A stretch of 64,000 bases of DNA from the IMG/VR virus record IMGVR_UViG_3300011989_000257, positions 64,001 to 128,000 of that record. One strand, written 5' to 3'. This stretch comes from a virus. Taxonomy: Duplodnaviria; Caudoviricetes. Within the stretch, counting starts at the first letter, position 1. Every line of letters starts with the position of its first letter. Shown piece by piece: positions 1-64,000 of the stretch. Under the pieces are notes generated by a model that saw nothing but the letters and a program-made list of their open reading frames with translations, was not told where the DNA came from and did no database searches. The translations under genes and the position numbers were made by a program.

Positions 1-909
1 ATTTGATGCTTGCTTCTTTGCACTACCAACCAATTCATCTGGACTCATTCCCATTGCCTTTGCAGCATTCCTAAGCATATCCATCATCACTGGGTCAACC
101 GTTGCAATTCCCTTCTGTGCATCGAACTTTGCACTGCCTTGAGCCATTTTGACCAATCTGTTCATCAATGCCTCTGGGTCTGCATTCGCTTCATATGCCA
201 TGTCAAGTAGGTTTCCTCCAAACATTGCAAACTGTCCACCAAGCATATTCAGTCTTGCTGAAGCCTCTATTGCCGAGTCAATTTCCATAAATGCGTTAGC
301 TGCTTGCTCAACTGAATTCAAACTCATCCCAACCTTTTCAGCTTGCATTGCCATACGAGTTAAGCCATCAATACCAGTACGGAATGAAAGCTTATTTGCC
401 ATGCTCAAATTATTGGCAATCTTCTCACTAACTTTCTGAGCATTAAGTCCACTCTTCGCAGCACTTGCATAAGCCTTGGACACAGCACCTTGAACAGTAT
501 TGAGTTGTCCTCCCATACCATTCATCATTTCCTCAGTGAACTTGGTGACTGTGCTAGAACCAACAAGTTTGTTTAATTGTAAGAAACCTTCAGCTTGTGA
601 TTCATTGAGCATTAATTGTCTGCTAGTGGCAACAGATATATTCCTCTGTAATTCCCTTACTTGTTCAGCAGCAACGCCATATTTCATCGCAAGCTTCTCA
701 GTACGGTCAGTTAATACCTCAGTATAGGCTTGCGCTTCCTTGGCGTTCATACCCATCTCACGAGCAAATGCAATACCTTCTTGATGGAACTGCATAGCAC
801 CTTGAGTACCACTCTTTATGAGGGTATTAAGGTAGTTGAAGGCACTTGCAAGAGTGCCACGTATGATACCAGCTGTGGCTATTAAAGTATTCGCTAATAA
901 CGTATTCAT
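1..909 (-). CDS. Tape measure protein, N-terminal part (runs off the left edge)
   Basis: Open frame from ATG at 909 to position 1 (MNTLLANTLIATAGIIRGTLASAF...AREMGMNAKEAQ...). Ala/Met/Gly-rich and helical, downstream of tail tube and gp26/gp51-like genes. Absent from the ORF track because it has no stop in the window. Confidence 0.75.
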   Translation of the reverse strand, partial: MNTLLANTLIATAGIIRGTLASAFNYLNTLIKSGTQGAMQFHQEGIAFAREMGMNAKEAQAYTEVLTDRTEKLAMKYGVAAEQVRELQRNISVATSRQLMLNESQAEGFLQLNKLVGSSTVTKFTEEMMNGMGGQLNTVQGAVSKAYASAAKSGLNAQKVSEKIANNLSMANKLSFRTGIDGLTRMAMQAEKVGMSLNSVEQAANAFMEIDSAIEASARLNMLGGQFAMFGGNLLDMAYEANADPEALMNRLVKMAQGSAKFDAQKGIATVDPVMMDMLRNAAKAMGMSPDELVGSAKKQASN

Positions 910-975
910 GTATTATAATATACCTATTTAATTTATACATAAATATGATATTTATCATTTTTTAACAATTAATTC

Positions 976-1006
976 TTTGTCAATCCTAAATTATTTCGTA
1001 TCTTTG
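976..1006 (+). promoter_or_regulatory. Bacteroidota-type sigma-A promoter (TTTG ... TATCTTTG)
   Basis: Matches the -33/-7 consensus TTTG-N19-21-TAnnTTTG. Confidence 0.7.
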
Positions 1007-1030
1007 CATTAGAATTAAAAAATAAATGTT

Positions 1031-1183
1031 ATGAGATTTTACGAAGAATGGGGAGGATTTATTTGGGAATATAACTCTTTTTGGGAGTACATTCAAGCAT
1101 TAATTGGAAGAGTCCTTGGTACTATCATTGGGCTTGCAATTGTAATTGGAGGATTATATCTAATTGGTAAATACTGTGGTTGA
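1031..1183 (+). CDS. Small membrane protein (50 aa)
   Basis: MRFYEEWGG...VLGTIIGLAIVIGGLYLIGKYCG with one hydrophobic segment; directly behind a TATCTTTG promoter (999-1006). Confidence 0.6.
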   Translation: MRFYEEWGGFIWEYNSFWEYIQALIGRVLGTIIGLAIVIGGLYLIGKYCG

Positions 1184-1185
1184 TT

Positions 1186-1602
1186 ATGGAGGTTACTAGT
1201 AATACAATTTATTTCTCCTTCCATCTTTATAACTTTGATTATTTTGGTAACTACTTGCCAGCGCCCAATTTCAAAGTTAGACATTCTTTCAAGACTTTGG
1301 GCTATTTTTCTTGCGAGTATGATGAGGATGGGCGCATGTTCAACCAAACGATTGAGGTCAGTGATAACTACGATTATACAGAATCTCAGTTGAGGGACAT
1401 CATTGTACACGAAATGATTCACTACTACCTTGCATATGAAGGAATTGACCCACAATGTCATCACGGCAAGGAATTCATTGAAATGGCTGAAAAATTCAAT
1501 AAAATGTATGGCATGAACATAACGCCAACAATTGACCTCACGCCATATAATATTAAAAAGGGAAAATCAAAATTAATGTTTACACTTTCAACACTATTCT
1601 GA
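1186..1602 (+). CDS. SprT-like zinc metalloprotease
   Basis: HEMIH (HExxH) motif followed by HHGKEF; ATG at 1186. Confidence 0.8.
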   Translation: MEVTSNTIYFSFHLYNFDYFGNYLPAPNFKVRHSFKTLGYFSCEYDEDGRMFNQTIEVSDNYDYTESQLRDIIVHEMIHYYLAYEGIDPQCHHGKEFIEMAEKFNKMYGMNITPTIDLTPYNIKKGKSKLMFTLSTLF

Positions 1603-1629
1603 TATTTATATTGGAATAGTGTTTTTATT

Positions 1630-2295
1630 ATGAATATTAATTACAAAAGAATTATAAGGGAAGAAATAAACAGACTGATATTATCTGAAGCAATTGATGC
1701 TTCTCCATTGGCTAAATATATGCAGCCATTGAAGAAATATGCTGAAGATATAAAAAATTTGGGTTTTACCAAAAACAAGGAAATAGATGCATTCCTTAAT
1801 GATTTATGCACATATATATTCCAAGTTATATTTGCTATAGACAGATGTGTTAAAGCAAATAGTTTGAATGAGGATTTCAGACTGAGTGATTATGGCGTAC
1901 AATACCCAAGTGAATTAGGTAGTAATCTATGGAATGACTTCGAAAATGGTCTCTATAAAGGTGCAAATTGGGCTAGAGGACAACTATATAAAAGAGGATA
2001 CATTGGCAATAACGGCAATGGTGCTAATGCAAATGGGGATGGTGCTAATGCAAACGGAAATACAAATACAAACCAAGACAACAGCAATCCAAACAACATA
2101 CCAAGTGTTAAATTATCAGAATTAGTGAACAACAGCTATGCGCAGATATCACTTAGATTCCAAGGGCTAGCAAGTAAATATCCAAATGAGCTTTCTAGTC
2201 ATAGCAATATCATAATTGATGCTTTACAAAGTATAAACCAAGTGAAAAGAGAATACATGGCAATACAGCAAAACGCCCAAGGTACGAACCCTTGA
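1630..2295 (+). CDS. Hypothetical late protein with leader-like N-terminus
   Basis: YKRIIREEINRLILSE N-terminus, upstream ATATTTAT motif, Asn/Gly-rich linker. Confidence 0.7.
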   Translation: MNINYKRIIREEINRLILSEAIDASPLAKYMQPLKKYAEDIKNLGFTKNKEIDAFLNDLCTYIFQVIFAIDRCVKANSLNEDFRLSDYGVQYPSELGSNLWNDFENGLYKGANWARGQLYKRGYIGNNGNGANANGDGANANGNTNTNQDNSNPNNIPSVKLSELVNNSYAQISLRFQGLASKYPNELSSHSNIIIDALQSINQVKREYMAIQQNAQGTNP

Positions 2296-2304
2296 GCGTT
2301 TTTG
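2271..2304. terminator. Bidirectional intrinsic terminator
   Basis: aaacgcccaagg-tacgaac-ccttgagcgttttt between convergent genes. Confidence 0.7.
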
Positions 2305-2305
2305 T

Positions 2306-2557
2306 TTATAATCCCATTTCTTCTGCAATATCATTCCCATCAAGTCCTTGACTCATGCTTGTGAACTTAGAAATGTCATGTGTTGAAGAGCCTCCTTCAT
2401 TTCCACTCATTGCATCATTTCTTGCCTCCATATACTCATTATATTTATGCATGTAGTATTTCCTATCCATCACTGGCATTTTCATCAGTGCCTCATATGG
2501 AATCTTCACATACATATGGCAAGCGAATAGTTCATCCTTAAGATTTCTCTCCGCCAT
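2306..2557 (-). CDS. T4 gp51-like small baseplate/tail assembly protein
   Basis: ATG at 2557; DELFACH...YEALMKMPVMDRKYY pattern; directly downstream of and overlapping the gp26-like gene. Confidence 0.55.
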   Translation of the reverse strand: MAERNLKDELFACHMYVKIPYEALMKMPVMDRKYYMHKYNEYMEARNDAMSGNEGGSSTHDISKFTSMSQGLDGNDIAEEMGL

Positions 2558-3857
2558 CGGAGATATTGAGGAAAACAGAATCGTCCCAGTTAAGAAAGGT
2601 CTTAAATGAGCCACCTCCAAGACTCTCAGGTCTCTCAACCTCAATGTTAAAGTCAATTCCAGGTCTGTTATCATTTATATACTTTCTTAGCATCAATGAA
2701 TCCCTTGCTGGCATTGAATTGATATATTTCCTAATATATTCTCTATCAGTATTTCCATTGACTGCTACAATTTGTAATTGCATTGCGTTTGTCATGATTC
2801 TAGTGAATTTGGATTCATTTGCCTTTTTTAATTTCTCTGACCATTTTTCGATTACTGATGCAGCAGCCTTAATCACCTTCTTATCGTTTTCAGCGATATA
2901 TTCGTCACCAACCAATGCAGCAAGAAGAGTCTCTTTTTCCTCATTAAGCATGAATGCTTTTGTGCCAAGACTTTCAAGTTCAGTTACTTTCTTAAGTTGT
3001 TTCTCTTGTTTTCTAGTAAGATAACGGAACTTAATCACATCCTTCTTGATTGGAGTTATATATTCAAACCATCCATTCTCATCACCAACAAGAGTAAATT
3101 CCTTTGGCTTAAGTGTTGTAAGGTCAACAACTGATTCAATCTGTTCTCCAGTCTCTGGGTCTGACACCACAATTGGGAAATCAGGACCGTAACTAGTTGC
3201 TCTCAAGAACAATACAATTGCATCGATGTCACCACTAACAAGGTCATCAACATTAATTTCCTTATTCATAATCTTATTTTTAAGTAAGAAATCAATAACA
3301 AGTCCATCCTTATACAAGTTTGGTGACATGATTATATTTTCATCATATGCTGTTAAATAAGCAACTGGCAATCTATCCATCTTATTCCTATAGCATTGAC
3401 CATTGCTAGGCAACTGAATCACATCATACTGCACTGATGGGTCTGTATCATTAAATGTTGTTTCCGTAGCTATTGTGGTTTCACTAGGCACTAGATTATC
3501 CTCACTCCAAGGAATCTCTTCTTCAGTCTCCATCGGTATTGTTTCTTGTTTATTCTTCTCATTCTCATTCAAGATATCGAATATTGACATGTCGGTATCA
3601 CCAAACAAATCATCTTGTTTGACTTCTTTTTTCTTGGATGACAATGATGTTTTCTTCTTAGAATCTTCAGGAACTGCACTAGGGTCAATCATCTTTATGT
3701 GGTCGATAACCTCTTGTCTTGCTCTCTCAATCTGTTCCACAGCGGTTTTACTCCCCTTTTCCTTAGCCTCCTCCTTGGTTTTCTTTAACATCTCATTGTT
3801 GGCAAGCAACATTTTAATCTGGTTTTCTTGTTCCTCTGTTAACTTCTTTTTAGCCAT
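2538..3857 (-). CDS. T4 gp26-like baseplate hub assembly / tail chaperone protein
   Basis: LPSNGQCY...DENII...DLVSGDIDAIVLFLRATSYG...D..LRKYIND.RPGIDF pattern; lies between tail tube and tape measure. Confidence 0.65.
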   Translation of the reverse strand: MAKKKLTEEQENQIKMLLANNEMLKKTKEEAKEKGSKTAVEQIERARQEVIDHIKMIDPSAVPEDSKKKTSLSSKKKEVKQDDLFGDTDMSIFDILNENEKNKQETIPMETEEEIPWSEDNLVPSETTIATETTFNDTDPSVQYDVIQLPSNGQCYRNKMDRLPVAYLTAYDENIIMSPNLYKDGLVIDFLLKNKIMNKEINVDDLVSGDIDAIVLFLRATSYGPDFPIVVSDPETGEQIESVVDLTTLKPKEFTLVGDENGWFEYITPIKKDVIKFRYLTRKQEKQLKKVTELESLGTKAFMLNEEKETLLAALVGDEYIAENDKKVIKAAASVIEKWSEKLKKANESKFTRIMTNAMQLQIVAVNGNTDREYIRKYINSMPARDSLMLRKYINDNRPGIDFNIEVERPESLGGGSFKTFLNWDDSVFLNISDGGEKS

Positions 3858-3867
3858 ATTGTTTCCA

Positions 3868-4482
3868 TTAATTATCTACTAAACTTATTTTTTCTACAAA
3901 CAACACAAATGATGTCTTGTCCATTATATCCATAATTCTGCAATCTTCAAAAATCGCATATGTGTCTTGATTTGCCTTATTTTTGAAATGTATTTTCAAG
4001 TTTCTCTTAGGTTCTTTCGCCAATACCCAATCCTCACCCAACTGGTCCTTATATTTATTAATACTATTATGTTCTCTAGTCCATAAGGATAACTCAGTTT
4101 CAAATTCTTCCTCAGATGTGTCCAAGTCGAAATCAATGATTTCTAGAAATTGTTTTTGAGATGCAAACTTTGATATAATGCTATCAACAGTATCCTCTTC
4201 ACCACTGATATCTGACAATATACCTTCACACTTCGAAAAAGCCACTTTATCTTCGCTCTGAGACGTTTTCTGTCCAAACTTGTATGTGTGGCCATCAGAA
4301 CCTTGAACGAGGCTTCCTGTGCCGTTTTTAGCAGCCAAGACAGAATTATATACAATATCCTTACTTTCATTGAAATTCTTTGACATGGCATTCGAATACT
4401 CGTCTTCACTATAGTAATCGTTACTTACATCAAAGTTTCCATCATTATAATCATAGTAAGGTAAAAATAGCGTAACTTTCAT
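3868..4482 (-). CDS. Hypothetical protein
   Basis: 204-aa ORF in operon context with typical codon usage. Confidence 0.7.
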   Translation of the reverse strand: MKVTLFLPYYDYNDGNFDVSNDYYSEDEYSNAMSKNFNESKDIVYNSVLAAKNGTGSLVQGSDGHTYKFGQKTSQSEDKVAFSKCEGILSDISGEEDTVDSIISKFASQKQFLEIIDFDLDTSEEEFETELSLWTREHNSINKYKDQLGEDWVLAKEPKRNLKIHFKNKANQDTYAIFEDCRIMDIMDKTSFVLFVEKISLVDN

Positions 4483-4494
4483 AAACTCGATTTT

Positions 4495-5037
4495 TCATTT
4501 TATCTTATTAATATGCCTCTTATTCTTCTTTTCCTTAATGGTAATCTTTTTATCTTGAATATATAGTCTTTTCTTTAGTTCGTCCATTACCATCTCTGGA
4601 TTTTCACGAATATCTTTCTCCCAAATCCTAATGAGTGGTATTCCATGCAATAACGCCCATTTGTCCTTGTATTCATCAACTCTTTTATTATGCTTCTGCA
4701 TGGGATTAAGTTTTCCTTCTTCAACAACTCTTGGGTCACTATGGTAATATCCACCATCAATCTCAATTAGAATCATATTTCCCGTTGTCATTTCATCATT
4801 AAGAATAATGGCAAAATCGTAAAACCTACCAATATCCTTTGCCTCAAACTGATAGATGTATTTTATGCCTAACTTATCTAAGAAATCCCTAGCAAAATCC
4901 TCTTCAAGTTTTGATGTCCCATATTTCTGGTGATGTGGACGTACAACCCCTCTAGTTTTTTTTACCTTTGAGGCTGTACGTTTCTTTGTTTTATTTTTGA
5001 CTATGGAAGTTTTTTCTTTCTTAGTGGGCTGTTTCAT
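4495..5037 (-). CDS. Vsr/DUF559-like PD-(D/E)XK endonuclease
   Basis: FYDF...LIEIDGGYYH...D..KD..A...GIPLIRIWE motifs; basic N-terminus. Confidence 0.75.
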   Translation of the reverse strand: MKQPTKKEKTSIVKNKTKKRTASKVKKTRGVVRPHHQKYGTSKLEEDFARDFLDKLGIKYIYQFEAKDIGRFYDFAIILNDEMTTGNMILIEIDGGYYHSDPRVVEEGKLNPMQKHNKRVDEYKDKWALLHGIPLIRIWEKDIRENPEMVMDELKKRLYIQDKKITIKEKKNKRHINKIK

Positions 5038-5728
5038 AGCTTGTTTCAGTATAATTTATTGTCAAAAGGATATACGATGTGCCATCTGATTCGTTATCCA
5101 ATGAAGTTCTTTTAACATCAGTTATCAAACAACCATGAAAACGTTCAGCGTACAATAAATTTCCTTTTGTATCAAAATGCTCAATAGATATTGGAAATCT
5201 ATCATCATATTTCATCTTCGAAACATCAGCAATAATTGGTCTAGGCTTACCATCTTTCATATAAACATAATCATCAATCTTAATTATAATCTGGTTTCCA
5301 GATACTGATGCATAATCAACACTCTTAACTACAGATGATGGAATATGAACACCACCATCAAAATTTACCTTAAACTTATTGCTAACAATACTTTTTATCT
5401 CATATAAATTTTTATAATTAAGATGATTATATGGCGTGTCATAAGATGCATAATCTGATAAAGAATCAATCTTTTTAACTGGTTTCTTTACTTTATCATA
5501 AAAAGAATATACAGTAGATTCTTTGTCCTTTTTCTTTGAACCAATTTCAATTTCACTTTTCAAAGCATTGATTCTATTTTCTGTATCGCCTATCATTGTT
5601 TTAATTGCATCTATAGTATTTGCATTACTATTCTTTTCTAACGCTTCAATCAATGACTTATTCAGCATTGAATACTCACACATTTTTGTTTTTAATTCAC
5701 TCTTTAGTCTTTCCATAATTTCATACAC
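5021..5728 (-). CDS. Tail-tube-like paralog with N-terminal coiled coil
   Basis: The C-terminal ~120 aa align by eye with the adjacent tube protein (NKFKVNF/NRWLLRF; ISIEHFDTKG/VELEMLDPTG; LDNESD/LDYSSD). Confidence 0.55.
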   Translation of the reverse strand: MYEIMERLKSELKTKMCEYSMLNKSLIEALEKNSNANTIDAIKTMIGDTENRINALKSEIEIGSKKKDKESTVYSFYDKVKKPVKKIDSLSDYASYDTPYNHLNYKNLYEIKSIVSNKFKVNFDGGVHIPSSVVKSVDYASVSGNQIIIKIDDYVYMKDGKPRPIIADVSKMKYDDRFPISIEHFDTKGNLLYAERFHGCLITDVKRTSLDNESDGTSYILLTINYTETSYETAH

Positions 5729-5874
5729 TTTTTTTAAAAAATAAAAAATAAACGTCTAAAATAAATATAAAACATAATAAAAGTTAAAACAATAGTGTGT
5801 AGATATACAAAAATGAGCAGCCAATCACGGTTGCTCATTTTATTTTAAATTCCAATAACTGCTTGATAAACAGA

Positions 5875-6363
5875 TTAATATGCCAATATAGCATAATCCA
5901 TCTGTAATGTCATTGTAATCTCCGCAAGGTCATCTGAAGAATAGTCAAGATTTCCGAAATCTGCGTCAGTAACCATTACATTCTTAAGAATCCATTTAGA
6001 AACAACAACACCAGTTGGGTCAAGCATTTCAAGCTCAACATCACGCTTATAACCAGCCGCATATCCTTGACGACCAGTAACTGATTCAGAATGAAGACGA
6101 ACCCACTCCATAACAGCTTGTGAAGCAGAAGGACCGATTGGGTCTCTCAATGTTACTTGGATTGTAGCCCACTTGTATCTTCCAACAACATATGTTTCAG
6201 TGTTCAAGAACTCAATTGCCTTTCCTTCTTGCTGGATATGTGGTCTTGAAGCACTCTTGCACCACCATTCTTGAATACCCAAGTCAGCTGGGAATCTTAA
6301 CAACCATCTATTTTTTCTTAGTGGCTCATAGTTTAATGGCATTTTCAAAAGTAAATCACTCAT
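5875..6363 (-). CDS. Tail tube protein (T4 gp19-like)
   Basis: EPLRKNRW...RDPIGPSASQAVMEW...GY...YKRD...LEMLDPTGVVVSKW; downstream of the sheath gene. Confidence 0.88.
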   Translation of the reverse strand: MSDLLLKMPLNYEPLRKNRWLLRFPADLGIQEWWCKSASRPHIQQEGKAIEFLNTETYVVGRYKWATIQVTLRDPIGPSASQAVMEWVRLHSESVTGRQGYAAGYKRDVELEMLDPTGVVVSKWILKNVMVTDADFGNLDYSSDDLAEITMTLQMDYAILAY

Positions 6364-6450
6364 TTTCTTAATATTTTTTTAATCTAGATTATTTTATCTT
6401 CTTTTATTTTTAATATAAATATACTATTTTATAATTTTTATAATGAAATA

Positions 6451-6482
6451 TTTGTTTTTTAGAAAAAAAATATATATCTTTG
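6451..6482 (+). promoter_or_regulatory. Bacteroidota-type sigma-A promoter
   Basis: TTTG at 6451, TATCTTTG at 6475. Confidence 0.7.
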
Positions 6483-6499
6483 CTCAAAACTAATGATAA

Positions 6500-6874
6500 A
6501 TGGCAACAAAGATTTTCCTATTGATGATTCTGCTTCATGTCATTGACGATTTTCACCTTCAAGGCATATTGGCGAATATGAAGCAGAAGGAATGGTGGAG
6601 GAAACAAGAAGGATATAATGACTTGTATAAAGACGATTACAAGACAGCATTGTTTATACACTCACTGTCTTGGGCTATAATTATATCTCTACCGTTTTGG
6701 TGGATTCAAGTGAATTTTGCATGGGTTAGTTTATTCATAATTATCAACACAGTTATCCACTACTATGTTGATGACTTGAAATGTAATAAGCATAAAATCA
6801 GCCTTGATACAGACCAAATGATACATTTTTTACAAATATTTGTTACGTGGTTTGTACTTGGATATGTTTTTTAA
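6500..6874 (+). CDS. DUF3307-like membrane protein
   Basis: HVIDDFHLQ, HYYVDDLK and DQMIH motifs with hydrophobic helices. Confidence 0.75.
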   Translation: MATKIFLLMILLHVIDDFHLQGILANMKQKEWWRKQEGYNDLYKDDYKTALFIHSLSWAIIISLPFWWIQVNFAWVSLFIIINTVIHYYVDDLKCNKHKISLDTDQMIHFLQIFVTWFVLGYVF

Positions 6875-6883
6875 AAAAATATT

Positions 6884-7423
6884 ATGAATGAGAAAGAACT
6901 GATATCAAAAGGTAAAGAACTTGCTTTCCTTCTAAGACACGACAAGGAGGCATTTGGCAATGGTCTCATCGACTAGAATGGCTGGAGAAATGTATCTGAA
7001 TTGGTCAATGATAAGGGCTATTCCGTTGACCTAATTGAAGAGATTGTTGCTACAAATAACAAAAAACGGTATGAATTCAATGAAAACCATACCAAGATAC
7101 GTGCAAGGCAAGGACACTCCATAAACGTTGATGTGGAACTTACAGAGGCAGAGCCACCAAAGGTTCTGTATCACGGAACGTCAACAAAGGCATTAGAATC
7201 GATTTACAAGCAAGGAATCCTCAAAGGTGAGAGACTTTACGTCCACTTGTCAAAAGACGAAGAGACAGCCTTAAAAGTGGGTTCTAGACACGGTACACCA
7301 TATGTACTCAAGATTGACTCTGAACAAATGCATAAGGATGGTATTAAGTTCTACTTGTCCAACAACGGTGTGTGGTTAACTGATTACGTTGATGTTAAGT
7401 ATATAAAAAAAGAGGAAGACTAG
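6884..7423 (+). CDS. kptA: RNA 2'-phosphotransferase Tpt1/KptA, interrupted by an in-frame TAG at 6974-6976 (readthrough or pseudogene)
   Basis: LLRH...ID*NGW...KKRYE...IRARQGHS...LYHGT...RLYVHLS...NGVWLT. The catalytic RH motif lies upstream of the TAG; the ORF track starts only at 7001. Confidence 0.85.
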
Positions 7424-7440
7424 CAATCTTCCTCTTTTTT
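7405..7440. terminator. Bidirectional intrinsic terminator
   Basis: aaaaaagaggaaga-ctagcaa-tcttcctctttttt. Confidence 0.8.
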
Positions 7441-7456
7441 ATTTAGTGTATTCCAA

Positions 7457-10400
7457 TTAAATATCATCAAATGAAACACCTTCTGGTGTGAGTATGAAAT
7501 CAATTGTAATGTACTCTAATGCATTGTAAGGTTTGAAGTATATCTTCACTGGAAGTTCTCTTCTCTCCCTAGTCTCAATAGTATCATTAATCTCGATTCT
7601 ATAGTCAGAGATACCCCTGTTGCTTCTTATGCTGTCCATAATTGGAGTTACAGTTGATAAGAATGACTGCTTGACAGTTGCATCATTTGGCTCGAAAATA
7701 AGTCCAATACAAGAGATTGCAATCAACTTTCTCATTCTAAGTAACAACCTACGAACTGCAATTCTGTTGAGTTGAGACTCATTAATCTGTAAGTTCTTCT
7801 GACCCCAGATTTTTGGACCATCTTGAGCAAATGTCTTAATTGGGTTGATTCTTCCATCATAAAGAACATCCTCGTCAGCAAGTTTTGTAATGAAGTGTGC
7901 CCTTACACAATCAACGTTACCTCTTGAAATACCTGCAGGTGCGAACCAAGGATATGCTGTATTATCAGTCTGTGCAAAGTTTCTAACTACATCCTTTGTT
8001 GCTGGAAGATAGATGTACTGATTATTATCTTGGTCAAGATACTTAACCCAAGGATAATATGTGCAAGTATAGTTAGAATCAATCTCAGAATCCTCAAGAT
8101 TACCTACAGCTTCATCTGGAGTATACATCTCATCAACATAATCACCAGCGCCACTTGGCTTGTCAGGAGTTGTAACCACGTATATTGAGTCTGCTCTCTC
8201 TTCCTCAACCATCTCAATAGCTTCTTCAACAAGAAGTTTATTGTTTACATAGTCAATACCAGGAGTAGCGAATACGTTAATATCTGTTGCTTCTGGATTT
8301 GCAAATTGTCTGATACCACTGAGATAAGCATACCAGTCAGAGGTGATACCATTCTGGTTCAATTGCAACAAACTTGGGTCTTTAATTCTATTGAATGAAT
8401 AACCCTCACCACTGCCTTGGTTAATGAAACCTCTGTACTGAGACATCTTATATCCATCTGTATTGGTTCTCTGGTCTCTGTAATCATCCCATCCATCAAA
8501 ACCACCGTAGAAGTATACAGTGAACTTACGAAGATTTACATATTCATATATTGAGCCATACATATCATCTTCAGTGCCAATGATTGGTGGTTCAGTCAAT
8601 GTAGCTGTTCTAGAGTTAGTAGATACACAGTCAAACTCATATCCGCTTTCACCATCAACTGTATAAGCTGAAATACCTCCATTTTCTTTATCAAGTCTTG
8701 AATCCAAGTGGAATCCTCTTGTCATAAACTTAGGATTGTCGATGTATGCCTTATTACCCTTGAACGTGAAGTTATCAATATCAACACCAATCCAAGAAGA
8801 AAGACCGAAGTACTGCTTTCTATTCTTGATGTCTGGGTCGAAGAATCTGTTATACTTCAATGTTGGGAATTCAACACTATTTCTGCTACCGTCAATTGTA
8901 AGACCACTATACTGAGGTATTGGATAACCCAAGAAACCTGCTGGAACTGACATTTTTGCTGCTGTAGACTCATTTACCTCAACAGTAATGTACTTAGACT
9001 TAGATTCATATATACCATCGAATGAACCAATCTTATAAGCAATGTAGTTGCTATCACCAGGAATCATAGAGCATCTTCCAAATCTCTCAAGTGGCATAAT
9101 CTGTTCATCTGCATCATCAATTCTACGAACAACAACATCGAACACACCTTCATCTGGTCTTATATTTTCAATTGATACCTTAACCTCGTAGTTAGCATTG
9201 TTACCATCTGTAATTGTATGGAATCTGAACAACTTGTTAACCTCAACATGGTTGAAGTCACCCTTCAAGTTAGATACAATCCAAGGAGTTGAAGCATATC
9301 TGTATGCTGATTTATAATCGTTCATATCAAGTTCAACGAATGCTACATCATCCTTATTTTCGTTCATTCTGTAGTAAAGACCATCATATGTATTAAGAAC
9401 CAATTTAGATTCCTTACCATTGTTTTTCTTTGTGCCGCCATCTTGAAGGTTTCCATAAATATTGGTCATTTCGACACCACTAGCAATTACATCCTCAAAT
9501 CCTTGAGTATAATATCCGTAGTGATAATCTCTCTTACCATCAGCCTTTGTATATTGTCTTACGGTGTAAATCTGACCAGGAATAACTGCAACTGCACCAA
9601 GGTCTTTGTCAGTTGTATCAACTGGTTTATTCTTCTTGTAGTCATAAGGAACTGCCTTAATACCAAGCTCAACTGAATTAGCATCAGCCAAGAACCTCAA
9701 ACCAACATGCTTTCTTCTAAGTGTTGTCTCAGCCATTGTCAAAAGTCCACCAACTGGCTCATGATGGCAATAATCGGCAGTGTAATACACATTAAACTGC
9801 TTTAAGCTATCATCAATCTTGTTAACCCTATCCTCAACGATTGCTTGGTCGAGAGCAACATCATAAAGAGACTCAACGAATATTGGAGCATCGCCATCAT
9901 AAGGCTTTGAGCCAAGAACATTAAGAATGTACTCCTTATCGTATGGGTTAAGAGTTACTGGGTACTCAAAGTAACCCATCTTAATAGCCTCTTGCCTCTG
10001 GTCAATGTTTTCACTTGTTCCACTAGCAATGATGTTATTAACTTCGCTCTCGTTGTATACGCCTTTTACACCAACAAGTTTGAATCTACCGTGATTGTTC
10101 TGAGAGATGTACCAATCGGTAGTGCCACCACTCATTCCATAGCCACTACATTCATTTCCGTTGCTGTCCATTGGGACATAAGCCTTAATCTGAAGGGCAT
10201 TCATGTTATAACCATTCTTATCGCAAATGTTTTCAGCTTCACCACTATTTGGTTTCTCACCAACATAATACTTAAGAACATCATACTTTGATTCCTCACA
10301 GATGCAGTCGGTAGTATTACCTGTTGCATATGGGTTATAAGTACCTCTTGAACGGATTACAGCAACAGCAACTGGGTTTTCACCGTTTAATGAAGCTGTA

Positions 10401-10732
10401 ACAAGCCAAGCAGGACCTGCGTTATAGCCACTAAGACCAAGGACACGAACAACCTTAAGCTGCTCTGACTCACTCAAATAAGACTTAGCGATATAAGGCA
10501 ACTCGTATTTAGGATATTGACTTCCTTTGAACTTTTCTGTACTTGTTCCACCAAACACATCTTGGAACTCACGCCAGTTAGCAATGTCCATTGGCTGAAA
10601 AGCTGGACCTTTCAAGGTCTCACCAACAACACCAAGTGTAGTGATTCCAAGGCTACGAACAGCGTAGTTGATGTCTATCTCACGAGTATAAATACCTGGT
10701 GAAACATGTATTCCTCTTGCATTATCTGCCAT
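7457..10732 (-). CDS. Contractile tail sheath protein (T4 gp18-like)
   Basis: VSPGIYTREID N-terminus; YYPWV, PWFAPAG..RG, INPI, WGQK, RIAVRRL motifs; 1091 aa with insertions. Confidence 0.95.
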   Translation of the reverse strand: MADNARGIHVSPGIYTREIDINYAVRSLGITTLGVVGETLKGPAFQPMDIANWREFQDVFGGTSTEKFKGSQYPKYELPYIAKSYLSESEQLKVVRVLGLSGYNAGPAWLVTASLNGENPVAVAVIRSRGTYNPYATGNTTDCICEESKYDVLKYYVGEKPNSGEAENICDKNGYNMNALQIKAYVPMDSNGNECSGYGMSGGTTDWYISQNNHGRFKLVGVKGVYNESEVNNIIASGTSENIDQRQEAIKMGYFEYPVTLNPYDKEYILNVLGSKPYDGDAPIFVESLYDVALDQAIVEDRVNKIDDSLKQFNVYYTADYCHHEPVGGLLTMAETTLRRKHVGLRFLADANSVELGIKAVPYDYKKNKPVDTTDKDLGAVAVIPGQIYTVRQYTKADGKRDYHYGYYTQGFEDVIASGVEMTNIYGNLQDGGTKKNNGKESKLVLNTYDGLYYRMNENKDDVAFVELDMNDYKSAYRYASTPWIVSNLKGDFNHVEVNKLFRFHTITDGNNANYEVKVSIENIRPDEGVFDVVVRRIDDADEQIMPLERFGRCSMIPGDSNYIAYKIGSFDGIYESKSKYITVEVNESTAAKMSVPAGFLGYPIPQYSGLTIDGSRNSVEFPTLKYNRFFDPDIKNRKQYFGLSSWIGVDIDNFTFKGNKAYIDNPKFMTRGFHLDSRLDKENGGISAYTVDGESGYEFDCVSTNSRTATLTEPPIIGTEDDMYGSIYEYVNLRKFTVYFYGGFDGWDDYRDQRTNTDGYKMSQYRGFINQGSGEGYSFNRIKDPSLLQLNQNGITSDWYAYLSGIRQFANPEATDINVFATPGIDYVNNKLLVEEAIEMVEEERADSIYVVTTPDKPSGAGDYVDEMYTPDEAVGNLEDSEIDSNYTCTYYPWVKYLDQDNNQYIYLPATKDVVRNFAQTDNTAYPWFAPAGISRGNVDCVRAHFITKLADEDVLYDGRINPIKTFAQDGPKIWGQKNLQINESQLNRIAVRRLLLRMRKLIAISCIGLIFEPNDATVKQSFLSTVTPIMDSIRSNRGISDYRIEINDTIETRERRELPVKIYFKPYNALEYITIDFILTPEGVSFDDI

Positions 10733-10812
10733 AATTCTTGAAATATTTTAATTTTATTAGTTATTTTTCCTATATATAAATATTTAGTGTCTTTGATTAA
10801 TTCATCAAATTA

Positions 10813-11379
10813 CTATTTTTTAACTACTGTAACATCAGTAGCATTGTAATTATACTCATTAGCCTTATTATTAGCAGCAGTTAAAGCCTCTTCTTCAACA
10901 ACAGCCTTCTTATATGCATTGAAATTATCCTCAGTAAAATCAATTTGTGTTGCTCCAGTTATGGTGTAACCATTATCTTTTATCATAAATGGAGGAATGC
11001 CCAATAAGGTCTTTACATCATTGAATAGCTTAAATTCAGCAGTTGGGTTTATTCTGATTTGTCTTTTAATTTCCTTTACACACTCATCATAGTAATATGC
11101 AGATAAAGACTTATCAGTTTCCCCACAACTAGTCTTTTTAAACTCAGTGCCATAGGTGTCACCTATCTCGATGTAAGTGTCTAAGAATAGGTAATATTCG
11201 TCTTCTTCACCATCTTTTTTTACTGTAATATAAGGTATCTTAACTTCATCGGAAGTTATAGAATCACCAGAGACTCCTAATCTACCGCAATCATCGTTTT
11301 TAGTTGATAAAATGTCGTATACTACGCCATTTTTCAAATAATAATATTTATCTTTTAGGACATTAGATAGATTTTTCAT
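10813..11379 (-). CDS. Hypothetical late protein
   Basis: 188-aa ORF with upstream ATATTTAT motif; ends TAG-TAA. Confidence 0.7.
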   Translation of the reverse strand: MKNLSNVLKDKYYYLKNGVVYDILSTKNDDCGRLGVSGDSITSDEVKIPYITVKKDGEEDEYYLFLDTYIEIGDTYGTEFKKTSCGETDKSLSAYYYDECVKEIKRQIRINPTAEFKLFNDVKTLLGIPPFMIKDNGYTITGATQIDFTEDNFNAYKKAVVEEEALTAANNKANEYNYNATDVTVVKK

Positions 11380-11511
11380 AATAATATATTTTTATATAAA
11401 TATCTCATATATTCCATTAATTCATTTTATCTCATAAAAATTTCATCCATTGGATATTTAGGAAAATAAAAAAAGAGAAACATCACTGTTCCTCTATCTA
11501 TCATAAAAATA

Positions 11512-11548
11512 AAAAAAAACTTGAGTAGCTTCTGCTACCCAAGTTTTT
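11512..11548 (-). terminator. Terminator after the capsid gene
   Basis: aaaaacttgagtagc-ttct-gctacccaagttttt. Confidence 0.8.
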
Positions 11549-11573
11549 ATATAAGTTATTGATTTTCAGTTGT

Positions 11574-13604
11574 TTATCTGAACTCGTTAATGCTCCAATG
11601 TACAAGACCATCAACACGAACATGTCCAAAGTAACGGTTGTTCACCATCTTCTTCGCATAACGTGTCATAATACCCTTTACAGGTGCAAAGTTGAATGGA
11701 TTATACATAGTTGGGGTCAACTGCATTGGCACATATGGTGCATAGATGTAACCTGTGTCAAGAAGTGACTTACCCTTATGACCAATAATCATTGACCAGT
11801 GTGGGCTATATGGGTCACGATATACAGTGTAACGTCCACCGAGAGCACCAATCTTCTCAATACCCATGTTGTACTGGTCGCTTTCTGCTGATGCATCTGA
11901 TACATGGAAGTACTCAAGGTTATCAAGCAATGCTGAAATCTCTGAAGATACTACAATGAAGTTAGCACCACCACGAAGTGTAGACTTGTGAATCTGTGCA
12001 GAAATCTGGTTAATCTTAGTCATAAGCTCTTGGTTCCAGTCCTTCTGAGTGTAGTTAGTAGAGAAAGCAGCCATACGTCTCCAACCATTAACATCCCAAC
12101 GTGCCTGCCAAGGTGCGCCCTTACGAAGGTCACGGAGAATTTCACGGTCAATCTCAGCAGCAATCTGCTCTGAAAGGATAGCTGTCAACTCAGCCTCTGC
12201 GTCAATGTTGTGGAATGCAGAAACGTCTTGTGCCAACTCTGGTGACCATGTTGCACGAAGTTTTCTTTCCTCAACTGATACAGTTACTGAATCAAGCTTG
12301 AAGCTAACCTCACCGATTTCGGTCTCAAGCTCAAGTGAATCGTACTGTGCCCAAGCAATCTTGAAGAGCTGTGCAAGATTAGCCTTAGTCTCCTCAGTTG
12401 AACCGCTAGAAATAGCAGCGTCAAGAGCAGCAGCATCAACACCTACATAACCGTCAATTGTACCTGCTTGCTGAACAACTGGTTTAGCGAGGTCAAGCTC
12501 GATGTACATCTTACCCTCAGCATCGCAAGCAGCACCGTACTCTACGATACCCTTACCATATTTCTGAGTAACAACTCTGAAAGGAACTGACTCAAACTTA
12601 CGGAAAGCAGCAGTCTTAACTGTCTCTGAACCAGGAACATTAGCTGCTGGGAGTTCCTTCTGAGTAATAACCTTCAATGAAGCGAGGAATCCTTCAGTGT
12701 CCATTTCGTTTCCGTCAGGACCAGTCAACTTAGCAGCGTTGAATGAAGAGAAACCATCAATCTCAAGGATGACGTTACGTACAGTACCATCGAATCCACT
12801 CTTGAAGTACTTGTTAAGGTTATCAGCACCGAATGGGCGAACACCACCAGGAGTCAAGAACACTGGAATTGCGCTACCAACCTTGATAGTTACCTTACCC
12901 TTTGAGTTGTCATACAAGAAGTCGTTGTAGAACAAGTCGTAAAGTGACTTCTGGAAGTACTGAGTTACCTCAGGACCTGCTTGACGAAGAGCTGTTACAT
13001 GAAGACCCTCAGCCTCTGCACGTGCCTTAGCCTCATCGAAGCTAGTTGCATCTTCGATGGTCTCGTTCAACTGTGGAACGTACCATGAGTTCTTGTCGAG
13101 GTCATTGATTGTCTCATCTGGGAGATAGTATCTTGGCTCAACACGTCCTTCCTTGTTACGGTTAACTCTGTCATATCCCATAAGACCCTTATGACGACCA
13201 GTAGTACCATCAATGATATCACCTGGCTCTGTGCCACCAGTGTAATCTGCTGGGAGTTCCCACTCTCTCTCTGAAGTAACAGGGAGGATGAAGAACAACT
13301 TACCAACAGGAAGGTTCATTGCTTGTACTGAAACGATGTCGTTAGCAAGAAGTTTGCTGAACACACGTCTAATGATAGGGAAAACAACGGTCTCAAATGA
13401 ACCACTGTTATCAGAAGCAGTAGCCTCATAAATCAAGTGCTTTGCTTCATTCTCATACAATGTAGCAACATTCTCCTTGATACCCTCTGGAAGACCCTCT
13501 GTAAAGCCGAGGTTATCCCAACGGTTCTGAATGCTCTCACGTATCTGTTTTTGTGCGTTGTACTCAATATTGCCAACTACACCACTTGATAAAAATTCTT
13601 TCAT
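11574..13604 (-). CDS. Major capsid protein (T4 gp23-like)
   Basis: PIIRRVF..LLANDIVSVQAMNLPVG, RKLRATWSPELAQDVSAFHNIDAEAELT, YAPYVP, GIMTRY motifs. Confidence 0.96.
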   Translation of the reverse strand: MKEFLSSGVVGNIEYNAQKQIRESIQNRWDNLGFTEGLPEGIKENVATLYENEAKHLIYEATASDNSGSFETVVFPIIRRVFSKLLANDIVSVQAMNLPVGKLFFILPVTSEREWELPADYTGGTEPGDIIDGTTGRHKGLMGYDRVNRNKEGRVEPRYYLPDETINDLDKNSWYVPQLNETIEDATSFDEAKARAEAEGLHVTALRQAGPEVTQYFQKSLYDLFYNDFLYDNSKGKVTIKVGSAIPVFLTPGGVRPFGADNLNKYFKSGFDGTVRNVILEIDGFSSFNAAKLTGPDGNEMDTEGFLASLKVITQKELPAANVPGSETVKTAAFRKFESVPFRVVTQKYGKGIVEYGAACDAEGKMYIELDLAKPVVQQAGTIDGYVGVDAAALDAAISSGSTEETKANLAQLFKIAWAQYDSLELETEIGEVSFKLDSVTVSVEERKLRATWSPELAQDVSAFHNIDAEAELTAILSEQIAAEIDREILRDLRKGAPWQARWDVNGWRRMAAFSTNYTQKDWNQELMTKINQISAQIHKSTLRGGANFIVVSSEISALLDNLEYFHVSDASAESDQYNMGIEKIGALGGRYTVYRDPYSPHWSMIIGHKGKSLLDTGYIYAPYVPMQLTPTMYNPFNFAPVKGIMTRYAKKMVNNRYFGHVRVDGLVHWSINEFR

Positions 13605-13645
13605 ATAGATAAATGAAGTTTTATTTTACTTAGTTATTTTTAATT

Positions 13646-13653
13646 ATAAATAT
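13646..13653 (-). promoter_or_regulatory. Putative late promoter motif ATATTTAT (capsid gene; representative of 22 sites)
   Basis: Same 8-mer on the coding strand upstream of late genes at 939, 1602(+), 5761, 6415, 10776, 11396, 15203, 15316(+), 16865, 17952, 19605, 21731, 23768, 24120, 26301, 28592, 32784, 32899(+), 40990(+), 57547, 62222. Confidence 0.75.
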
Positions 13654-13675
13654 ACACAAATTTTGAAAAGTTAAA

Positions 13676-15169
13676 TTATTTCATCATTCTGTGCATTAAA
13701 TCAAGAGATTCCATAACATCTGGTGACTTATAGATAGGTGTCTCATTGATTTTCTTTGAACCCTCAACTGTAAGACTCTTGTCCTCAGTGATGTTCATTT
13801 TGTTGGTTTTCTTGAGTTCACGACTGATTGACTCATAGAGTGCCTTTGATGCATCAATAGTCTTTCCTTCGTTCTTAAATCTGTTGATAATTTCTTTCTT
13901 CTCGTCTTGAGAAGTTGTATTCTCAGAAACCAACTTGATAATCTGTGCAAGATTATGATTAGTTACAGATACCTTCTTCAACTGCTCCATAAGGTCTGTC
14001 AATGTAGATTTAAGTTCCTTGTTTTCCTCAAGAACTGCATTCGCTCTCTTCATGAAGCTCTCGTTTGTCGGATTGCCTTCATACTCTCCTGCGGTTGAAA
14101 CATGATGCTGGTTCATTGGGGAATTCTTCTTTGCCTTAATAGGGTTATGAGATTTTGTTCCCATCATTCTTCCATGAGCACCCATTCTACCTCCGCATTC
14201 TGCTGCTGACTCTTCAAGATTCTCTTCCTCTTCAAGTTGTTTACCTTTTTCAGCATTGAATGGTTTATCTGCTTTATTTTTCTTACCTGGGTATCCAGAC
14301 CAAGGCTTCTCTGAGCCTTTTGGTACACCTGCATCCCAATCGTTTACATTTTTACCTGGCTCTGACATACCTGGATTTGTCATCACATCCTTTTTCTGAT
14401 AATTGTCAGTGTAGCCAACGTTTGAATCATACTCTAGTACGAGTTCAAACATCCTTTCTGTTGATTCATTCATATCATCCATGTCATTATTAAAATCATC
14501 TTCTGCACCGAAATCATCAGCACCTTTGTCATCAGTGAGAACTGTGTCATCACTTGGTTCAGATGCTGCAACACCAGTTGCTTCACCCTCATCGTCAAGC
14601 TTGATTAGGTACTCAGCTCCAGTTTCATTGTCTTGAATGTTCACATTTCCGCTGTCATCTTTATGTACAAGGATTTGGTCATCATTCTTCATTAATTTGT
14701 AAACCTTTACGATTTCCTCGTCTTCCGCATTTGTAAAGTCATACTCATCGTCTGATACCTTATATTTATCAAACTCTGCCCAGTCATCGCCACCTTCGCC
14801 TTCAACTGCTCCGTCATCGATAGATTCTCCTTCAGCAGCACCATCAGTATCTGACTCGCCACCTTCGTTTTCTCCACCTTCTACATCGCCTTCTGAAGAC
14901 TCCATCCCAGTGTCTGCGGATGCTTGACCATCGTCAATAGCATCGCTAGATTCTGCATCGTTTGTAATATCAGAACTAGTATCTTCCACTTCACCCTCTT
15001 CGTAGTCCTTGTCATCGTCCTCAGACAATAACTTGGCATATGTATCACGCACAGCCTCACCCAAAAGAGCCTTGACTGCGCTCTCAGTATTTTCCTTCAA
15101 AGAATTTGCGAGTGTGTTGTAATCCAATAAAGATTCTCTAACTACTTTGCTTCTAATATTTTTGCTCAT
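13676..15169 (-). CDS. Prohead core/scaffold protein (gp22-like role)
   Basis: Very acidic low-complexity protein with a C-terminal coiled coil, immediately upstream of the capsid gene; many I/L/V-x-E sites. Confidence 0.7.
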   Translation of the reverse strand: MSKNIRSKVVRESLLDYNTLANSLKENTESAVKALLGEAVRDTYAKLLSEDDDKDYEEGEVEDTSSDITNDAESSDAIDDGQASADTGMESSEGDVEGGENEGGESDTDGAAEGESIDDGAVEGEGGDDWAEFDKYKVSDDEYDFTNAEDEEIVKVYKLMKNDDQILVHKDDSGNVNIQDNETGAEYLIKLDDEGEATGVAASEPSDDTVLTDDKGADDFGAEDDFNNDMDDMNESTERMFELVLEYDSNVGYTDNYQKKDVMTNPGMSEPGKNVNDWDAGVPKGSEKPWSGYPGKKNKADKPFNAEKGKQLEEEENLEESAAECGGRMGAHGRMMGTKSHNPIKAKKNSPMNQHHVSTAGEYEGNPTNESFMKRANAVLEENKELKSTLTDLMEQLKKVSVTNHNLAQIIKLVSENTTSQDEKKEIINRFKNEGKTIDASKALYESISRELKKTNKMNITEDKSLTVEGSKKINETPIYKSPDVMESLDLMHRMMK

Positions 15170-15359
15170 TTAGAAAATAGATTTAATACATTATTTTTTA
15201 ATATAAATATAGATTAAATACCAAAAAAATTCATAAAATGCCTAAAATAATACATTTATGAGCAATTTATGACTTATATTTGATATCTAATTAATAAATA
15301 TTTGGATGAGAATGAATATTTATAGTAAATTTAAAAATAAAAACTATATATTTGCAAAT

Positions 15360-16067
15360 ATGATGAAACAGGATAATTTAGAAATAATAAAGGAAGGAAA
15401 AACAGGACATGGCATACTAATTGAAAATGATGGTTTCATATCATTGGATTTTGGTAAGAATAACCATCAGTTGAAAGAGGATATTAGTGAAAAAGGATGG
15501 TTTGTGCCTTACCCATTTGTTGTGGATGCTGTATTTCAGAAATTTGGAATTAAAAATGCAAACGGTAGAATTTACCCAGAGTCAATTCTAAAAAGAGAAG
15601 TTGAAAAATACCAGAATATGATTGCAGAAAGGATGGCGTTGGGAGAACTAAACCATCCAGCAGAGTCAACAATCGACTTGGGTAGAATAGCAATCAATAT
15701 TGTTGAACTTCATTGGGAGGGAGCTACTCTAGTAGGAAAGCTTGAAATCAACACGACTGAAGGATTTAGAAAGTATGGTATTGTAAGTACTCGTGGTGAC
15801 GATATGGCTAATCTTATTATAAATGGATATAAAATCGGTGTATCATCAAGAGGTGTTGGTTCTGTTGAACAAAAACTTGGACAATATATCGTAGGGGATG
15901 ACTTCGAACTTATATGTTGGGATGTAGTATCAAGTCCATCTACGCCAGGAGCCTATGTAGGAAAACCAGAGGAATTGCAACAATATATTGAAAGTAATAC
16001 TAGTAATAGTGACAAGAATTCAATTAATGAAAAGATTAATAAGATTAAAAATATCCTAAAGTCATAA
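15360..16067 (+). CDS. Prohead core protease (T4 gp21-like)
   Basis: KNANGRIYP, ALGELNHP, GVSSRGVGS, DFELICWDVVSSPSTPGA. Likely start at 15360, downstream of the ATATTTAT motif. Confidence 0.93.
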   Translation: MMKQDNLEIIKEGKTGHGILIENDGFISLDFGKNNHQLKEDISEKGWFVPYPFVVDAVFQKFGIKNANGRIYPESILKREVEKYQNMIAERMALGELNHPAESTIDLGRIAINIVELHWEGATLVGKLEINTTEGFRKYGIVSTRGDDMANLIINGYKIGVSSRGVGSVEQKLGQYIVGDDFELICWDVVSSPSTPGAYVGKPEELQQYIESNTSNSDKNSINEKINKIKNILKS

Positions 16068-16071
16068 TATT

Positions 16072-16470
16072 ATGAAAAAAGTTATTAGATTAACCGAAAG
16101 CGATTTGCATGGTCTGATAAATGAATCGGTCACTAGAATAATAAATGAGATTGGTGTTTATCCAGATGGACAAACTGATTTATTCTTCGACCAAGACCAA
16201 GTTGACGAATACCGTTCATCTGCAAATGGTAGAGCAATCGAGGCTTTACTGAGGGCTGAGAGAGAATGCGGATGGAGACATATGAATTCAAAGGATATGG
16301 GGCGTTATACAGAGTATAAATGTTATCCTATTAGTGAGTACACATCAAAGGATAGACAAACCTTTATGGAAAGAATCAAAGCTTATGCTCCAGTGAAAGA
16401 TAACATAGAATTCGTATGCGTAAGGAATACATACATTAAAAGTTTTACAGTAAGAATTAAGAACATCTAA
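16072..16470 (+). CDS. Leader-family protein
   Basis: MKKVIRLTESDLHGLINESVTRIINE N-terminus. Confidence 0.8.
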   Translation: MKKVIRLTESDLHGLINESVTRIINEIGVYPDGQTDLFFDQDQVDEYRSSANGRAIEALLRAERECGWRHMNSKDMGRYTEYKCYPISEYTSKDRQTFMERIKAYAPVKDNIEFVCVRNTYIKSFTVRIKNI

Positions 16471-16475
16471 AAAAT

Positions 16476-16512
16476 AAATAAGCGAGACTAGATTTAGCCT
16501 CGCTTATTTTTT
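16476..16512. terminator. Bidirectional terminator
   Basis: aaataagcgag...ctcgcttattttt between convergent leader genes. Confidence 0.75.
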
Positions 16513-16843
16513 ATCCCATTGGTGGGAAGTCATCGTAATTGGCTTCAAGGTCAATTCTATCTTGCGCCCAATCTTCCATATCATCACCATTTACAATATC
16601 ATCTTGATAATTATCATTGTGAGTTCGGTCAAGAGGCTCTCCAGTTATTCCAAAATCGTGGTCATTTGTCATACCGTTAAATGGTGTGACTTCCTCTTCT
16701 TTCTCAAATGGTTGGTAGTTATTCAATACGTTGTCATTCTCACGCCAATCATTTCCCAATACGTCTTCCCTTATTATTCTTTTAACGGAATTCTCTATAA
16801 TACCTTTTAATTCTGATTCCGTAAGTCTTATAATTTTCTTCAT
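16511..16843 (-). CDS. Leader-family protein with acidic cargo
   Basis: MKKIIRLTESELKGIIENSVKRIIRE; ATG at 16843. Confidence 0.8.
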   Translation of the reverse strand: MKKIIRLTESELKGIIENSVKRIIREDVLGNDWRENDNVLNNYQPFEKEEEVTPFNGMTNDHDFGITGEPLDRTHNDNYQDDIVNGDDMEDWAQDRIDLEANYDDFPPMG

Positions 16844-16874
16844 ATTTTTCAATTTATTTTTACAATAAATATTC

Positions 16875-17312
16875 TTATCTTTTTGTTTTGTTTATTGTAA
16901 AACCATTTTCTTTGAAGGAATACACCAAATTATTTGCTATTGTGCTTATTTTTCTTTCCAACAAATCATTAAGGTCTTTGAGATGCTTCTTATTCTTTTC
17001 ATTCTGACGCAAATAGAAGTCAAATGATAAGAATTTTTTGTCATTAGGTGATAACCCTTCAGTGCTTATGTCAAAATCTAATATGAGACGATTATCAAAA
17101 TTTATACCATCTATTAAAAATGATTTTATGTTTTTCTTCATACGTTCCTCTATGCCATCTATAACATTATCGTAATCCATTTCCCTTTGCGGTGAAACCC
17201 AACATTTTCCACTTATATAAATGACTTGCGGATTGTTCCTATTAACAGTACCATATTTTAACGATATATGGTTGCACACATCCAATTTATACTCTTTGTT
17301 TAATCTTTTCAT
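16875..17312 (-). CDS. Hypothetical head-region protein
   Basis: 145-aa ORF with a good start context. Confidence 0.7.
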   Translation of the reverse strand: MKRLNKEYKLDVCNHISLKYGTVNRNNPQVIYISGKCWVSPQREMDYDNVIDGIEERMKKNIKSFLIDGINFDNRLILDFDISTEGLSPNDKKFLSFDFYLRQNEKNKKHLKDLNDLLERKISTIANNLVYSFKENGFTINKTKR

Positions 17313-17387
17313 ATTTTATTTAAAAAATAATGTTTTTCAATGAAAAAATCAAGTCCCACAAGTAAAAAATTAGGAAGAGTGTATAAG

Positions 17388-17417
17388 AAAAGAGCAACCA
17401 TTGTTATGATTGCTCTT
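17388..17417 (-). terminator. Terminator of a leader cassette (same stem as 23785-23816)
   Basis: aaaagagcaacca...tgattgctctt. Confidence 0.75.
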
Positions 17418-17423
17418 GAACTT

Positions 17424-17918
17424 TTATTGCCAACCCTTACCTTTTACGTATTTTGAGTCACCCCTATCGAATTTTCCAATTTCGTCAGTTGCTTTTTGAT
17501 ATTTGTCAATAGTGTTTTTTGTTGGTTTCATTTTGGAACGAGGATTAAATGCATGAGAACCATCTTTATCTTGTCTTGGGTAATATCCAGCATGCATTTG
17601 TGCATGCATTGGAGTCCAACGTCCCATTCCTCCATAAGCATTTCCAAATTGAGTAACTGTACCTTTTACGTCTTGGTGATAAGGTAAACCATTTTCATCA
17701 TATGTACCATCAAGTTCGTCATGTCCAAATTTGTCATTAAACCTATCTGTTGCAAATTGAGCTAAGTCTTCAGCTTTATCATCTTCCCCTTGCTCTGCTC
17801 GTTTCTTTGCAGCATTCGCATATGTTTTCCAATCAAGTTCTGTGAGTACCCTATTCACAGACTCTTTCACAATATTGTGAAGGTCACTCTCCGTTAATCT
17901 TATAAGTTTTTTATTCAT
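17424..17918 (-). CDS. Leader-family protein (paralog of 32072-32761)
   Basis: MNKKLIRLTESDLHNIVKESVNRVLTELDWKTY...SKYVKGKGWQ. Confidence 0.85.
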   Translation of the reverse strand: MNKKLIRLTESDLHNIVKESVNRVLTELDWKTYANAAKKRAEQGEDDKAEDLAQFATDRFNDKFGHDELDGTYDENGLPYHQDVKGTVTQFGNAYGGMGRWTPMHAQMHAGYYPRQDKDGSHAFNPRSKMKPTKNTIDKYQKATDEIGKFDRGDSKYVKGKGWQ

Positions 17919-17960
17919 ATTATAATACGTATTTAGTTCGTTATTTTAATAATAAATATC
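17851..17960 (-). repeat. Dispersed repeat copy 1: late promoter + 5' UTR + leader coding sequence
   Basis: Near-identical to 24020-24128; the non-coding 42 nt differ by one indel and one substitution. Confidence 0.85.
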
Positions 17961-17974
17961 AGATAGATTTTGCT

Positions 17975-19588
17975 TTAATCATCCATTAAGATATCCCTTA
18001 TCTCAAGTAATTTTGCGATATCCTTAACAATTGTTTCTTTATTAAAAGTCATTTCATTAATCTGGTTACTCAAGCCCTTGAGTTCAACATTTTCTGAATC
18101 TTCTTTTAGCATGTCGTTAATCTTATCTATGCATTCATTCTTGAACTTGTTAAACAATTTCTCTTTTCTTTGTTCAGCTATTGGTGTTCTGAAATCAGTT
18201 ATTTGCTGAACAAATGATAGCTCAGATTCATTAAGGTTATTCTTGAGTTTTTCCTCAAACTCTTCAATTAATTCATCTGGAGTTTTTCCTTCATTTATTT
18301 TATCTGATTTATGTGCATCCATCCATTTGCAAACAGCATCGTAACTCTCAGCAAGAGGAATCATATTGTTTGTTGTCCTCTTTGTTGTCAATATGACATC
18401 ACCATTCTCGTATAGTTTCATCGATTCCTCATCAACGAACTCACTTGGTTTAATGCCACTCTCAATCATAACGTTTCTAAGTTTCTTGTTTGAAGCCTTT
18501 ACAGTCTTGACATCAATGTCCTCGCAAACAATTTTTGCAAGGTCTGCAAGAACAGTCTTTGAACCAATTATTTTTGCATGATTCTCATTATACTGTTCCT
18601 TAATTACGTTGTAGAAATTAAATTGGCTTCTAAGATTCTTGTCCTCCTTAATGGTCTTTATGACATTCCTTACAGCCTTTTTGTTTGATTTGATAAGAGT
18701 TGGAAGCTCACTTTCAAATATATGGTTTAGAACACCAAAATTAGTTGTGTTCATTTCCTCCATTAATTCATCTTCATGTTTGCTTTCCTCTATTGCTTCA
18801 TTAAGCATGTCATTAACATATTCATATGCCTTATAATCACCTTTCTTAAGCGCCTCAGACATTATGTTAATATAATTTGAAAATTCTTCTTGATGATTTC
18901 TATTTTTCATAATTATAATATTGTTTTCTTTCTTATGTTCTTTTCCTTCTTGATATAATGTTGCATTTCTCTGGGCAAGCGTTTTCCATCCTTCCTTTTC
19001 TTTTTGTACTTGCCAAGATTTTTCTGCTTCATTATATCTTTTTATTATATCAGCTACTTTGGGGTCTATTTTAAATTCTTCATTCATTTCATCATACCCA
19101 TCATCACCATCCATATTGGAATTAATATATTCAGCAACTGTTGGGTTTTTTTCGAAGGCACTTTGTGAATCTTCTACAACTAAAAGATATTTCATAGGGT
19201 CAATTCCAAGTTCATTAACAATTTTTCTAAGCATTCTAGAACTTGGCAAATACCAAAATGCCATAAAACTAGGATATTTATCAGTATGGGTATTCCATAT
19301 TCTTCCACGACAATATGACTTCTCATAGCATTGCCTTTCAATCCAATTAATATATGTATCCTTTATATGACTGATTGCTTTGCCCATTAACTTCTTTGCC
19401 GCTTGTGCTGCAATCATAAGATGGGTTGTTGAACCAGTCATGAACAGATACTCATTATCTAACGATATTGGGAAATAACCAAAAGATGTGGCTATTTTGC
19501 TATGCCACCCCCAATCTGTCTTTGTAACGGTATCATATACATTATCTGGTGTACCTTCGAAATATTCTAATATTCTTTTATTTTTCAT
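17975..19588 (-). CDS. Two-module head-region protein (possible internal start at 18910)
   Basis: 537-aa ORF downstream of portal; the helical C-terminal module begins at MKNRNHQ behind an AT-rich start-like context. Confidence 0.75.
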   Translation of the reverse strand: MKNKRILEYFEGTPDNVYDTVTKTDWGWHSKIATSFGYFPISLDNEYLFMTGSTTHLMIAAQAAKKLMGKAISHIKDTYINWIERQCYEKSYCRGRIWNTHTDKYPSFMAFWYLPSSRMLRKIVNELGIDPMKYLLVVEDSQSAFEKNPTVAEYINSNMDGDDGYDEMNEEFKIDPKVADIIKRYNEAEKSWQVQKEKEGWKTLAQRNATLYQEGKEHKKENNIIIMKNRNHQEEFSNYINIMSEALKKGDYKAYEYVNDMLNEAIEESKHEDELMEEMNTTNFGVLNHIFESELPTLIKSNKKAVRNVIKTIKEDKNLRSQFNFYNVIKEQYNENHAKIIGSKTVLADLAKIVCEDIDVKTVKASNKKLRNVMIESGIKPSEFVDEESMKLYENGDVILTTKRTTNNMIPLAESYDAVCKWMDAHKSDKINEGKTPDELIEEFEEKLKNNLNESELSFVQQITDFRTPIAEQRKEKLFNKFKNECIDKINDMLKEDSENVELKGLSNQINEMTFNKETIVKDIAKLLEIRDILMDD

Positions 19589-19624
19589 CTAACCATTATT
19601 TCCAATAAATATCATGTTTAATAG

Positions 19625-19653
19625 AAAAAAGCGTGACATCAGTTGTCACGCTT
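19625..19653 (-). terminator. Terminator after the portal gene
   Basis: aaaaaagcgtgaca-tcagt-tgtcacgctt. Confidence 0.8.
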
Positions 19654-19660
19654 CTATTCT

Positions 19661-21697
19661 TTAATTCTTATCAACGAATTTCCCAAGTTCATCAATCATC
19701 TTGTCAAAGTCCTCATTAACCATTAAGGCATCACTGTCGTATATGTCAGCACGTTTATACTCTGTTTCCATGTGTTTACCCTTTCTCTCGTTCACTCTTG
19801 ATAGATACTCATTGAAAAGAATATCAAGTTTATCATTCTGCTCATTTATGATAGGTTTGTTAGAATGAATAGATTCCATTGGTGCATTTGGGTCATTTCC
19901 CATATCAGCAGTTGGCATTGAGCCTTCATTGCCACCCATCATTATGGTATCATCTCCAGGACCGCCAATATCACTTCCATCCATATTAGGGGCATCTCCC
20001 ATAGGAGGTGGTGGTGCTCCCATTCCGCCTCCAGGACCTCCACTACCATCCATGCCGCCTTGTCCACCTTGCATATCATCCATATACTCAGCTCCAGGTT
20101 CGCCATAGATTCTATCGACAGTATCAAATATACCTGTCTTCTTGATAATCTGAGTTGTCTTCTCAAGTTCAGCCGCAATACCCTTTTCAAGACGTATCTC
20201 TTCGAGATTTTCCTTAATTTCCTTCTCAGACCACTTCATAATCTGTTTCAATGCACGTGTCTGGGACATAACTGGAAGACCATTTCCTGGGTCGCTAACA
20301 GCATCCCTTACAGCATCAATCTTCTTCTGCATATTCTCAATCTCAAGCTGTTCAGCTTGTGTTGATGGATTATTCATTGTCAATGAGAAATTTGTTAATT
20401 CATCATTAAACCCTAACAAAAACAAATGAATTGATGCAACTTTTGTAAGTTCCATTAAGAATGCTTGCTGTATTCTGTTAACTAATCTAGTAAAACGAAT
20501 ATCCATAAGTGCAAGGTTCTTGCCATCCCCAGCAGCTTCTTCAAAGTTAAGAAATGACTTAGGTATTCTTAACGCAGTCAGTACTTTATTCTGTACGAAC
20601 TTGATATCATCCATTGCCGTAAGGTTTTGTCCTGCTGAAAGAGTATCAATAGGGTTTGGGGCATTTTCATCACGTACTGGTAAGAATACATCTTGGTCAA
20701 ATGCAAGCAAATTCTTTCTTAAGTCAATTTGACCAGTCATTGGGTCAATAATTGGAGTTCTCTTAAATTGATTTGCAATTTGTTCAACATATGCTTGCAC
20801 ATCAGCATCATCAATTGCGCCAACAAATATCTTATACACCCTACGTTCAATGGAACGTTCAAGACGATATATAAGCATCATATCTTCCATTAAGCTCAGC
20901 ATCCTCCAATGTCTTCTAGCAGCATTTAATGCTGATACGCCATACGGGAGATATAATGAGTTAGTCAATAGTCTAAAATGTGCAATCTGCCAATCTCTAA
21001 ATGGAACTTGCGAATTATTATCATCCAACCATATAAACTGAGTAGAAAGGTCAGCATCATCCTTTGTAATCCCGTTTACAGCAATTGAAGCTCCAGCACC
21101 ATATGGATTCTGTATACCATTCTCAATTCTCTCCATATTAAACACTGGAAGTTGCTTCCACCCCTTAACGCCATTCTTATGGTCAACATCTAATAGCATA
21201 AACTGATTTCCGTATTTACACATTGCACGGATAATCATAGGGGCAGTCAATTGTATATTCAATCTATTAACAAATAAATCTTCAAGGATACTCTTTATTC
21301 TGTCAGATTTGGAATATACATTGACTATATTACCTTTGTCTCCAGCAATACATGCTTCCTCCGCATATGTGTCAAGTGCAGCACCAATTTCTGGGAATGC
21401 ATCCATTAAATCTGCATCACGATACATAAGTTTAATGTTATTAAGTCCAGCATATGCAGTAACAGATAGGTTAACATTTGCTTTAACCCACCTATCTTTT
21501 AAATATTTATTTTGTCGTAGCTCTAATTTCTTTTGTATATAATCTTCTCTATCAGTGGTTCTATATAGTACATCATTATCATTGCCTTGAGACATATCAT
21601 ATGAGTTTATATGAGGCTCAATGGCAGAAGTAGGCGATGACCAATTACCAGTTATAGCTTTATCTAGAGCTTGAAATACAGTACTCTTCTTTGCCAT
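19661..21697 (-). CDS. Portal protein (T4 gp20-like)
   Basis: PEIGAALD, KYG, HFRL, PYGVS.L..ARR.W..L.LMED.MLIYRL.R..ERRVY, D.F.PVR, ALRIPK, DIRF motifs. Confidence 0.93.
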   Translation of the reverse strand: MAKKSTVFQALDKAITGNWSSPTSAIEPHINSYDMSQGNDNDVLYRTTDREDYIQKKLELRQNKYLKDRWVKANVNLSVTAYAGLNNIKLMYRDADLMDAFPEIGAALDTYAEEACIAGDKGNIVNVYSKSDRIKSILEDLFVNRLNIQLTAPMIIRAMCKYGNQFMLLDVDHKNGVKGWKQLPVFNMERIENGIQNPYGAGASIAVNGITKDDADLSTQFIWLDDNNSQVPFRDWQIAHFRLLTNSLYLPYGVSALNAARRHWRMLSLMEDMMLIYRLERSIERRVYKIFVGAIDDADVQAYVEQIANQFKRTPIIDPMTGQIDLRKNLLAFDQDVFLPVRDENAPNPIDTLSAGQNLTAMDDIKFVQNKVLTALRIPKSFLNFEEAAGDGKNLALMDIRFTRLVNRIQQAFLMELTKVASIHLFLLGFNDELTNFSLTMNNPSTQAEQLEIENMQKKIDAVRDAVSDPGNGLPVMSQTRALKQIMKWSEKEIKENLEEIRLEKGIAAELEKTTQIIKKTGIFDTVDRIYGEPGAEYMDDMQGGQGGMDGSGGPGGGMGAPPPPMGDAPNMDGSDIGGPGDDTIMMGGNEGSMPTADMGNDPNAPMESIHSNKPIINEQNDKLDILFNEYLSRVNERKGKHMETEYKRADIYDSDALMVNEDFDKMIDELGKFVDKN

Positions 21698-21749
21698 ATT
21701 ATATTTTCTTTAAAAAATAATGATTATCCTATAAATATCAAGATAAAAC

Positions 21750-21774
21750 AAAAGCGAGTGTTTTTCACTCGCTT
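21750..21774 (-). terminator. Terminator after the terminase gene
   Basis: aagcgagtg-ttttt-cactcgctt. Confidence 0.8.
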
Positions 21775-21776
21775 AA

Positions 21777-23651
21777 TTATTTCAAGCCGCCAAACACCCA
21801 CATATGAGTTCCATTAATTACATTGGTTTTAGGAAAACTTTTCTGTGTATAAAACGGTAAGCCACTCTTTGGGGTAATTGTATAGCCATCCCTCAATTTA
21901 GACCTATGGGTATTCATAGACCCACCCATCATATAAGCATTTAATATTGCTTTATCTTTTTTCTGGGTATTCTGTATTCTATTAACAGTATATTGCATAA
22001 CAAATAGTCCCATTGCAAGAGAACATAAAGTATCATCATGAGCACCCTCCATATGGTCAATACGAGCAGTTTCACCCTTAAAAATCCAAGTATTCAATTC
22101 ATTAATCACTCTTACTGAACGAATTTTAAACTCATTGTTACGAACCATTCCTGCAAAATTAGATAAAACTGGATATCTATTTCCTTGAAAATGAAATCCT
22201 GGAAGTTTATCAGTATATCCATCGTAATTCTTTGTTGACCTTTGAACCATGTAGGTTTTCTGATTCATATCTTCATAATACATGTTCTTGTATCCCATAT
22301 TTAGCATTGTTATAATGGCCGCATCTCCTTGTCCGCCAGTAGCATCAACAACAACAAATGCATCATTATACATGGTTGCATATTGATAAGCAATAGCACC
22401 AATATCATCCCCAAGCTTCTTGCCAACATACTCAGCAACTTGTTCAATGATTGGCATCCCGTTTTCATCACGTCCATCCATGTCTATTATCTCAATTGCT
22501 GTACGGTCAGCAGCAGTTCCTCTGCTAGGGTCAATTGAGCAGATATATCTGTGACCATCGATTGGTTTTTTCCAGAACCAAGTTTCCTCACACAATGGGT
22601 CGATAAAATCATCAAGTGGCTCTCTTACGTTAAACCTTTCTTGCATCTCAATATATCTTGCTGCAACCACATTATCGTTTGAACCCATGAATGACACATC
22701 AAGTTCTTGGGCAATCTTCATTTCGTCATTGTTAAATGAATGGCACATATCCTCATACCAATCAGAAGTTGGTTTCCATCCATCATGCTCTAACTTTGCC
22801 CAACGTTCTTCGTCATATTTTACCCCTCCTTCGTTGTCAATTATTAAATCAGCATCATATTCCCATTCATTGGTTTCCTCATTTTTCCTCTTCCATACAA
22901 GATGTTTATTGAAACGAGGGTCTTGATACCAACGAAATTGTACTGCTGTAAAATTGTTCTCATGAGCCAATGCTTGACGGTAAATGTTATAATACAATGC
23001 ATCCATACCATTAGGCGTACTTACAATTACAGTCTTTGAATTTGGATTTGATGCCATTGTCGCAGCAGCAGTTGTATAAACTGAGATACCATCCTCGATG
23101 AATGCCGCCTCATCAAGAATTAGAGTACCTACTGCTGATATACCACGAGCAGCATTTGGTCCACTAGCACGAGCAATAACTCTACATCCATTAAATAATT
23201 TCAATTCACTTTTTGCATCTTTAACGAAAATAGATTTGAGGTTTTTTTCTGAATTCGAATCAGTTGAAAAATATTCTGGTCCCCACATCCATCGTGGAAC
23301 TTGTTCAAGGAAATCTCTAACCTTAATGATAATTTCATTAGCTTGGTCTAGTTTGTTTGCAATACAAAGTATAATCTCTGGAGATTCCTTCGATGCAAAT
23401 GCACATTGTGCAGCAGCCCATGCACTTGACAATGTTGTTATACCACATTGTCTTGGCTTAATTGCAATCACATTATTATGTTCAGCAAGTGCTTTAAGGA
23501 ATGCCCTCTGCCTTGGAAAACAATGGAATTGTGTTTTCTTACCTTTCATAGCATTAAAGGTAGAGAAATATTTTTCTATGAATGTAATTCTAGATTTATC
23601 AGCATAGCATAAAGCATAATCCCTCTGGGCTTCTTTATAATCAAAAATCAT
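21777..23651 (-). CDS. Terminase large subunit (T4 gp17-like)
   Basis: KPRQCGITT (Walker A), LILDEAAF (Walker B), VSTPNG, IAQELD..F, nuclease DPSRG and HDD motifs. Confidence 0.95.
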   Translation of the reverse strand: MIFDYKEAQRDYALCYADKSRITFIEKYFSTFNAMKGKKTQFHCFPRQRAFLKALAEHNNVIAIKPRQCGITTLSSAWAAAQCAFASKESPEIILCIANKLDQANEIIIKVRDFLEQVPRWMWGPEYFSTDSNSEKNLKSIFVKDAKSELKLFNGCRVIARASGPNAARGISAVGTLILDEAAFIEDGISVYTTAAATMASNPNSKTVIVSTPNGMDALYYNIYRQALAHENNFTAVQFRWYQDPRFNKHLVWKRKNEETNEWEYDADLIIDNEGGVKYDEERWAKLEHDGWKPTSDWYEDMCHSFNNDEMKIAQELDVSFMGSNDNVVAARYIEMQERFNVREPLDDFIDPLCEETWFWKKPIDGHRYICSIDPSRGTAADRTAIEIIDMDGRDENGMPIIEQVAEYVGKKLGDDIGAIAYQYATMYNDAFVVVDATGGQGDAAIITMLNMGYKNMYYEDMNQKTYMVQRSTKNYDGYTDKLPGFHFQGNRYPVLSNFAGMVRNNEFKIRSVRVINELNTWIFKGETARIDHMEGAHDDTLCSLAMGLFVMQYTVNRIQNTQKKDKAILNAYMMGGSMNTHRSKLRDGYTITPKSGLPFYTQKSFPKTNVINGTHMWVFGGLK

Positions 23652-23784
23652 GTTCTTTTATTTTATTTTCTCATTATTTACAAATATATTTAAAAAATAT
23701 TATAATTCCAAACAAAAATCAGGTAAATTTAAATAAATATTACAATATTTCGAAAAGTTATTCATTTATAAATATTTACAAACA

Positions 23785-23816
23785 AAAAAAGAGCAACCAA
23801 CAGTGTGATTGCTCTT
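23785..23816 (-). terminator. Terminator of a leader cassette
   Basis: aaaaaagagcaacca...tgattgctctt. Confidence 0.75.
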
Positions 23817-23826
23817 ATACATTACA

Positions 23827-24087
23827 TCATCTTCGAGGATATGGAATGTTCCCTTCTTTATAGATTTTCACTGTAACGATAGTATCATTACTAGGATATA
23901 CGTTAAAACCGTTTTGGTTTCTATCATAGTCTAACCCACTTTGAGTTAAAACGTCTTCAATCTTATCTGCTAGCATAGAAGCAACTCCCATACCTTCATC
24001 AAATCCTTCTTTCACTATTTTATTCACTGATTCTTTCACGATTCTATGAAGGTCTTGTTCTGTTAATCTTATAAGTTTCTTATTCAT
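23827..24087 (-). CDS. Leader-family protein
   Basis: MNKKLIRLTEQDLHRIVKESVNKIVKE. Confidence 0.85.
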   Translation of the reverse strand: MNKKLIRLTEQDLHRIVKESVNKIVKEGFDEGMGVASMLADKIEDVLTQSGLDYDRNQNGFNVYPSNDTIVTVKIYKEGNIPYPRR

Positions 24088-24128
24088 ATTATAATACGTA
24101 TTAATTCGTTATTTTAATAATAAATATC
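24020..24128 (-). repeat. Dispersed repeat copy 2: late promoter + 5' UTR + leader coding sequence
   Basis: Near-identical to 17851-17960. Confidence 0.85.
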
Positions 24129-24138
24129 GTCAAGATAT

Positions 24139-25815
24139 TCAATTATTTTGTCTTAGCATTGCCATATAGCACATATCATCATGATATACATAAATATTTG
24201 GGTTTTGCGCCAATTTTTCATACACCTTTGCTATATGTTCTTTATTTATCCTTCTACCTTCGCCACTGTATATTGCACCGAACTCATAAATAAGTTTTGT
24301 ATATATCTTTGGTGCTAAACCCATATGTTGTATCCCATCATTCAAAATGATATGTATTTGAAGCATTGGCACTCTTTCCTCTGGACTGATTCTAATCTTA
24401 ACGCTCTGTGCCATAAGTAGAATCATCTGTCTTGGCATTATCTCGCCATTGATAGTTACAATCAAGTCCTCAGTGACACCATTAACATTGCCCTCAAGGA
24501 AATCAATGTTTTCTACCGTTGCAGACTGTACCAATTGCTGGTAATATTCTATTGGTTTCTGAGGTTCTGCCTCATATTGCCCCATTGTATCAGTATCATT
24601 GCTTTCTTCAATCACGTCACCTTCAGAGCTATCTGAATCAATTTCATATCCATTCGTCTCAGCCCCACTGAAATAAGAATCTTTAATTAAAGATTTGTCA
24701 ATATTCTTGGCATTTATTCTGTTGGTGAATTGCTGATATCCGTTGTCATACTCTGCATCCTTCATCAATTTGTCAAGTAACTCATTTCCTCTATTAGTAT
24801 TTGAAAGGATTTCCTTTATAGTTATACTAAACTCTTCATTTGATTGCCTAATGAGATTTATAAACATGTATGGTATCATATTAGTGTCCTCTACACGCCC
24901 AAATATTTTATTCCATAATGTGACACCAAAACGCATATCCCAAGGCTCTGCAAGCACAAAATCAGCCTTTTTGACAACAAATACAGCTTTTTCCTTATCC
25001 TCTGGTAATCCATGTGCTGAAAACAATTCAAACAATCCTTTAATTGTTTCTTGAAGTAATAATGGGAAAACTATTCCTTGTGAATTAATTGTAGTTTTCT
25101 CACCAACACCCCCAAGATGCACTTCAACATATGAGCCTTGCATTGGATTTATATCACTCATTTCTTCTTTTTTAGTGAATAAAAGATAATCATTGATAGT
25201 AACTATTTTCATATACAATGGTATAAGGTCTCTGTTGATTCTATCAATATCCTCTACATATAATCCTAATATTTTTGAATATGTATATGCAGCACCTTGT
25301 ATCAATGAATTAATGAAACGTCTCTTTTCAACAGCCTTGTCAAACAACTCAATATCAGATACATCATCGAATGTATATGTTATTTTATCATCTGATTCTG
25401 GTTTCAACCTTATTGCATTCTTAAATTTTACCTTATCTACCAATATACATTTAAGATTAAGCATTTCCTCTGGAATTGCAAACAATCGATTTATAGCATT
25501 TTCACAAATCTTTTCAAGTGTGTCCCTTATTGGGGTTTCCATCTCTTTGCATATCTTAAGTGTACTGCTCAGTTCAGACATAAGGTAGTCTTCGTCAAGG
25601 CTTTCCAAACCCAATTCCATTATTGCATCACATACTTCATTAAATCTCTCTTTAAGTATAGTATAGTCAAAAGGATAGTCACCACCACTAGGGAACATAC
25701 TACTATCCCCCAATGATGTCTCATGCGCTTTCACACTCTTGAATAAAAACTGAGGTAAAAGTCTCTTATTAAATACGTTAGCAATTGTATCTTCTTTTAG
25801 ATATATCTTTCTCAT
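24139..25815 (-). CDS. Modular late protein with C-terminal GNAT-like domain
   Basis: Helical N-terminal domain (KRRFINSLIQG...EPWDMRFG), acidic linker VIEES, C-terminal IHIILNDGIQHMGLAPKIY resembling the acetyl-CoA motif Q/RxxGxA. Confidence 0.7.
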   Translation of the reverse strand: MRKIYLKEDTIANVFNKRLLPQFLFKSVKAHETSLGDSSMFPSGGDYPFDYTILKERFNEVCDAIMELGLESLDEDYLMSELSSTLKICKEMETPIRDTLEKICENAINRLFAIPEEMLNLKCILVDKVKFKNAIRLKPESDDKITYTFDDVSDIELFDKAVEKRRFINSLIQGAAYTYSKILGLYVEDIDRINRDLIPLYMKIVTINDYLLFTKKEEMSDINPMQGSYVEVHLGGVGEKTTINSQGIVFPLLLQETIKGLFELFSAHGLPEDKEKAVFVVKKADFVLAEPWDMRFGVTLWNKIFGRVEDTNMIPYMFINLIRQSNEEFSITIKEILSNTNRGNELLDKLMKDAEYDNGYQQFTNRINAKNIDKSLIKDSYFSGAETNGYEIDSDSSEGDVIEESNDTDTMGQYEAEPQKPIEYYQQLVQSATVENIDFLEGNVNGVTEDLIVTINGEIMPRQMILLMAQSVKIRISPEERVPMLQIHIILNDGIQHMGLAPKIYTKLIYEFGAIYSGEGRRINKEHIAKVYEKLAQNPNIYVYHDDMCYMAMLRQNN

Positions 25816-26285
25816 TATAAAGTACTTAGAAAACTACTTAATTCTCTTTTAGTGAAAGGAATTGAGTTTTTCCTCATCTCAACTATTTTAGATTCCCCCA
25901 AGCCATTCTGTCCTTGTTCATCCTTTGTAATCTGGATTGTGCCTCCATTCTTTGCTGCGTTCTGTATTGTTGCGCTTGTTGCATTTTTTGCTGCAATATT
26001 CTGCACTGTGTCATTTCTTGGGTCATTATTGGAGAATGTTGGTACAGACACACCATCAATATCATCTGATTGTACTGTAACTGCTGTAGCTTGTGGAACT
26101 TGATTGAGCATGTTTTGCGCTGATGTTTGTACACTACTTGCTTGAACATCTTGTCCATTTGGATTTAATGTTAATGAAACTTTTCCATTGGTAAATGCTT
26201 CATTAAGCCTTAATTCGCCCTTTGAATATATCCTTCCCTCTCCAAGATTTTTCAAACTATTACCTTTCTTAACGAATATTTTCAT
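25815..26285 (-). CDS. Hypothetical late protein
   Basis: Likely start MKIFVKK at 26285, just after the ATATTTAT motif; LRLNE and LGES sites. Confidence 0.7.
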   Translation of the reverse strand: MKIFVKKGNSLKNLGEGRIYSKGELRLNEAFTNGKVSLTLNPNGQDVQASSVQTSAQNMLNQVPQATAVTVQSDDIDGVSVPTFSNNDPRNDTVQNIAAKNATSATIQNAAKNGGTIQITKDEQGQNGLGESKIVEMRKNSIPFTKRELSSFLSTL

Positions 26286-26353
26286 AATTTTTTTTTTAAT
26301 ATAAATATCTATATAAAACAAAAAAGGGACACTAAAAAGTATCCCTTTTTATC

Positions 26354-26803
26354 TTATTTAAAATATGGAGATTGGAATGGTGTCAAAGGTTGATTCCTAT
26401 ATTCCTTTGGCATTACTTTCTCTGGTCTCTTCGTGCCTTCATAATCATTCAAAACATCGTTTATAACCTCATCGATTACACCCTTATAATTGAATGTTGA
26501 TTCCATTGGCATTCCACCATCTTGAGGGGCTGCATTCGAATCATCTGCAATGCTTTTTGCATATTTAACAACTGCTGCCTTATCCTCTGCCGACATTCCA
26601 TCAACAATGTTATTCAATTCATCATCTTCTGGATTTTCAGCACCCATTGCATTTGGGTCTCCACCACCCATAGGGTTTTGGTCACTCATTGCATTTGGGT
26701 CATCCATAGGAGGTTCGCCACCGCCCATTGGGTCATTCATCCCCATATCATCAGTACCCGTTGGTGGCATTGGAGCATTATCTAAATCACCCATGCCATC
26801 CAT
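26354..26803 (-). CDS. Gly/Met/Pro/Asp-rich ORF, probably the -1 frameshift extension of 26869-28554
   Basis: The frame stays open upstream to the A10 run at 26874-26883; its own ATG has a poor context. Confidence 0.65.
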   Translation of the reverse strand: MDGMGDLDNAPMPPTGTDDMGMNDPMGGGEPPMDDPNAMSDQNPMGGGDPNAMGAENPEDDELNNIVDGMSAEDKAAVVKYAKSIADDSNAAPQDGGMPMESTFNYKGVIDEVINDVLNDYEGTKRPEKVMPKEYRNQPLTPFQSPYFK

Positions 26804-26868
26804 ACCGCCACCTAGGTTACTGTTTGGTATCTCTAACTTAGTTGGTCTTTCTTCGAAGAAAGATTCAG

Positions 26869-28554
26869 TTAGATTTTTTTTTTGTTTCTCATTAAACGAT
26901 TGAAAGACTCTGCAATTGCGTTGTCGATTGCTTGTGGGTCGATGTCAAATGGAGCACCATCTCCAATCTTTTCACCGTAAGGAGTATCATTTCTTACAGA
27001 ATCATCATTCATGTCATAGTAGCCTGGGAATTCCTTCATATCCTTTGGAGGTAGTTCCATAACCTTTTTCTGATATGCTGGGTGCTTTCCGAAGTCATCC
27101 AATTTATTCATATTTCCACTTGGTACACGTCCAGCGTCCTTGAAAGGCTTCATACCATCCTCATTCATTCTTTGTCTACGCATTGCATTTCTGAAAGATT
27201 TTGTCTCATAGATTTGAACGCCACCTCTGCGCCTATTCTCCATTGGCATATCGTCATCGATTGGCTCTTCCTCATCGCCAAACTCATCGCCATCTTCATC
27301 GCCAAAGATATCGTCATCGCCATAAGCTTCAGCATCAACACTTGGAGCACCAATGCCAAGTTTGTCAGCAATCTGTGAAAGAATCTCTTCCATTGCGTCT
27401 AGACGAGACTCAACATCGTCCTCATAGACATCCTCTTCGCCACCATCGTTTGCAAGGTCTTCCTCACCGCCAAACTCTTCACCATCTTCAGCACCAAGGT
27501 CATCGCCTAATGCATCTCCTTCGCCTTCAGCGCCAAGGTCATCACCGATTGGGTCACCTTCTCCTTCCTCTGGAGCAGGAGCGCCATCAACATCTTCACC
27601 ACCGAAATCATCTAATGCCTCATCAATCTGTCTTCCCTTCTCACCATCAAAAGGTTGGTCATCACCGATTTCTCCAGTACCTGGTGTTGGCGTATTCTGG
27701 TTATCCGAATCATGCATTGAAGCACCTTCCTCAACAGTTCCATTCTTCATTTCACCAGTTTGTGAAACTTTCTTGTCACCATCATCGATATTTCTAGCTT
27801 CAGCATCATCAAAAGGAGCACTATCGCCAATTTCAGTGCCATGAGACTTGTCCATGTAGTCATCGTTTCCACGATTCCATCCAAGAACCTCTTCCTCATT
27901 TACAGTCTCGCACTGACATGGGTTTTTACCACATTTAGGGCAAGTCTCACCTTCAGTCATATTAGCAGGAATCTCAGCGTTAGTATAACCAGCATTTGCA
28001 CTTGCTGCATCACCGCATTCCTCTACACTGCTAGAGATGTTGTCTTTCTGTGATTTCTTGATGTCTGCATCACAAATACCGTTTGGACATTCTTTCTTAC
28101 CCTCTGCAATCCTCATTGCATTCTCCATAATCTGGCGTGAACGTGAAAGTTCGTTCTTCATTTTGTCTGTAGCCTCGATTACAACATTCTCTTTCTTGTC
28201 CAAATCCCAAGAACTAATGTTATAATCCTTGTTATTTGCAGCCTCTTTAAGAGACATCATTTTGAGGTCGAATTGTTTCTGTGCATTTGCGAAGGAATCA
28301 TATTGATAGTCCTTACGATTACGGAAACCACCAATATAATTGAAGTCTTCTTTTACAAGGTTTGCTTTATTTGAAGCCACTTTAATATAATAATGTGTCC
28401 CTTCTCTAACAATACCATATACATTACCATCAGCACCAAGTTTCTGATTTTCTACTGAACTATATGGAGTTTTCTTACTCTCAGTTTGAAGACCATAACC
28501 CATAAGTTCCTTCATACGGCTTAAGGTCTCGTTTGTGTTCTGTTTGTTATTCAT
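26869..28554 (-). CDS. Acidic internal head/core-like protein
   Basis: 561 aa, Asp/Glu/Gly-rich, three IGDxxPFD repeats, many x-x-E sites, ATATTTAT promoter. Confidence 0.75.
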   Translation of the reverse strand: MNNKQNTNETLSRMKELMGYGLQTESKKTPYSSVENQKLGADGNVYGIVREGTHYYIKVASNKANLVKEDFNYIGGFRNRKDYQYDSFANAQKQFDLKMMSLKEAANNKDYNISSWDLDKKENVVIEATDKMKNELSRSRQIMENAMRIAEGKKECPNGICDADIKKSQKDNISSSVEECGDAASANAGYTNAEIPANMTEGETCPKCGKNPCQCETVNEEEVLGWNRGNDDYMDKSHGTEIGDSAPFDDAEARNIDDGDKKVSQTGEMKNGTVEEGASMHDSDNQNTPTPGTGEIGDDQPFDGEKGRQIDEALDDFGGEDVDGAPAPEEGEGDPIGDDLGAEGEGDALGDDLGAEDGEEFGGEEDLANDGGEEDVYEDDVESRLDAMEEILSQIADKLGIGAPSVDAEAYGDDDIFGDEDGDEFGDEEEPIDDDMPMENRRRGGVQIYETKSFRNAMRRQRMNEDGMKPFKDAGRVPSGNMNKLDDFGKHPAYQKKVMELPPKDMKEFPGYYDMNDDSVRNDTPYGEKIGDGAPFDIDPQAIDNAIAESFNRLMRNKKKI

Positions 28555-28625
28555 ATTAATATATTAATTTTTTTCAAACTTATTTTTAATAATAAATATT
28601 TCATATATTCAAAAAATATCAATAA

Positions 28626-31600
28626 TTAGTACTGATATTGATTTTGCTGTGATATTGTACTACCAAAATCATCCATTGTACCTACTTGATTATCTCTTCC
28701 TCTATAGTCGAAGTTTACTTGTCTTATGTTAGGCGTAAACTTATCCAATGCTCTTATGTATAGTACACTTTTAGGTTTCATCTCTATATTGTCCCATTGT
28801 ATGCATATACAATAATTATATCCAATTAATTGGGATAATACCTTATCATAATAGCACTTATAAAGTTTACCATTCTCCTTAGATTGCATCAGTTTTCCGT
28901 AATTAGAAACAAAGTCCTTTAATGCCTTTCTTTCTGCATCCCAACGTTTCTTATAAGGATTATGTTCACTGTTTCCATCACCAACCCATTCTTCATTAAT
29001 CATGTTCTCCTTTAGTAAGGTAATGTATTTTTGAATTGATTCATTAAACCTTGTGGTTTTCTTTGTTAACATATCTTTTCTAGATACAATTTTAACATTT
29101 GCTGGGTCGAATATTACATAATTCATATTATTTTTACCCCTACCATATTTCATTCCGTGAAGATAGCCAATTGGTACTTTAGTTCCTATATATCCCATTG
29201 ATGCAACAACCTTAGACAAGTCTATCATCTCATCATAGAGGGCTATGTGGAAATCCCTACCACTTTTTACATTATCCCACTTTGTATCAGAATTTACTCT
29301 TTCTACCAATCTATTGAACCTTTCATCAGAATATTTCCTATTTCTGATTAAGCCTTGTTTGCAATAATTAATGAAAATATTTCTAGCATCATCTGGTGTC
29401 ATTGGTGCTACATAATCAAAATATGTATTTCCATCATCATCTGGTATTTCTACTTTATACAACTGTCCTGGTAAACTATCGTATATGCTATCATAATTAT
29501 CTAAAAAATCTTTGTAATCTTGTGCAGCGTTTTCTTTTTCATCGTCAGAAGAATCCCATTTTTTCTGCATATATTCTTTCCCTTTGGCATTCATTCTAGC
29601 AGAACGGATTATTTCAATATAATGTTCACCAGTTGACTTTTTGGATGTAACATATATTCCTTTTCCATACTCTTGAGAGCCTTCTCCCTTTCCTAAAAAT
29701 TCCAAATCAAACTTATCAAACACGGCATCTGTCCCATGCCAAGCTTGCATCTCATTTGTAGATTCATTAATTGAATTGCTTCTATCATATATAATGGTTC
29801 TAAGTTTCCAAAGTTTGTCAAGATATTCTGTTCTACGAAGTATCTTATAGACAACGTTTCCAGCGCCGCTTTCGCCATTCTTTTCAAGACTTGTTTTACG
29901 CATCCCCTTTATCTTTTTCCAAAGATAGTTTGCGTCCTCTCCAATTTCTTCAATTTCATGGGAATCAACAGTAGAATTTAAGACATTATACATATCATCA
30001 ATAATAGTCATTATATCTGCTGCTTTCTTCTTGATTGAAAACTTGTCAAGACCAATTGGCTTAATATCATTCATACTTGGTTTCTTAACCCATTCGTTTT
30101 CTTCAAGGTCATATATTCCTCCACTTTGAGGCATCTCACCTAAGTTTTGAACATATAGTTCAACTGGAAAGCCTAATATTGTCAAGTCACTATGCTCACT
30201 ATTCCATTCGTTTTTCTTTGCATCAAGATAATCCCTAACAAATTCAGTTTTATCATCAATTTCATCAAAATCAACAATAAGGTGCAAATCTATGTCAGAA
30301 AATTTAGACCAATTGAAATTACAAATTGAACCAGTAAGTATTATCCCACTTGGTTTAACCCAAGTAAGATTTACAAATTCCCAAAAATCATCTGCAATAT
30401 CCAATAATCTCAGCCTAACTCTAGAATCCAAGGTATTACTATCTATCCATATAGGGGCTAATTCACTTCTCTTCTTAAATGAAGAAAGGTCAATATCAGA
30501 AGAATCTACCTCAAAATCAATATTTTCAATTATGTTTTTGATTTGGCTTTCATTGACAATTACACTTTTGTTATTTTTCTTTGATTCATATTGTACATTT
30601 CCTTGAGGCTTAATGCCTTCTTCATAATACCTCATTATATCCGCAATAACTTGCTGAGGCTTTGCGTCAGAATATGACACTGAATGTAATGTATTACCCT
30701 TATTATCAGTAAAATCTATGTCAACATCAACAGCCTTTCTAACAAATGCTCTAATTGTGAAATATTGTTCCTTTGTTGGCTCTTTGGTCATATCCAAAAT
30801 ACCGCCATTTACACAACATCTAATTGCGCCATGATTCATAAAGTCAACGACATAGTTATAGCGATACTCATCACTCCATATTGGTATGTTGTTCTTTTTA
30901 TATATGCCTTCGATTCCTCTATGGTCTTCTTCTCTATACCCATTATTACCAAAATTAAGCAGCCTACCATCTGGAAGTATGTATCCAGCTTGACCTAAGT
31001 TGCTAGTAGTACCATATTGCTCAATTGCAAGTGATATTACATCATAACTCGTTTCTTCTGCTTGTTGACTAAGTGTTTCTGACTCATCTTCGGCATTCCA
31101 AAGTTTGGAGGCATCTTCATATTTCTTCAATAAAGCATTATATATTTTTACATCATTTGGGTCTATTTCTACCTCTGGATGCATTTTCTTCATCCATGAG
31201 AAGGCGTACCAATTCTGTTCTCCGTATTTTTCTGCACCTTGTTTTCTAAAATTTTCAAGGTCGGTTATTGTTTTATTAAACAAATCATCATACTTATTTT
31301 CGTTTATTGATAAACCATTTTTATTGGAATTTATTGACTCATCCAAATTAACTATAACTGGCTTATTCTCACGTTCCATTTTCATCCATTTATAGAATTC
31401 ATATGCATTACTTTTCTTTTGGAAATAATGTGGCATTTGGTTGATATCAATAAGGTTAATAACAACCCAATTACTAAATTTATCTGGCCTAAGCTCTTTT
31501 GCCCTATCTATAAATTCTTGAGGTATTTTAGACTCATTTATACTGCCTTCATCTGCTACATGACAATAGTTGCCTCCTACTGGCGGATTGTCGCTTTCTT

Positions 31601-31736
31601 GACCTAACTCATATTTATCAGCCTCTGGTCTTGCCTCATTGACACAAATAGAGTTATGGCTGACACTATTAGTGCCAACCATACTATTCTTGATTGTCAT
31701 TAAACTATCCTCTCTAAGTGTGATAGATTTTCCCAT
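28626..31736 (-). CDS. Polyvalent multi-domain protein: GYILPDG module + pol-beta-type nucleotidyltransferase + ADP-ribosyltransferase-like domain
   Basis: IILTGS...SDIDLH...ELYVQ (NTase); AWHGT...FDKFD...G.GEG.Q.YGKGIY (ART-like); modules separated by INE/VNE/FNE linkers. Confidence 0.8.
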   Translation of the reverse strand: MGKSITLREDSLMTIKNSMVGTNSVSHNSICVNEARPEADKYELGQESDNPPVGGNYCHVADEGSINESKIPQEFIDRAKELRPDKFSNWVVINLIDINQMPHYFQKKSNAYEFYKWMKMERENKPVIVNLDESINSNKNGLSINENKYDDLFNKTITDLENFRKQGAEKYGEQNWYAFSWMKKMHPEVEIDPNDVKIYNALLKKYEDASKLWNAEDESETLSQQAEETSYDVISLAIEQYGTTSNLGQAGYILPDGRLLNFGNNGYREEDHRGIEGIYKKNNIPIWSDEYRYNYVVDFMNHGAIRCCVNGGILDMTKEPTKEQYFTIRAFVRKAVDVDIDFTDNKGNTLHSVSYSDAKPQQVIADIMRYYEEGIKPQGNVQYESKKNNKSVIVNESQIKNIIENIDFEVDSSDIDLSSFKKRSELAPIWIDSNTLDSRVRLRLLDIADDFWEFVNLTWVKPSGIILTGSICNFNWSKFSDIDLHLIVDFDEIDDKTEFVRDYLDAKKNEWNSEHSDLTILGFPVELYVQNLGEMPQSGGIYDLEENEWVKKPSMNDIKPIGLDKFSIKKKAADIMTIIDDMYNVLNSTVDSHEIEEIGEDANYLWKKIKGMRKTSLEKNGESGAGNVVYKILRRTEYLDKLWKLRTIIYDRSNSINESTNEMQAWHGTDAVFDKFDLEFLGKGEGSQEYGKGIYVTSKKSTGEHYIEIIRSARMNAKGKEYMQKKWDSSDDEKENAAQDYKDFLDNYDSIYDSLPGQLYKVEIPDDDGNTYFDYVAPMTPDDARNIFINYCKQGLIRNRKYSDERFNRLVERVNSDTKWDNVKSGRDFHIALYDEMIDLSKVVASMGYIGTKVPIGYLHGMKYGRGKNNMNYVIFDPANVKIVSRKDMLTKKTTRFNESIQKYITLLKENMINEEWVGDGNSEHNPYKKRWDAERKALKDFVSNYGKLMQSKENGKLYKCYYDKVLSQLIGYNYCICIQWDNIEMKPKSVLYIRALDKFTPNIRQVNFDYRGRDNQVGTMDDFGSTISQQNQYQY

Positions 31737-31758
31737 TCGGAACAATTTTTTCTTTTAA

Positions 31759-32043
31759 TTAGCTTTTACAATCACAGATACCTTGTCTAAGGTCTGTATA
31801 CTTAGCGCCACTCTCTGAAATAAATGAGGCAATCTCCTTGTACTCATTGTCTTTCTCTGTAGGAATTGCATTATCATGGCCGATAGGGCCATCATTATAG
31901 GCAAGAGTTTCCATACCATTAGTACTCATTTTTCCTTTTTCACTAAGAGCCTCATTATAGTTCTCTACGTCTGTGTATAGAAGTTGGTTATCCATGTCAT
32001 AGCCATATCCTTCATACATGTAATCTAAAATATTACTATTCAT
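31759..32043 (-). CDS. Hypothetical protein
   Basis: 94-aa acidic ORF in operon context. Confidence 0.65.
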   Translation of the reverse strand: MNSNILDYMYEGYGYDMDNQLLYTDVENYNEALSEKGKMSTNGMETLAYNDGPIGHDNAIPTEKDNEYKEIASFISESGAKYTDLRQGICDCKS

Positions 32044-32071
32044 AATTTTTTAAAATATTTTGTAATTGAAA

Positions 32072-32761
32072 TTATTTATCCCATCCCTTTCCTTTGGTAT
32101 ATTTGGATTTACCTTTATAGTAATCTTCCATATCTTTACTCATACCATCCAAAGATTTCATATAGTCTTTATCTCGATAGTCAGCCATATAATCAGCATT
32201 TGAAGATAATTCTGGACTAAATTTAACGCCATTACCATCAATTATATCTGTACGATGCCCGTTAAAATCGCCACTCCAAGCATCATTTTCATTGCCATAT
32301 GCATAATCATATTGGTCATCATGAATTCTTCCGCTATTTCTTAAAGGAAAACCTTCGCCACGTCTATAATGCCTTATACCGTCAGCCTTTTCTCCTTCCC
32401 ACCATCCTTGCTTGGTTGGTGCTTTAGTTTCAAAATCATCATCACTATAGGTGTTCCCTCTTGTATATCTACCTTTATAATCTGGAGAACCTTCCCATTG
32501 ATATGGATAACCATCCTTGCCATGTTTTTTGTTAAACATGGTTTGGGCATGTTTTTCTAATTCATCAGCTTTATCATCATAACCATTCCTACCACCCAAT
32601 ATAGTTTTGTGATATTTAGCCCTAAGTTCGTCACCTTGCAGTTTTCTCTTTCTAGAAGCATTCATATATGTCTTCCAATCCATCTCATTTAATGCTCTAT
32701 TAACAGATTCCTTTACAATATTATGCAAATCTGATTCAGTTAATCTTATAATCTTCTTCAT
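32072..32761 (-). CDS. Leader-family protein (paralog of 17424-17918)
   Basis: MKKIIRLTESDLHNIVKESVNRALNEMDWKTY...SKYTKGKGWDK. Confidence 0.85.
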   Translation of the reverse strand: MKKIIRLTESDLHNIVKESVNRALNEMDWKTYMNASRKRKLQGDELRAKYHKTILGGRNGYDDKADELEKHAQTMFNKKHGKDGYPYQWEGSPDYKGRYTRGNTYSDDDFETKAPTKQGWWEGEKADGIRHYRRGEGFPLRNSGRIHDDQYDYAYGNENDAWSGDFNGHRTDIIDGNGVKFSPELSSNADYMADYRDKDYMKSLDGMSKDMEDYYKGKSKYTKGKGWDK

Positions 32762-32935
32762 ATCGAAATATTTCTTTTTCTCTATAAATATTAGCCATAA
32801 AAAAAAAAGGTATCAAACATTTGATACCTTTTATCTATTTGTATAAAAATTTTCAATTTCTTCCCTATTCATTCTTATTCTAAAAACTTTAGCAATAAAT
32901 ATTTATTGAAAATAAAAATAGAAAAGAAAAATCAA

Positions 32936-33676
32936 ATGACAAAAATCAATATAAACGAGGCACAATTTGTTTCATTGTTTGGTGGGAAACCATCAGTAGG
33001 TGATAACTTCTATCAAGACAAAGAATATCCTGACTTCACAATTTCAAACGAAAGGATGAATAAAAGCCGTGACGTTTGGTATCCATTCTATAGAGACAGA
33101 TATAATGAGGACAAGTCAGAAATCATGCACCACATAGCATTCTATACAACTATGCGTATGCTTGATAATGGCAAGAAAATACCGTATTCAGGTGGAGCTA
33201 AGATATATCACTCAATAAAAAACATACCATTTTCGAGAGACCAAGTTGAGTGGGTTGAGAAGAAAATACAAAAAAAATACGGTAATTATAGTTTAGAAGA
33301 ATTATATGACCAAATGATTATTGACAGTGAAAAGGGTTTTTATGAAAGTGATATGAATTCAAAAAATGCAGTTTTAAAACTTTTGAAAGATGGCTTCTTT
33401 GACCAATACCTTAATGGTTCGTTGAAAGATGTTGCCCTATGGTCTGTAGGGAGACTGAATGACACGTCTGATATGTTGTCTTGGTTATATAGTAAGAACA
33501 AGTTTACAAAAAAACTAAATTATAATACAGTAATGGATTATTTGAAGAAGAACTGTGATGAGATTGCGGATTCAAACAACAGCTTTATGGGCGATGACAT
33601 TTTTATTGCCCTTTCTTGGATTGAAAATTCACTATCAAAATTAAATAGAGTTCCAACAAATAAAGGTACTGACTGA
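32936..33676 (+). CDS. Hypothetical late protein with degenerate leader
   Basis: ATG at 32936 (MTKININEAQF) behind ATATTTAT; own terminator. Confidence 0.7.
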   Translation: MTKININEAQFVSLFGGKPSVGDNFYQDKEYPDFTISNERMNKSRDVWYPFYRDRYNEDKSEIMHHIAFYTTMRMLDNGKKIPYSGGAKIYHSIKNIPFSRDQVEWVEKKIQKKYGNYSLEELYDQMIIDSEKGFYESDMNSKNAVLKLLKDGFFDQYLNGSLKDVALWSVGRLNDTSDMLSWLYSKNKFTKKLNYNTVMDYLKKNCDEIADSNNSFMGDDIFIALSWIENSLSKLNRVPTNKGTD

Positions 33677-33688
33677 ATCAGTACCTTT
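33662..33688. terminator. Bidirectional terminator
   Basis: aaaggtactga-ctgaa-tcagtaccttt. Confidence 0.75.
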
Positions 33689-34214
33689 AATCATACTCTA
33701 TGCAGAAATCTGCAAGTTTCTCCAAATCACTGTTAAAAACCTTTAACGACAAATCATCCCTACCCCATTTCTTTCGTTTGTAAGGCACGTAGCACTCCTT
33801 TGGCGTATCATATACCACATCCTTGTCTTTAATGGATTCTAAGGCAAAAGAAAGTAATTTTTTACGATTTACAAAAATTATCTTGCTTAACGTTCTAAAT
33901 GCAATGTACTCAGCCTTGCCGTACAACCATCCAGGATACCCAGTAATACCTTGTACTTCTAACCAATGTATTGTATCATCATATTTCTTATCATTTCTAT
34001 TAGCTTTATTTAGTCCCTTCACATCCACCCCAATTCTTCCTTTCTTTGGACTGTTCCACCAGAAGTCAATATGGTCATATTTATCCTCCTGTTTTGAAGC
34101 CTTCTCACAAGTTCCTCCAAGTGTTTTCTCAACTGCCTCAGTTACCAATTCCTCATCGATAAGCCCACGATAATAGAAATCACGTACAGTCTTGTTTAAT
34201 TTCCTTGTTACCAT
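33687..34214 (-). CDS. PD-(D/E)XK nuclease-like protein
   Basis: HIDFWW...IGVDVKG...WLE..G..G..GWLYGKA; start uncertain (34214 ATG or 34235 TTG). Confidence 0.6.
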   Translation of the reverse strand: MVTRKLNKTVRDFYYRGLIDEELVTEAVEKTLGGTCEKASKQEDKYDHIDFWWNSPKKGRIGVDVKGLNKANRNDKKYDDTIHWLEVQGITGYPGWLYGKAEYIAFRTLSKIIFVNRKKLLSFALESIKDKDVVYDTPKECYVPYKRKKWGRDDLSLKVFNSDLEKLADFCIEYD

Positions 34215-34884
34215 CCATAATTTGTTTCTGAACAATTATTTTTCCGTGATAATCAGATATATCCATATATGTTTGTTTTCTCAACAATATATTAATTGGT
34301 TTCTCAACGTATCTATCACTATATCTAAATGATAAGTCATCCACGAAATCCTTCGTCTTGACATATCCTCTCTGTCTTATGTTATCATCTTGTTTTGCCA
34401 ACTTATCAAGTGTCCACCCTTTCTTTTCAAGGAACTTTGCAATCTTTTGCCTTGATACAAGACACCATTCAAGTTCTCTTATGTTGTCCCTTGTAATGGT
34501 ATCTGTATCATATCGTTTATTTTCCTCATCATATTCAATATCAGCCTTTATAATCCAACCAAGAAGGTAATATTGTGTTGTCTTTGAATAATCAAGGAAC
34601 CAGCCACAACGTTTCTTTCCACCTTTTCCAATAAACGACAATTCAAGAGAAAATGTATCAAGGCTTGTATTGGCGTATCTTGCAGCGACCTTCTCATCTA
34701 CCACGACTCTATATAACTTCTTGTCAGAAGTACTTAAAATAAGGTCTGAACCACTTATTTGTTCATCTATCCCATCTGTTCTTGCAAACTCAGAGAATAG
34801 TTCCTTATTGGAATATAGATTCTTGTCAATGAATGCTGCAATTTCACGTTCAACATTCATATCTTTTTCCCTATTATTTTCCAT
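34180..34884 (-). CDS. PD-(D/E)XK nuclease-like protein
   Basis: Q..GSDLIL...VDEK...TFSLELS...GWF motif set. Confidence 0.55.
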   Translation of the reverse strand: MENNREKDMNVEREIAAFIDKNLYSNKELFSEFARTDGIDEQISGSDLILSTSDKKLYRVVVDEKVAARYANTSLDTFSLELSFIGKGGKKRCGWFLDYSKTTQYYLLGWIIKADIEYDEENKRYDTDTITRDNIRELEWCLVSRQKIAKFLEKKGWTLDKLAKQDDNIRQRGYVKTKDFVDDLSFRYSDRYVEKPINILLRKQTYMDISDYHGKIIVQKQIMDGNKEIKQDCT

Positions 34885-36114
34885 TTATCCAACACTTAAA
34901 GGAAATTTTATTATTGGGTCTGGGTGATAGTCAACTATTTCAAAATCTTCAAACTTGAAATCTTCGATTGTTTTTTGATTTCCGTGAATAACCAACTTTG
35001 GAACTATATCAGAGCCATTTCTTGATAGTTGCTCCATTACACCATTCATTTGATTTTTATAGATATGACAATCTCCAAAAGAACCTATTACTTCATCTGG
35101 AACCATGTTAACTAACTTTGCAATCATATGAGTTAGAAGGCTATATGAAAATATATTTATAGGTATTCCCAATGGTATATCACAACTTCTCTGTACCCAC
35201 ATACAGCTCAACCCGTATTTAGGTATATCAGCAATATCATAATCACTCCCATCATTAGGCATTAATACATCAGCATCATTATTAATATATTCCATTGAAT
35301 ATTCCTCGAACCAATCATGGTATTTCTGTGGTATTTCGCCCTTCATGTATCTTTCGTTAAAGATTTTCATTCTCTCAGCATTTGTTAGTTCCCTTGTATA
35401 AAATTGGAACATTACGTGACAAGGCGGCAACGCCATATCATCCAATTGGTCTGGGTTAAATGCCACACACAACATCCTCCTATCATTTGGATTTGTTTTA
35501 AGGGTATTGATGATTTCATGTATCTGGTCTAATGAAGTATCACCAAAATGTCTCCATTGTGCCCCATAAACTGGGCCTAAATCGCCAAATCTATATCGTG
35601 ACATATATGAGCCACATATTTCAACCCTTTGTAATGTAAGGTCTAAGAACTCTTCCTTGGTAATGTTTTGAAACCAAGTTTCATCTTTCAGCCTTGCCTC
35701 GTTCTCAATCCAATATTCAAAATTGGTTTTTCTCTTTACTATATTATGTGTGAACTCATCGTCATTATCGTCCAAGCAAACTAGATATTTTGTTGGTTTT
35801 ATTTCCTTTGCTATCTTATTCTTGAACCAACGATATGCATCATCATCCCAGATATGTACACCATTCCTTACAAGGTACTCGATATTCATACTTCCGTGTG
35901 AATTATACGGTCTCTGCAAAAACCATAACAACTCATGGATTGCACCTTTTGTGAATACCTTTTTCGTTGTTAGTATTGGAAAACCTTCCTTTAGGTCAAA
36001 TCTCATTTGTCTACCGAATACTGAATAGACATCACCAGCCCTTGTAGTCTTTTCAACACCATGCTCAAGTATATCGTTTAATAAGTCCAAATATGTTTTA
36101 TCCGTTCTTGTCAT
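34885..36114 (-). CDS. thyA: Thymidylate synthase with two insertions
   Basis: PILTTKK, ELLWFL, GDLGPVYGAQWR, MALPPCH, QRSCD.PLG.P.N, GDCHIY motifs. Confidence 0.93.
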   Translation of the reverse strand: MTRTDKTYLDLLNDILEHGVEKTTRAGDVYSVFGRQMRFDLKEGFPILTTKKVFTKGAIHELLWFLQRPYNSHGSMNIEYLVRNGVHIWDDDAYRWFKNKIAKEIKPTKYLVCLDDNDDEFTHNIVKRKTNFEYWIENEARLKDETWFQNITKEEFLDLTLQRVEICGSYMSRYRFGDLGPVYGAQWRHFGDTSLDQIHEIINTLKTNPNDRRMLCVAFNPDQLDDMALPPCHVMFQFYTRELTNAERMKIFNERYMKGEIPQKYHDWFEEYSMEYINNDADVLMPNDGSDYDIADIPKYGLSCMWVQRSCDIPLGIPINIFSYSLLTHMIAKLVNMVPDEVIGSFGDCHIYKNQMNGVMEQLSRNGSDIVPKLVIHGNQKTIEDFKFEDFEIVDYHPDPIIKFPLSVG

Positions 36115-36589
36115 GTTCTAAACTATTAATATATTGCATTATTATTGGCGAATTGCCTATAAACTCCCCTTTATTGCTTAACTTATGCTTGTAACAATTT
36201 TGGGATTCATCATTATCAATGTCATCAACCCATTCTTCAAAATTCTTATCAAGTTCTCTAATAACTTTTGGATTTGTTCTTTTAATTACTTGATTTTCTA
36301 TGAATTCGCCTCTCCTTTCAGACGATGGGTAGAAAATATCATAATCAGTATTATGCTCATTGAAAATACCTCTCATATCACTAGATGAAGGAATGAATAC
36401 AATATCGTAATTATCAACAACAGACATTACCTTATTATAACATTCTTCCAATAAATCTTGATTGATTGTGCCATCAACATCAGTTAATGGTATTTTTTCT
36501 ACTGCATCGAATATCTTTGCCTTCTTGCCATAAATATTCTTAAAATATTCTCTACCACAACCAATAAAACTACTAATTATTATTCCCAT
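36098..36589 (-). CDS. Degenerate P-loop kinase-like protein
   Basis: N-terminal IISSFIGCGREY resembles a Walker A with the Lys replaced. Confidence 0.5.
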   Translation of the reverse strand: MGIIISSFIGCGREYFKNIYGKKAKIFDAVEKIPLTDVDGTINQDLLEECYNKVMSVVDNYDIVFIPSSSDMRGIFNEHNTDYDIFYPSSERRGEFIENQVIKRTNPKVIRELDKNFEEWVDDIDNDESQNCYKHKLSNKGEFIGNSPIIMQYINSLEHDKNG

Positions 36590-36590
36590 T

Positions 36591-36836
36591 TCATTTATTA
36601 TATTCCTTAAAACATTCTATGCAAAAGAAAATGTTACCAATTGCAAATATTAAAGTTATTATTCCAAAAACTATGTTTCCACTTATTATATGATATAAAA
36701 ACAAAAGAAACATACCTACAGATGCTAAAGCCCATCCTATTGTTCTTCCTAAAGCCATCCTAGTGCCTATAGTTGGTATTGTAAGTATCAATCCAACTAA
36801 TACTAGCATTAAGCCTATTATACTAATCGTTATCAT
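36591..36836 (-). CDS. Small multi-pass membrane protein
   Basis: Three hydrophobic segments in 81 aa. Confidence 0.6.
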   Translation of the reverse strand: MITISIIGLMLVLVGLILTIPTIGTRMALGRTIGWALASVGMFLLFLYHIISGNIVFGIITLIFAIGNIFFCIECFKEYNK

Positions 36837-37107
36837 TTCTCAATTTATCGTCTCTTAATCTAATTAGTTTTCTTTCAAGTTCCTTCTCGAAATCATCGTA
36901 GTTCATCATAGTGGCAATCTGTTCAACCATGATGAATACGTCAGCAAGCTCTGTCATAACATCGTGGTGACTAGTCCTACCCCTTTTGAACTGGGCTACT
37001 GCCGTAATTAGTTCACCAAGCTCCTCATTGAGCATATTCACCTGTGCTTCCTCGCCCCACTTCTCAAGAGCTTCCTTGTACAAATCAATTCTGTTTTGTT
37101 TCTCCAT
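36823..37107 (-). CDS. MazG-like nucleotide pyrophosphohydrolase
   Basis: EELGELITAV...TELADVFIM (EExxE...ExxD). Confidence 0.8.
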   Translation of the reverse strand: MEKQNRIDLYKEALEKWGEEAQVNMLNEELGELITAVAQFKRGRTSHHDVMTELADVFIMVEQIATMMNYDDFEKELERKLIRLRDDKLRNDND

Positions 37108-37119
37108 ATATTATTTTTT

Positions 37120-37617
37120 TTAGAAATTATTTTCAAAATCCTTTCCTTCAGTATAAAGTTGTTTACCAACTGCCTCAAGTGCTGCGCAAACAGCATCAAA
37201 TGCATCGGATGTAAGTTTTACTTCCCTTTCACATATGACTTTATCCTTGTTATCCTTAATCGTAAGTTTTCCATCTTCGTAGAATACAAAGATTCCATCT
37301 TCCATCCTGAACGTCAATTCACCATCAAGTGTTGCAAGGTCAGCGTTCTCAAGTTTTTCATACTCATATCCCTTAGACTTGATATATTCATTCAAAGCTT
37401 TACCTTGAGATGGTGCATCACGAAACAACAAATATTGATTCACGTTAACATCCTTATACTCATACTGAGTACCATTATTAAAAACAATCCTTAGTGTTTT
37501 TAAACTATTATCTTTATCATCGCATTCAGAGTACTTGATATTAGATGACTGATACCAAACACGGTCTACATCATTACCGTTTTTGCTTTTCGTGTACAAA
37601 CTAAAAATTTTACTCAT
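37120..37617 (-). CDS. KTSC-domain protein
   Basis: SSNI...LRIVFNNGTQYEY.DV....Y..F..APSQGKALNEYIK; ATG at 37617 behind a host-type promoter. Confidence 0.8.
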   Translation of the reverse strand: MSKIFSLYTKSKNGNDVDRVWYQSSNIKYSECDDKDNSLKTLRIVFNNGTQYEYKDVNVNQYLLFRDAPSQGKALNEYIKSKGYEYEKLENADLATLDGELTFRMEDGIFVFYEDGKLTIKDNKDKVICEREVKLTSDAFDAVCAALEAVGKQLYTEGKDFENNF

Positions 37618-37635
37618 ATCTTTAACTATTTTTTG

Positions 37636-37667
37636 CAAAGATATGTAAAAAAAGTTAAAATTCCAAA
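37636..37667 (-). promoter_or_regulatory. Bacteroidota-type sigma-A promoter driving the KTSC-MazG-thyA operon
   Basis: Reverse-strand TTTG ... TATCTTTG. Confidence 0.7.
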
Positions 37668-37752
37668 TAATCCCAGATAATTTTCTTCAATTACCTATTG
37701 ATTTTTTTAAGGAAAGATATTATTTTTTAAGTATAAAAATATTTTTCAAATT

Positions 37753-40263
37753 ATGAGTAAGAAGAACGAAATTAACTACACAATCGAACTAAATGGGGTA
37801 TTAGACTATATGTCAACAGTGTTGTTAAATGAATTTCCAACAGATGTATTAACCCCAGAGTATTTGATACTTGCTATCCTAGATACAAGGGATTCTCATG
37901 CGAATCTTATTTTGGACAATTGTTTGATGTCTAATAACATTGATGAGTTAAGGAAAGTATATGTTGAAGTGATAAACTCGCATATAAACCCACAGTTAAA
38001 GGATGGAAACGTTAGATTTAACGATGAATTGATACGAATATTGGATTGTGCGAGGATAGAATCTGAGAAACTTAATAATTCACAAGTTGGGAGCGAGCAT
38101 GTTTTGCTTGCAATATTAAACAAAGAAAACAATTTTAAGGAAGAAAATGTATTTAGTAAATTCATGTTACAATATGAATTCATATTTAATAAATGTGATG
38201 TAAATACTGCAAATCAAGAAAAAGAAACTAAAACTAATAAATTGAAGCCAAAGAAAATAACCAAGACAAAACCAAAAAACGATATACCATTGAAGAGTCA
38301 AGTTAATACAAAAACAATTACAACAGACTTATCTTCCAATTCAGTAATTGAACAGTTTACCACTAGTTTGAACAAAATGGCGAATAACGGACAGATTGAT
38401 GATATAATTGGAAGAAGAGATGAAATAGAAGAAATCATACAAGTTCTATCAAGGCGAAAGAAGAATAATGCAATATTAGTCGGTAAAGGGGGTGTAGGAA
38501 AAACCCAAATTGTCTACGGTATTGCCAAGATGATTGAGGAGAACAAAGTTCCAAATGTACTTGAAGATAAAGAGATTGTAATGCTTAACCCAATGGCACT
38601 TGTAAGTGGCACACATTTCAGGGGAATGTTTGAAGAGAGGATGAAAAACCTAATTGATGCACTTCAGTCTTCAAATAGATATATTTTATTCATTGATGAT
38701 ATCCATACTGTTTTAAAGAGTGGTAGCAAGGAAAAGGATGGCGATATAAGTGGTATGATTGGAGATTTACTTTCGGAGGGAACTGTAAAAGTAATTGCAA
38801 CTACTACATTCAAAGAATACAGAAATGCAATCGAATCAAACACACAGATTTCTAGAAAATTCCAAAAAATTGTAATAGAATCTGCAACAATTGAGGAATC
38901 CATTAATATCTTGAAACAAAACAAGCGATATTATGAAGACTACCATAATGTGTCTTACAGTGATGAAGCAATTGAAAAAGCAGTTAAACTAGCAGATAGA
39001 TATATTACAGATAGAAGTTTGCCAGATTCAGCATTTGACCTCATTGACCTTGCAGGAGCAAAGACAACACTTATTGACAGAGAGCCAATTGAGATACAAA
39101 ATACAAAGAAAAGAATGAGACAAATCGAAGAAGATAAGAATGAAGCTCTTAATAATGGAGACTTTGAAAAAATAGATTCATTGACCATTGAAGAAAATGT
39201 TCTTGCATCAGACCTTGCAGATTATAAGAGAGATATCAATAATCTTAAGTTAGCAAAAATTAATATCACAGAAAGCGATATTGCAGATGTTGTATCTGAG
39301 GTTACAAAAATACCTGTAAGTAAACTAAACACCAATGAAAAGAGCAAAATTGCGCATATTGATGAAGTACTGAAGAAGAGTGTGATTGGGCAAGATGAAG
39401 CAGTCGATGCTGTATGTAGGGTTATTAAAAGAAATAAAGTAGGACTTGGAGATAAAGCAAAAACTATGGCTAACCTATTATTCGTAGGTCCTACTGGTTC
39501 TGGAAAAACTCTAATAGCAAAGAAATTAGCAGAAGAAATCTTTGGTGATGAAAATGCTTTAATCAGAATAGACATGTCTGAATATTCAGAAAAGAACTCA
39601 GTTGCAAAATTAACTGGTGCTGCACCAGGATATATTGGATACGAGAATGGTGGGCAACTTACCGAAGCCATTAAGCATAAACAGCATTGCGTATTATTGC
39701 TTGATGAAATTGAAAAGGCTGACCAAGAAGTATATAATATATTTCTACAATTATTTGACGAAGGAAGACTTACAGATAGTTCAGGACAAATTGTTAATTT
39801 TAAAAACGTAATTGTTCTTATGACATCAAATATCGGTGCTAGAAAGGCAGCAGAACTAGGAAATGGAGTAGGATTTGTCAACAATGAGGATTCTAATAAA
39901 AAGTCAATTATAGACAAAGAACTTAAAAAGAAGTTTACTCCAGAATTTCTTAATAGATTGGACCAAATAATATATTTTAATAATTTATCTAATGATAATT
40001 TAAAAAATATAGTTAAATTAGAAATAAATAAATTTAATAATAGATTAAATAATATTAATTATAATATAGTATATAGCGATGACGTAGTAGACTATATACA
40101 TGTAGAGGCTGTAAAGAAAAAGGAATTTGGAGCAAGACCAATAATAAGACTAATCCAAGATAACATTGAGGACAAGATAACTGACTTAATGCTTGAAAAT
40201 GATTATCAACCTAATTATACGTTCAGTGCCTCTTGCGAAAATGATAAGATAGTTATAAAATGA
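37753..40263 (+). CDS. clpC: ClpC-like AAA+ Clp protease ATPase subunit
   Basis: Clp N-repeats, RRKKNN..LVGKGGVGKT, LFIDDIH, LPDSAFDL, GPTGSGKT, RIDMSEYSE, LLDEIEKA, a GVGF ClpP-docking-type loop, FGARP. Confidence 0.9.
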   Translation: MSKKNEINYTIELNGVLDYMSTVLLNEFPTDVLTPEYLILAILDTRDSHANLILDNCLMSNNIDELRKVYVEVINSHINPQLKDGNVRFNDELIRILDCARIESEKLNNSQVGSEHVLLAILNKENNFKEENVFSKFMLQYEFIFNKCDVNTANQEKETKTNKLKPKKITKTKPKNDIPLKSQVNTKTITTDLSSNSVIEQFTTSLNKMANNGQIDDIIGRRDEIEEIIQVLSRRKKNNAILVGKGGVGKTQIVYGIAKMIEENKVPNVLEDKEIVMLNPMALVSGTHFRGMFEERMKNLIDALQSSNRYILFIDDIHTVLKSGSKEKDGDISGMIGDLLSEGTVKVIATTTFKEYRNAIESNTQISRKFQKIVIESATIEESINILKQNKRYYEDYHNVSYSDEAIEKAVKLADRYITDRSLPDSAFDLIDLAGAKTTLIDREPIEIQNTKKRMRQIEEDKNEALNNGDFEKIDSLTIEENVLASDLADYKRDINNLKLAKINITESDIADVVSEVTKIPVSKLNTNEKSKIAHIDEVLKKSVIGQDEAVDAVCRVIKRNKVGLGDKAKTMANLLFVGPTGSGKTLIAKKLAEEIFGDENALIRIDMSEYSEKNSVAKLTGAAPGYIGYENGGQLTEAIKHKQHCVLLLDEIEKADQEVYNIFLQLFDEGRLTDSSGQIVNFKNVIVLMTSNIGARKAAELGNGVGFVNNEDSNKKSIIDKELKKKFTPEFLNRLDQIIYFNNLSNDNLKNIVKLEINKFNNRLNNINYNIVYSDDVVDYIHVEAVKKKEFGARPIIRLIQDNIEDKITDLMLENDYQPNYTFSASCENDKIVIK

Positions 40264-40372
40264 TAGTTCTGTCATAATTTTTTAAATATTTTTGTAGTTA
40301 ATTAATGAAGGGGGATTCAAACGAGATTTAAATTCCCCTTTTTTGTAAAATAAGCAAAAAATCACTAAAAAA

Positions 40373-40404
40373 TTTGGTTATCTCAATTTTTTTTAGTATC
40401 TTTG
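40373..40404 (+). promoter_or_regulatory. Bacteroidota-type sigma-A promoter (same -7 box also at 41963, 42368, 42898, 43622, 45093, 49307, 50261, 53278, 55516)
   Basis: AATTTGG...TATCTTTGC; repeated before most plus-strand early/middle units. Confidence 0.75.
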
Positions 40405-40426
40405 CATTCGTAAATCAAAAATCGTT

Positions 40427-41002
40427 ATGGCGATAGATTTATGCAACAAACTCATAGACAATGATTTGACAAGAAATGAGTTGTTGGAAAGGGTCGAAAT
40501 AAAAAAGACCTCAATTGAAGATTTGGTAGAAATATGTAAAATATTGGCTAAAGCATTTAATTTGCCGAGTAATGCTGAAGCATATTACCAATTATGTAAT
40601 TCAAAAGTATTAATAGATGAGTCAGTAAAACTAATAGATAAAGAAAGCGGTGAAATATATGGACTATTAATGTTCTGTGAATACCCCATAAAAATAGGTT
40701 CTCCAATTTGTTTTTTAGAAAAGGAATTGTCAGAGTATCTCGATAAATATACTCAAGTCAATGGACATTCGTTTGTTATTGATGAGAGACTTCGTGGAAC
40801 TAATCTTGACAAAAAAATGTTATTCTACAATATTGAATTTCTTAGAGATAATTTTGACTTTATTTGGATGGGAGTTGAAAAAAGTCTTAGAACTTTACCA
40901 TATTGGCATAGACTAGGGTTTGTGGATGTATTTGAAATACCAGAAGCAACTTTTTGCCTTATCCCATTGAGCGAAAAGATGATTAAAGAATATTTATTAT
41001 AA
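40427..41002 (+). CDS. GNAT-like acetyltransferase
   Basis: FVIDERLRGTNL and YWHRLGF motifs. Confidence 0.6.
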   Translation: MAIDLCNKLIDNDLTRNELLERVEIKKTSIEDLVEICKILAKAFNLPSNAEAYYQLCNSKVLIDESVKLIDKESGEIYGLLMFCEYPIKIGSPICFLEKELSEYLDKYTQVNGHSFVIDERLRGTNLDKKMLFYNIEFLRDNFDFIWMGVEKSLRTLPYWHRLGFVDVFEIPEATFCLIPLSEKMIKEYLL

Positions 41003-41023
41003 TAGAAAAAATATTTTTTTATT

Positions 41024-41383
41024 ATGAAAAGATTCATATTATCTGAAAATGGCTTAGAGAGGTTAAAACAGAACTTAATAAGGGAAGCATGTTATGAGGA
41101 ACATGTAAGTCATGGTTCTAAATTCCTTACCGCAAATTATAAGGCAATTCCTTATGATGATGGCAAGGGGAAGATTGTTGGTGTGTTTATGAAATTGGAT
41201 AATGGACAGCCTACAAAGATGACATGTTGGAAACAAGATGTACTAGATGCATTAGATAAAGAATTTTATAATAGAATAACAAACGATACCGAAAGAAAAG
41301 GCTTCATAAGCCAATTGCTAGACGATTGGTATAATGGTGGAATTAGTAAATATGGAAGTCTGTCAAAGTACAATTTTAACTAA
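41024..41383 (+). CDS. Hypothetical late protein with degenerate leader
   Basis: MKRFILSENGLERLKQNLIRE; upstream ATATTTAT (40990-40997). Confidence 0.7.
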   Translation: MKRFILSENGLERLKQNLIREACYEEHVSHGSKFLTANYKAIPYDDGKGKIVGVFMKLDNGQPTKMTCWKQDVLDALDKEFYNRITNDTERKGFISQLLDDWYNGGISKYGSLSKYNFN

Positions 41384-41474
41384 GAGGAAAAAGTGTGACG
41401 TAACTCGCTCTCACATATCGTCACCAAATCGAATATAGCATACTATGTTCGAGCCTCACAATAAATTTTAAGTG

Positions 41475-41903
41475 ATGAGAATAATTAAACAAACCATTTT
41501 AGTGTGCGCTATGCTGATGGCATCATTAGCAGTTAATGCGCAAAAGAAAAGTGAATCATACGATTGGAATAAAGTAATTAATGCAATCGCTATGGTGGAA
41601 AGTAAGGGAAATGCTAGTGCAAAAAGTAAGGATTGTGTTGGTTTATTACAAATCAGACCAGTGTTAGTAAATGATTGTAATGAATATCTTAAATTGAAGA
41701 AAGGTAATAAACGTTATACTTTAAAGGATAGACTTAATCCAAACAAATCAAAGGAAATGTTTATACTATATCAAAAACGTTATAACCCAACAAACAACAT
41801 TGAAAAAGCAATAAGACTTTGGAATGGTGGATGTGGGTATAGTAAGGCTAAAACGGAAGATTATTATCGTAAAGTTATGAAATATTATAATGGGGGTAGT
41901 TGA
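41475..41903 (+). CDS. Secreted lysozyme-like / lytic transglycosylase (candidate endolysin)
   Basis: Signal peptide (…ASLAVNA-Q), AIAMVES catalytic Glu, GLLQI, WNGG. Confidence 0.8.
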   Translation: MRIIKQTILVCAMLMASLAVNAQKKSESYDWNKVINAIAMVESKGNASAKSKDCVGLLQIRPVLVNDCNEYLKLKKGNKRYTLKDRLNPNKSKEMFILYQKRYNPTNNIEKAIRLWNGGCGYSKAKTEDYYRKVMKYYNGGS

Positions 41904-41974
41904 GCCTCCATTTTTTTGTTTTTTTTTAACTTAAAATATTTTGAAAATAAAAATATGTTACATATCTTTGCTTC

Positions 41975-42301
41975 ATGGAAACAAAACAATTGGAATTATT
42001 CACTGAAAGTGATTTTGAGCAACAAAAGACTTATTTTAGAAAAGTGAACGACGAGTGGATTATCGTGGATAACATCAATAAATTTGGTCGTGGTAGGGAG
42101 ACTCATTATAAATTGGTAGTTCAAATGAGGAGTGGAGATATATGTGATGAAAATTCAACCCAAACAACTCCATTAAGTTGCGATGAAAAAGGTGAAAAAA
42201 TATCTGTTTCAGATTATTTTGCCTTGACCAACACTATTAAAAAACATGGAAAATATGTTTTTAACAAGAAATTAGGGAAACTCATATCGAAAAAAGGATA
42301 A
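41975..42301 (+). CDS. Hypothetical early protein
   Basis: ORF behind a TATCTTTG promoter. Confidence 0.7.
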   Translation: METKQLELFTESDFEQQKTYFRKVNDEWIIVDNINKFGRGRETHYKLVVQMRSGDICDENSTQTTPLSCDEKGEKISVSDYFALTNTIKKHGKYVFNKKLGKLISKKG

Positions 42302-42403
42302 TTCCTATTTCTCTTTGGGAAATCCCTAAATCTGCTCCATATAGTTGCAATTCCAAAAATTTATATATATCTTTGCAATAGTTATTAAAAAAAAAAATTA
42401 ATT

Positions 42404-42850
42404 ATGAAAAAGATTATCGTATTTTTAACAACATTGATAATGTGTGTTACATTATCTTCTTGTGTAACAACAGTACATACACAAGACGATGCATACTTTG
42501 ATGGCGAAGTTGATGCAACAATAGTCATGTCATATGGCAAGCCGTATGTAGTAAATAACATGATTGAATACTATTTCTATAGAGGATGGTATTATTATCC
42601 ACGTTGGACTGATAATTCTTATTACTTCCATAGATATAGGAGACCTCTACCAAGTGGTGTGTTCTATGATTGGTACAGACCAATACCAACACAAAGACTA
42701 AAATACCATCGTCCAGGACACGGATACTATCACAAGTATGTGCCAAGGCATAATAATATAGGTACGCACGTAAGAAGACCACACGGACATGCTAACATAA
42801 GTCCTAGAGTTAGCAGTCATAGCAAACCAAGATTAGGCGGTATACGTTAA
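42404..42850 (+). CDS. Lipoprotein, Tyr/His/Arg/Pro-rich
   Basis: Signal peptide with lipobox LSS-C. Confidence 0.7.
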   Translation: MKKIIVFLTTLIMCVTLSSCVTTVHTQDDAYFDGEVDATIVMSYGKPYVVNNMIEYYFYRGWYYYPRWTDNSYYFHRYRRPLPSGVFYDWYRPIPTQRLKYHRPGHGYYHKYVPRHNNIGTHVRRPHGHANISPRVSSHSKPRLGGIR

Positions 42851-42964
42851 TTTTTAAAAAAAATCTCTAAAAATTTGGAATTCTCAAAAATTGTCTATAT
42901 CTTTGCAATGTCAAACACTTAGTTGACACATGTGATATAATATAAAGTAATTTTAATTAAGATT

Positions 42965-43483
42965 ATGGAAAAGAAAATTAATGTTTTTGTAGTCGCATTC
43001 CCAAGCATGGAAGATGTTGTGAACAAGATTAAAGATGCTATTGAGGATGTATTCGAAAAGCCAAAGGCAAAATGTTGCGATTACGACGATGAGGAAGATG
43101 ATGTACCAGAGGATTTGACACCTCCAAGATTCAGAAATCATTCGTTTATGCCACCAGCACCTATTCCACAATGGGGAATTGGAGGAAAACCAGCAGATGA
43201 GAACCTAAGATTTGGTGCAGAATTTGCCATCGATGAGCCAAGAAGGTCAGATTATGACAATCGTGAAGATTTTGAGTATGACCATCAGTTGTATGACGAG
43301 TTCGTTAGTGCTGGCGAGGATTGTGTTGAACGTGGTCTTGCGAGACCAGAAGGTGTAACAGCTCACAGATGCAATGCTATCCGTAAGAAGCTGAATGAAG
43401 CACCCCCAATGAGAGACGAGATTCCAGGAGGAGAACTAATTGGAGAAACGGACTGGTGGAACGAAGACGATTGGGACTTCTAA
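42965..43483 (+). CDS. Acidic hypothetical early protein
   Basis: Own promoter and terminator. Confidence 0.7.
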   Translation: MEKKINVFVVAFPSMEDVVNKIKDAIEDVFEKPKAKCCDYDDEEDDVPEDLTPPRFRNHSFMPPAPIPQWGIGGKPADENLRFGAEFAIDEPRRSDYDNREDFEYDHQLYDEFVSAGEDCVERGLARPEGVTAHRCNAIRKKLNEAPPMRDEIPGGELIGETDWWNEDDWDF

Positions 43484-43489
43484 ACAAAA

Positions 43490-43529
43490 AAAAAATAAGA
43501 GATACATTAGCGTGTATCTCTTATTTTTT
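43490..43529 (+). terminator. Intrinsic terminator
   Basis: aaaataagagataca...tgtatctcttatttttt. Confidence 0.75.
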
Positions 43530-43644
43530 GTATCACACTGTCAGTAGATGTAAATAATACATTGTTGAGAAGAATATTAATATTTAATAACATTTTTTTT
43601 GGTTTTTACAAAATTTTTCTATATATTTGCAAAAAAATAATGCT

Positions 43645-43854
43645 ATGGAAGAATTAATATTTGACAAAATATTAGATGGAGAATCTTTAGTTAAAGAAAT
43701 ACTAAAATCTCATGGATATATCTCAGATGAAAATGGAAATGAATATTGGTGGAATACCATTGATAAGACAAAGAAGTACCAAGTGAGGAAATATGAGTAT
43801 GATAGAGCACTTCAAGATTATTCAGTTATTTCTTACAAGATAAAAGAGTTATAA
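43645..43854 (+). CDS. Hypothetical protein
   Basis: ATG at 43645 after the TATATTTG promoter. Confidence 0.6.
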   Translation: MEELIFDKILDGESLVKEILKSHGYISDENGNEYWWNTIDKTKKYQVRKYEYDRALQDYSVISYKIKEL

Positions 43855-43858
43855 TGTT

Positions 43859-44686
43859 ATGGCTAAGAAAGATAGTTTAGGAGATAGAATGAAAGAGTAT
43901 TACGAGAATAGGGCTAAGACTTATCTCGTAAGAAGGATGCCAGTTATTATCAGATTAGATGGATGTCATTTTCATACATTCACAAGAGGTTTTGTGAAAC
44001 CATTTGACAAACGACTATTAGAAACAATGCAAGAAACAACACTTGCATTATGTGAAAGTATCCAAGGTTGTGTTTTTGGGTATACACAATCTGATGAAAT
44101 AACACTTGTGCTAGTTGATTATAACACGATTATCACAAATGCTTGGTACGATTATCAAGTTGAAAAAATGTGCTCAGTATCTGCTGCAATGGCTACATTA
44201 TATTTTAACAAAATATTTCGTAGAAAAATTCATGAATTCACCAATAAGCATTATGGTGTATTAACTGATGTAAAAACATATGGTGAAGAATTAGTGAATT
44301 CTGTGGACAAATTATTAAAATCATATAATAGGGCTATTGAACAAGGTGCATTATTCGATTCAAGATGCTTCAATATTCCAATTTCAGAAGTTTGCAATTG
44401 TATCCTTTGGCGTGAAAAAGATGCTGAAAGAAATAGCATAAACGGTTTAGGCCAATCAATGTTTTCCCATAAAGAACTTCAAAATAAGAATACAAGACAA
44501 GTTCAAGATATGCTATTTGAAAAATATGGCATTAATTGGAATAATCTAACAACAGTTGAAAAACGTGGAACTGCGGTTGTTAAAGATGAAAATGGTAAAT
44601 GGACTATTGATGAGGAAATGCCAATACTAACTGGAGAAGGGCGTACATACGTTGAATCTAGAATTATTTTTGATGACAAAGAATGA
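43859..44686 (+). CDS. tRNA(His) guanylyltransferase Thg1-like 3'-5' polymerase
   Basis: RLDGCHFHTFT..F.KPFD, YTQSDEI, FDSR, WRE.DA.RNS, KRG motifs. Confidence 0.9.
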   Translation: MAKKDSLGDRMKEYYENRAKTYLVRRMPVIIRLDGCHFHTFTRGFVKPFDKRLLETMQETTLALCESIQGCVFGYTQSDEITLVLVDYNTIITNAWYDYQVEKMCSVSAAMATLYFNKIFRRKIHEFTNKHYGVLTDVKTYGEELVNSVDKLLKSYNRAIEQGALFDSRCFNIPISEVCNCILWREKDAERNSINGLGQSMFSHKELQNKNTRQVQDMLFEKYGINWNNLTTVEKRGTAVVKDENGKWTIDEEMPILTGEGRTYVESRIIFDDKE

Positions 44687-44889
44687 AGTATAAGGAAATA
44701 AATGGGGTTGTGCATGTAATGGACGGTGATACAGTACTTGCAAGATATGAGGTTGATTATCATTGGACTGAAAAGAATGTGTCAGTTAAAGATGGGCAAC
44801 TATGTATACGCTTGTACAATAGAATGAAAGGGTATCTTGACTGCAAGATACCTTTAACTAACGATACTATTCAAAAAATACCACAATGA
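44683..44889 (+). CDS. Hypothetical protein
   Basis: ATGA overlap with the upstream gene. Confidence 0.6.
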   Translation: MKYKEINGVVHVMDGDTVLARYEVDYHWTEKNVSVKDGQLCIRLYNRMKGYLDCKIPLTNDTIQKIPQ

Positions 44890-45044
44890 AAATGAAGTTG
44901 GTCAGTAAACCTAGTTGCTTTGGAGACATGCTGTCATTCTGCGAATGCACATGGACGCATTCATATTGTCCATTCATGGAAAAATGTGAGGAAAAAGCTG
45001 AAATAGCTGAAGAGGAATATAGGTATTGGCATCGTATTCCTTAA
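44886..45044 (+). CDS. Small Cys-rich protein (52 aa)
   Basis: ATGA overlap; MKMKLVSKPSCFGDMLSFCECTWTHSYCPFMEKC...; below the ORF-track cutoff. Confidence 0.5.
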   Translation: MKMKLVSKPSCFGDMLSFCECTWTHSYCPFMEKCEEKAEIAEEEYRYWHRIP

Positions 45045-45125
45045 ATAATGTTAAAAATTGGGTTAGTTTTTGGCTAATCCAATTTTTTTTCATATATTTG
45101 CATCATAATTTAATAACATTTTATT

Positions 45126-45395
45126 ATGAATATTGAACAATTAGACAGAGGTAACAAAATTCTTAGACAAATTAAAGAATTAAAAGAAAGTAAAGAAGAT
45201 TTGTTAAATAACTATTGTACATATGTTAAGAATGATTGTGATAACGGTATTTCAATTTCATTTAGACGAAATGAAAGTTATCGTGTTGTCACATTTAGAC
45301 TTAGTAATGAAGAAATAAAAGAGGTATATGACCTTTTAAATGGTCTTTTTGATAAAAAGATAAGGGCTGCACAAAAAGAATTTGATGAAATATGA
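45126..45395 (+). CDS. Hypothetical protein
   Basis: ORF behind a host-type promoter. Confidence 0.65.
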   Translation: MNIEQLDRGNKILRQIKELKESKEDLLNNYCTYVKNDCDNGISISFRRNESYRVVTFRLSNEEIKEVYDLLNGLFDKKIRAAQKEFDEI

Positions 45396-45898
45396 TGGAA
45401 AAAATTGACAATTCATTAATGGTTGAATGTCCCAAATGTGGCCATTTTTTCAACGAAAAAGAAGCAAAGCCTCTGAAAGGAAAAGATAGATTTAAGGGAA
45501 AATATAAAGAAGCAAATGAATATTGGGGGTATTGCCCACATTGTGGCGGTACATTATCACTTGCACAATTAACATCAGTTAAGGATTATTTCAAAGGGTT
45601 TGAGGAAGATAACCCAAATTGGAAGGAACATTTAACTGATTCAACATATCATGAAATAGCTGATTGGTTTGCAAGGGATGAGGGATATGAGTTTGATGAT
45701 GAAAAGGGGTATCCAGAACAAGTGGAAGAATTTGTAACTTGCGTATGGAAAGAAATATGTCCGCAAGCATATGATACCACCGAATATGTTAAAATTCCAA
45801 AGAATTTCGTTGAGGAATTGATATCATTTGTAAAAGATACCGCATTTGAAGGAAATTCGTTTGCAGAACAGTTGATTAAAAAATACGATTTAAAGTGA
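45392..45898 (+). CDS. Zinc-ribbon protein
   Basis: CPKC...CPHC. Confidence 0.7.
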   Translation: MMEKIDNSLMVECPKCGHFFNEKEAKPLKGKDRFKGKYKEANEYWGYCPHCGGTLSLAQLTSVKDYFKGFEEDNPNWKEHLTDSTYHEIADWFARDEGYEFDDEKGYPEQVEEFVTCVWKEICPQAYDTTEYVKIPKNFVEELISFVKDTAFEGNSFAEQLIKKYDLK

Positions 45899-45999
45899 AA
45901 GATACATTTCAAACAATTACAGATGACAAGAATAGAGGTAAATAAATATATGGTTATATTTTTACTAATATAGTTATATTTATATTAAAATAGTATATT

Positions 46000-46956
46000 A
46001 TGGTAAAAAGAAAACCTATTAAATGGAATAGAAAAAATTGTGAAGAAGTAGCAAAGACATGCAAAAGTAAATCTGAATTTAATAAAAAATATCCAGGTGC
46101 ATATAAAGAATCCAAATTATGTGGATGGTTTGATGAAATAACAAAACATCTCACACCAATTGGAAATAGATATAAAAGATGTATATATGCATATGAATTC
46201 TCAGACAAATGTGTATATGTTGGCTTAACGTGTAATTTAAAAAAAAGAAATGTACAGCATAAAACAAAAACAGATAGCGCAGTATACCAACATATAAAAG
46301 AAACAAATGAACACCCAAATCCAAAACAGCTAACCGATTATATTGATTATTTGGAAGCATCTAAAAAAGAGGGAGAAATATTAAATGAATACATTAATAA
46401 TGGGTGGAAAAGTCTAAATAGAAGAGATACTGGAGGACTTGGTTCTTCATTTGAAAGAAAAGAAAAAATAAGGAAAAAACGTATCAATGGCTATTGGACA
46501 TTAGATAAATGTAAAGAAGAAGCATTAAAATATGATTTTAGGATTGACTTTATCAATAACTCCCCAACAGCATATAGCATAGCCCATAAAAATGGGTGGT
46601 TAGATGAAGTAACAAAACATATGAACTATAAATCTAGACAGATTTGGACAAAAGAAGAGGCGTTTAGAGAAGCATTAAAGTATAATACCAAAACAGATTT
46701 TATAAATAGTTCAAATGGATGCTATCAAGTTTGTCTTAAAAATGGGTGGCTAGATGAAGTTTCTTCTCATATGATTTCTTTGGTAGAAAAAAGAAAAATA
46801 TACAATGAAGATATTGTAAAAAAAGAGGTTTCTAAACATAGAATAATGGAAGAACTAAAAAAATCTAATGACAAATTTACTAGAGGATGTTATTGGTGGT
46901 TAAAGAAAAATAAATTATTAGCGGAATACAAGAAATATTTAAATGGAAACATTTGA
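46000..46956 (+). mobile_element. Free-standing GIY-YIG homing endonuclease-like gene
   Basis: CIYAYEF...VYVGLT...R..QH...E...N catalytic pattern plus three or four W-x-x-E...KY...F...GW.DE..H repeats; AT-richer than its neighbours. Confidence 0.8.
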
Positions 46957-48229
46957 TAAAATCATAAAAGAAAAAAGATTGCTTTATGAGTACATCAGGG
47001 GTAGCCATCTGTACAATTTACAAATGGAAGATGGGTCTTCAGATGTTGATACTAGTGCAGTATTTATTGCACCAAAAGAAACAATTATGGGTCTTGGATT
47101 GGATTACTCAGACCAAGTATCAGATGAAAAAAATGATAACACTTGGTATGAGATTGGCAAATTCTGCAATATGCTGTTAAAATCAAACCCAACAGTATTA
47201 GAGGCTTTGTTTGTTCCAGAGGATAAAATCGTTACGCCCCCTTCAGACATTATTATGCCTTTGATTGAGAATAGAGACCAATTCATAACAAAGGAATGCT
47301 TCAAACCTTTTGTGTCATATGCAATCGAACAAATTCATAAAGCAAGAGGGTTGAATAAGAAGATTGTTAATCCAGTCACAGAAAGACTCACACCATTTGA
47401 CTTTGCTTATACATTCTATAAACAAGGTAGCACTAAGATTGCTAATTGGCTAAATAATCGTGGTCTTGATAAGGATTTCTGTGGGTTAGTACATATCCCA
47501 AATATGCATGATACATATGGAGTATATTATGATTGGGGAGCACACTTTCAACATTATGGAATTGGGTATGATAAACTTGAACTTGCTACATTTGGCGCTA
47601 ATCCATTTGGTTTAATCCTTTTTGGATGGTTCGGTTATGGAAGAACTACTGAAATGGAACGAAACTGTGCATCTTTCATTAAAGAGTTTTATGGCATTAA
47701 GAATAAACAAGAACTAAGACAATGGTACGAAAAGCATAATGAAGTTATACATTATCGTGGAATGTGCCTTGAGAATTCTACTGATATGCGTGGTTCATCA
47801 GTTTCAAAAGGCGAAAAGCCGTTATGCCACATGGTATATAATGAAAGCGGATTTAAAGACCATTGTAAAAAATATAAAGAGTATAAGGATTGGGAGAAAA
47901 ATCGTAATCCAAAACGATATGAATCAAATCTCAACAAGAATTATGATAGCAAGAACATGTGCCACACTATGAGACTCATACACATGGGTTATGAGATTGC
48001 TAATGGGCAAGGTATTATTCTTGACAGAAATATTGCTGGTGACAAAGACTTGCTAATGAAAATTAGAAATCATAGTTTTGAATATGATGAACTAATTAAA
48101 ATGGTTGATGCTGATAAAGAAAAGCTTGATAAGGCTATTGCTGAGTCAACAATCAAGGAAAAGATTGATGTTAATTTCGTGAATGATTTATTAATCGATA
48201 TTAGGAAAAAAGCATATGGGTTGTTTTAA
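46943..48229 (+). CDS. Predicted nucleotidyltransferase (YcgL/NrdC.11-like)
   Basis: GSHLYNL....SDVD, KSNPTVLE.LF, YDSKNMCH..RL, L..IR motifs. Confidence 0.8.
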   Translation: METFDKIIKEKRLLYEYIRGSHLYNLQMEDGSSDVDTSAVFIAPKETIMGLGLDYSDQVSDEKNDNTWYEIGKFCNMLLKSNPTVLEALFVPEDKIVTPPSDIIMPLIENRDQFITKECFKPFVSYAIEQIHKARGLNKKIVNPVTERLTPFDFAYTFYKQGSTKIANWLNNRGLDKDFCGLVHIPNMHDTYGVYYDWGAHFQHYGIGYDKLELATFGANPFGLILFGWFGYGRTTEMERNCASFIKEFYGIKNKQELRQWYEKHNEVIHYRGMCLENSTDMRGSSVSKGEKPLCHMVYNESGFKDHCKKYKEYKDWEKNRNPKRYESNLNKNYDSKNMCHTMRLIHMGYEIANGQGIILDRNIAGDKDLLMKIRNHSFEYDELIKMVDADKEKLDKAIAESTIKEKIDVNFVNDLLIDIRKKAYGLF

Positions 48230-49259
48230 TAAAACGGGGTTTTTCAGCCACCTTCCAATCACTTGTGGTGATGAGATTGTATTGTTTGTGTGCGCTGACA
48301 CATATACTGGTAAATATAGAAAGGATGATACACCAATCGGTATAACATCTAGTGGTCTAGTACCAGTTGCTATGCCATTCTTTGGAAAATATAACGACTA
48401 TGGCGGTATTGAAAACGTTGTTGATGATGCCAACCATCAGTATTTTAGAGAGAAAGTCGGTATGGGAATTGATGAGTTCTGTGATATTATGGCAGACCAG
48501 AGTGGGCTTTCGATTGAATCTATGACAAAAGCCATTTTTCAAATCTCATATGGTGATGATGACGAAAACAAGTATCACCACGAAACCGTAGAAGATTATG
48601 AGAAAGGAATCAATATGCTGAAAACGGTTTTTGGATTTGAGCCAAAGAAAATGACAATGCACAACAGTGAGAACAATAATGAAGTTCAAGTGTTTTTGGA
48701 GAGAATGTATCAAGATGATTTGTATAAATTCAACAACGCATCACTTGTTTGCATTATGGAGCACAAATCCATATATGATAAAATGGTAGAGGTAGGCAAA
48801 AAAACATATTCAGAGGATTGGGTTTGGTATAGACCAGTTAAGCCAGAGGAAGCATTCGATTTCACTGTGAACTTCATAAAAGGAAATAATGAAGAACTTG
48901 CTGATGTGAATCCGTTACAGTTTGGTGTTGGGGCTTTACATAAGGTTGACCTTCCTGATAACGGAGAGAATGCTAGGAAGAATATGTACTTGATATTTGG
49001 TAACCATTGTATCTTATATGACACAGTATATGTAGATGACTTTGACCATTGTTTATATAATGGTATAGGTGCTAATATAGAGCCTATGAAAGAACTCGCT
49101 TGCAACTACGTGTATTTCCTAAGTGCATTTAAAAGTACGTGTACCACATTTAATTTGTCTCCTTATCACCATCAGTCAGTTGCATATGATATGCTTATCC
49201 CAATCTTTGAGGAGATTCTTGACACATTAAAGAAGCAAGCACACAAATATGATGAATAA
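48216..49259 (+). CDS. Hypothetical protein
   Basis: 347-aa ORF (MGCFN.TG..S.LPI...G.YNDYG). Confidence 0.75.
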   Translation: MGCFNKTGFFSHLPITCGDEIVLFVCADTYTGKYRKDDTPIGITSSGLVPVAMPFFGKYNDYGGIENVVDDANHQYFREKVGMGIDEFCDIMADQSGLSIESMTKAIFQISYGDDDENKYHHETVEDYEKGINMLKTVFGFEPKKMTMHNSENNNEVQVFLERMYQDDLYKFNNASLVCIMEHKSIYDKMVEVGKKTYSEDWVWYRPVKPEEAFDFTVNFIKGNNEELADVNPLQFGVGALHKVDLPDNGENARKNMYLIFGNHCILYDTVYVDDFDHCLYNGIGANIEPMKELACNYVYFLSAFKSTCTTFNLSPYHHQSVAYDMLIPIFEEILDTLKKQAHKYDE

Positions 49260-49344
49260 TAGTGAAAAAAAATGCTAAAAAATTTGGTTATTCCAATTTT
49301 TTTTCATATCTTTGCATTGAAATATAATTTTAAACAGATAAATA

Positions 49345-50181
49345 ATGGATAAAGAATTTGAATTTGCAGCCAAGAATTGGATTAACCAATATAGTGCTGA
49401 CATTAACAGTAAGGTAGAGAACCTTTTAAACGAGAACGATGCAACGCCAGAAGAGCTTGCTGAAGAGATTAATGTCGATGTTGAGGAAATCTACGACATT
49501 CTTGACGGTAATGCTGAAGATATTAGTGTTTATACATTAATTAAAATCTTCATGGTATTGGGTTTTGCAATTGAGATTAAGCCAATTGAAGACACACCAC
49601 TTGAGGCATACGATAATGTGAACCCTCATGTGTTGCGTGAGCCTCAGCCAAGTCCATTCACTAAGCCAATGGGCTGTTGCGGAAGACATGAGCATTGCGG
49701 TATGCCAATGCCTCCTCATGGCTTTGACCCACAAAATATTCCACCTCATATTCGTGAGAAGATTGAGCGTGAGTTGGGCATTAATCATGAAGAGCCTCAT
49801 GCACGTCCTCAGCGTCCAATGCATTCTGAACGTCCAATGCCAAGACAAGAGGAGAGACCTTCTTCTCCGTTTGCAGTGATGGGACGTGATGAATTGACTA
49901 AAATCATCACTAAGCACTTGTGGGATAGTGAGATTGACATCGAGAATGCGCCAAAGACTGCGCTTGTACGTTTCCTCGAAGAAAAGGATAAGAGAATGCA
50001 AGCCATTAAACGTGAGGCAAACTCGCCACGTGTCGAGAGAAGTGACGAGAAAAGAATTGAAGAACTTGAGAATGACCCAAAGGTAATGGATTTCATTAAC
50101 AAGATGAAGGGTACTTATAAGAACAACCCTCAGTTCCGTTCTTATGTCAATAGTTTCTTGGGCAAACTTGCTGAAGAATAA
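49345..50181 (+). CDS. Xre-type HTH protein with Pro-rich linker
   Basis: TPEELAEEINVDVEEIYDILDG...ISVYTLIKIF; own promoter and terminator. Confidence 0.65.
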   Translation: MDKEFEFAAKNWINQYSADINSKVENLLNENDATPEELAEEINVDVEEIYDILDGNAEDISVYTLIKIFMVLGFAIEIKPIEDTPLEAYDNVNPHVLREPQPSPFTKPMGCCGRHEHCGMPMPPHGFDPQNIPPHIREKIERELGINHEEPHARPQRPMHSERPMPRQEERPSSPFAVMGRDELTKIITKHLWDSEIDIENAPKTALVRFLEEKDKRMQAIKREANSPRVERSDEKRIEELENDPKVMDFINKMKGTYKNNPQFRSYVNSFLGKLAEE

Positions 50182-50193
50182 TAAGAAAATAAG

Positions 50194-50227
50194 ATGGAGT
50201 AGAAACGATTTCTACTCCATTTTTTTT
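50194..50227 (+). terminator. Intrinsic terminator
   Basis: atggagtagaaa-cga-tttctactccat followed by a T-run. Confidence 0.8.
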
Positions 50228-50283
50228 GCGCTATAATTTGGAATTTTAACATTTTTTATATATCTTTGCAAAAAGAAATAAAA

Positions 50284-52071
50284 ATGTCAAGAAAAAAGAA
50301 AGAAACTGAAAAAATAGAATACAAATGGAGTAAATTTCAAGAAGATATCTTTTCATGGATTGAACATGACCAAGGGCATCTTGTAGTGGAAGCCGTAGCT
50401 GGAAGTGGAAAAACAACCACTCTTGTAAAATGCTTGGACTTTATTAGTGATAAATGTAAAGTATTAATGAGCGCTTTCAATACTGACATTGTGACTGAAC
50501 TTAAAAAAAGAACAAAGGATAAAGATAATGTCGAAGTAAGAACCCTTCATGGGCTTGGGCTTCTTTTCATAAAAAGAAACATACCACAAGTTAGTGCGAT
50601 TCCAGAACCATTTAAATATGATTCATATATCAAAAATAATATTAAAGAATTAACATCAATAAATACATATACTTTAAAGGGAAGAGAATATTTCAGATAC
50701 ATTGAGAATATTAAGAAATATGTTGATTTTGGCAGATTTTATCTCTGTCAAACAGTTAAGGATTTGGAATTTATTGAGAACAGATATGCAATCGAGACAA
50801 TTGCAGATGAGAAGGAAGTTGCGCTAAAGGTTATGGAATGGGGCAAAAATACCCTAGAAACGATTGATTATACTGATATGGTATGGTTGCCCAATGTGCT
50901 GTTTTTAAAGCCTCTAGGACTGTTATATGACTTCATATTTATTGATGAGTGCCAAGATATGAACAAAGCAGAAAGGGAGTTAGTACTTAAATGTTTTAAA
51001 ATGGGTACTAGGATGGTATCAACTGGAGACAGGAGTCAAATGCTATATGCATTTAGTGGGGGTGACCCAGAATCATTCAACGCTCTTAAATCCATACCAA
51101 ATACGAAGTGCCTCCCATTGAGCATATCATATAGATGCGGTAAAAATATCGTAGATTTTGCCAAAAAAATAGTACCTACAATTGAGTCTGCCGACAATGC
51201 AGTAGATGGACAAATTATAAGAAATGTGCCGTTGGATGCTGTTAAAGATGGTGACATGATTCTATGTAGAAATAATGCTCCATTGGTACAAATTTACAAT
51301 GAATTCCTAAAGTTGGGTAAGAAAGCATTTATAAGAGGAAAAGATATTGGTAATAACTTAAAGGCGATTGTCAAAAGTACGAAACAAGATAAACTCAATG
51401 TAGATTGTAGAGAAGATGGAGTATTTGTGAGGCTGTATGATGATTTATTTGTTTCTAGGAATAAGTTAATGGAAAAATTTGGAATAGATGCTGAAACTGC
51501 CATGAACTCACCCCAATTGCAGAATAAGATTGATATGATTAATGCCCTCGAAATACTTGCAGAAGGAATCAATACCTCTGAGGAGATTATTGATAAGATT
51601 GATGAAATTTTTCCAAAGAGGGATAAAAAAGACGGAATCTCTCTATCAACCATACATAAGGCAAAAGGCTTGGAAGCAAATAACGTATATATTGCTTGTG
51701 AATCATTAATGCCAAGCAAGTCTGCCAAAAAAGACTGGGAAATACGTCAAGAATACAATCTTATGTATGTGGCTTATACAAGGGCAAAGAATACATTAGG
51801 TTTCATTGATGAAAAAGATTTTGAAAAATTTGATACGTCAAATGTGAATAGCATTGCTACGTTAAGAAGGATTGAATATCAAGTAAATAAGGTACTTGGT
51901 AAAACAACAAAAGTTATAATCAATGAAGAAACTGCAAAGGCAATAGTAGCTAACGCAAAAGATATAGATAAAACAATATTTACAAGTTCAACAATTGACT
52001 TTAACACAAAGAAAAATAATAAGAGAAGGATTAATTCTTTCTCAAGTATATTAAAAAATAAGAGAAAATGA
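50284..52071 (+). CDS. UvrD/Rep-family SF1 helicase
   Basis: AVAGSGKTT, TLH, IDECQD, GD..Q..Y.F.G, SYRC, STIHKAKGLE, YVAYTRAK. Confidence 0.92.
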   Translation: MSRKKKETEKIEYKWSKFQEDIFSWIEHDQGHLVVEAVAGSGKTTTLVKCLDFISDKCKVLMSAFNTDIVTELKKRTKDKDNVEVRTLHGLGLLFIKRNIPQVSAIPEPFKYDSYIKNNIKELTSINTYTLKGREYFRYIENIKKYVDFGRFYLCQTVKDLEFIENRYAIETIADEKEVALKVMEWGKNTLETIDYTDMVWLPNVLFLKPLGLLYDFIFIDECQDMNKAERELVLKCFKMGTRMVSTGDRSQMLYAFSGGDPESFNALKSIPNTKCLPLSISYRCGKNIVDFAKKIVPTIESADNAVDGQIIRNVPLDAVKDGDMILCRNNAPLVQIYNEFLKLGKKAFIRGKDIGNNLKAIVKSTKQDKLNVDCREDGVFVRLYDDLFVSRNKLMEKFGIDAETAMNSPQLQNKIDMINALEILAEGINTSEEIIDKIDEIFPKRDKKDGISLSTIHKAKGLEANNVYIACESLMPSKSAKKDWEIRQEYNLMYVAYTRAKNTLGFIDEKDFEKFDTSNVNSIATLRRIEYQVNKVLGKTTKVIINEETAKAIVANAKDIDKTIFTSSTIDFNTKKNNKRRINSFSSILKNKRK

Positions 52072-52370
52072 ATAACAATAAAGTAGTAAAAATTATTGAC
52101 TTCAGTGCTAGTTGGTGTGGGCCTTGCCGTGCCTTCGCTAGCACATTCAAGAGAGTATCCGAAATGGATGAGTATAAAGGTATTGAATTTAAAAGCATAG
52201 ACATTGAAAATGATGAAGATGGAGAACTAATGGTTGAAAAATACCAGATTAGGTCAGTCCCTACAATTGTATTATTAGACGAAAACAATGATGTAATTTA
52301 TAAACTTATGGGGAATGTCTCGTTAAAAGATTTCATTGAAATCATAAATAAAGCATTAGAAGATAGGTAA
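52068..52370 (+). CDS. Thioredoxin
   Basis: WCGPC and IRSVPT motifs. Confidence 0.92.
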   Translation: MNNNKVVKIIDFSASWCGPCRAFASTFKRVSEMDEYKGIEFKSIDIENDEDGELMVEKYQIRSVPTIVLLDENNDVIYKLMGNVSLKDFIEIINKALEDR

Positions 52371-52372
52371 AT

Positions 52373-53233
52373 ATGATTATTGGATTCTGCGGTAGGATGC
52401 GTTCAGGAAAAACTGAGTTAGCCAAAATATGCGAGAGGTATGGTTATCAAAAACTATATTTTGCATTACCATTAAAGCAATTATGTGCAAGTTTAATAGA
52501 TGTTTCTGTTGAAGAACTTAATCGTTTGAAAAATGATAATGTTGAAATTTCATTACAATTAGGCGATGACATATGTACTATTTTATCAGAAGAGACAGAA
52601 ATACCATTGGAAGAAGTAGAGAAGATTTGCTATGGTAAAACAATGCATACAGTTAGGGAAATGCTGCAATTTATTGGTACTGACTTAATAAGGAAGTATA
52701 ATATGGATTGGCATGTGAACAGAATACGTCAAATGATTAATAAGGATATGAATTATGTTATTGATGATGTAAGATTCCCAAATGAGAAAGCACTCATCGA
52801 GGAACTTGGTGGCGATTGTTGGTTCATTACACGTACCACATTGGACAATATATCAAATCACGAATCCGAAACATCTATAACATGGAATGATTGTTGGAAT
52901 AAAATTATAATAAATGACTCTACGTTACCTATTCTACAGTTTAAGTGGGAAACTTTCATGGATAATTACATACAGTCTTGCGCCATTAGGGATAAAGAGT
53001 TTGAAAGAATATTGGAAGATGGTTCTGAGAATGAAATAACACCATTATCCATATATGATATGATGCTTTTATCAAAAGACTTCTTTACATATTCCCACAA
53101 AGATATTGATAAAGATAAAGTTAGCAAGATTGTACTGAATGAAGATAAGACAGTGTTCATAACATATAAAGATGGTTCGATGGAAGTTATAGATAACGCA
53201 CTTCAGATAGAAGACCTAAAAATATTGTGCTAA
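52373..53233 (+). CDS. Deoxynucleoside monophosphate kinase (T4 gp1-like)
   Basis: G.MRSGKT, FALPLK, REMLQFIGTD, DDVRFPNE, HESE. Confidence 0.85.
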   Translation: MIIGFCGRMRSGKTELAKICERYGYQKLYFALPLKQLCASLIDVSVEELNRLKNDNVEISLQLGDDICTILSEETEIPLEEVEKICYGKTMHTVREMLQFIGTDLIRKYNMDWHVNRIRQMINKDMNYVIDDVRFPNEKALIEELGGDCWFITRTTLDNISNHESETSITWNDCWNKIIINDSTLPILQFKWETFMDNYIQSCAIRDKEFERILEDGSENEITPLSIYDMMLLSKDFFTYSHKDIDKDKVSKIVLNEDKTVFITYKDGSMEVIDNALQIEDLKILC

Positions 53234-53302
53234 CATTTTTTTAACATCAAATATTTGGAATATTAAAAAATTATCTATATATTTGCCAAAATATGATAAA
53301 TT

Positions 53303-53926
53303 ATGTCAGTAAAAGTAGATTTTAAATATGAAAAAGGAGATAAAATATTCTTTGTGAGTGATACGCATTACGGGCATTCAAACATTCTTAAGTTCTGTGA
53401 CCGTCCATTCAAGGATGTTGAGGAAATGAATCAGAAACTCATCGAGAATTGGAACAAAAAAGTGCCTCAAGATGGATTAGTTTTCCACCTTGGGGACTTT
53501 GCATGGGGAGGATATGAGTTCTGGAAAAAAATAAGAGAACAACTTAACGGTGACATCATACTTATTAAAGGGAATCATGACCAACGTAATATGTCTACAA
53601 AAGCCGAAGAAGAATTATTCAAGTATGTGTCATGGCAGATGTTGATAGAGATAGAAGGTAGGAAAGTATGGCTTAACCATTATCCTTTCCTTTGTTATGC
53701 TGGAGTTTATCGTGAGCCAAATAAACTATCATTTCAAGCATACGGTCATTGCCATTCTGGACCAAATAAACAAGGACAAGACATACCTAGATTGGTCAAC
53801 TGTTTCCCAACCCAATATGATGTTGGTGTGGATAATAATGATTATGAACCGATATCATGGGCTGAATTTAATGAAAAAATACAAACGCAATTATTAAAAA
53901 GCAAATATAATGTCAAAGAGGGCTAA
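53303..53926 (+). CDS. Calcineurin-like metallophosphoesterase
   Basis: SDTH, HLGDF, GNHD, HYP, GHCH, DVGVD. Confidence 0.88.
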   Translation: MSVKVDFKYEKGDKIFFVSDTHYGHSNILKFCDRPFKDVEEMNQKLIENWNKKVPQDGLVFHLGDFAWGGYEFWKKIREQLNGDIILIKGNHDQRNMSTKAEEELFKYVSWQMLIEIEGRKVWLNHYPFLCYAGVYREPNKLSFQAYGHCHSGPNKQGQDIPRLVNCFPTQYDVGVDNNDYEPISWAEFNEKIQTQLLKSKYNVKEG

Positions 53927-54293
53927 AGTAATCTATATTGATACTGTCACACGTGAATTCATTAAATTTGCGAAAACAATGGGAATATTCCCAAATATTT
54001 GCAAATTGTTCTTTAATGTGGTCAGAGGGACTAGTGCTCACTACTACTTCCTAGAACAAGATAAAGATGCAACAAATAATATTTCGTATTATTTCACGAA
54101 TGGTTCTTTCTACGAATACGCAAGAGATAATGGAATGTACTTTTATACATTGAATGATGGCTTTATCAAGAGAGTATATTTATTTGAAGGTTATTATTTA
54201 AAACCGTTTGAAAACTCTGATATACTTGCTGACTTATTTTTGTCTCATTTGAAAGATAAGGGATACTTAAGATACATAAAATTAATACATTAA
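53910..54293 (+). CDS. Hypothetical protein (paralog of 54323-54703)
   Basis: EFIKFAKTMG...LFLSHLKDK. Confidence 0.65.
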   Translation: MSKRAKVIYIDTVTREFIKFAKTMGIFPNICKLFFNVVRGTSAHYYFLEQDKDATNNISYYFTNGSFYEYARDNGMYFYTLNDGFIKRVYLFEGYYLKPFENSDILADLFLSHLKDKGYLRYIKLIH

Positions 54294-54322
54294 TAGATTT
54301 AAAACCCCCCAGATATGAAAAC

Positions 54323-54703
54323 ATGAGATGGATTGATAAACCTAGGAAAAAAACTAGGAGGGAAATTGTACTAGAGTACATCAAATTTATGAAGATTATG
54401 GGTTACTACAATAAACTAGTTGCCCACATGTATACGGTTGCAAAAGATGAAAGGCTACATGTGTATGTAAAGGGAAAGTATTGTGAAGCAAAGGTACTTT
54501 GTCACAAACAATGTATGATTAGCTATTTTGAAACTGAACTAAGGAATCATAACAGAAACACCAAACTTCTTGAATGGGTTGTTAGGGATTACTTTATCAG
54601 ATATCCGTTGGCAATGAATATAAATGAGGGATATAACTTGACAGCCCTTCTATTCTCTTACTTCAAGGATAAGCATATTGATAATTGTATAATAGTTGAT
54701 TAA
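54323..54703 (+). CDS. Hypothetical protein (paralog of 53910-54293)
   Basis: EYIKFMKIMG...LLFSYFKDK. Confidence 0.65.
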   Translation: MRWIDKPRKKTRREIVLEYIKFMKIMGYYNKLVAHMYTVAKDERLHVYVKGKYCEAKVLCHKQCMISYFETELRNHNRNTKLLEWVVRDYFIRYPLAMNINEGYNLTALLFSYFKDKHIDNCIIVD

Positions 54704-54706
54704 AAA

Positions 54707-55456
54707 ATGACTAAACTACTACTAATACCAGACGTTCATGGCCGCAAGTTTTGGAAGGATGCCATTGAAAAACACTTTGATGAATGCAACAAGGTGATAT
54801 TTCTTGGAGATTATTTGGATGCATATCCAGATGAAGAGATAACAAGAAAACAAGAAAAAAATAACTTTGCAGAGATATTAAAGTTAAAGGAAAATAATAA
54901 AGATAAGGTGATACTTCTTCTAGGGAATCACTGTTATCATTATATCCATAGAGATTTCACAAGGTCAACAAGATTTTCATCTAGTAATGCATACAGTTAC
55001 AAGGAAATGTTCTTATCCCATGAATCATTTTTCAAAATTGCGCATGAGGAAATGATAAATGACAAAAAATACCTTTTCACACATGCTGGAGTTATGAAAT
55101 CTTGGTATGAGAGGAATAAGGAAATAATAGGAAAACTTAATGCTGATAATTTAAATAAACTGCAAGGGTTTAAAAGAGGTGTTGCGGCATTGGCTGAAGT
55201 GTCAAAATACCGTTTTTGGCTTGGGGAAAAAAGTGGAAGTCCATTATGGTCAGATGTAAGAGAAAAAATTGATGATAATAAATCTGAAATTGACCACGTT
55301 GTTGAAAATGAGGATTCTTACGTTGACGAATTCGACTATCAAATATTCGGACATACGCAATTGACGGAAAATCCAATAATAACAGATAAATGGGCTTGCA
55401 TTGATTGCAGACGTGCATTCATACTAAATGATGAAGGAAACTTAGAAGAGGTTTAA
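54707..55456 (+). CDS. Metallophosphoesterase (protein phosphatase-like)
   Basis: DVHG, GDYLD, GNH, THAG, QIFGHT. Confidence 0.87.
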   Translation: MTKLLLIPDVHGRKFWKDAIEKHFDECNKVIFLGDYLDAYPDEEITRKQEKNNFAEILKLKENNKDKVILLLGNHCYHYIHRDFTRSTRFSSSNAYSYKEMFLSHESFFKIAHEEMINDKKYLFTHAGVMKSWYERNKEIIGKLNADNLNKLQGFKRGVAALAEVSKYRFWLGEKSGSPLWSDVREKIDDNKSEIDHVVENEDSYVDEFDYQIFGHTQLTENPIITDKWACIDCRRAFILNDEGNLEEV

Positions 55457-55537
55457 GATTAATTTCTTAAACCTTTTTTTATACCCAAAAATTTGGAATT
55501 TTAACTTTTTTTACATATCTTTGCAAAAAATTAAAAT

Positions 55538-55717
55538 ATGAGATTGCAAATACCAAAAAGAGTTAATATAACAAGTATCACACTACCACCTTTTTTTCAA
55601 AACTGCCTTGTTACAAATACAAGAGTTGATGGCAATCAATTAATAATCACCTACCTAGTTGTTGATACATTGCAAGAAATAACTTTAGACTTAACAGATA
55701 TAATAACAAATGAGTAA
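55538..55717 (+). CDS. Small hypothetical protein (59 aa)
   Basis: MRLQIPKRV... behind a TATCTTTG promoter; overlaps the ABC ATPase start. Confidence 0.55.
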   Translation: MRLQIPKRVNITSITLPPFFQNCLVTNTRVDGNQLIITYLVVDTLQEITLDLTDIITNE

Positions 55718-56426
55718 AATTACACTAGAAAGCAAAATTGTCAACGACAACTATACGAATTTCTTGTATGAATCGTATGATATCCAAGACAAAGAAAAAA
55801 CTGTGACAGAAGTACCAATCCCTTCAAAGGAAGATATGGAAGAAATGAATAAGGATAATTGGAATATCCTTTTAATCTGCGGAAAGAGTGGTAGCGGAAA
55901 ATCTACCATATTGAGAGAAATATATGGTGATGTAAAACCAATTGAATATGACCATGATAAATGTGTTATAAGCCAATTCCCAAGGCTATCTGAAGAGGAA
56001 GCATGCGACTTGTTATCAAGTATGGGTCTTGCATCTGTTCCCACATGGCTCAGAAAGCCCCAAGAACTCTCCAATGGTGAAAGAGCAAGGTTGGACATTG
56101 CAAAGGCAATATATGACGCAAATGGAGGCATTGTAGTCCTAGATGAATATACGTCAGTTGTAAACCGTAGTGCAGCAAAGAGTATGAGTTTCGCATTACA
56201 GAGATACGCAAGGCAGAAAGGTCTTAAAATAATAATAGCCTCTTGCCACTTTGATATTATAGAATGGCTGCAACCAGATTATGTATTCAATTTGGAGCAT
56301 AGAGATGAGAATGGAGAAGTTGAAATGGAAAAAATGATATACAATGATGATACTAATTACAATGTATATCAGTCACCAAGAGAAATAGATATACTAACTG
56401 AAGCAATAGAAATACCGCAATCATGA
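55710..56426 (+). CDS. Soluble ABC-family ATPase
   Basis: GKSGSGKS, LSNGE signature, LDEYTSVV, ASCH; no membrane partner nearby. Confidence 0.88.
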   Translation: MSKITLESKIVNDNYTNFLYESYDIQDKEKTVTEVPIPSKEDMEEMNKDNWNILLICGKSGSGKSTILREIYGDVKPIEYDHDKCVISQFPRLSEEEACDLLSSMGLASVPTWLRKPQELSNGERARLDIAKAIYDANGGIVVLDEYTSVVNRSAAKSMSFALQRYARQKGLKIIIASCHFDIIEWLQPDYVFNLEHRDENGEVEMEKMIYNDDTNYNVYQSPREIDILTEAIEIPQS

Positions 56427-56698
56427 GATTAGAGATACCAAAAAAATACAAGAGTTTTAAAGATTACTGTACAGTTACTAGAGTTGAAAATCTTTTGTTT
56501 GATTATGATGCGTCATTTGGGGATTATGCAACATATTCAGACAATGTTCTATATCAAACAAGAATCGACGAGATGCTTGAATATATCAATAGTATCAATG
56601 AAACCATATACACTCATGCTAGTATACCTGGTTCGTATTATGTTGTCTCTCAACCAGTAGCAAATTACTTTACAACAGCAGCAACATCGGCGTATTAA
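56423..56698 (+). CDS. Hypothetical protein
   Basis: ATGA overlap; MRLEIPKK N-terminus resembling 55538-55717. Confidence 0.6.
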   Translation: MRLEIPKKYKSFKDYCTVTRVENLLFDYDASFGDYATYSDNVLYQTRIDEMLEYINSINETIYTHASIPGSYYVVSQPVANYFTTAATSAY

Positions 56699-56722
56699 AT
56701 AATAAGGAAAAAATTATGGAAA

Positions 56723-57316
56723 GTGAAGATTATAAAGGTTAATCACAAGAAAGGTCAAAGACCAGAAATTAAGTTAACAGTTAGGAGAGTAGAACCTACT
56801 GTATTTTGGAGTGGAGGCTTTGCCAAAGAGCATTATTTGAGGGCTGATATTAATAAATCTTGCAAATGTTTATTATTTGAATGGAATGGTGTTCCAGTTG
56901 CATTTGTCGGAATCCTCAATACGCCAAGAAAGGGAATACCATATGGATGCTCAATATCTAGAATAGTGATACTGCCAGATTTTCAAGGGATAGGACTTAG
57001 TACACAGATATTCAATTTCTGTGGAGGCATCGTTAAATCATTGTCAGATGATGAACATGACTATAGATTATACATTAAGACAGCGCATAGGAAATTCGGT
57101 GAGGCCTTGGGTAGAAATCCGAACGTAAGAGCCACAATGTTTGATGGTAAAGGCAGAGATAAAAAGGCAATTGAGCATGACAATCACAGATACCGCAACA
57201 GATTGCAAAGAGTTAGTTATTGCAAGGAATTTATCGGTGATAAGATAGATGGATTCCAAGATATGTTGAAACCTATTAATGAATTAAGAAAAGAGAAATC
57301 AAAAAATAGACCTTGA
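56723..57316 (+). CDS. GNAT acetyltransferase associated with the ABC ATPase
   Basis: F...HYL, ISRIVILPDFQGIGL, KTAH motifs; start codon uncertain (GTG). Confidence 0.8.
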   Translation: MKIIKVNHKKGQRPEIKLTVRRVEPTVFWSGGFAKEHYLRADINKSCKCLLFEWNGVPVAFVGILNTPRKGIPYGCSISRIVILPDFQGIGLSTQIFNFCGGIVKSLSDDEHDYRLYIKTAHRKFGEALGRNPNVRATMFDGKGRDKKAIEHDNHRYRNRLQRVSYCKEFIGDKIDGFQDMLKPINELRKEKSKNRP

Positions 57317-57339
57317 TAATTTAAGGAGAGTGATTGATA

Positions 57340-57525
57340 TCATTCTCCTTTTTTCTTTAATTCCTCTATCAGTTTATTAGCATATTCAACAGCGATGTCT
57401 GCCACTTGTCTTTTAAATATGAACTGAAATATAAACACCATTATGCTACTACTTAGTATTGCATTCATAATATTGATGGATGCATTTATCCTCACTTCTT
57501 CCCAATTAACTGTTGAATTATCCAT
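57340..57525 (-). CDS. Small hypothetical protein
   Basis: W.E.RINASI..M.AIL...A..AV.YA..LIEELK; upstream ATATTTAT. Confidence 0.6.
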   Translation of the reverse strand: MDNSTVNWEEVRINASINIMNAILSSSIMVFIFQFIFKRQVADIAVEYANKLIEELKKKGE

Positions 57526-57564
57526 ATTAAATCTTATTATTTGTATATAAATATATTAAAGATT

Positions 57565-58659
57565 ATGGATTTAAATATTACGTCAACACCGAAGATTAAG
57601 GTTTTATTTGACTCACAAATATATGATGGTCAAGAATTCGGTGGAATATCAAGAATGTTTGTTGATATAAACAATGAGTTCAATAAAAGCGATGACATAG
57701 AATCTAGATTCTCTGTATCAAAGACAAAGAACTTATACTTGAGCCGCATTGAACCATATGAATACGGGGAATGTGACAATTGGGTATTGTCTGTAGATAT
57801 GCTAATGAAAGGAGATTATGATGTGTTTTATCCAACTTTATTCTCGCCATATTTCCTTAAGTTTCTCAATGGAAAGCCGTTTGTAATGTCAGTACACGAT
57901 ATGCTGACTGAGATATATTTCCCTAGCAAGCACGACCCGCAGATTAAGGGAAAGCGTGAGTTGGTAAAGTATGCGTCTGCTATAGAAGTGCCGACTGAGG
58001 TGGTTAAAAAAGACTTGATTAGATTTCTTGATGTTGACCCATCCAAGATATACGTTGTTGGAAGAGGGCTTAATGAGAATTTTGGTAATGATGTATTAAG
58101 CGAAAGCGTTGTTGAAGGCAAATACGTCTTGTTTGTTGGCAAAAGGCAAGGATATAAAAGGTTCGACTGGTTCATCAAACATTCAGCGCCATTTTTCAAG
58201 AATCATCCTGATATCAAGTTAGTGTGTACTGGGTATGATTTCAATAATGGGGAAAAACAATTGTTGAATGAATATGATATGGCTGACAGAGCGATTGCAA
58301 TGAAGGTCAATGATATTGAACTTGCAACGCTTTATAAGGATGCATTGTTTTTCGTATTCCCATCAGAATGTGAGGGCTTTGGTTATCCTGTGCTTGAAGC
58401 GTACAAGATGGGCTGTATTGCCCTTCTGAACAATAATGAATGTTTTAAGGAAATCACATTTGGGAAGGGTACTTTTTTTGATTTGAAGGAAGATGAGTCT
58501 AACATAGTTGATGTAATGGAAAAAACGCTTAACCTTACTGAAGATGAAAAAGAAGAAGTATTAAAGGTACAATATGATATATTGTCGAATTACTCTGCTG
58601 AAAAGATGACATCTAAAATAAAAGATATGATAATGGAAGTATTATCAAGGAGAAAGTAA
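57565..58659 (+). CDS. GT-B glycosyltransferase (GT4-like)
   Basis: GGISR, VHD, FVGKR..YK, FPSECEGFGYPVLEA. Confidence 0.88.
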   Translation: MDLNITSTPKIKVLFDSQIYDGQEFGGISRMFVDINNEFNKSDDIESRFSVSKTKNLYLSRIEPYEYGECDNWVLSVDMLMKGDYDVFYPTLFSPYFLKFLNGKPFVMSVHDMLTEIYFPSKHDPQIKGKRELVKYASAIEVPTEVVKKDLIRFLDVDPSKIYVVGRGLNENFGNDVLSESVVEGKYVLFVGKRQGYKRFDWFIKHSAPFFKNHPDIKLVCTGYDFNNGEKQLLNEYDMADRAIAMKVNDIELATLYKDALFFVFPSECEGFGYPVLEAYKMGCIALLNNNECFKEITFGKGTFFDLKEDESNIVDVMEKTLNLTEDEKEEVLKVQYDILSNYSAEKMTSKIKDMIMEVLSRRK

Positions 58660-58673
58660 ATATTAAATTAAAT

Positions 58674-60101
58674 ATGGCTGATAAAACTATTAATGTATTA
58701 ATTGTAAATTACAATACGCAGAAACTAACCGAAGCCTGCATAAAAAGTATAAACAAGCATACACCAAATGTTAATATATATGTATTTGACAATAGCGATA
58801 ATGGAAAATTTATAAACAATTTTACAAACGTGACTGTGATTGATAATACCGATGGACAAATTATCAACTTTAATGAATGGCTTAAAAATTTTCCAGAGCA
58901 CGAGAAATCTCCAATAGGCAGTGGTAATAACTATGCATCATCAAAACATTGTGTGTCAATACAAAAAGCCATTGATATAATAGATGATAATATCATATTA
59001 ATGGATTCTGATGTACTTGTTAAGAAAGATATAAGCGAGCTATGGGATGAAGAATGCATATATGTTGGTGGGTATGAGCATAATATATGGCACGACAAGA
59101 GGTTAATGCCGTTTATATGTTTTATAAATGTAAAGATGTGTAAAAAATATGGCATAAAATACTTCGATGAAAATAGAATAGTCGGTCTTACTGCTAATGG
59201 CGAGAAGTATGATACTGGTTGCTCATTTTATGTTGACAGCGAAAAATATAAACATAAAGAAATTAATATATTTGGCTATATTAAACACTTTGCACAAGGT
59301 AGTTGGAAAAGAAAAAATCTTAACTTTGAAAAATGGCTAGAAACTAATAAAAATCTATGGGCAGAAAATTACAATTGCAATATAAATATATTCATTTGCA
59401 CCCACAAAGAATTTGAACCAGTTGTGCATAACGAAATATATAAAATAATTAACGCAAGGCAAATAGAGCTGAAACTACCATTGAAGGATGCTTTCTATTC
59501 AGAACTGTACCAATTCAAATACGTTGCTGATAATTTGGAATTGCCTAAATATATTGGATTCTGCCATTACAGAAGATATTTCTCTTTCCTTGACGATGTA
59601 CCAAATATGGATGAAATATTTTCTAATTATGATGCAATATGCTCAAAGCCTAAAGTATTCAATAATAGTATAAAGTCACAATATTTATCTTGCCATAATA
59701 TTGAGGACCTGTACATCATCGGTGGAATCATCGCTGAGAAATATCCAGAACAAGCAAATATGTGGAAGAATTTCATAAACGGCAACATATTGATTCCATA
59801 TAATATGTTCATTATGAAAAGGGAAGATTTCAAGGAATATATCGATTTCATATTCTCAATCCTTGACGAATACCTTAAAATAGTTGGAACGGATATTAAT
59901 AAGAGAATATATGACAATTATGAAAAGTATATCAAAAGATTCTATCCAAATAACACCGTCGAATATCAATATAGAATAGGCGGTTATATTGCAGAGAGAT
60001 TAACAAATCTGTTTATGATGCATAAATTCAAGAAAATAAAGACATATCCCGTAATTGTTACGGAAGATAAATATAAACAAAGCAAAAAGGATAACCCATA
60101 A
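58674..60101 (+). CDS. GT-A (GT2-like) glycosyltransferase fused to a DUF4422-like domain
   Basis: IVNYNT, FDNSD, MDSD (DxD); C-terminal IFICTHK, IGFCHYRRYF, YNMFIMK, R.GGYIAERL. Confidence 0.82.
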   Translation: MADKTINVLIVNYNTQKLTEACIKSINKHTPNVNIYVFDNSDNGKFINNFTNVTVIDNTDGQIINFNEWLKNFPEHEKSPIGSGNNYASSKHCVSIQKAIDIIDDNIILMDSDVLVKKDISELWDEECIYVGGYEHNIWHDKRLMPFICFINVKMCKKYGIKYFDENRIVGLTANGEKYDTGCSFYVDSEKYKHKEINIFGYIKHFAQGSWKRKNLNFEKWLETNKNLWAENYNCNINIFICTHKEFEPVVHNEIYKIINARQIELKLPLKDAFYSELYQFKYVADNLELPKYIGFCHYRRYFSFLDDVPNMDEIFSNYDAICSKPKVFNNSIKSQYLSCHNIEDLYIIGGIIAEKYPEQANMWKNFINGNILIPYNMFIMKREDFKEYIDFIFSILDEYLKIVGTDINKRIYDNYEKYIKRFYPNNTVEYQYRIGGYIAERLTNLFMMHKFKKIKTYPVIVTEDKYKQSKKDNP

Positions 60102-60136
60102 TGCTTGGGCTATCCTTCTTTATTTATCTAATGTTA

Positions 60137-62203
60137 TTATTGTTCTACCTTTCTCCAATTATAGTAGCCTAAGTAGTAACTACTTGTGCTCATCCATACA
60201 CCATAACCACTACTGCCACTTGGCACTGTTAATGTACCACCTGTCTTAACATTATTGAATGTGAAATTTTCTATTGTAGGCGCTGTTGCAGCGTTGGATA
60301 TTATACTTGTAAGGCCTCTACAACTTTGGAAAGCACCACGGCCAATACTTGTAACACTATTACCTATTGTAACATTTGTAAGACTAGTACAATTATCGAA
60401 AGCGCCATTACCGATTGTTGTAACACTATCAGGGATATCTATACTTGTGAGATTAGTACAACCGCCTAAAGCAGACTCACCAATGCTTGTAACACTATCA
60501 GGTATATCTATACTTGTAAGGCCAGTACAACCATCGAAAGCATAATCGCCAATGCTTGTAATACTATCTAACATAATTGTCGTTTTGCAACCCTGAACTA
60601 ATGTATTCGTTTCCGTATTAATTATTGCATTGCAGTTGTTACGTGAATCATATACTGTATTATTGCTATCAACCGTTATGCTTGTAAGATTATAACAATA
60701 TCCGAAAGCCCAACCGCCAATACTTGTAAGACCACTACCAATGGTTATGCTTGTAAAACCACTACAAGATTGGAAAACTCCTTCACCAATACTTGTAACA
60801 CTATTTGGTATAACTATACTTGTAAGACCATTACAACCATTGAAAGCATAATTACCAATTCTTGTAACGCCACTACCTATCGTACAACTTGTAAGACCAC
60901 TACAAGATTGGAAAGCATTATTACCAATAGATGGAGTAGAATCACCAATAATTACTGTTTCAAGATTAGACCAAACACCTCTACCTGTGCCTTTAAAAGA
61001 AGTACTTAACTCACATTTTGCATTGTAATTTAGAACCTTTAATGCGTTAGTACCTACGAAAGCACTACCGCCAATACTTGTAACACCACTACCTATTGTA
61101 CAACTTGTAAGACTACTACAATAATAGAAAGCCCAACTTCCAATACTTGTAACACCACTTGGTATAACTATACTTGTAAGACTACTACAATAATAGAAAG
61201 CATAACTACCAATACTTGTAACACCACCACCTATTGTACAGCTTGTAAGACTACTACAACTACTGAAAGTACTATTACTAATACTTGTAACACCACTACC
61301 TATTGTACAACTTGTAAGACTACTACAACTATTGAAAGCACTATTACCAACACTTGTAACACTATCAGGTATATCTACACTTGTAAGACTACTACAATTT
61401 TGGAAAGCATAATTACCAACACTTGTAACACTATCAGGTATAACTATACTTGTAAGGCCAGTACAAGTACTGAAAGCATAATCTCCAATGCTTGTAACAC
61501 TGTTAGGTATGTCTATACTTGTAAGGCTAGTACAATTTTGGAAAGCATAATTACTAATACTTGTAACGCCACTCGGTATATCTATGCTTGTAAGACCACT
61601 ACAATTATAGAAAGCACTAATGCCAATACTTGTAACACCACTTGGAATGTCTATACTTGCAAGACTACTACAATTTGCGAAAACACCATTACCAATGCTT
61701 GTAACGCCATCAGGTATAGTTATACTTGTAAGACCTCTACAACTTTGGAAAGCAGCATCGCCGATACTTGTAACACTATCAGGGATAACTATGTTTGTAA
61801 GACCACTACAATATTGGAAAGTATAGTCGCTAATATTTGTTTGGTCGTTTAATGGAAATTCAACAGTATGTTCCCCACTTGATAATTGATACTTACCTTG
61901 TGCTGCATCAATGCTTTCAATGGATACTTTAGTTCCATCAATAATAGCCTTGGTAAAAATGTCAGCACCATAGTTTTCTATTGGATAACTACCACTTCCA
62001 TCGGAATAAAAGTATAATTGTGTTGGTTCAGAATCATCTTCAACATTATATTTAACAATAATAGCGGGTTTTTCAAACGTACTATAATAGACCTTATATA
62101 CATCATCATTACAAACACTTATGTTTGGCAAGATGAAGTTCTCAGTATCCGCACTGTATGCTGTATAATCAGCAGTTGTTTCAAATTCTTTTAAATATTT
62201 CAT
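60137..62203 (-). CDS. BspA-type leucine-rich-repeat protein (candidate virion-displayed adhesin/receptor-binding protein)
   Basis: About 20 repeats of C..LTSI.IP..VTSIG..AF; upstream ATATTTAT late motif. Confidence 0.9.
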   Translation of the reverse strand: MKYLKEFETTADYTAYSADTENFILPNISVCNDDVYKVYYSTFEKPAIIVKYNVEDDSEPTQLYFYSDGSGSYPIENYGADIFTKAIIDGTKVSIESIDAAQGKYQLSSGEHTVEFPLNDQTNISDYTFQYCSGLTNIVIPDSVTSIGDAAFQSCRGLTSITIPDGVTSIGNGVFANCSSLASIDIPSGVTSIGISAFYNCSGLTSIDIPSGVTSISNYAFQNCTSLTSIDIPNSVTSIGDYAFSTCTGLTSIVIPDSVTSVGNYAFQNCSSLTSVDIPDSVTSVGNSAFNSCSSLTSCTIGSGVTSISNSTFSSCSSLTSCTIGGGVTSIGSYAFYYCSSLTSIVIPSGVTSIGSWAFYYCSSLTSCTIGSGVTSIGGSAFVGTNALKVLNYNAKCELSTSFKGTGRGVWSNLETVIIGDSTPSIGNNAFQSCSGLTSCTIGSGVTRIGNYAFNGCNGLTSIVIPNSVTSIGEGVFQSCSGFTSITIGSGLTSIGGWAFGYCYNLTSITVDSNNTVYDSRNNCNAIINTETNTLVQGCKTTIMLDSITSIGDYAFDGCTGLTSIDIPDSVTSIGESALGGCTNLTSIDIPDSVTTIGNGAFDNCTSLTNVTIGNSVTSIGRGAFQSCRGLTSIISNAATAPTIENFTFNNVKTGGTLTVPSGSSGYGVWMSTSSYYLGYYNWRKVEQ
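60270..61830 (-). repeat. 69-bp tandem coding repeats (23-aa LRR units)
   Basis: Recurring 'atacttgtaacac' and 'cttgtaagactactaca' with about 69-nt period. Confidence 0.9.
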
Positions 62204-62242
62204 AATGTATATCTTTTCTATATAAATATCTTAACTGATATG

Positions 62243-62271
62243 AAAAATGCAGCCATCGCTGACTGCATTTT
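62243..62271 (-). terminator. Intrinsic terminator
   Basis: aaaatgcag-ccatcgctga-ctgcatttt. Confidence 0.7.
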
Positions 62272-62294
62272 ATAAATTATGATTTTAATTTCGC

Positions 62295-64000
62295 TTATGC
62301 AAAATTCAATGTCAAGCCATTTGCAACTGGGTCTGTGATTCCACCTGTCTTGTTAATGTTGTAAAGGTAGAATACCTGGTTCTTCTCACCGAAGTTATTT
62401 GCAGTTACCTTAACGCCATTGTACTTACAGTTCTTGAAGTTGAATTTCCAAGTCTGAATCTTTGACAAGTCACCGCCAAGTGCAACGTCAGTAGTGGCTG
62501 GCTGATAGATAACCAATCCTGCCCATCCCCAATCTGCTGCATCCTTATTTGGCGTGTTCTCATATGTCCAAGAAACGTTCTCGAAGTTAACTGTAACACC
62601 AGTAGCGTTCTTGTAGTTTGCAAGCCTCAATGCGTTTGAGTTGTTAACATTCAAGTTAAGGTTAACGTCTGAAATGTTGATTACAGCATCGTCATTTGGT
62701 CTGTAGATGTTAAATACATTGTGTGCTAGTGCAACGTCATTAACCTTCACGTTTGAAGCGTTAAATGAATCGGTACCAGTGCCAACTTCCTCAAATACGT
62801 TATATGGTTTTGCACCATCTGCAATAGTGATGTTTGAAACATCAACCTTTGGAGCATCTACCAAGAAATATCCGTTTGAAGAACCCTTGTCACCAGTTAC
62901 CTCAACACCATCAAGTGCTATTGACTCAACTGCTGCAATGTTAACTTGCTGTGCTGCCTCAACGTTTGCAATTTCAAGGTTTTTGAATGTCTTCTTTGCT
63001 GCAAGTGCATTCAATGCCTCTTCTCCACCGATGAACACGTCAGTATTCTGTGGGTCTGTGATTGCATTTATTTCCTCTGCTGTATTTGCAACCTCTGTCT
63101 CGTCATCGAAGAATCCGCAATCCAATACATTTGCGAACTTGATGCCATCCTTATCAACTGTTATTGGGTTCTTGATTGCTGGAGCTGAATATCCTGCTGC
63201 AACAGCCTTAACCTTGTTTGAAGCGATTGAAATACCATCACTTGCCTCAAGTCTTTCTTCGTCAGCCTTCTTGTCGATTGCTGCCTGTATACCCTCAACT
63301 CTGATACCATCCTCGTCTACAACAAGGAATCTCTCACTGTGGGTATTATATTTGATTGAAATAGTATTGTGAGTGTTATCAACATCAATACCATTACCAC
63401 CAGTATAGAAGTCTACAAGGTCTTTTGTATTGATATAGATTGTATCAGCATTTGCGAATTCAATCTTGATGGCAGTATCAGGCCCTTCTGGGTCTTCAGT
63501 GAACACGTCACCATCCCAAGTACCGTGAACAAGTGAGCCACCACTTACAACCATATCCTTTGGAATGTCAATCTTACCTATCTCTTCCTTGTCATCTCCC
63601 AAGCCTTGTGAAAGAATGTAGGTCTTGAGATAACCAGATGTAGGGGTTTGAGCAACTTCCAATGAAATCTTAAGTTTGTTCTCAAGGGCTGATTCAAGTT
63701 CGTTCAATGCATCAGCTACCGTGTGTTCTGCTGAAAAACCTTCGCCAAGTTTTGCATTAACCTCTTCTATTGCTTCGGTTAATGTCTTATCAGAAAAACC
63801 GCTACCAATTGTCTGATTGATTGCTGAAACGGCTTCTTTCAATGCATCAATATCTGCTGCACTTCCTTCAACGTCAAGGATGGTGTAGTATGACTGACCA
63901 CCACCATTGTCTTCCATCTCATTTGCGTTTGCATAGAAACCAACCAATGTGCGGATGATTGGCTCTCCACCCACAACAGGAACCAAATAACGTGCCAATT
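62295..64000 (-). CDS. Large virion structural protein (fibre/decoration-like), 5' end outside the window
   Basis: Frame open to the right edge; IDIPKDMVV.GG, YTGGNGI motifs; beta-rich C-terminus; highly biased codon usage. Confidence 0.65.
   Translation of the reverse strand, partial: LARYLVPVVGGEPIIRTLVGFYANANEMEDNGGGQSYYTILDVEGSAADIDALKEAVSAINQTIGSGFSDKTLTEAIEEVNAKLGEGFSAEHTVADALNELESALENKLKISLEVAQTPTSGYLKTYILSQGLGDDKEEIGKIDIPKDMVVSGGSLVHGTWDGDVFTEDPEGPDTAIKIEFANADTIYINTKDLVDFYTGGNGIDVDNTHNTISIKYNTHSERFLVVDEDGIRVEGIQAAIDKKADEERLEASDGISIASNKVKAVAAGYSAPAIKNPITVDKDGIKFANVLDCGFFDDETEVANTAEEINAITDPQNTDVFIGGEEALNALAAKKTFKNLEIANVEAAQQVNIAAVESIALDGVEVTGDKGSSNGYFLVDAPKVDVSNITIADGAKPYNVFEEVGTGTDSFNASNVKVNDVALAHNVFNIYRPNDDAVINISDVNLNLNVNNSNALRLANYKNATGVTVNFENVSWTYENTPNKDAADWGWAGLVIYQPATTDVALGGDLSKIQTWKFNFKNCKYNGVKVTANNFGEKNQVFYLYNINKTGGITDPVANGLTLNFA

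Follow-up and report, generated by a model that had tools for sequence, protein, structure and literature searches.

An N-terminal leader shared by mostly unrelated small, late-type proteins of rumen jumbo phages, a candidate relative of the T4 capsid targeting sequence

Introduction

The capsid targeting sequence (CTS) of bacteriophage T4 was reportedly described by Mullaney and Black in 1996. In T4, the CTS of the internal proteins IPI, IPII and IPIII, and the related Alt propeptides, are removed by the prohead protease gp21 (PMC9026906, PMC3012670), and processing depends on the residues immediately ahead of the Glu that ends the CTS (PMC9026906). In the giant phages phiKZ, 201phi2-1 and SPN3US, propeptides of ejection or inner-body proteins are cut by proteases of the S77 family (PMC9026906, PMC10052503). 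Giant-phage propeptides hold several cut sites (PMC9026906), and the SPN3US protease favours Ser at P1ʹ (PMC10052503).

Here we analyse a 64,000-nucleotide stretch (the window) of the 412,514-bp genome of an uncultured rumen phage whose putative hosts are Prevotella-type bacteria. A preliminary description of the window had noted five genes that open with nearly the same peptide, and had interpreted this leader as a protease-removed tag that loads diverse cargo into the prohead, so that mature effectors are delivered with the DNA. The locus resembles T4 in having an N-terminal peptide that is common to otherwise unrelated small late-type proteins and ends in hydrophobic-x-Glu, together with a gp21-type S77 protease, a T4-like head module and scattered, variable cargo genes. 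Positions below are those of the window unless the genome is named.

Results

The five leader genes of the window start at 16072 (+), 16843 (−), 17918 (−), 24087 (−) and 32761 (−), and the near-identical N-terminal peptide was found on all of them, as first described. The leader is 26–27 residues long, with the consensus MKKIIRLTESDLHxIVKESVNRILxE. A profile built from the five window leaders was used for a six-frame scan across the complete genome, a check that had been proposed at the outset. The scan recovered the five window copies (E 1e-15 to 1e-17) and, beyond the window, six additional strong copies that lie at genome positions 393351, 390539, 379845, 394412, 404299 and 6311. Eleven strong copies far exceed chance expectation. 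The small proteins that open with a leader-type peptide are mostly unrelated to one another. Placement is N-terminal for 10 of the 11 copies, the copy at genome position 6311 being internal.

Among the eleven copies, identical residues are encoded by a matching codon in only 392 of 843 cases (46%). The Ser and Leu codon families are switched between copies, and pairwise nucleotide identity ranges from 46 to 77%. Since codons agree so seldom where residues agree, selection acts on the leader peptide and not on the DNA. On the codon divergence we also rejected an origin of the copies by gene conversion or by duplication of the DNA in recent times.

The boundary of the leader is sharp. Across 457 distinct copies, Glu26 carries 3.4 bits of information and no position after it reaches 0.85 bits, which agrees with the earlier statement that similarity ends at an I/L/V-x-E. 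When the anchor was not forced (~455 copies), Glu26 was present in 94% and position 24 was L, I, V or M in 98%; in most copies lacking Glu26, the Glu is displaced by 1–2 residues. The L/I/V-x-E end corresponds to the cut motif of T4 gp21-type proteases. Each leader holds three [ILV]-x-E motifs (residues 7–9, 16–18 and 24–26), with Ser after the first two. Conservation exceeds 2 bits at 18 of the 26 positions and reaches 4.1 bits at His13. As a caveat to any reading of these motifs as cut sites, [ILV]-x-E is short and arises readily in any amphipathic helix. In AlphaFold models, the leader is a coil followed by a single helix, the extended stretch being modelled as coil.

A gp21-like protease had been proposed to lie near the leader genes, and a Peptidase_S77 gene of the T4 gp21 type is indeed found at 15306..16067 (+; PF03420, E 1.3e-25; phrog_207, E 2.6e-42). 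We propose its product as the processing enzyme. The N-terminus of the protease contains an L-x-E-I-K that is kept in relatives, and the gp23-like major capsid protein (MCP; 11574..13604, −) has I42-K43-E44 at the spot where the mature N-terminus of T4 gp23 maps. From these two motifs, the specificity of the protease looks T4-like. An acidic, scaffold-like protein of 497 aa (13676..15169, −), named for its gp22 position and its composition, had no family match; its N-terminal 50 residues are conserved and end in L-L-S-E. A complex prediction that paired this protein (alignment A4) and the leader (A1), run without controls, scored 0.00 and gives no verdict.

The head module is bounded by the gp20-like portal gene (19661..21697, −), and leader genes A, B and C sit between the portal gene and the protease, scaffold and MCP genes. 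The genes for gp67 and gp68 hold the equivalent position in T4. Leader genes are found in the head module, beside the S77 protease, in the source genome and in 5 of 6 relatives. The assignment of leader genes to the head region is thus right for A, B and C, but five strong copies lie at 380–404 kb of the genome, amid other genes and away from that region. The protease accompanies the leader in most large contigs: PF03420 is present in 8 of 10 leader-bearing contigs >240 kb, and in 5 of 6 of those that are at least 90% complete. A 95%-complete relative with no S77 match (G012) was not counted as a leader-bearing phage that lacks a gp21-type protease; its MCP appears only in fragments, and its head genes may therefore be interrupted or recoded.

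Leader gene A (132 aa; 16072..16470, +; leader 16072–16149) begins 4 nt past the protease gene. In its AlphaFold model, a leader helix (residues 9–27) is followed by a low-confidence linker (pLDDT 41–50) and a folded domain (residues 50–132), the cargo, which is modelled as a ferredoxin-like alpha/beta domain. Gene B (110 aa; 16511..16843, −; leader 16766–16843) truly starts at the ATG at 16843, the open reading frame list having prolonged it to a TTG at 16852. Its cargo is highly acidic (net charge −20), and a ATATTTAT motif begins 29 nt 5ʹ of the ATG. Gene C (164 aa; 17424..17918, −; leader 17838–17918) carries a cargo of the DWKTY...KGKGW family and has the late motif 41 nt 5ʹ. In gene D (86 aa; 23827..24087, −; leader 24007–24087), the late motif lies 40 nt upstream, and a Segatella bryantii fragment matches the promoter and leader at 89% DNA identity. 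The ~70 nt upstream of genes C and D are nearly identical, and their leaders are 77% identical at the nucleotide level. Gene E (229 aa; 32072..32761, −; leader 32684–32761), with the late motif 30 nt upstream, is a paralogue of gene C. The proteins had been described as mostly diverging after the leader. Their cargoes are diverse, but those of genes C and E are shared.

Weaker versions of the leader had also been listed, at 1630, 25815, 31736, 32936 and 41024. All score <11 bits with the long-leader profile, and we rejected them as members of the long-leader family. Only the gene at 41024 (119 aa; 41024..41383, +) is retained, as a candidate short-form leader gene: it starts with MKRFILSENGLERLKQNLIRE, has a ATATTTAT motif upstream and scores 12.5 bits with a short-leader profile. 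That profile recovers a few more genes beyond the window, and neither 1630 nor 32936. The openings at 25815 and 31736 are marginal (3.7 bits), 1630 scores only 4.0 bits against the long-leader profile and nothing against the short-leader one, and 32936 is absent from both lists. An internal recurrence (KSVIVNESQ) reported within a long reading frame is present but is just a weak half-motif: this half-leader, KSVIVNESQIKNIIEN, lies near window position 30563 in a 1039-aa late protein (28626..31745, −), immediately 5ʹ of a phrog_36119 domain.

A late-type promoter motif, ATATTTAT(A), precedes six of the nine called leader genes, whereas among the other genes it was seen in 57 of 561 (Fisher p = 9e-5). 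It also occurs upstream of the major structural genes: ATATTTATA lies 41–51 nt 5ʹ of those for MCP, scaffold, portal and sheath. By promoter motif, the description of the leader genes as late-type fits these six, but the motif is absent from the protease-A operon and from genes G, I and J.

The cargo is diverse, with 193 clusters among 463 cargo segments. Their earlier designation as effectors was not borne out, the cargoes being small, hydrophilic proteins almost without recognised domains. Three of the 11 cargoes are strongly acidic (net charge −20 to −24). Searches of the five window leader proteins against Pfam gave no match at E <= 0.01, gene E having one sub-threshold UCMA hit, and 150 homologues gave almost nothing at E <= 0.001, with a lone RelB_like_antitoxin match (E 9e-4) in one of the 150. 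A fold search with cargo C found no PDB match at E <= 0.001. With cargo A, the hits were confined to ferredoxin-like alpha/beta domains of a generic kind (Z of at most 8.8), most of them in designed proteins, and no viral model matched significantly; no function follows from these hits. A protein atlas look-up returned unnamed clusters only.

Orthologues of cargo A (66–75% identical, on contigs of up to about 417 kb) bear a leader of 16–17 residues, e.g., MKRIVISESAYHRLLE. The short leader meets cargo A at the same Glu as the long leader, and Glu9 and Glu26 are invariant in both forms. Judged from these sequences, the leader is exchanged between long and short versions on an orthologous cargo. 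Degenerate sequences ahead of cargo F retain h-x-E.

The leader matches 6,897 representative proteins and has no Pfam family. In the homologue contexts, which were taken from IMG/VR and GTDB loci, all located copies are on rumen-type jumbo-phage contigs or in Prevotella assemblies. Each genome holds 8–30 copies, and the protein clusters number in the thousands. At unbiased loci, 123 copies lie at the N-terminus and 20 internally, with 8 ambiguous; 81% are plainly N-terminal on single small proteins, compared with ~13% that are internal or tandem. Some copies are at C-termini. An E-S/T pair lies no more than 12 residues upstream in 42% of internal copies, compared with a background of 7.5%, and multi-module architectures include DUF3008-leader-cargo and LPD3-leader-cargo. 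In arrangement, proteins with internal or tandem copies resemble polyproteins. Internal and C-terminal copies would be unexpected for an address that is purely N-terminal.

Megablast of the region found nothing. A tblastn search of GenBank phages with protein E and a two-leader homologue gave no match, tblastn being blind to tags of 10 residues. Three cultured Prevotella/Segatella genomes each have one intact leader copy and no S77 protease. Promoter and leader DNA occurs in bacterial chromosomes, adjoining an IS element, and these chromosomal copies look like phage-derived fragments. They suggest Prevotella and Segatella strains, the cultured S. bryantii DSM 11371 among them, as hosts for the isolation of a relative.

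Discussion

We lean slightly towards the view that the leader is a portable N-terminal propeptide, a capsid-address tag that is an enlarged relative of the T4 CTS. Leader-bearing proteins would be produced late in infection, alongside the head proteins. The leader, in which a 17-residue amphipathic helix comes after a brief extended stretch, would dock the cargo into the assembling prohead core. The S77 protease would then cleave after the invariant Glu26, and probably also after Glu9 and Glu18, because each of these lies within an [ILV]-x-E-S. Cleavage would release the small cargo inside the head, while the tag would fall into pieces. Internal and tandem copies would serve as cleavable joints of small polyproteins. 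By analogy only, we infer core binding, cleavage, retention in the virion and injection. The hypothesis is simple, in that it predicts cleavage after one defined Glu. What the sequences show is a module with a sharp end, in keeping with the T4 dependence on the residues ahead of the final Glu, which is exchanged between cargoes and has a late-type promoter and a place in the head module. The several cut-type motifs, the leader helix set apart from the folded domain in the model of A, the protease in most large leader-bearing contigs, the varied cargoes and the T4-like protease motifs also speak for a tag. Against it count the internal and C-terminal copies, the strongly acidic cargoes, the leader genes that lack the late motif, the ease with which [ILV]-x-E arises and the isolate genomes that have a copy but no S77 protease.

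Could the leader instead stay in place? It may be an uncut docking or assembly helix that tethers many small proteins to a common partner, be it a virion component or a host or phage complex. Every face of the helix is very highly conserved, His13 included, which suggests a tight, specific interface. Internal, tandem and C-terminal copies would suit a multivalent tether, and in the model of protein C the leader (pLDDT 76–84) runs directly into more helices. However, a retained helix leaves three things unexplained: the end of conservation at an invariant Glu with L, I or V ahead of it, the use of this Glu as the junction with one cargo by both long and short leaders, and the retention of h-x-E in the degenerate sequences before cargo F. 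We consider this alternative unlikely, though it deserves to be taken seriously.

It is less likely still that the leader is concerned with processing only, i.e., that it is a protease-recognised joint of polyproteins or precursors with no targeting role, any entry into the head then depending on the cargo. The three [ILV]-x-E(-S) motifs of each leader, the frequent E-S/T pairs upstream of internal copies, and the proteins in which DUF3008 or LPD3 precedes the leader would all fit such a joint. In contrast, most copies are at the N-termini of single small proteins, where there is nothing upstream to release and a joint would serve little purpose unless the peptide had a function of its own.

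We think it very improbable that the leader binds nucleic acid, as a strand and helix resembling the first half of a ribbon-helix-helix (RHH) in DNA-associated proteins. The pattern of hydrophobic-x-hydrophobic-T-E followed by a helix, and the tandem copies, are compatible with this, the RHH likeness being one of pattern and not a profile match. However, the Pfam searches gave no RHH-family hit save the one RelB_like_antitoxin match, there is no second RHH helix, the models show coil in place of the strand, and several cargoes are highly acidic. Finally, a cassette that acts as DNA or RNA, its promoter and 5ʹ coding region conserved for recombination or translational control, could draw on the upstream identity of genes C and D and on the chromosomal promoter-plus-leader DNA, but is scarcely credible given that codon match and nucleotide identity among the copies are too low while the peptide is nearly invariant.

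What would a capsid-address propeptide mean for these phages? If the proposal is correct, the few internal proteins of T4 represent the small end of a widespread strategy, and large gut and rumen phages of Bacteroidota pack 8–30 small proteins per genome behind a single tag and deliver them with the DNA. It would also give a role to the 6,897 representative clusters that the leader matches, and would provide a ready tag for loading foreign proteins into the capsids of Bacteroidota phages. More tentatively, and with rather more doubt than belief, we suggest that capsid loading in rumen Prevotella jumbo phages is open-ended. One strictly conserved peptide would tag dozens of fast-changing small proteins per genome, and thousands of families in all; its long and short forms would have arisen through an insertion of 9–10 residues; and some polyproteins would be cut at the tags. 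Host-captured fragments of promoter and tag would be switched on only by the late transcription of an infecting phage, whose capsids could then be loaded with their products.

Among described systems, polyvalent proteins of phages and conjugative elements, reportedly the source of the LPD domains (Iyer et al. in 2017), are built from several modules, and are presumed to accompany the DNA and to be cut into parts. The likeness is that one leader homologue fuses an LPD3 domain to the leader and a cargo. However, polyvalent proteins are very large and have known enzymatic modules, whereas the proteins described here are mostly 60–350 residues long and have no known domains. The likeness to phiKZ, 201phi2-1 and SPN3US is that these are jumbo phages with multi-site propeptides and many head proteins processed after Glu. 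Their propeptides, in contrast, exceed 100 residues and belong to paralogue families, with no single portable tag, and the motif is S/A/G-x-E rather than I/L/V-x-E.

T4 offers the closest comparison. The L-x-E-I-K at the N-terminus of the phage protease resembles LIE-9 of T4 gp21. The T4 CTS has 10 residues and the leader 26 (16–17 in the short form); any resemblance between the two tags is one of pattern only. The leader is also far more conserved and has three cut-type motifs; being both longer and more conserved than the T4 CTS, it may be under an extra or different constraint. Internal proteins of T4 are basic, unlike the strongly acidic cargoes seen here, and the leader differs further in the number of copies per genome, the thousands of clusters, and the internal and tandem copies. 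Even so, the shared pattern makes it somewhat probable, by analogy, that the leader is a variation on the capsid-targeting principle of T4.

The leader is a conserved peptide that ends at a Glu

Five genes in the window (A, starting at 16072 on the plus strand, and B–E, starting at 16843, 17918, 24087 and 32761 on the minus strand) were initially described as sharing an N-terminal peptide (the leader) followed by mostly unrelated sequence (the cargo), and all five N-termini are confirmed at the stated positions, with leaders of 26–27 residues. The proposed genome-wide scan with a profile of these leaders found six further strong copies, five of which open small genes at 380–404 kb; the sixth is internal in a 137-aa protein, behind a DUF3008-like N-terminal part. 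L7, T8, E9, L12 and E26 are invariant across the eleven leaders. The leader is conserved at the protein level, since just 392 of 843 identical residue pairs among the eleven copies use an identical codon, Ser switches between TCN and AGY and Leu between TTR and CTN, and nucleotide identity between pairs is 46–77%.

The preliminary description placed the end of the similarity at an I/L/V-x-E, and this is what we observe. In an anchored set of 457 distinct copies, information content exceeds 2 bits at 18 of the 26 leader positions, and is 3.4 bits at Glu26 versus 0.2–0.83 bits at all positions after it. With the anchor left unforced, Glu26 is present in 94% of copies, most exceptions have the Glu displaced by 1–2 residues, and position 24 is L, I, V or M in 98%. 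Each leader has three [ILV]-x-E motifs: L-T-E-S at residues 7–10, V/I-K-E-S at 16–19, and I/L-x-E at 24–26. AlphaFold models place residues 1–9 in a coil and residues ~10–26 in a helix; in the model of protein A, a stretch with pLDDT 41–50 lies between the leader and the folded domain (residues 50–132).

Long and short leaders precede the same cargo

Orthologues of cargo A that are 66–75% identical, on contigs of up to ~417 kb, open with a 16–17-residue leader (e.g. MKRIVISESAYHRLLE) in place of the 26-residue leader. Because the short form lacks columns 17–25 in an alignment of 19 sequences of both forms, in all of which M1, E9 and E26 are invariant, the long leader is the short leader with a 9–10-residue insertion, the same Glu joining the cargo in both. 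This exchange is the strongest new evidence that the leader is portable. A profile of the short form, at ≥3 bits, matches N-termini in this genome ~8 times more often than internal windows (31/570 versus 14/2,142). Its matches include genome 49467–49724 (21 bits), a few weaker candidates, and the gene at window 41024 (12.5 bits), which is thereby recovered from among the weaker versions first listed. Where homologues of cargo F, from a copy elsewhere in the genome, follow degenerate upstream sequence, a hydrophobic-x-E is still retained immediately before the cargo.

Cargoes are diverse

The cargoes were expected to be diverse, and 463 distinct segments indeed form 193 clusters, including 147 singletons (blastp E < 1e-4). 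In this genome, the eleven cargoes measure 53–203 residues and are strongly hydrophilic; three have a very acidic net charge of -20 to -24, and another two are basic. Among the five window proteins and 150 homologues there was no meaningful Pfam match, the only hits being DUF3008 (three), LPD3 (one) and HNH_3 (one). A fold search identified cargo A as a generic ferredoxin-like domain, and a model of the cargo C family (pLDDT 78.7) had no match among PDB structures. Nothing marks the cargoes as enzymes or as the effectors that had been suggested. The largest cargo family, which includes C and E, has a conserved DWKTY start, a KGKGW end and a hypervariable middle. In 41 aligned members (among them C, 17424–17918, and E, 32072–32761) the middle is indel-rich and of low complexity, which suggests two anchored ends with a fast-evolving or disordered centre.

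Leaders also occur internally. Of the copies in unbiased loci, 123 are at the N-terminus, 20 are internal and 8 are ambiguous; the best database matches often contain two or three copies per protein, but their ranking favours multi-copy proteins. Architectures include DUF3008-leader-cargo and LPD3-leader-cargo. Among internal copies, 30% retain a Met as the first leader residue, and an E-S/T pair lies no more than 12 residues upstream in 42%, versus a background of 7.5%. This pattern suggests fusion of once-separate leader genes, possibly with an extra cut site. One 500-aa homologue (P0071) has only the second half of a leader at its start, then an HNH_3 endonuclease-like region, then two full leaders with cargo; a homing-endonuclease gene may have landed within a leader gene array.

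The window contains a T4-type head module with a prohead protease

The virus record is a single 412,514-bp sequence (G+C 34.5%), and the window, bases 64,001–128,000, carries a head and tail module of the T4 type. Its minus-strand genes are the large terminase (21777–23651), a gp20-like portal (19661–21697), a 537-aa protein (17975–19588), gene C (17424–17918), a 145-aa protein (16875–17312), gene B (16511–16843), an acidic, 497-aa scaffold-like protein (13676–15169), a gp23-like major capsid protein (MCP; 11574–13604), the tail sheath (7457–10732) and the tail tube (5875–6363). A gp21-like protease had been predicted near 15360; a Peptidase_S77 prohead protease lies at 15306–16067 on the plus strand, and gene A begins 4 nt behind it. 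The T4 head genes run 20-(67, 68)-21-22-23, and those in the window follow the same order. This T4 order is consistent with PMC9026906.

MCP residue 45 aligns with the first residue of mature T4-family gp23 and is immediately preceded by I42-K43-E44. The protease N-terminus keeps an L-x-E-I-K across relatives, recalling the LIE-9 site of T4 gp21 (PMC9026906). Both features indirectly support a T4-like cut specificity for this protease. In several relatives (G006, G007, G011, G013; loci L084, L085, L088, L089) the S77 domain is the front portion of a longer ORF, of 380–609 aa versus 253 aa here. The first 50 residues of the scaffold-like protein are strongly conserved and end in L-L-S-E, directly before a long acidic tract; both this end and a conserved D-M-N-E-S...A-L-N-E-Y block may be protease sites like those proposed in the leader. 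Two leader-bearing relatives have the MCP only as separate short pieces (G012:C1:174778–175149 and 284104–284244; G001:C1:86240–86344), covering residues 1–35 (94% identity) in a 50-aa frame and residues 447–493 in a 93-aa frame. Introns, inserted elements or recoded stop codons in the late genes of these relatives may be the cause.

Leader genes are associated with a predicted late promoter

Two upstream motifs dominate the genome: TATCTTTG, at 71 genes mostly at 101–120 kb and 160–330 kb, and ATATTTAT, at 63 genes. The former fits the Bacteroidota TAnnTTTG element; the 71 genes with such TTTCGTATCTTTGCA-like sites are mostly non-structural. The second promoter class, ATATTTATA, precedes 63 genes in all and lies 41–51 nt upstream of the MCP, scaffold, portal and sheath genes (window 13604, 15169, 21697 and 10732). 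It is a likely late promoter of this phage clade. This motif precedes 6/9 called leader genes versus 57/561 other genes (Fisher p = 9e-5); copy K is downstream of genes with the motif, and the protease-A operon and leader genes G, I and J lack it. In 5/6 relatives (MCP 72–92% identical), leader genes lie within the head module, with different cargoes. Leader genes also occur outside the head region, as five strong copies are at 380–404 kb.

A different N-terminal module, M-A/K-I/V-Y-L-K-x-F ... ILPNVS, is common to six late proteins of ~250 to 1641 aa that diverge afterwards (window 60137–62203, minus strand; genome 132912, 133740–138665, 140630, 141614 and 231447). The 688-aa member matches the repeat-rich phrog_35892. 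They probably belong to tail fibres or branches and share a domain for attachment.

The leader is widespread in jumbo phages and occurs in host-type chromosomes

Among 1.84 billion proteins searched with the leader profile, 6,897 representatives matched at E ≤ 1e-3 and 1,015 at E ≤ 1e-10; all named matches are labelled "hypothetical". The leader is present on 260 IMG/VR stretches. Since leader-bearing contigs of 85–170 kb have CheckV completeness of just 29–53%, every located IMG/VR copy belongs to a jumbo-phage genome, whole or partial. The copy number in complete relatives is 8, 10, 18, 18 and 30. In tblastn searches with protein E and a two-leader homologue, the leader was found in no GenBank phage. 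Among species-representative prokaryote genomes, it is almost exclusively on contigs of rumen Prevotella/Prevotellaceae MAGs, including one "MAG" scaffold of 408 kb.

Three cultured strains, Segatella bryantii DSM 11371, Prevotella sp. MA2016 and Prevotella sp. tf2-5, have one leader copy each and no PF03420 match. Each of these copies is an intact gene with promoter and leader, set in a patch of low G+C. Across 130 bp, the S. bryantii locus (L128:9884–10258; NZ_BPTR01000001 near 3,246,935) is 89% identical to the promoter and leader of gene D. The MA2016 and tf2-5 copies (L129 and L130) adjoin an IS1595-like transposase, and the two loci share only this IS and a 92-bp leader segment. The transposase has ~61% protein and ~70% DNA identity to a phage gene at genome 232,547–233,512, which implies an insertion sequence common to phage and host. 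The chromosomal copies resemble fragments of phage origin that were transferred to the host rather than an independent system; they do not contradict a capsid tag, and support a Prevotella/Segatella host. A chromosomal gene that combines a capsid-type tag with a predicted late promoter of phage type would be expressed only in infection.

Function of the leader

What is the function of the leader? On balance, we favour a T4-like capsid address tag, which would be bound and cut, and its cargo packaged in the head. The sharp Glu boundary and the exchange of long and short forms are better accounted for by this model than by a retained docking helix, which we consider unlikely, though very high leader conservation, internal copies and acidic cargoes keep it alive. 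A processing joint with no targeting role draws on the same three features, is likewise the poorer account of boundary and exchange, and seems more doubtful still. These features may also indicate an added function. For the acidic cargoes, a role as disposable parts of the prohead core is no less plausible than injection.

In T4 IPIII, residues 1–10 suffice to carry foreign proteins into the prohead core and are cut off afterwards by gp21; targeting depends on the front of this peptide, processing on residues 8 and 10, and the tag is the only common part of the diverse T-even internal proteins (PMC9026906; PMC3012670). Propeptides of giant phages contain several cut sites (PMC9026906), and the SPN3US protease prefers Ser at P1' (PMC10052503). 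At the level of sequence, the leader agrees with all expectations of the T4 model. A literature search found no paper describing this leader. The tagging principle is already known from T4; the novelty lies in the tag itself, with its size and spread, in the exchange of its two length forms on a single cargo, in its polyprotein-like copies, and in its fragments in host chromosomes.
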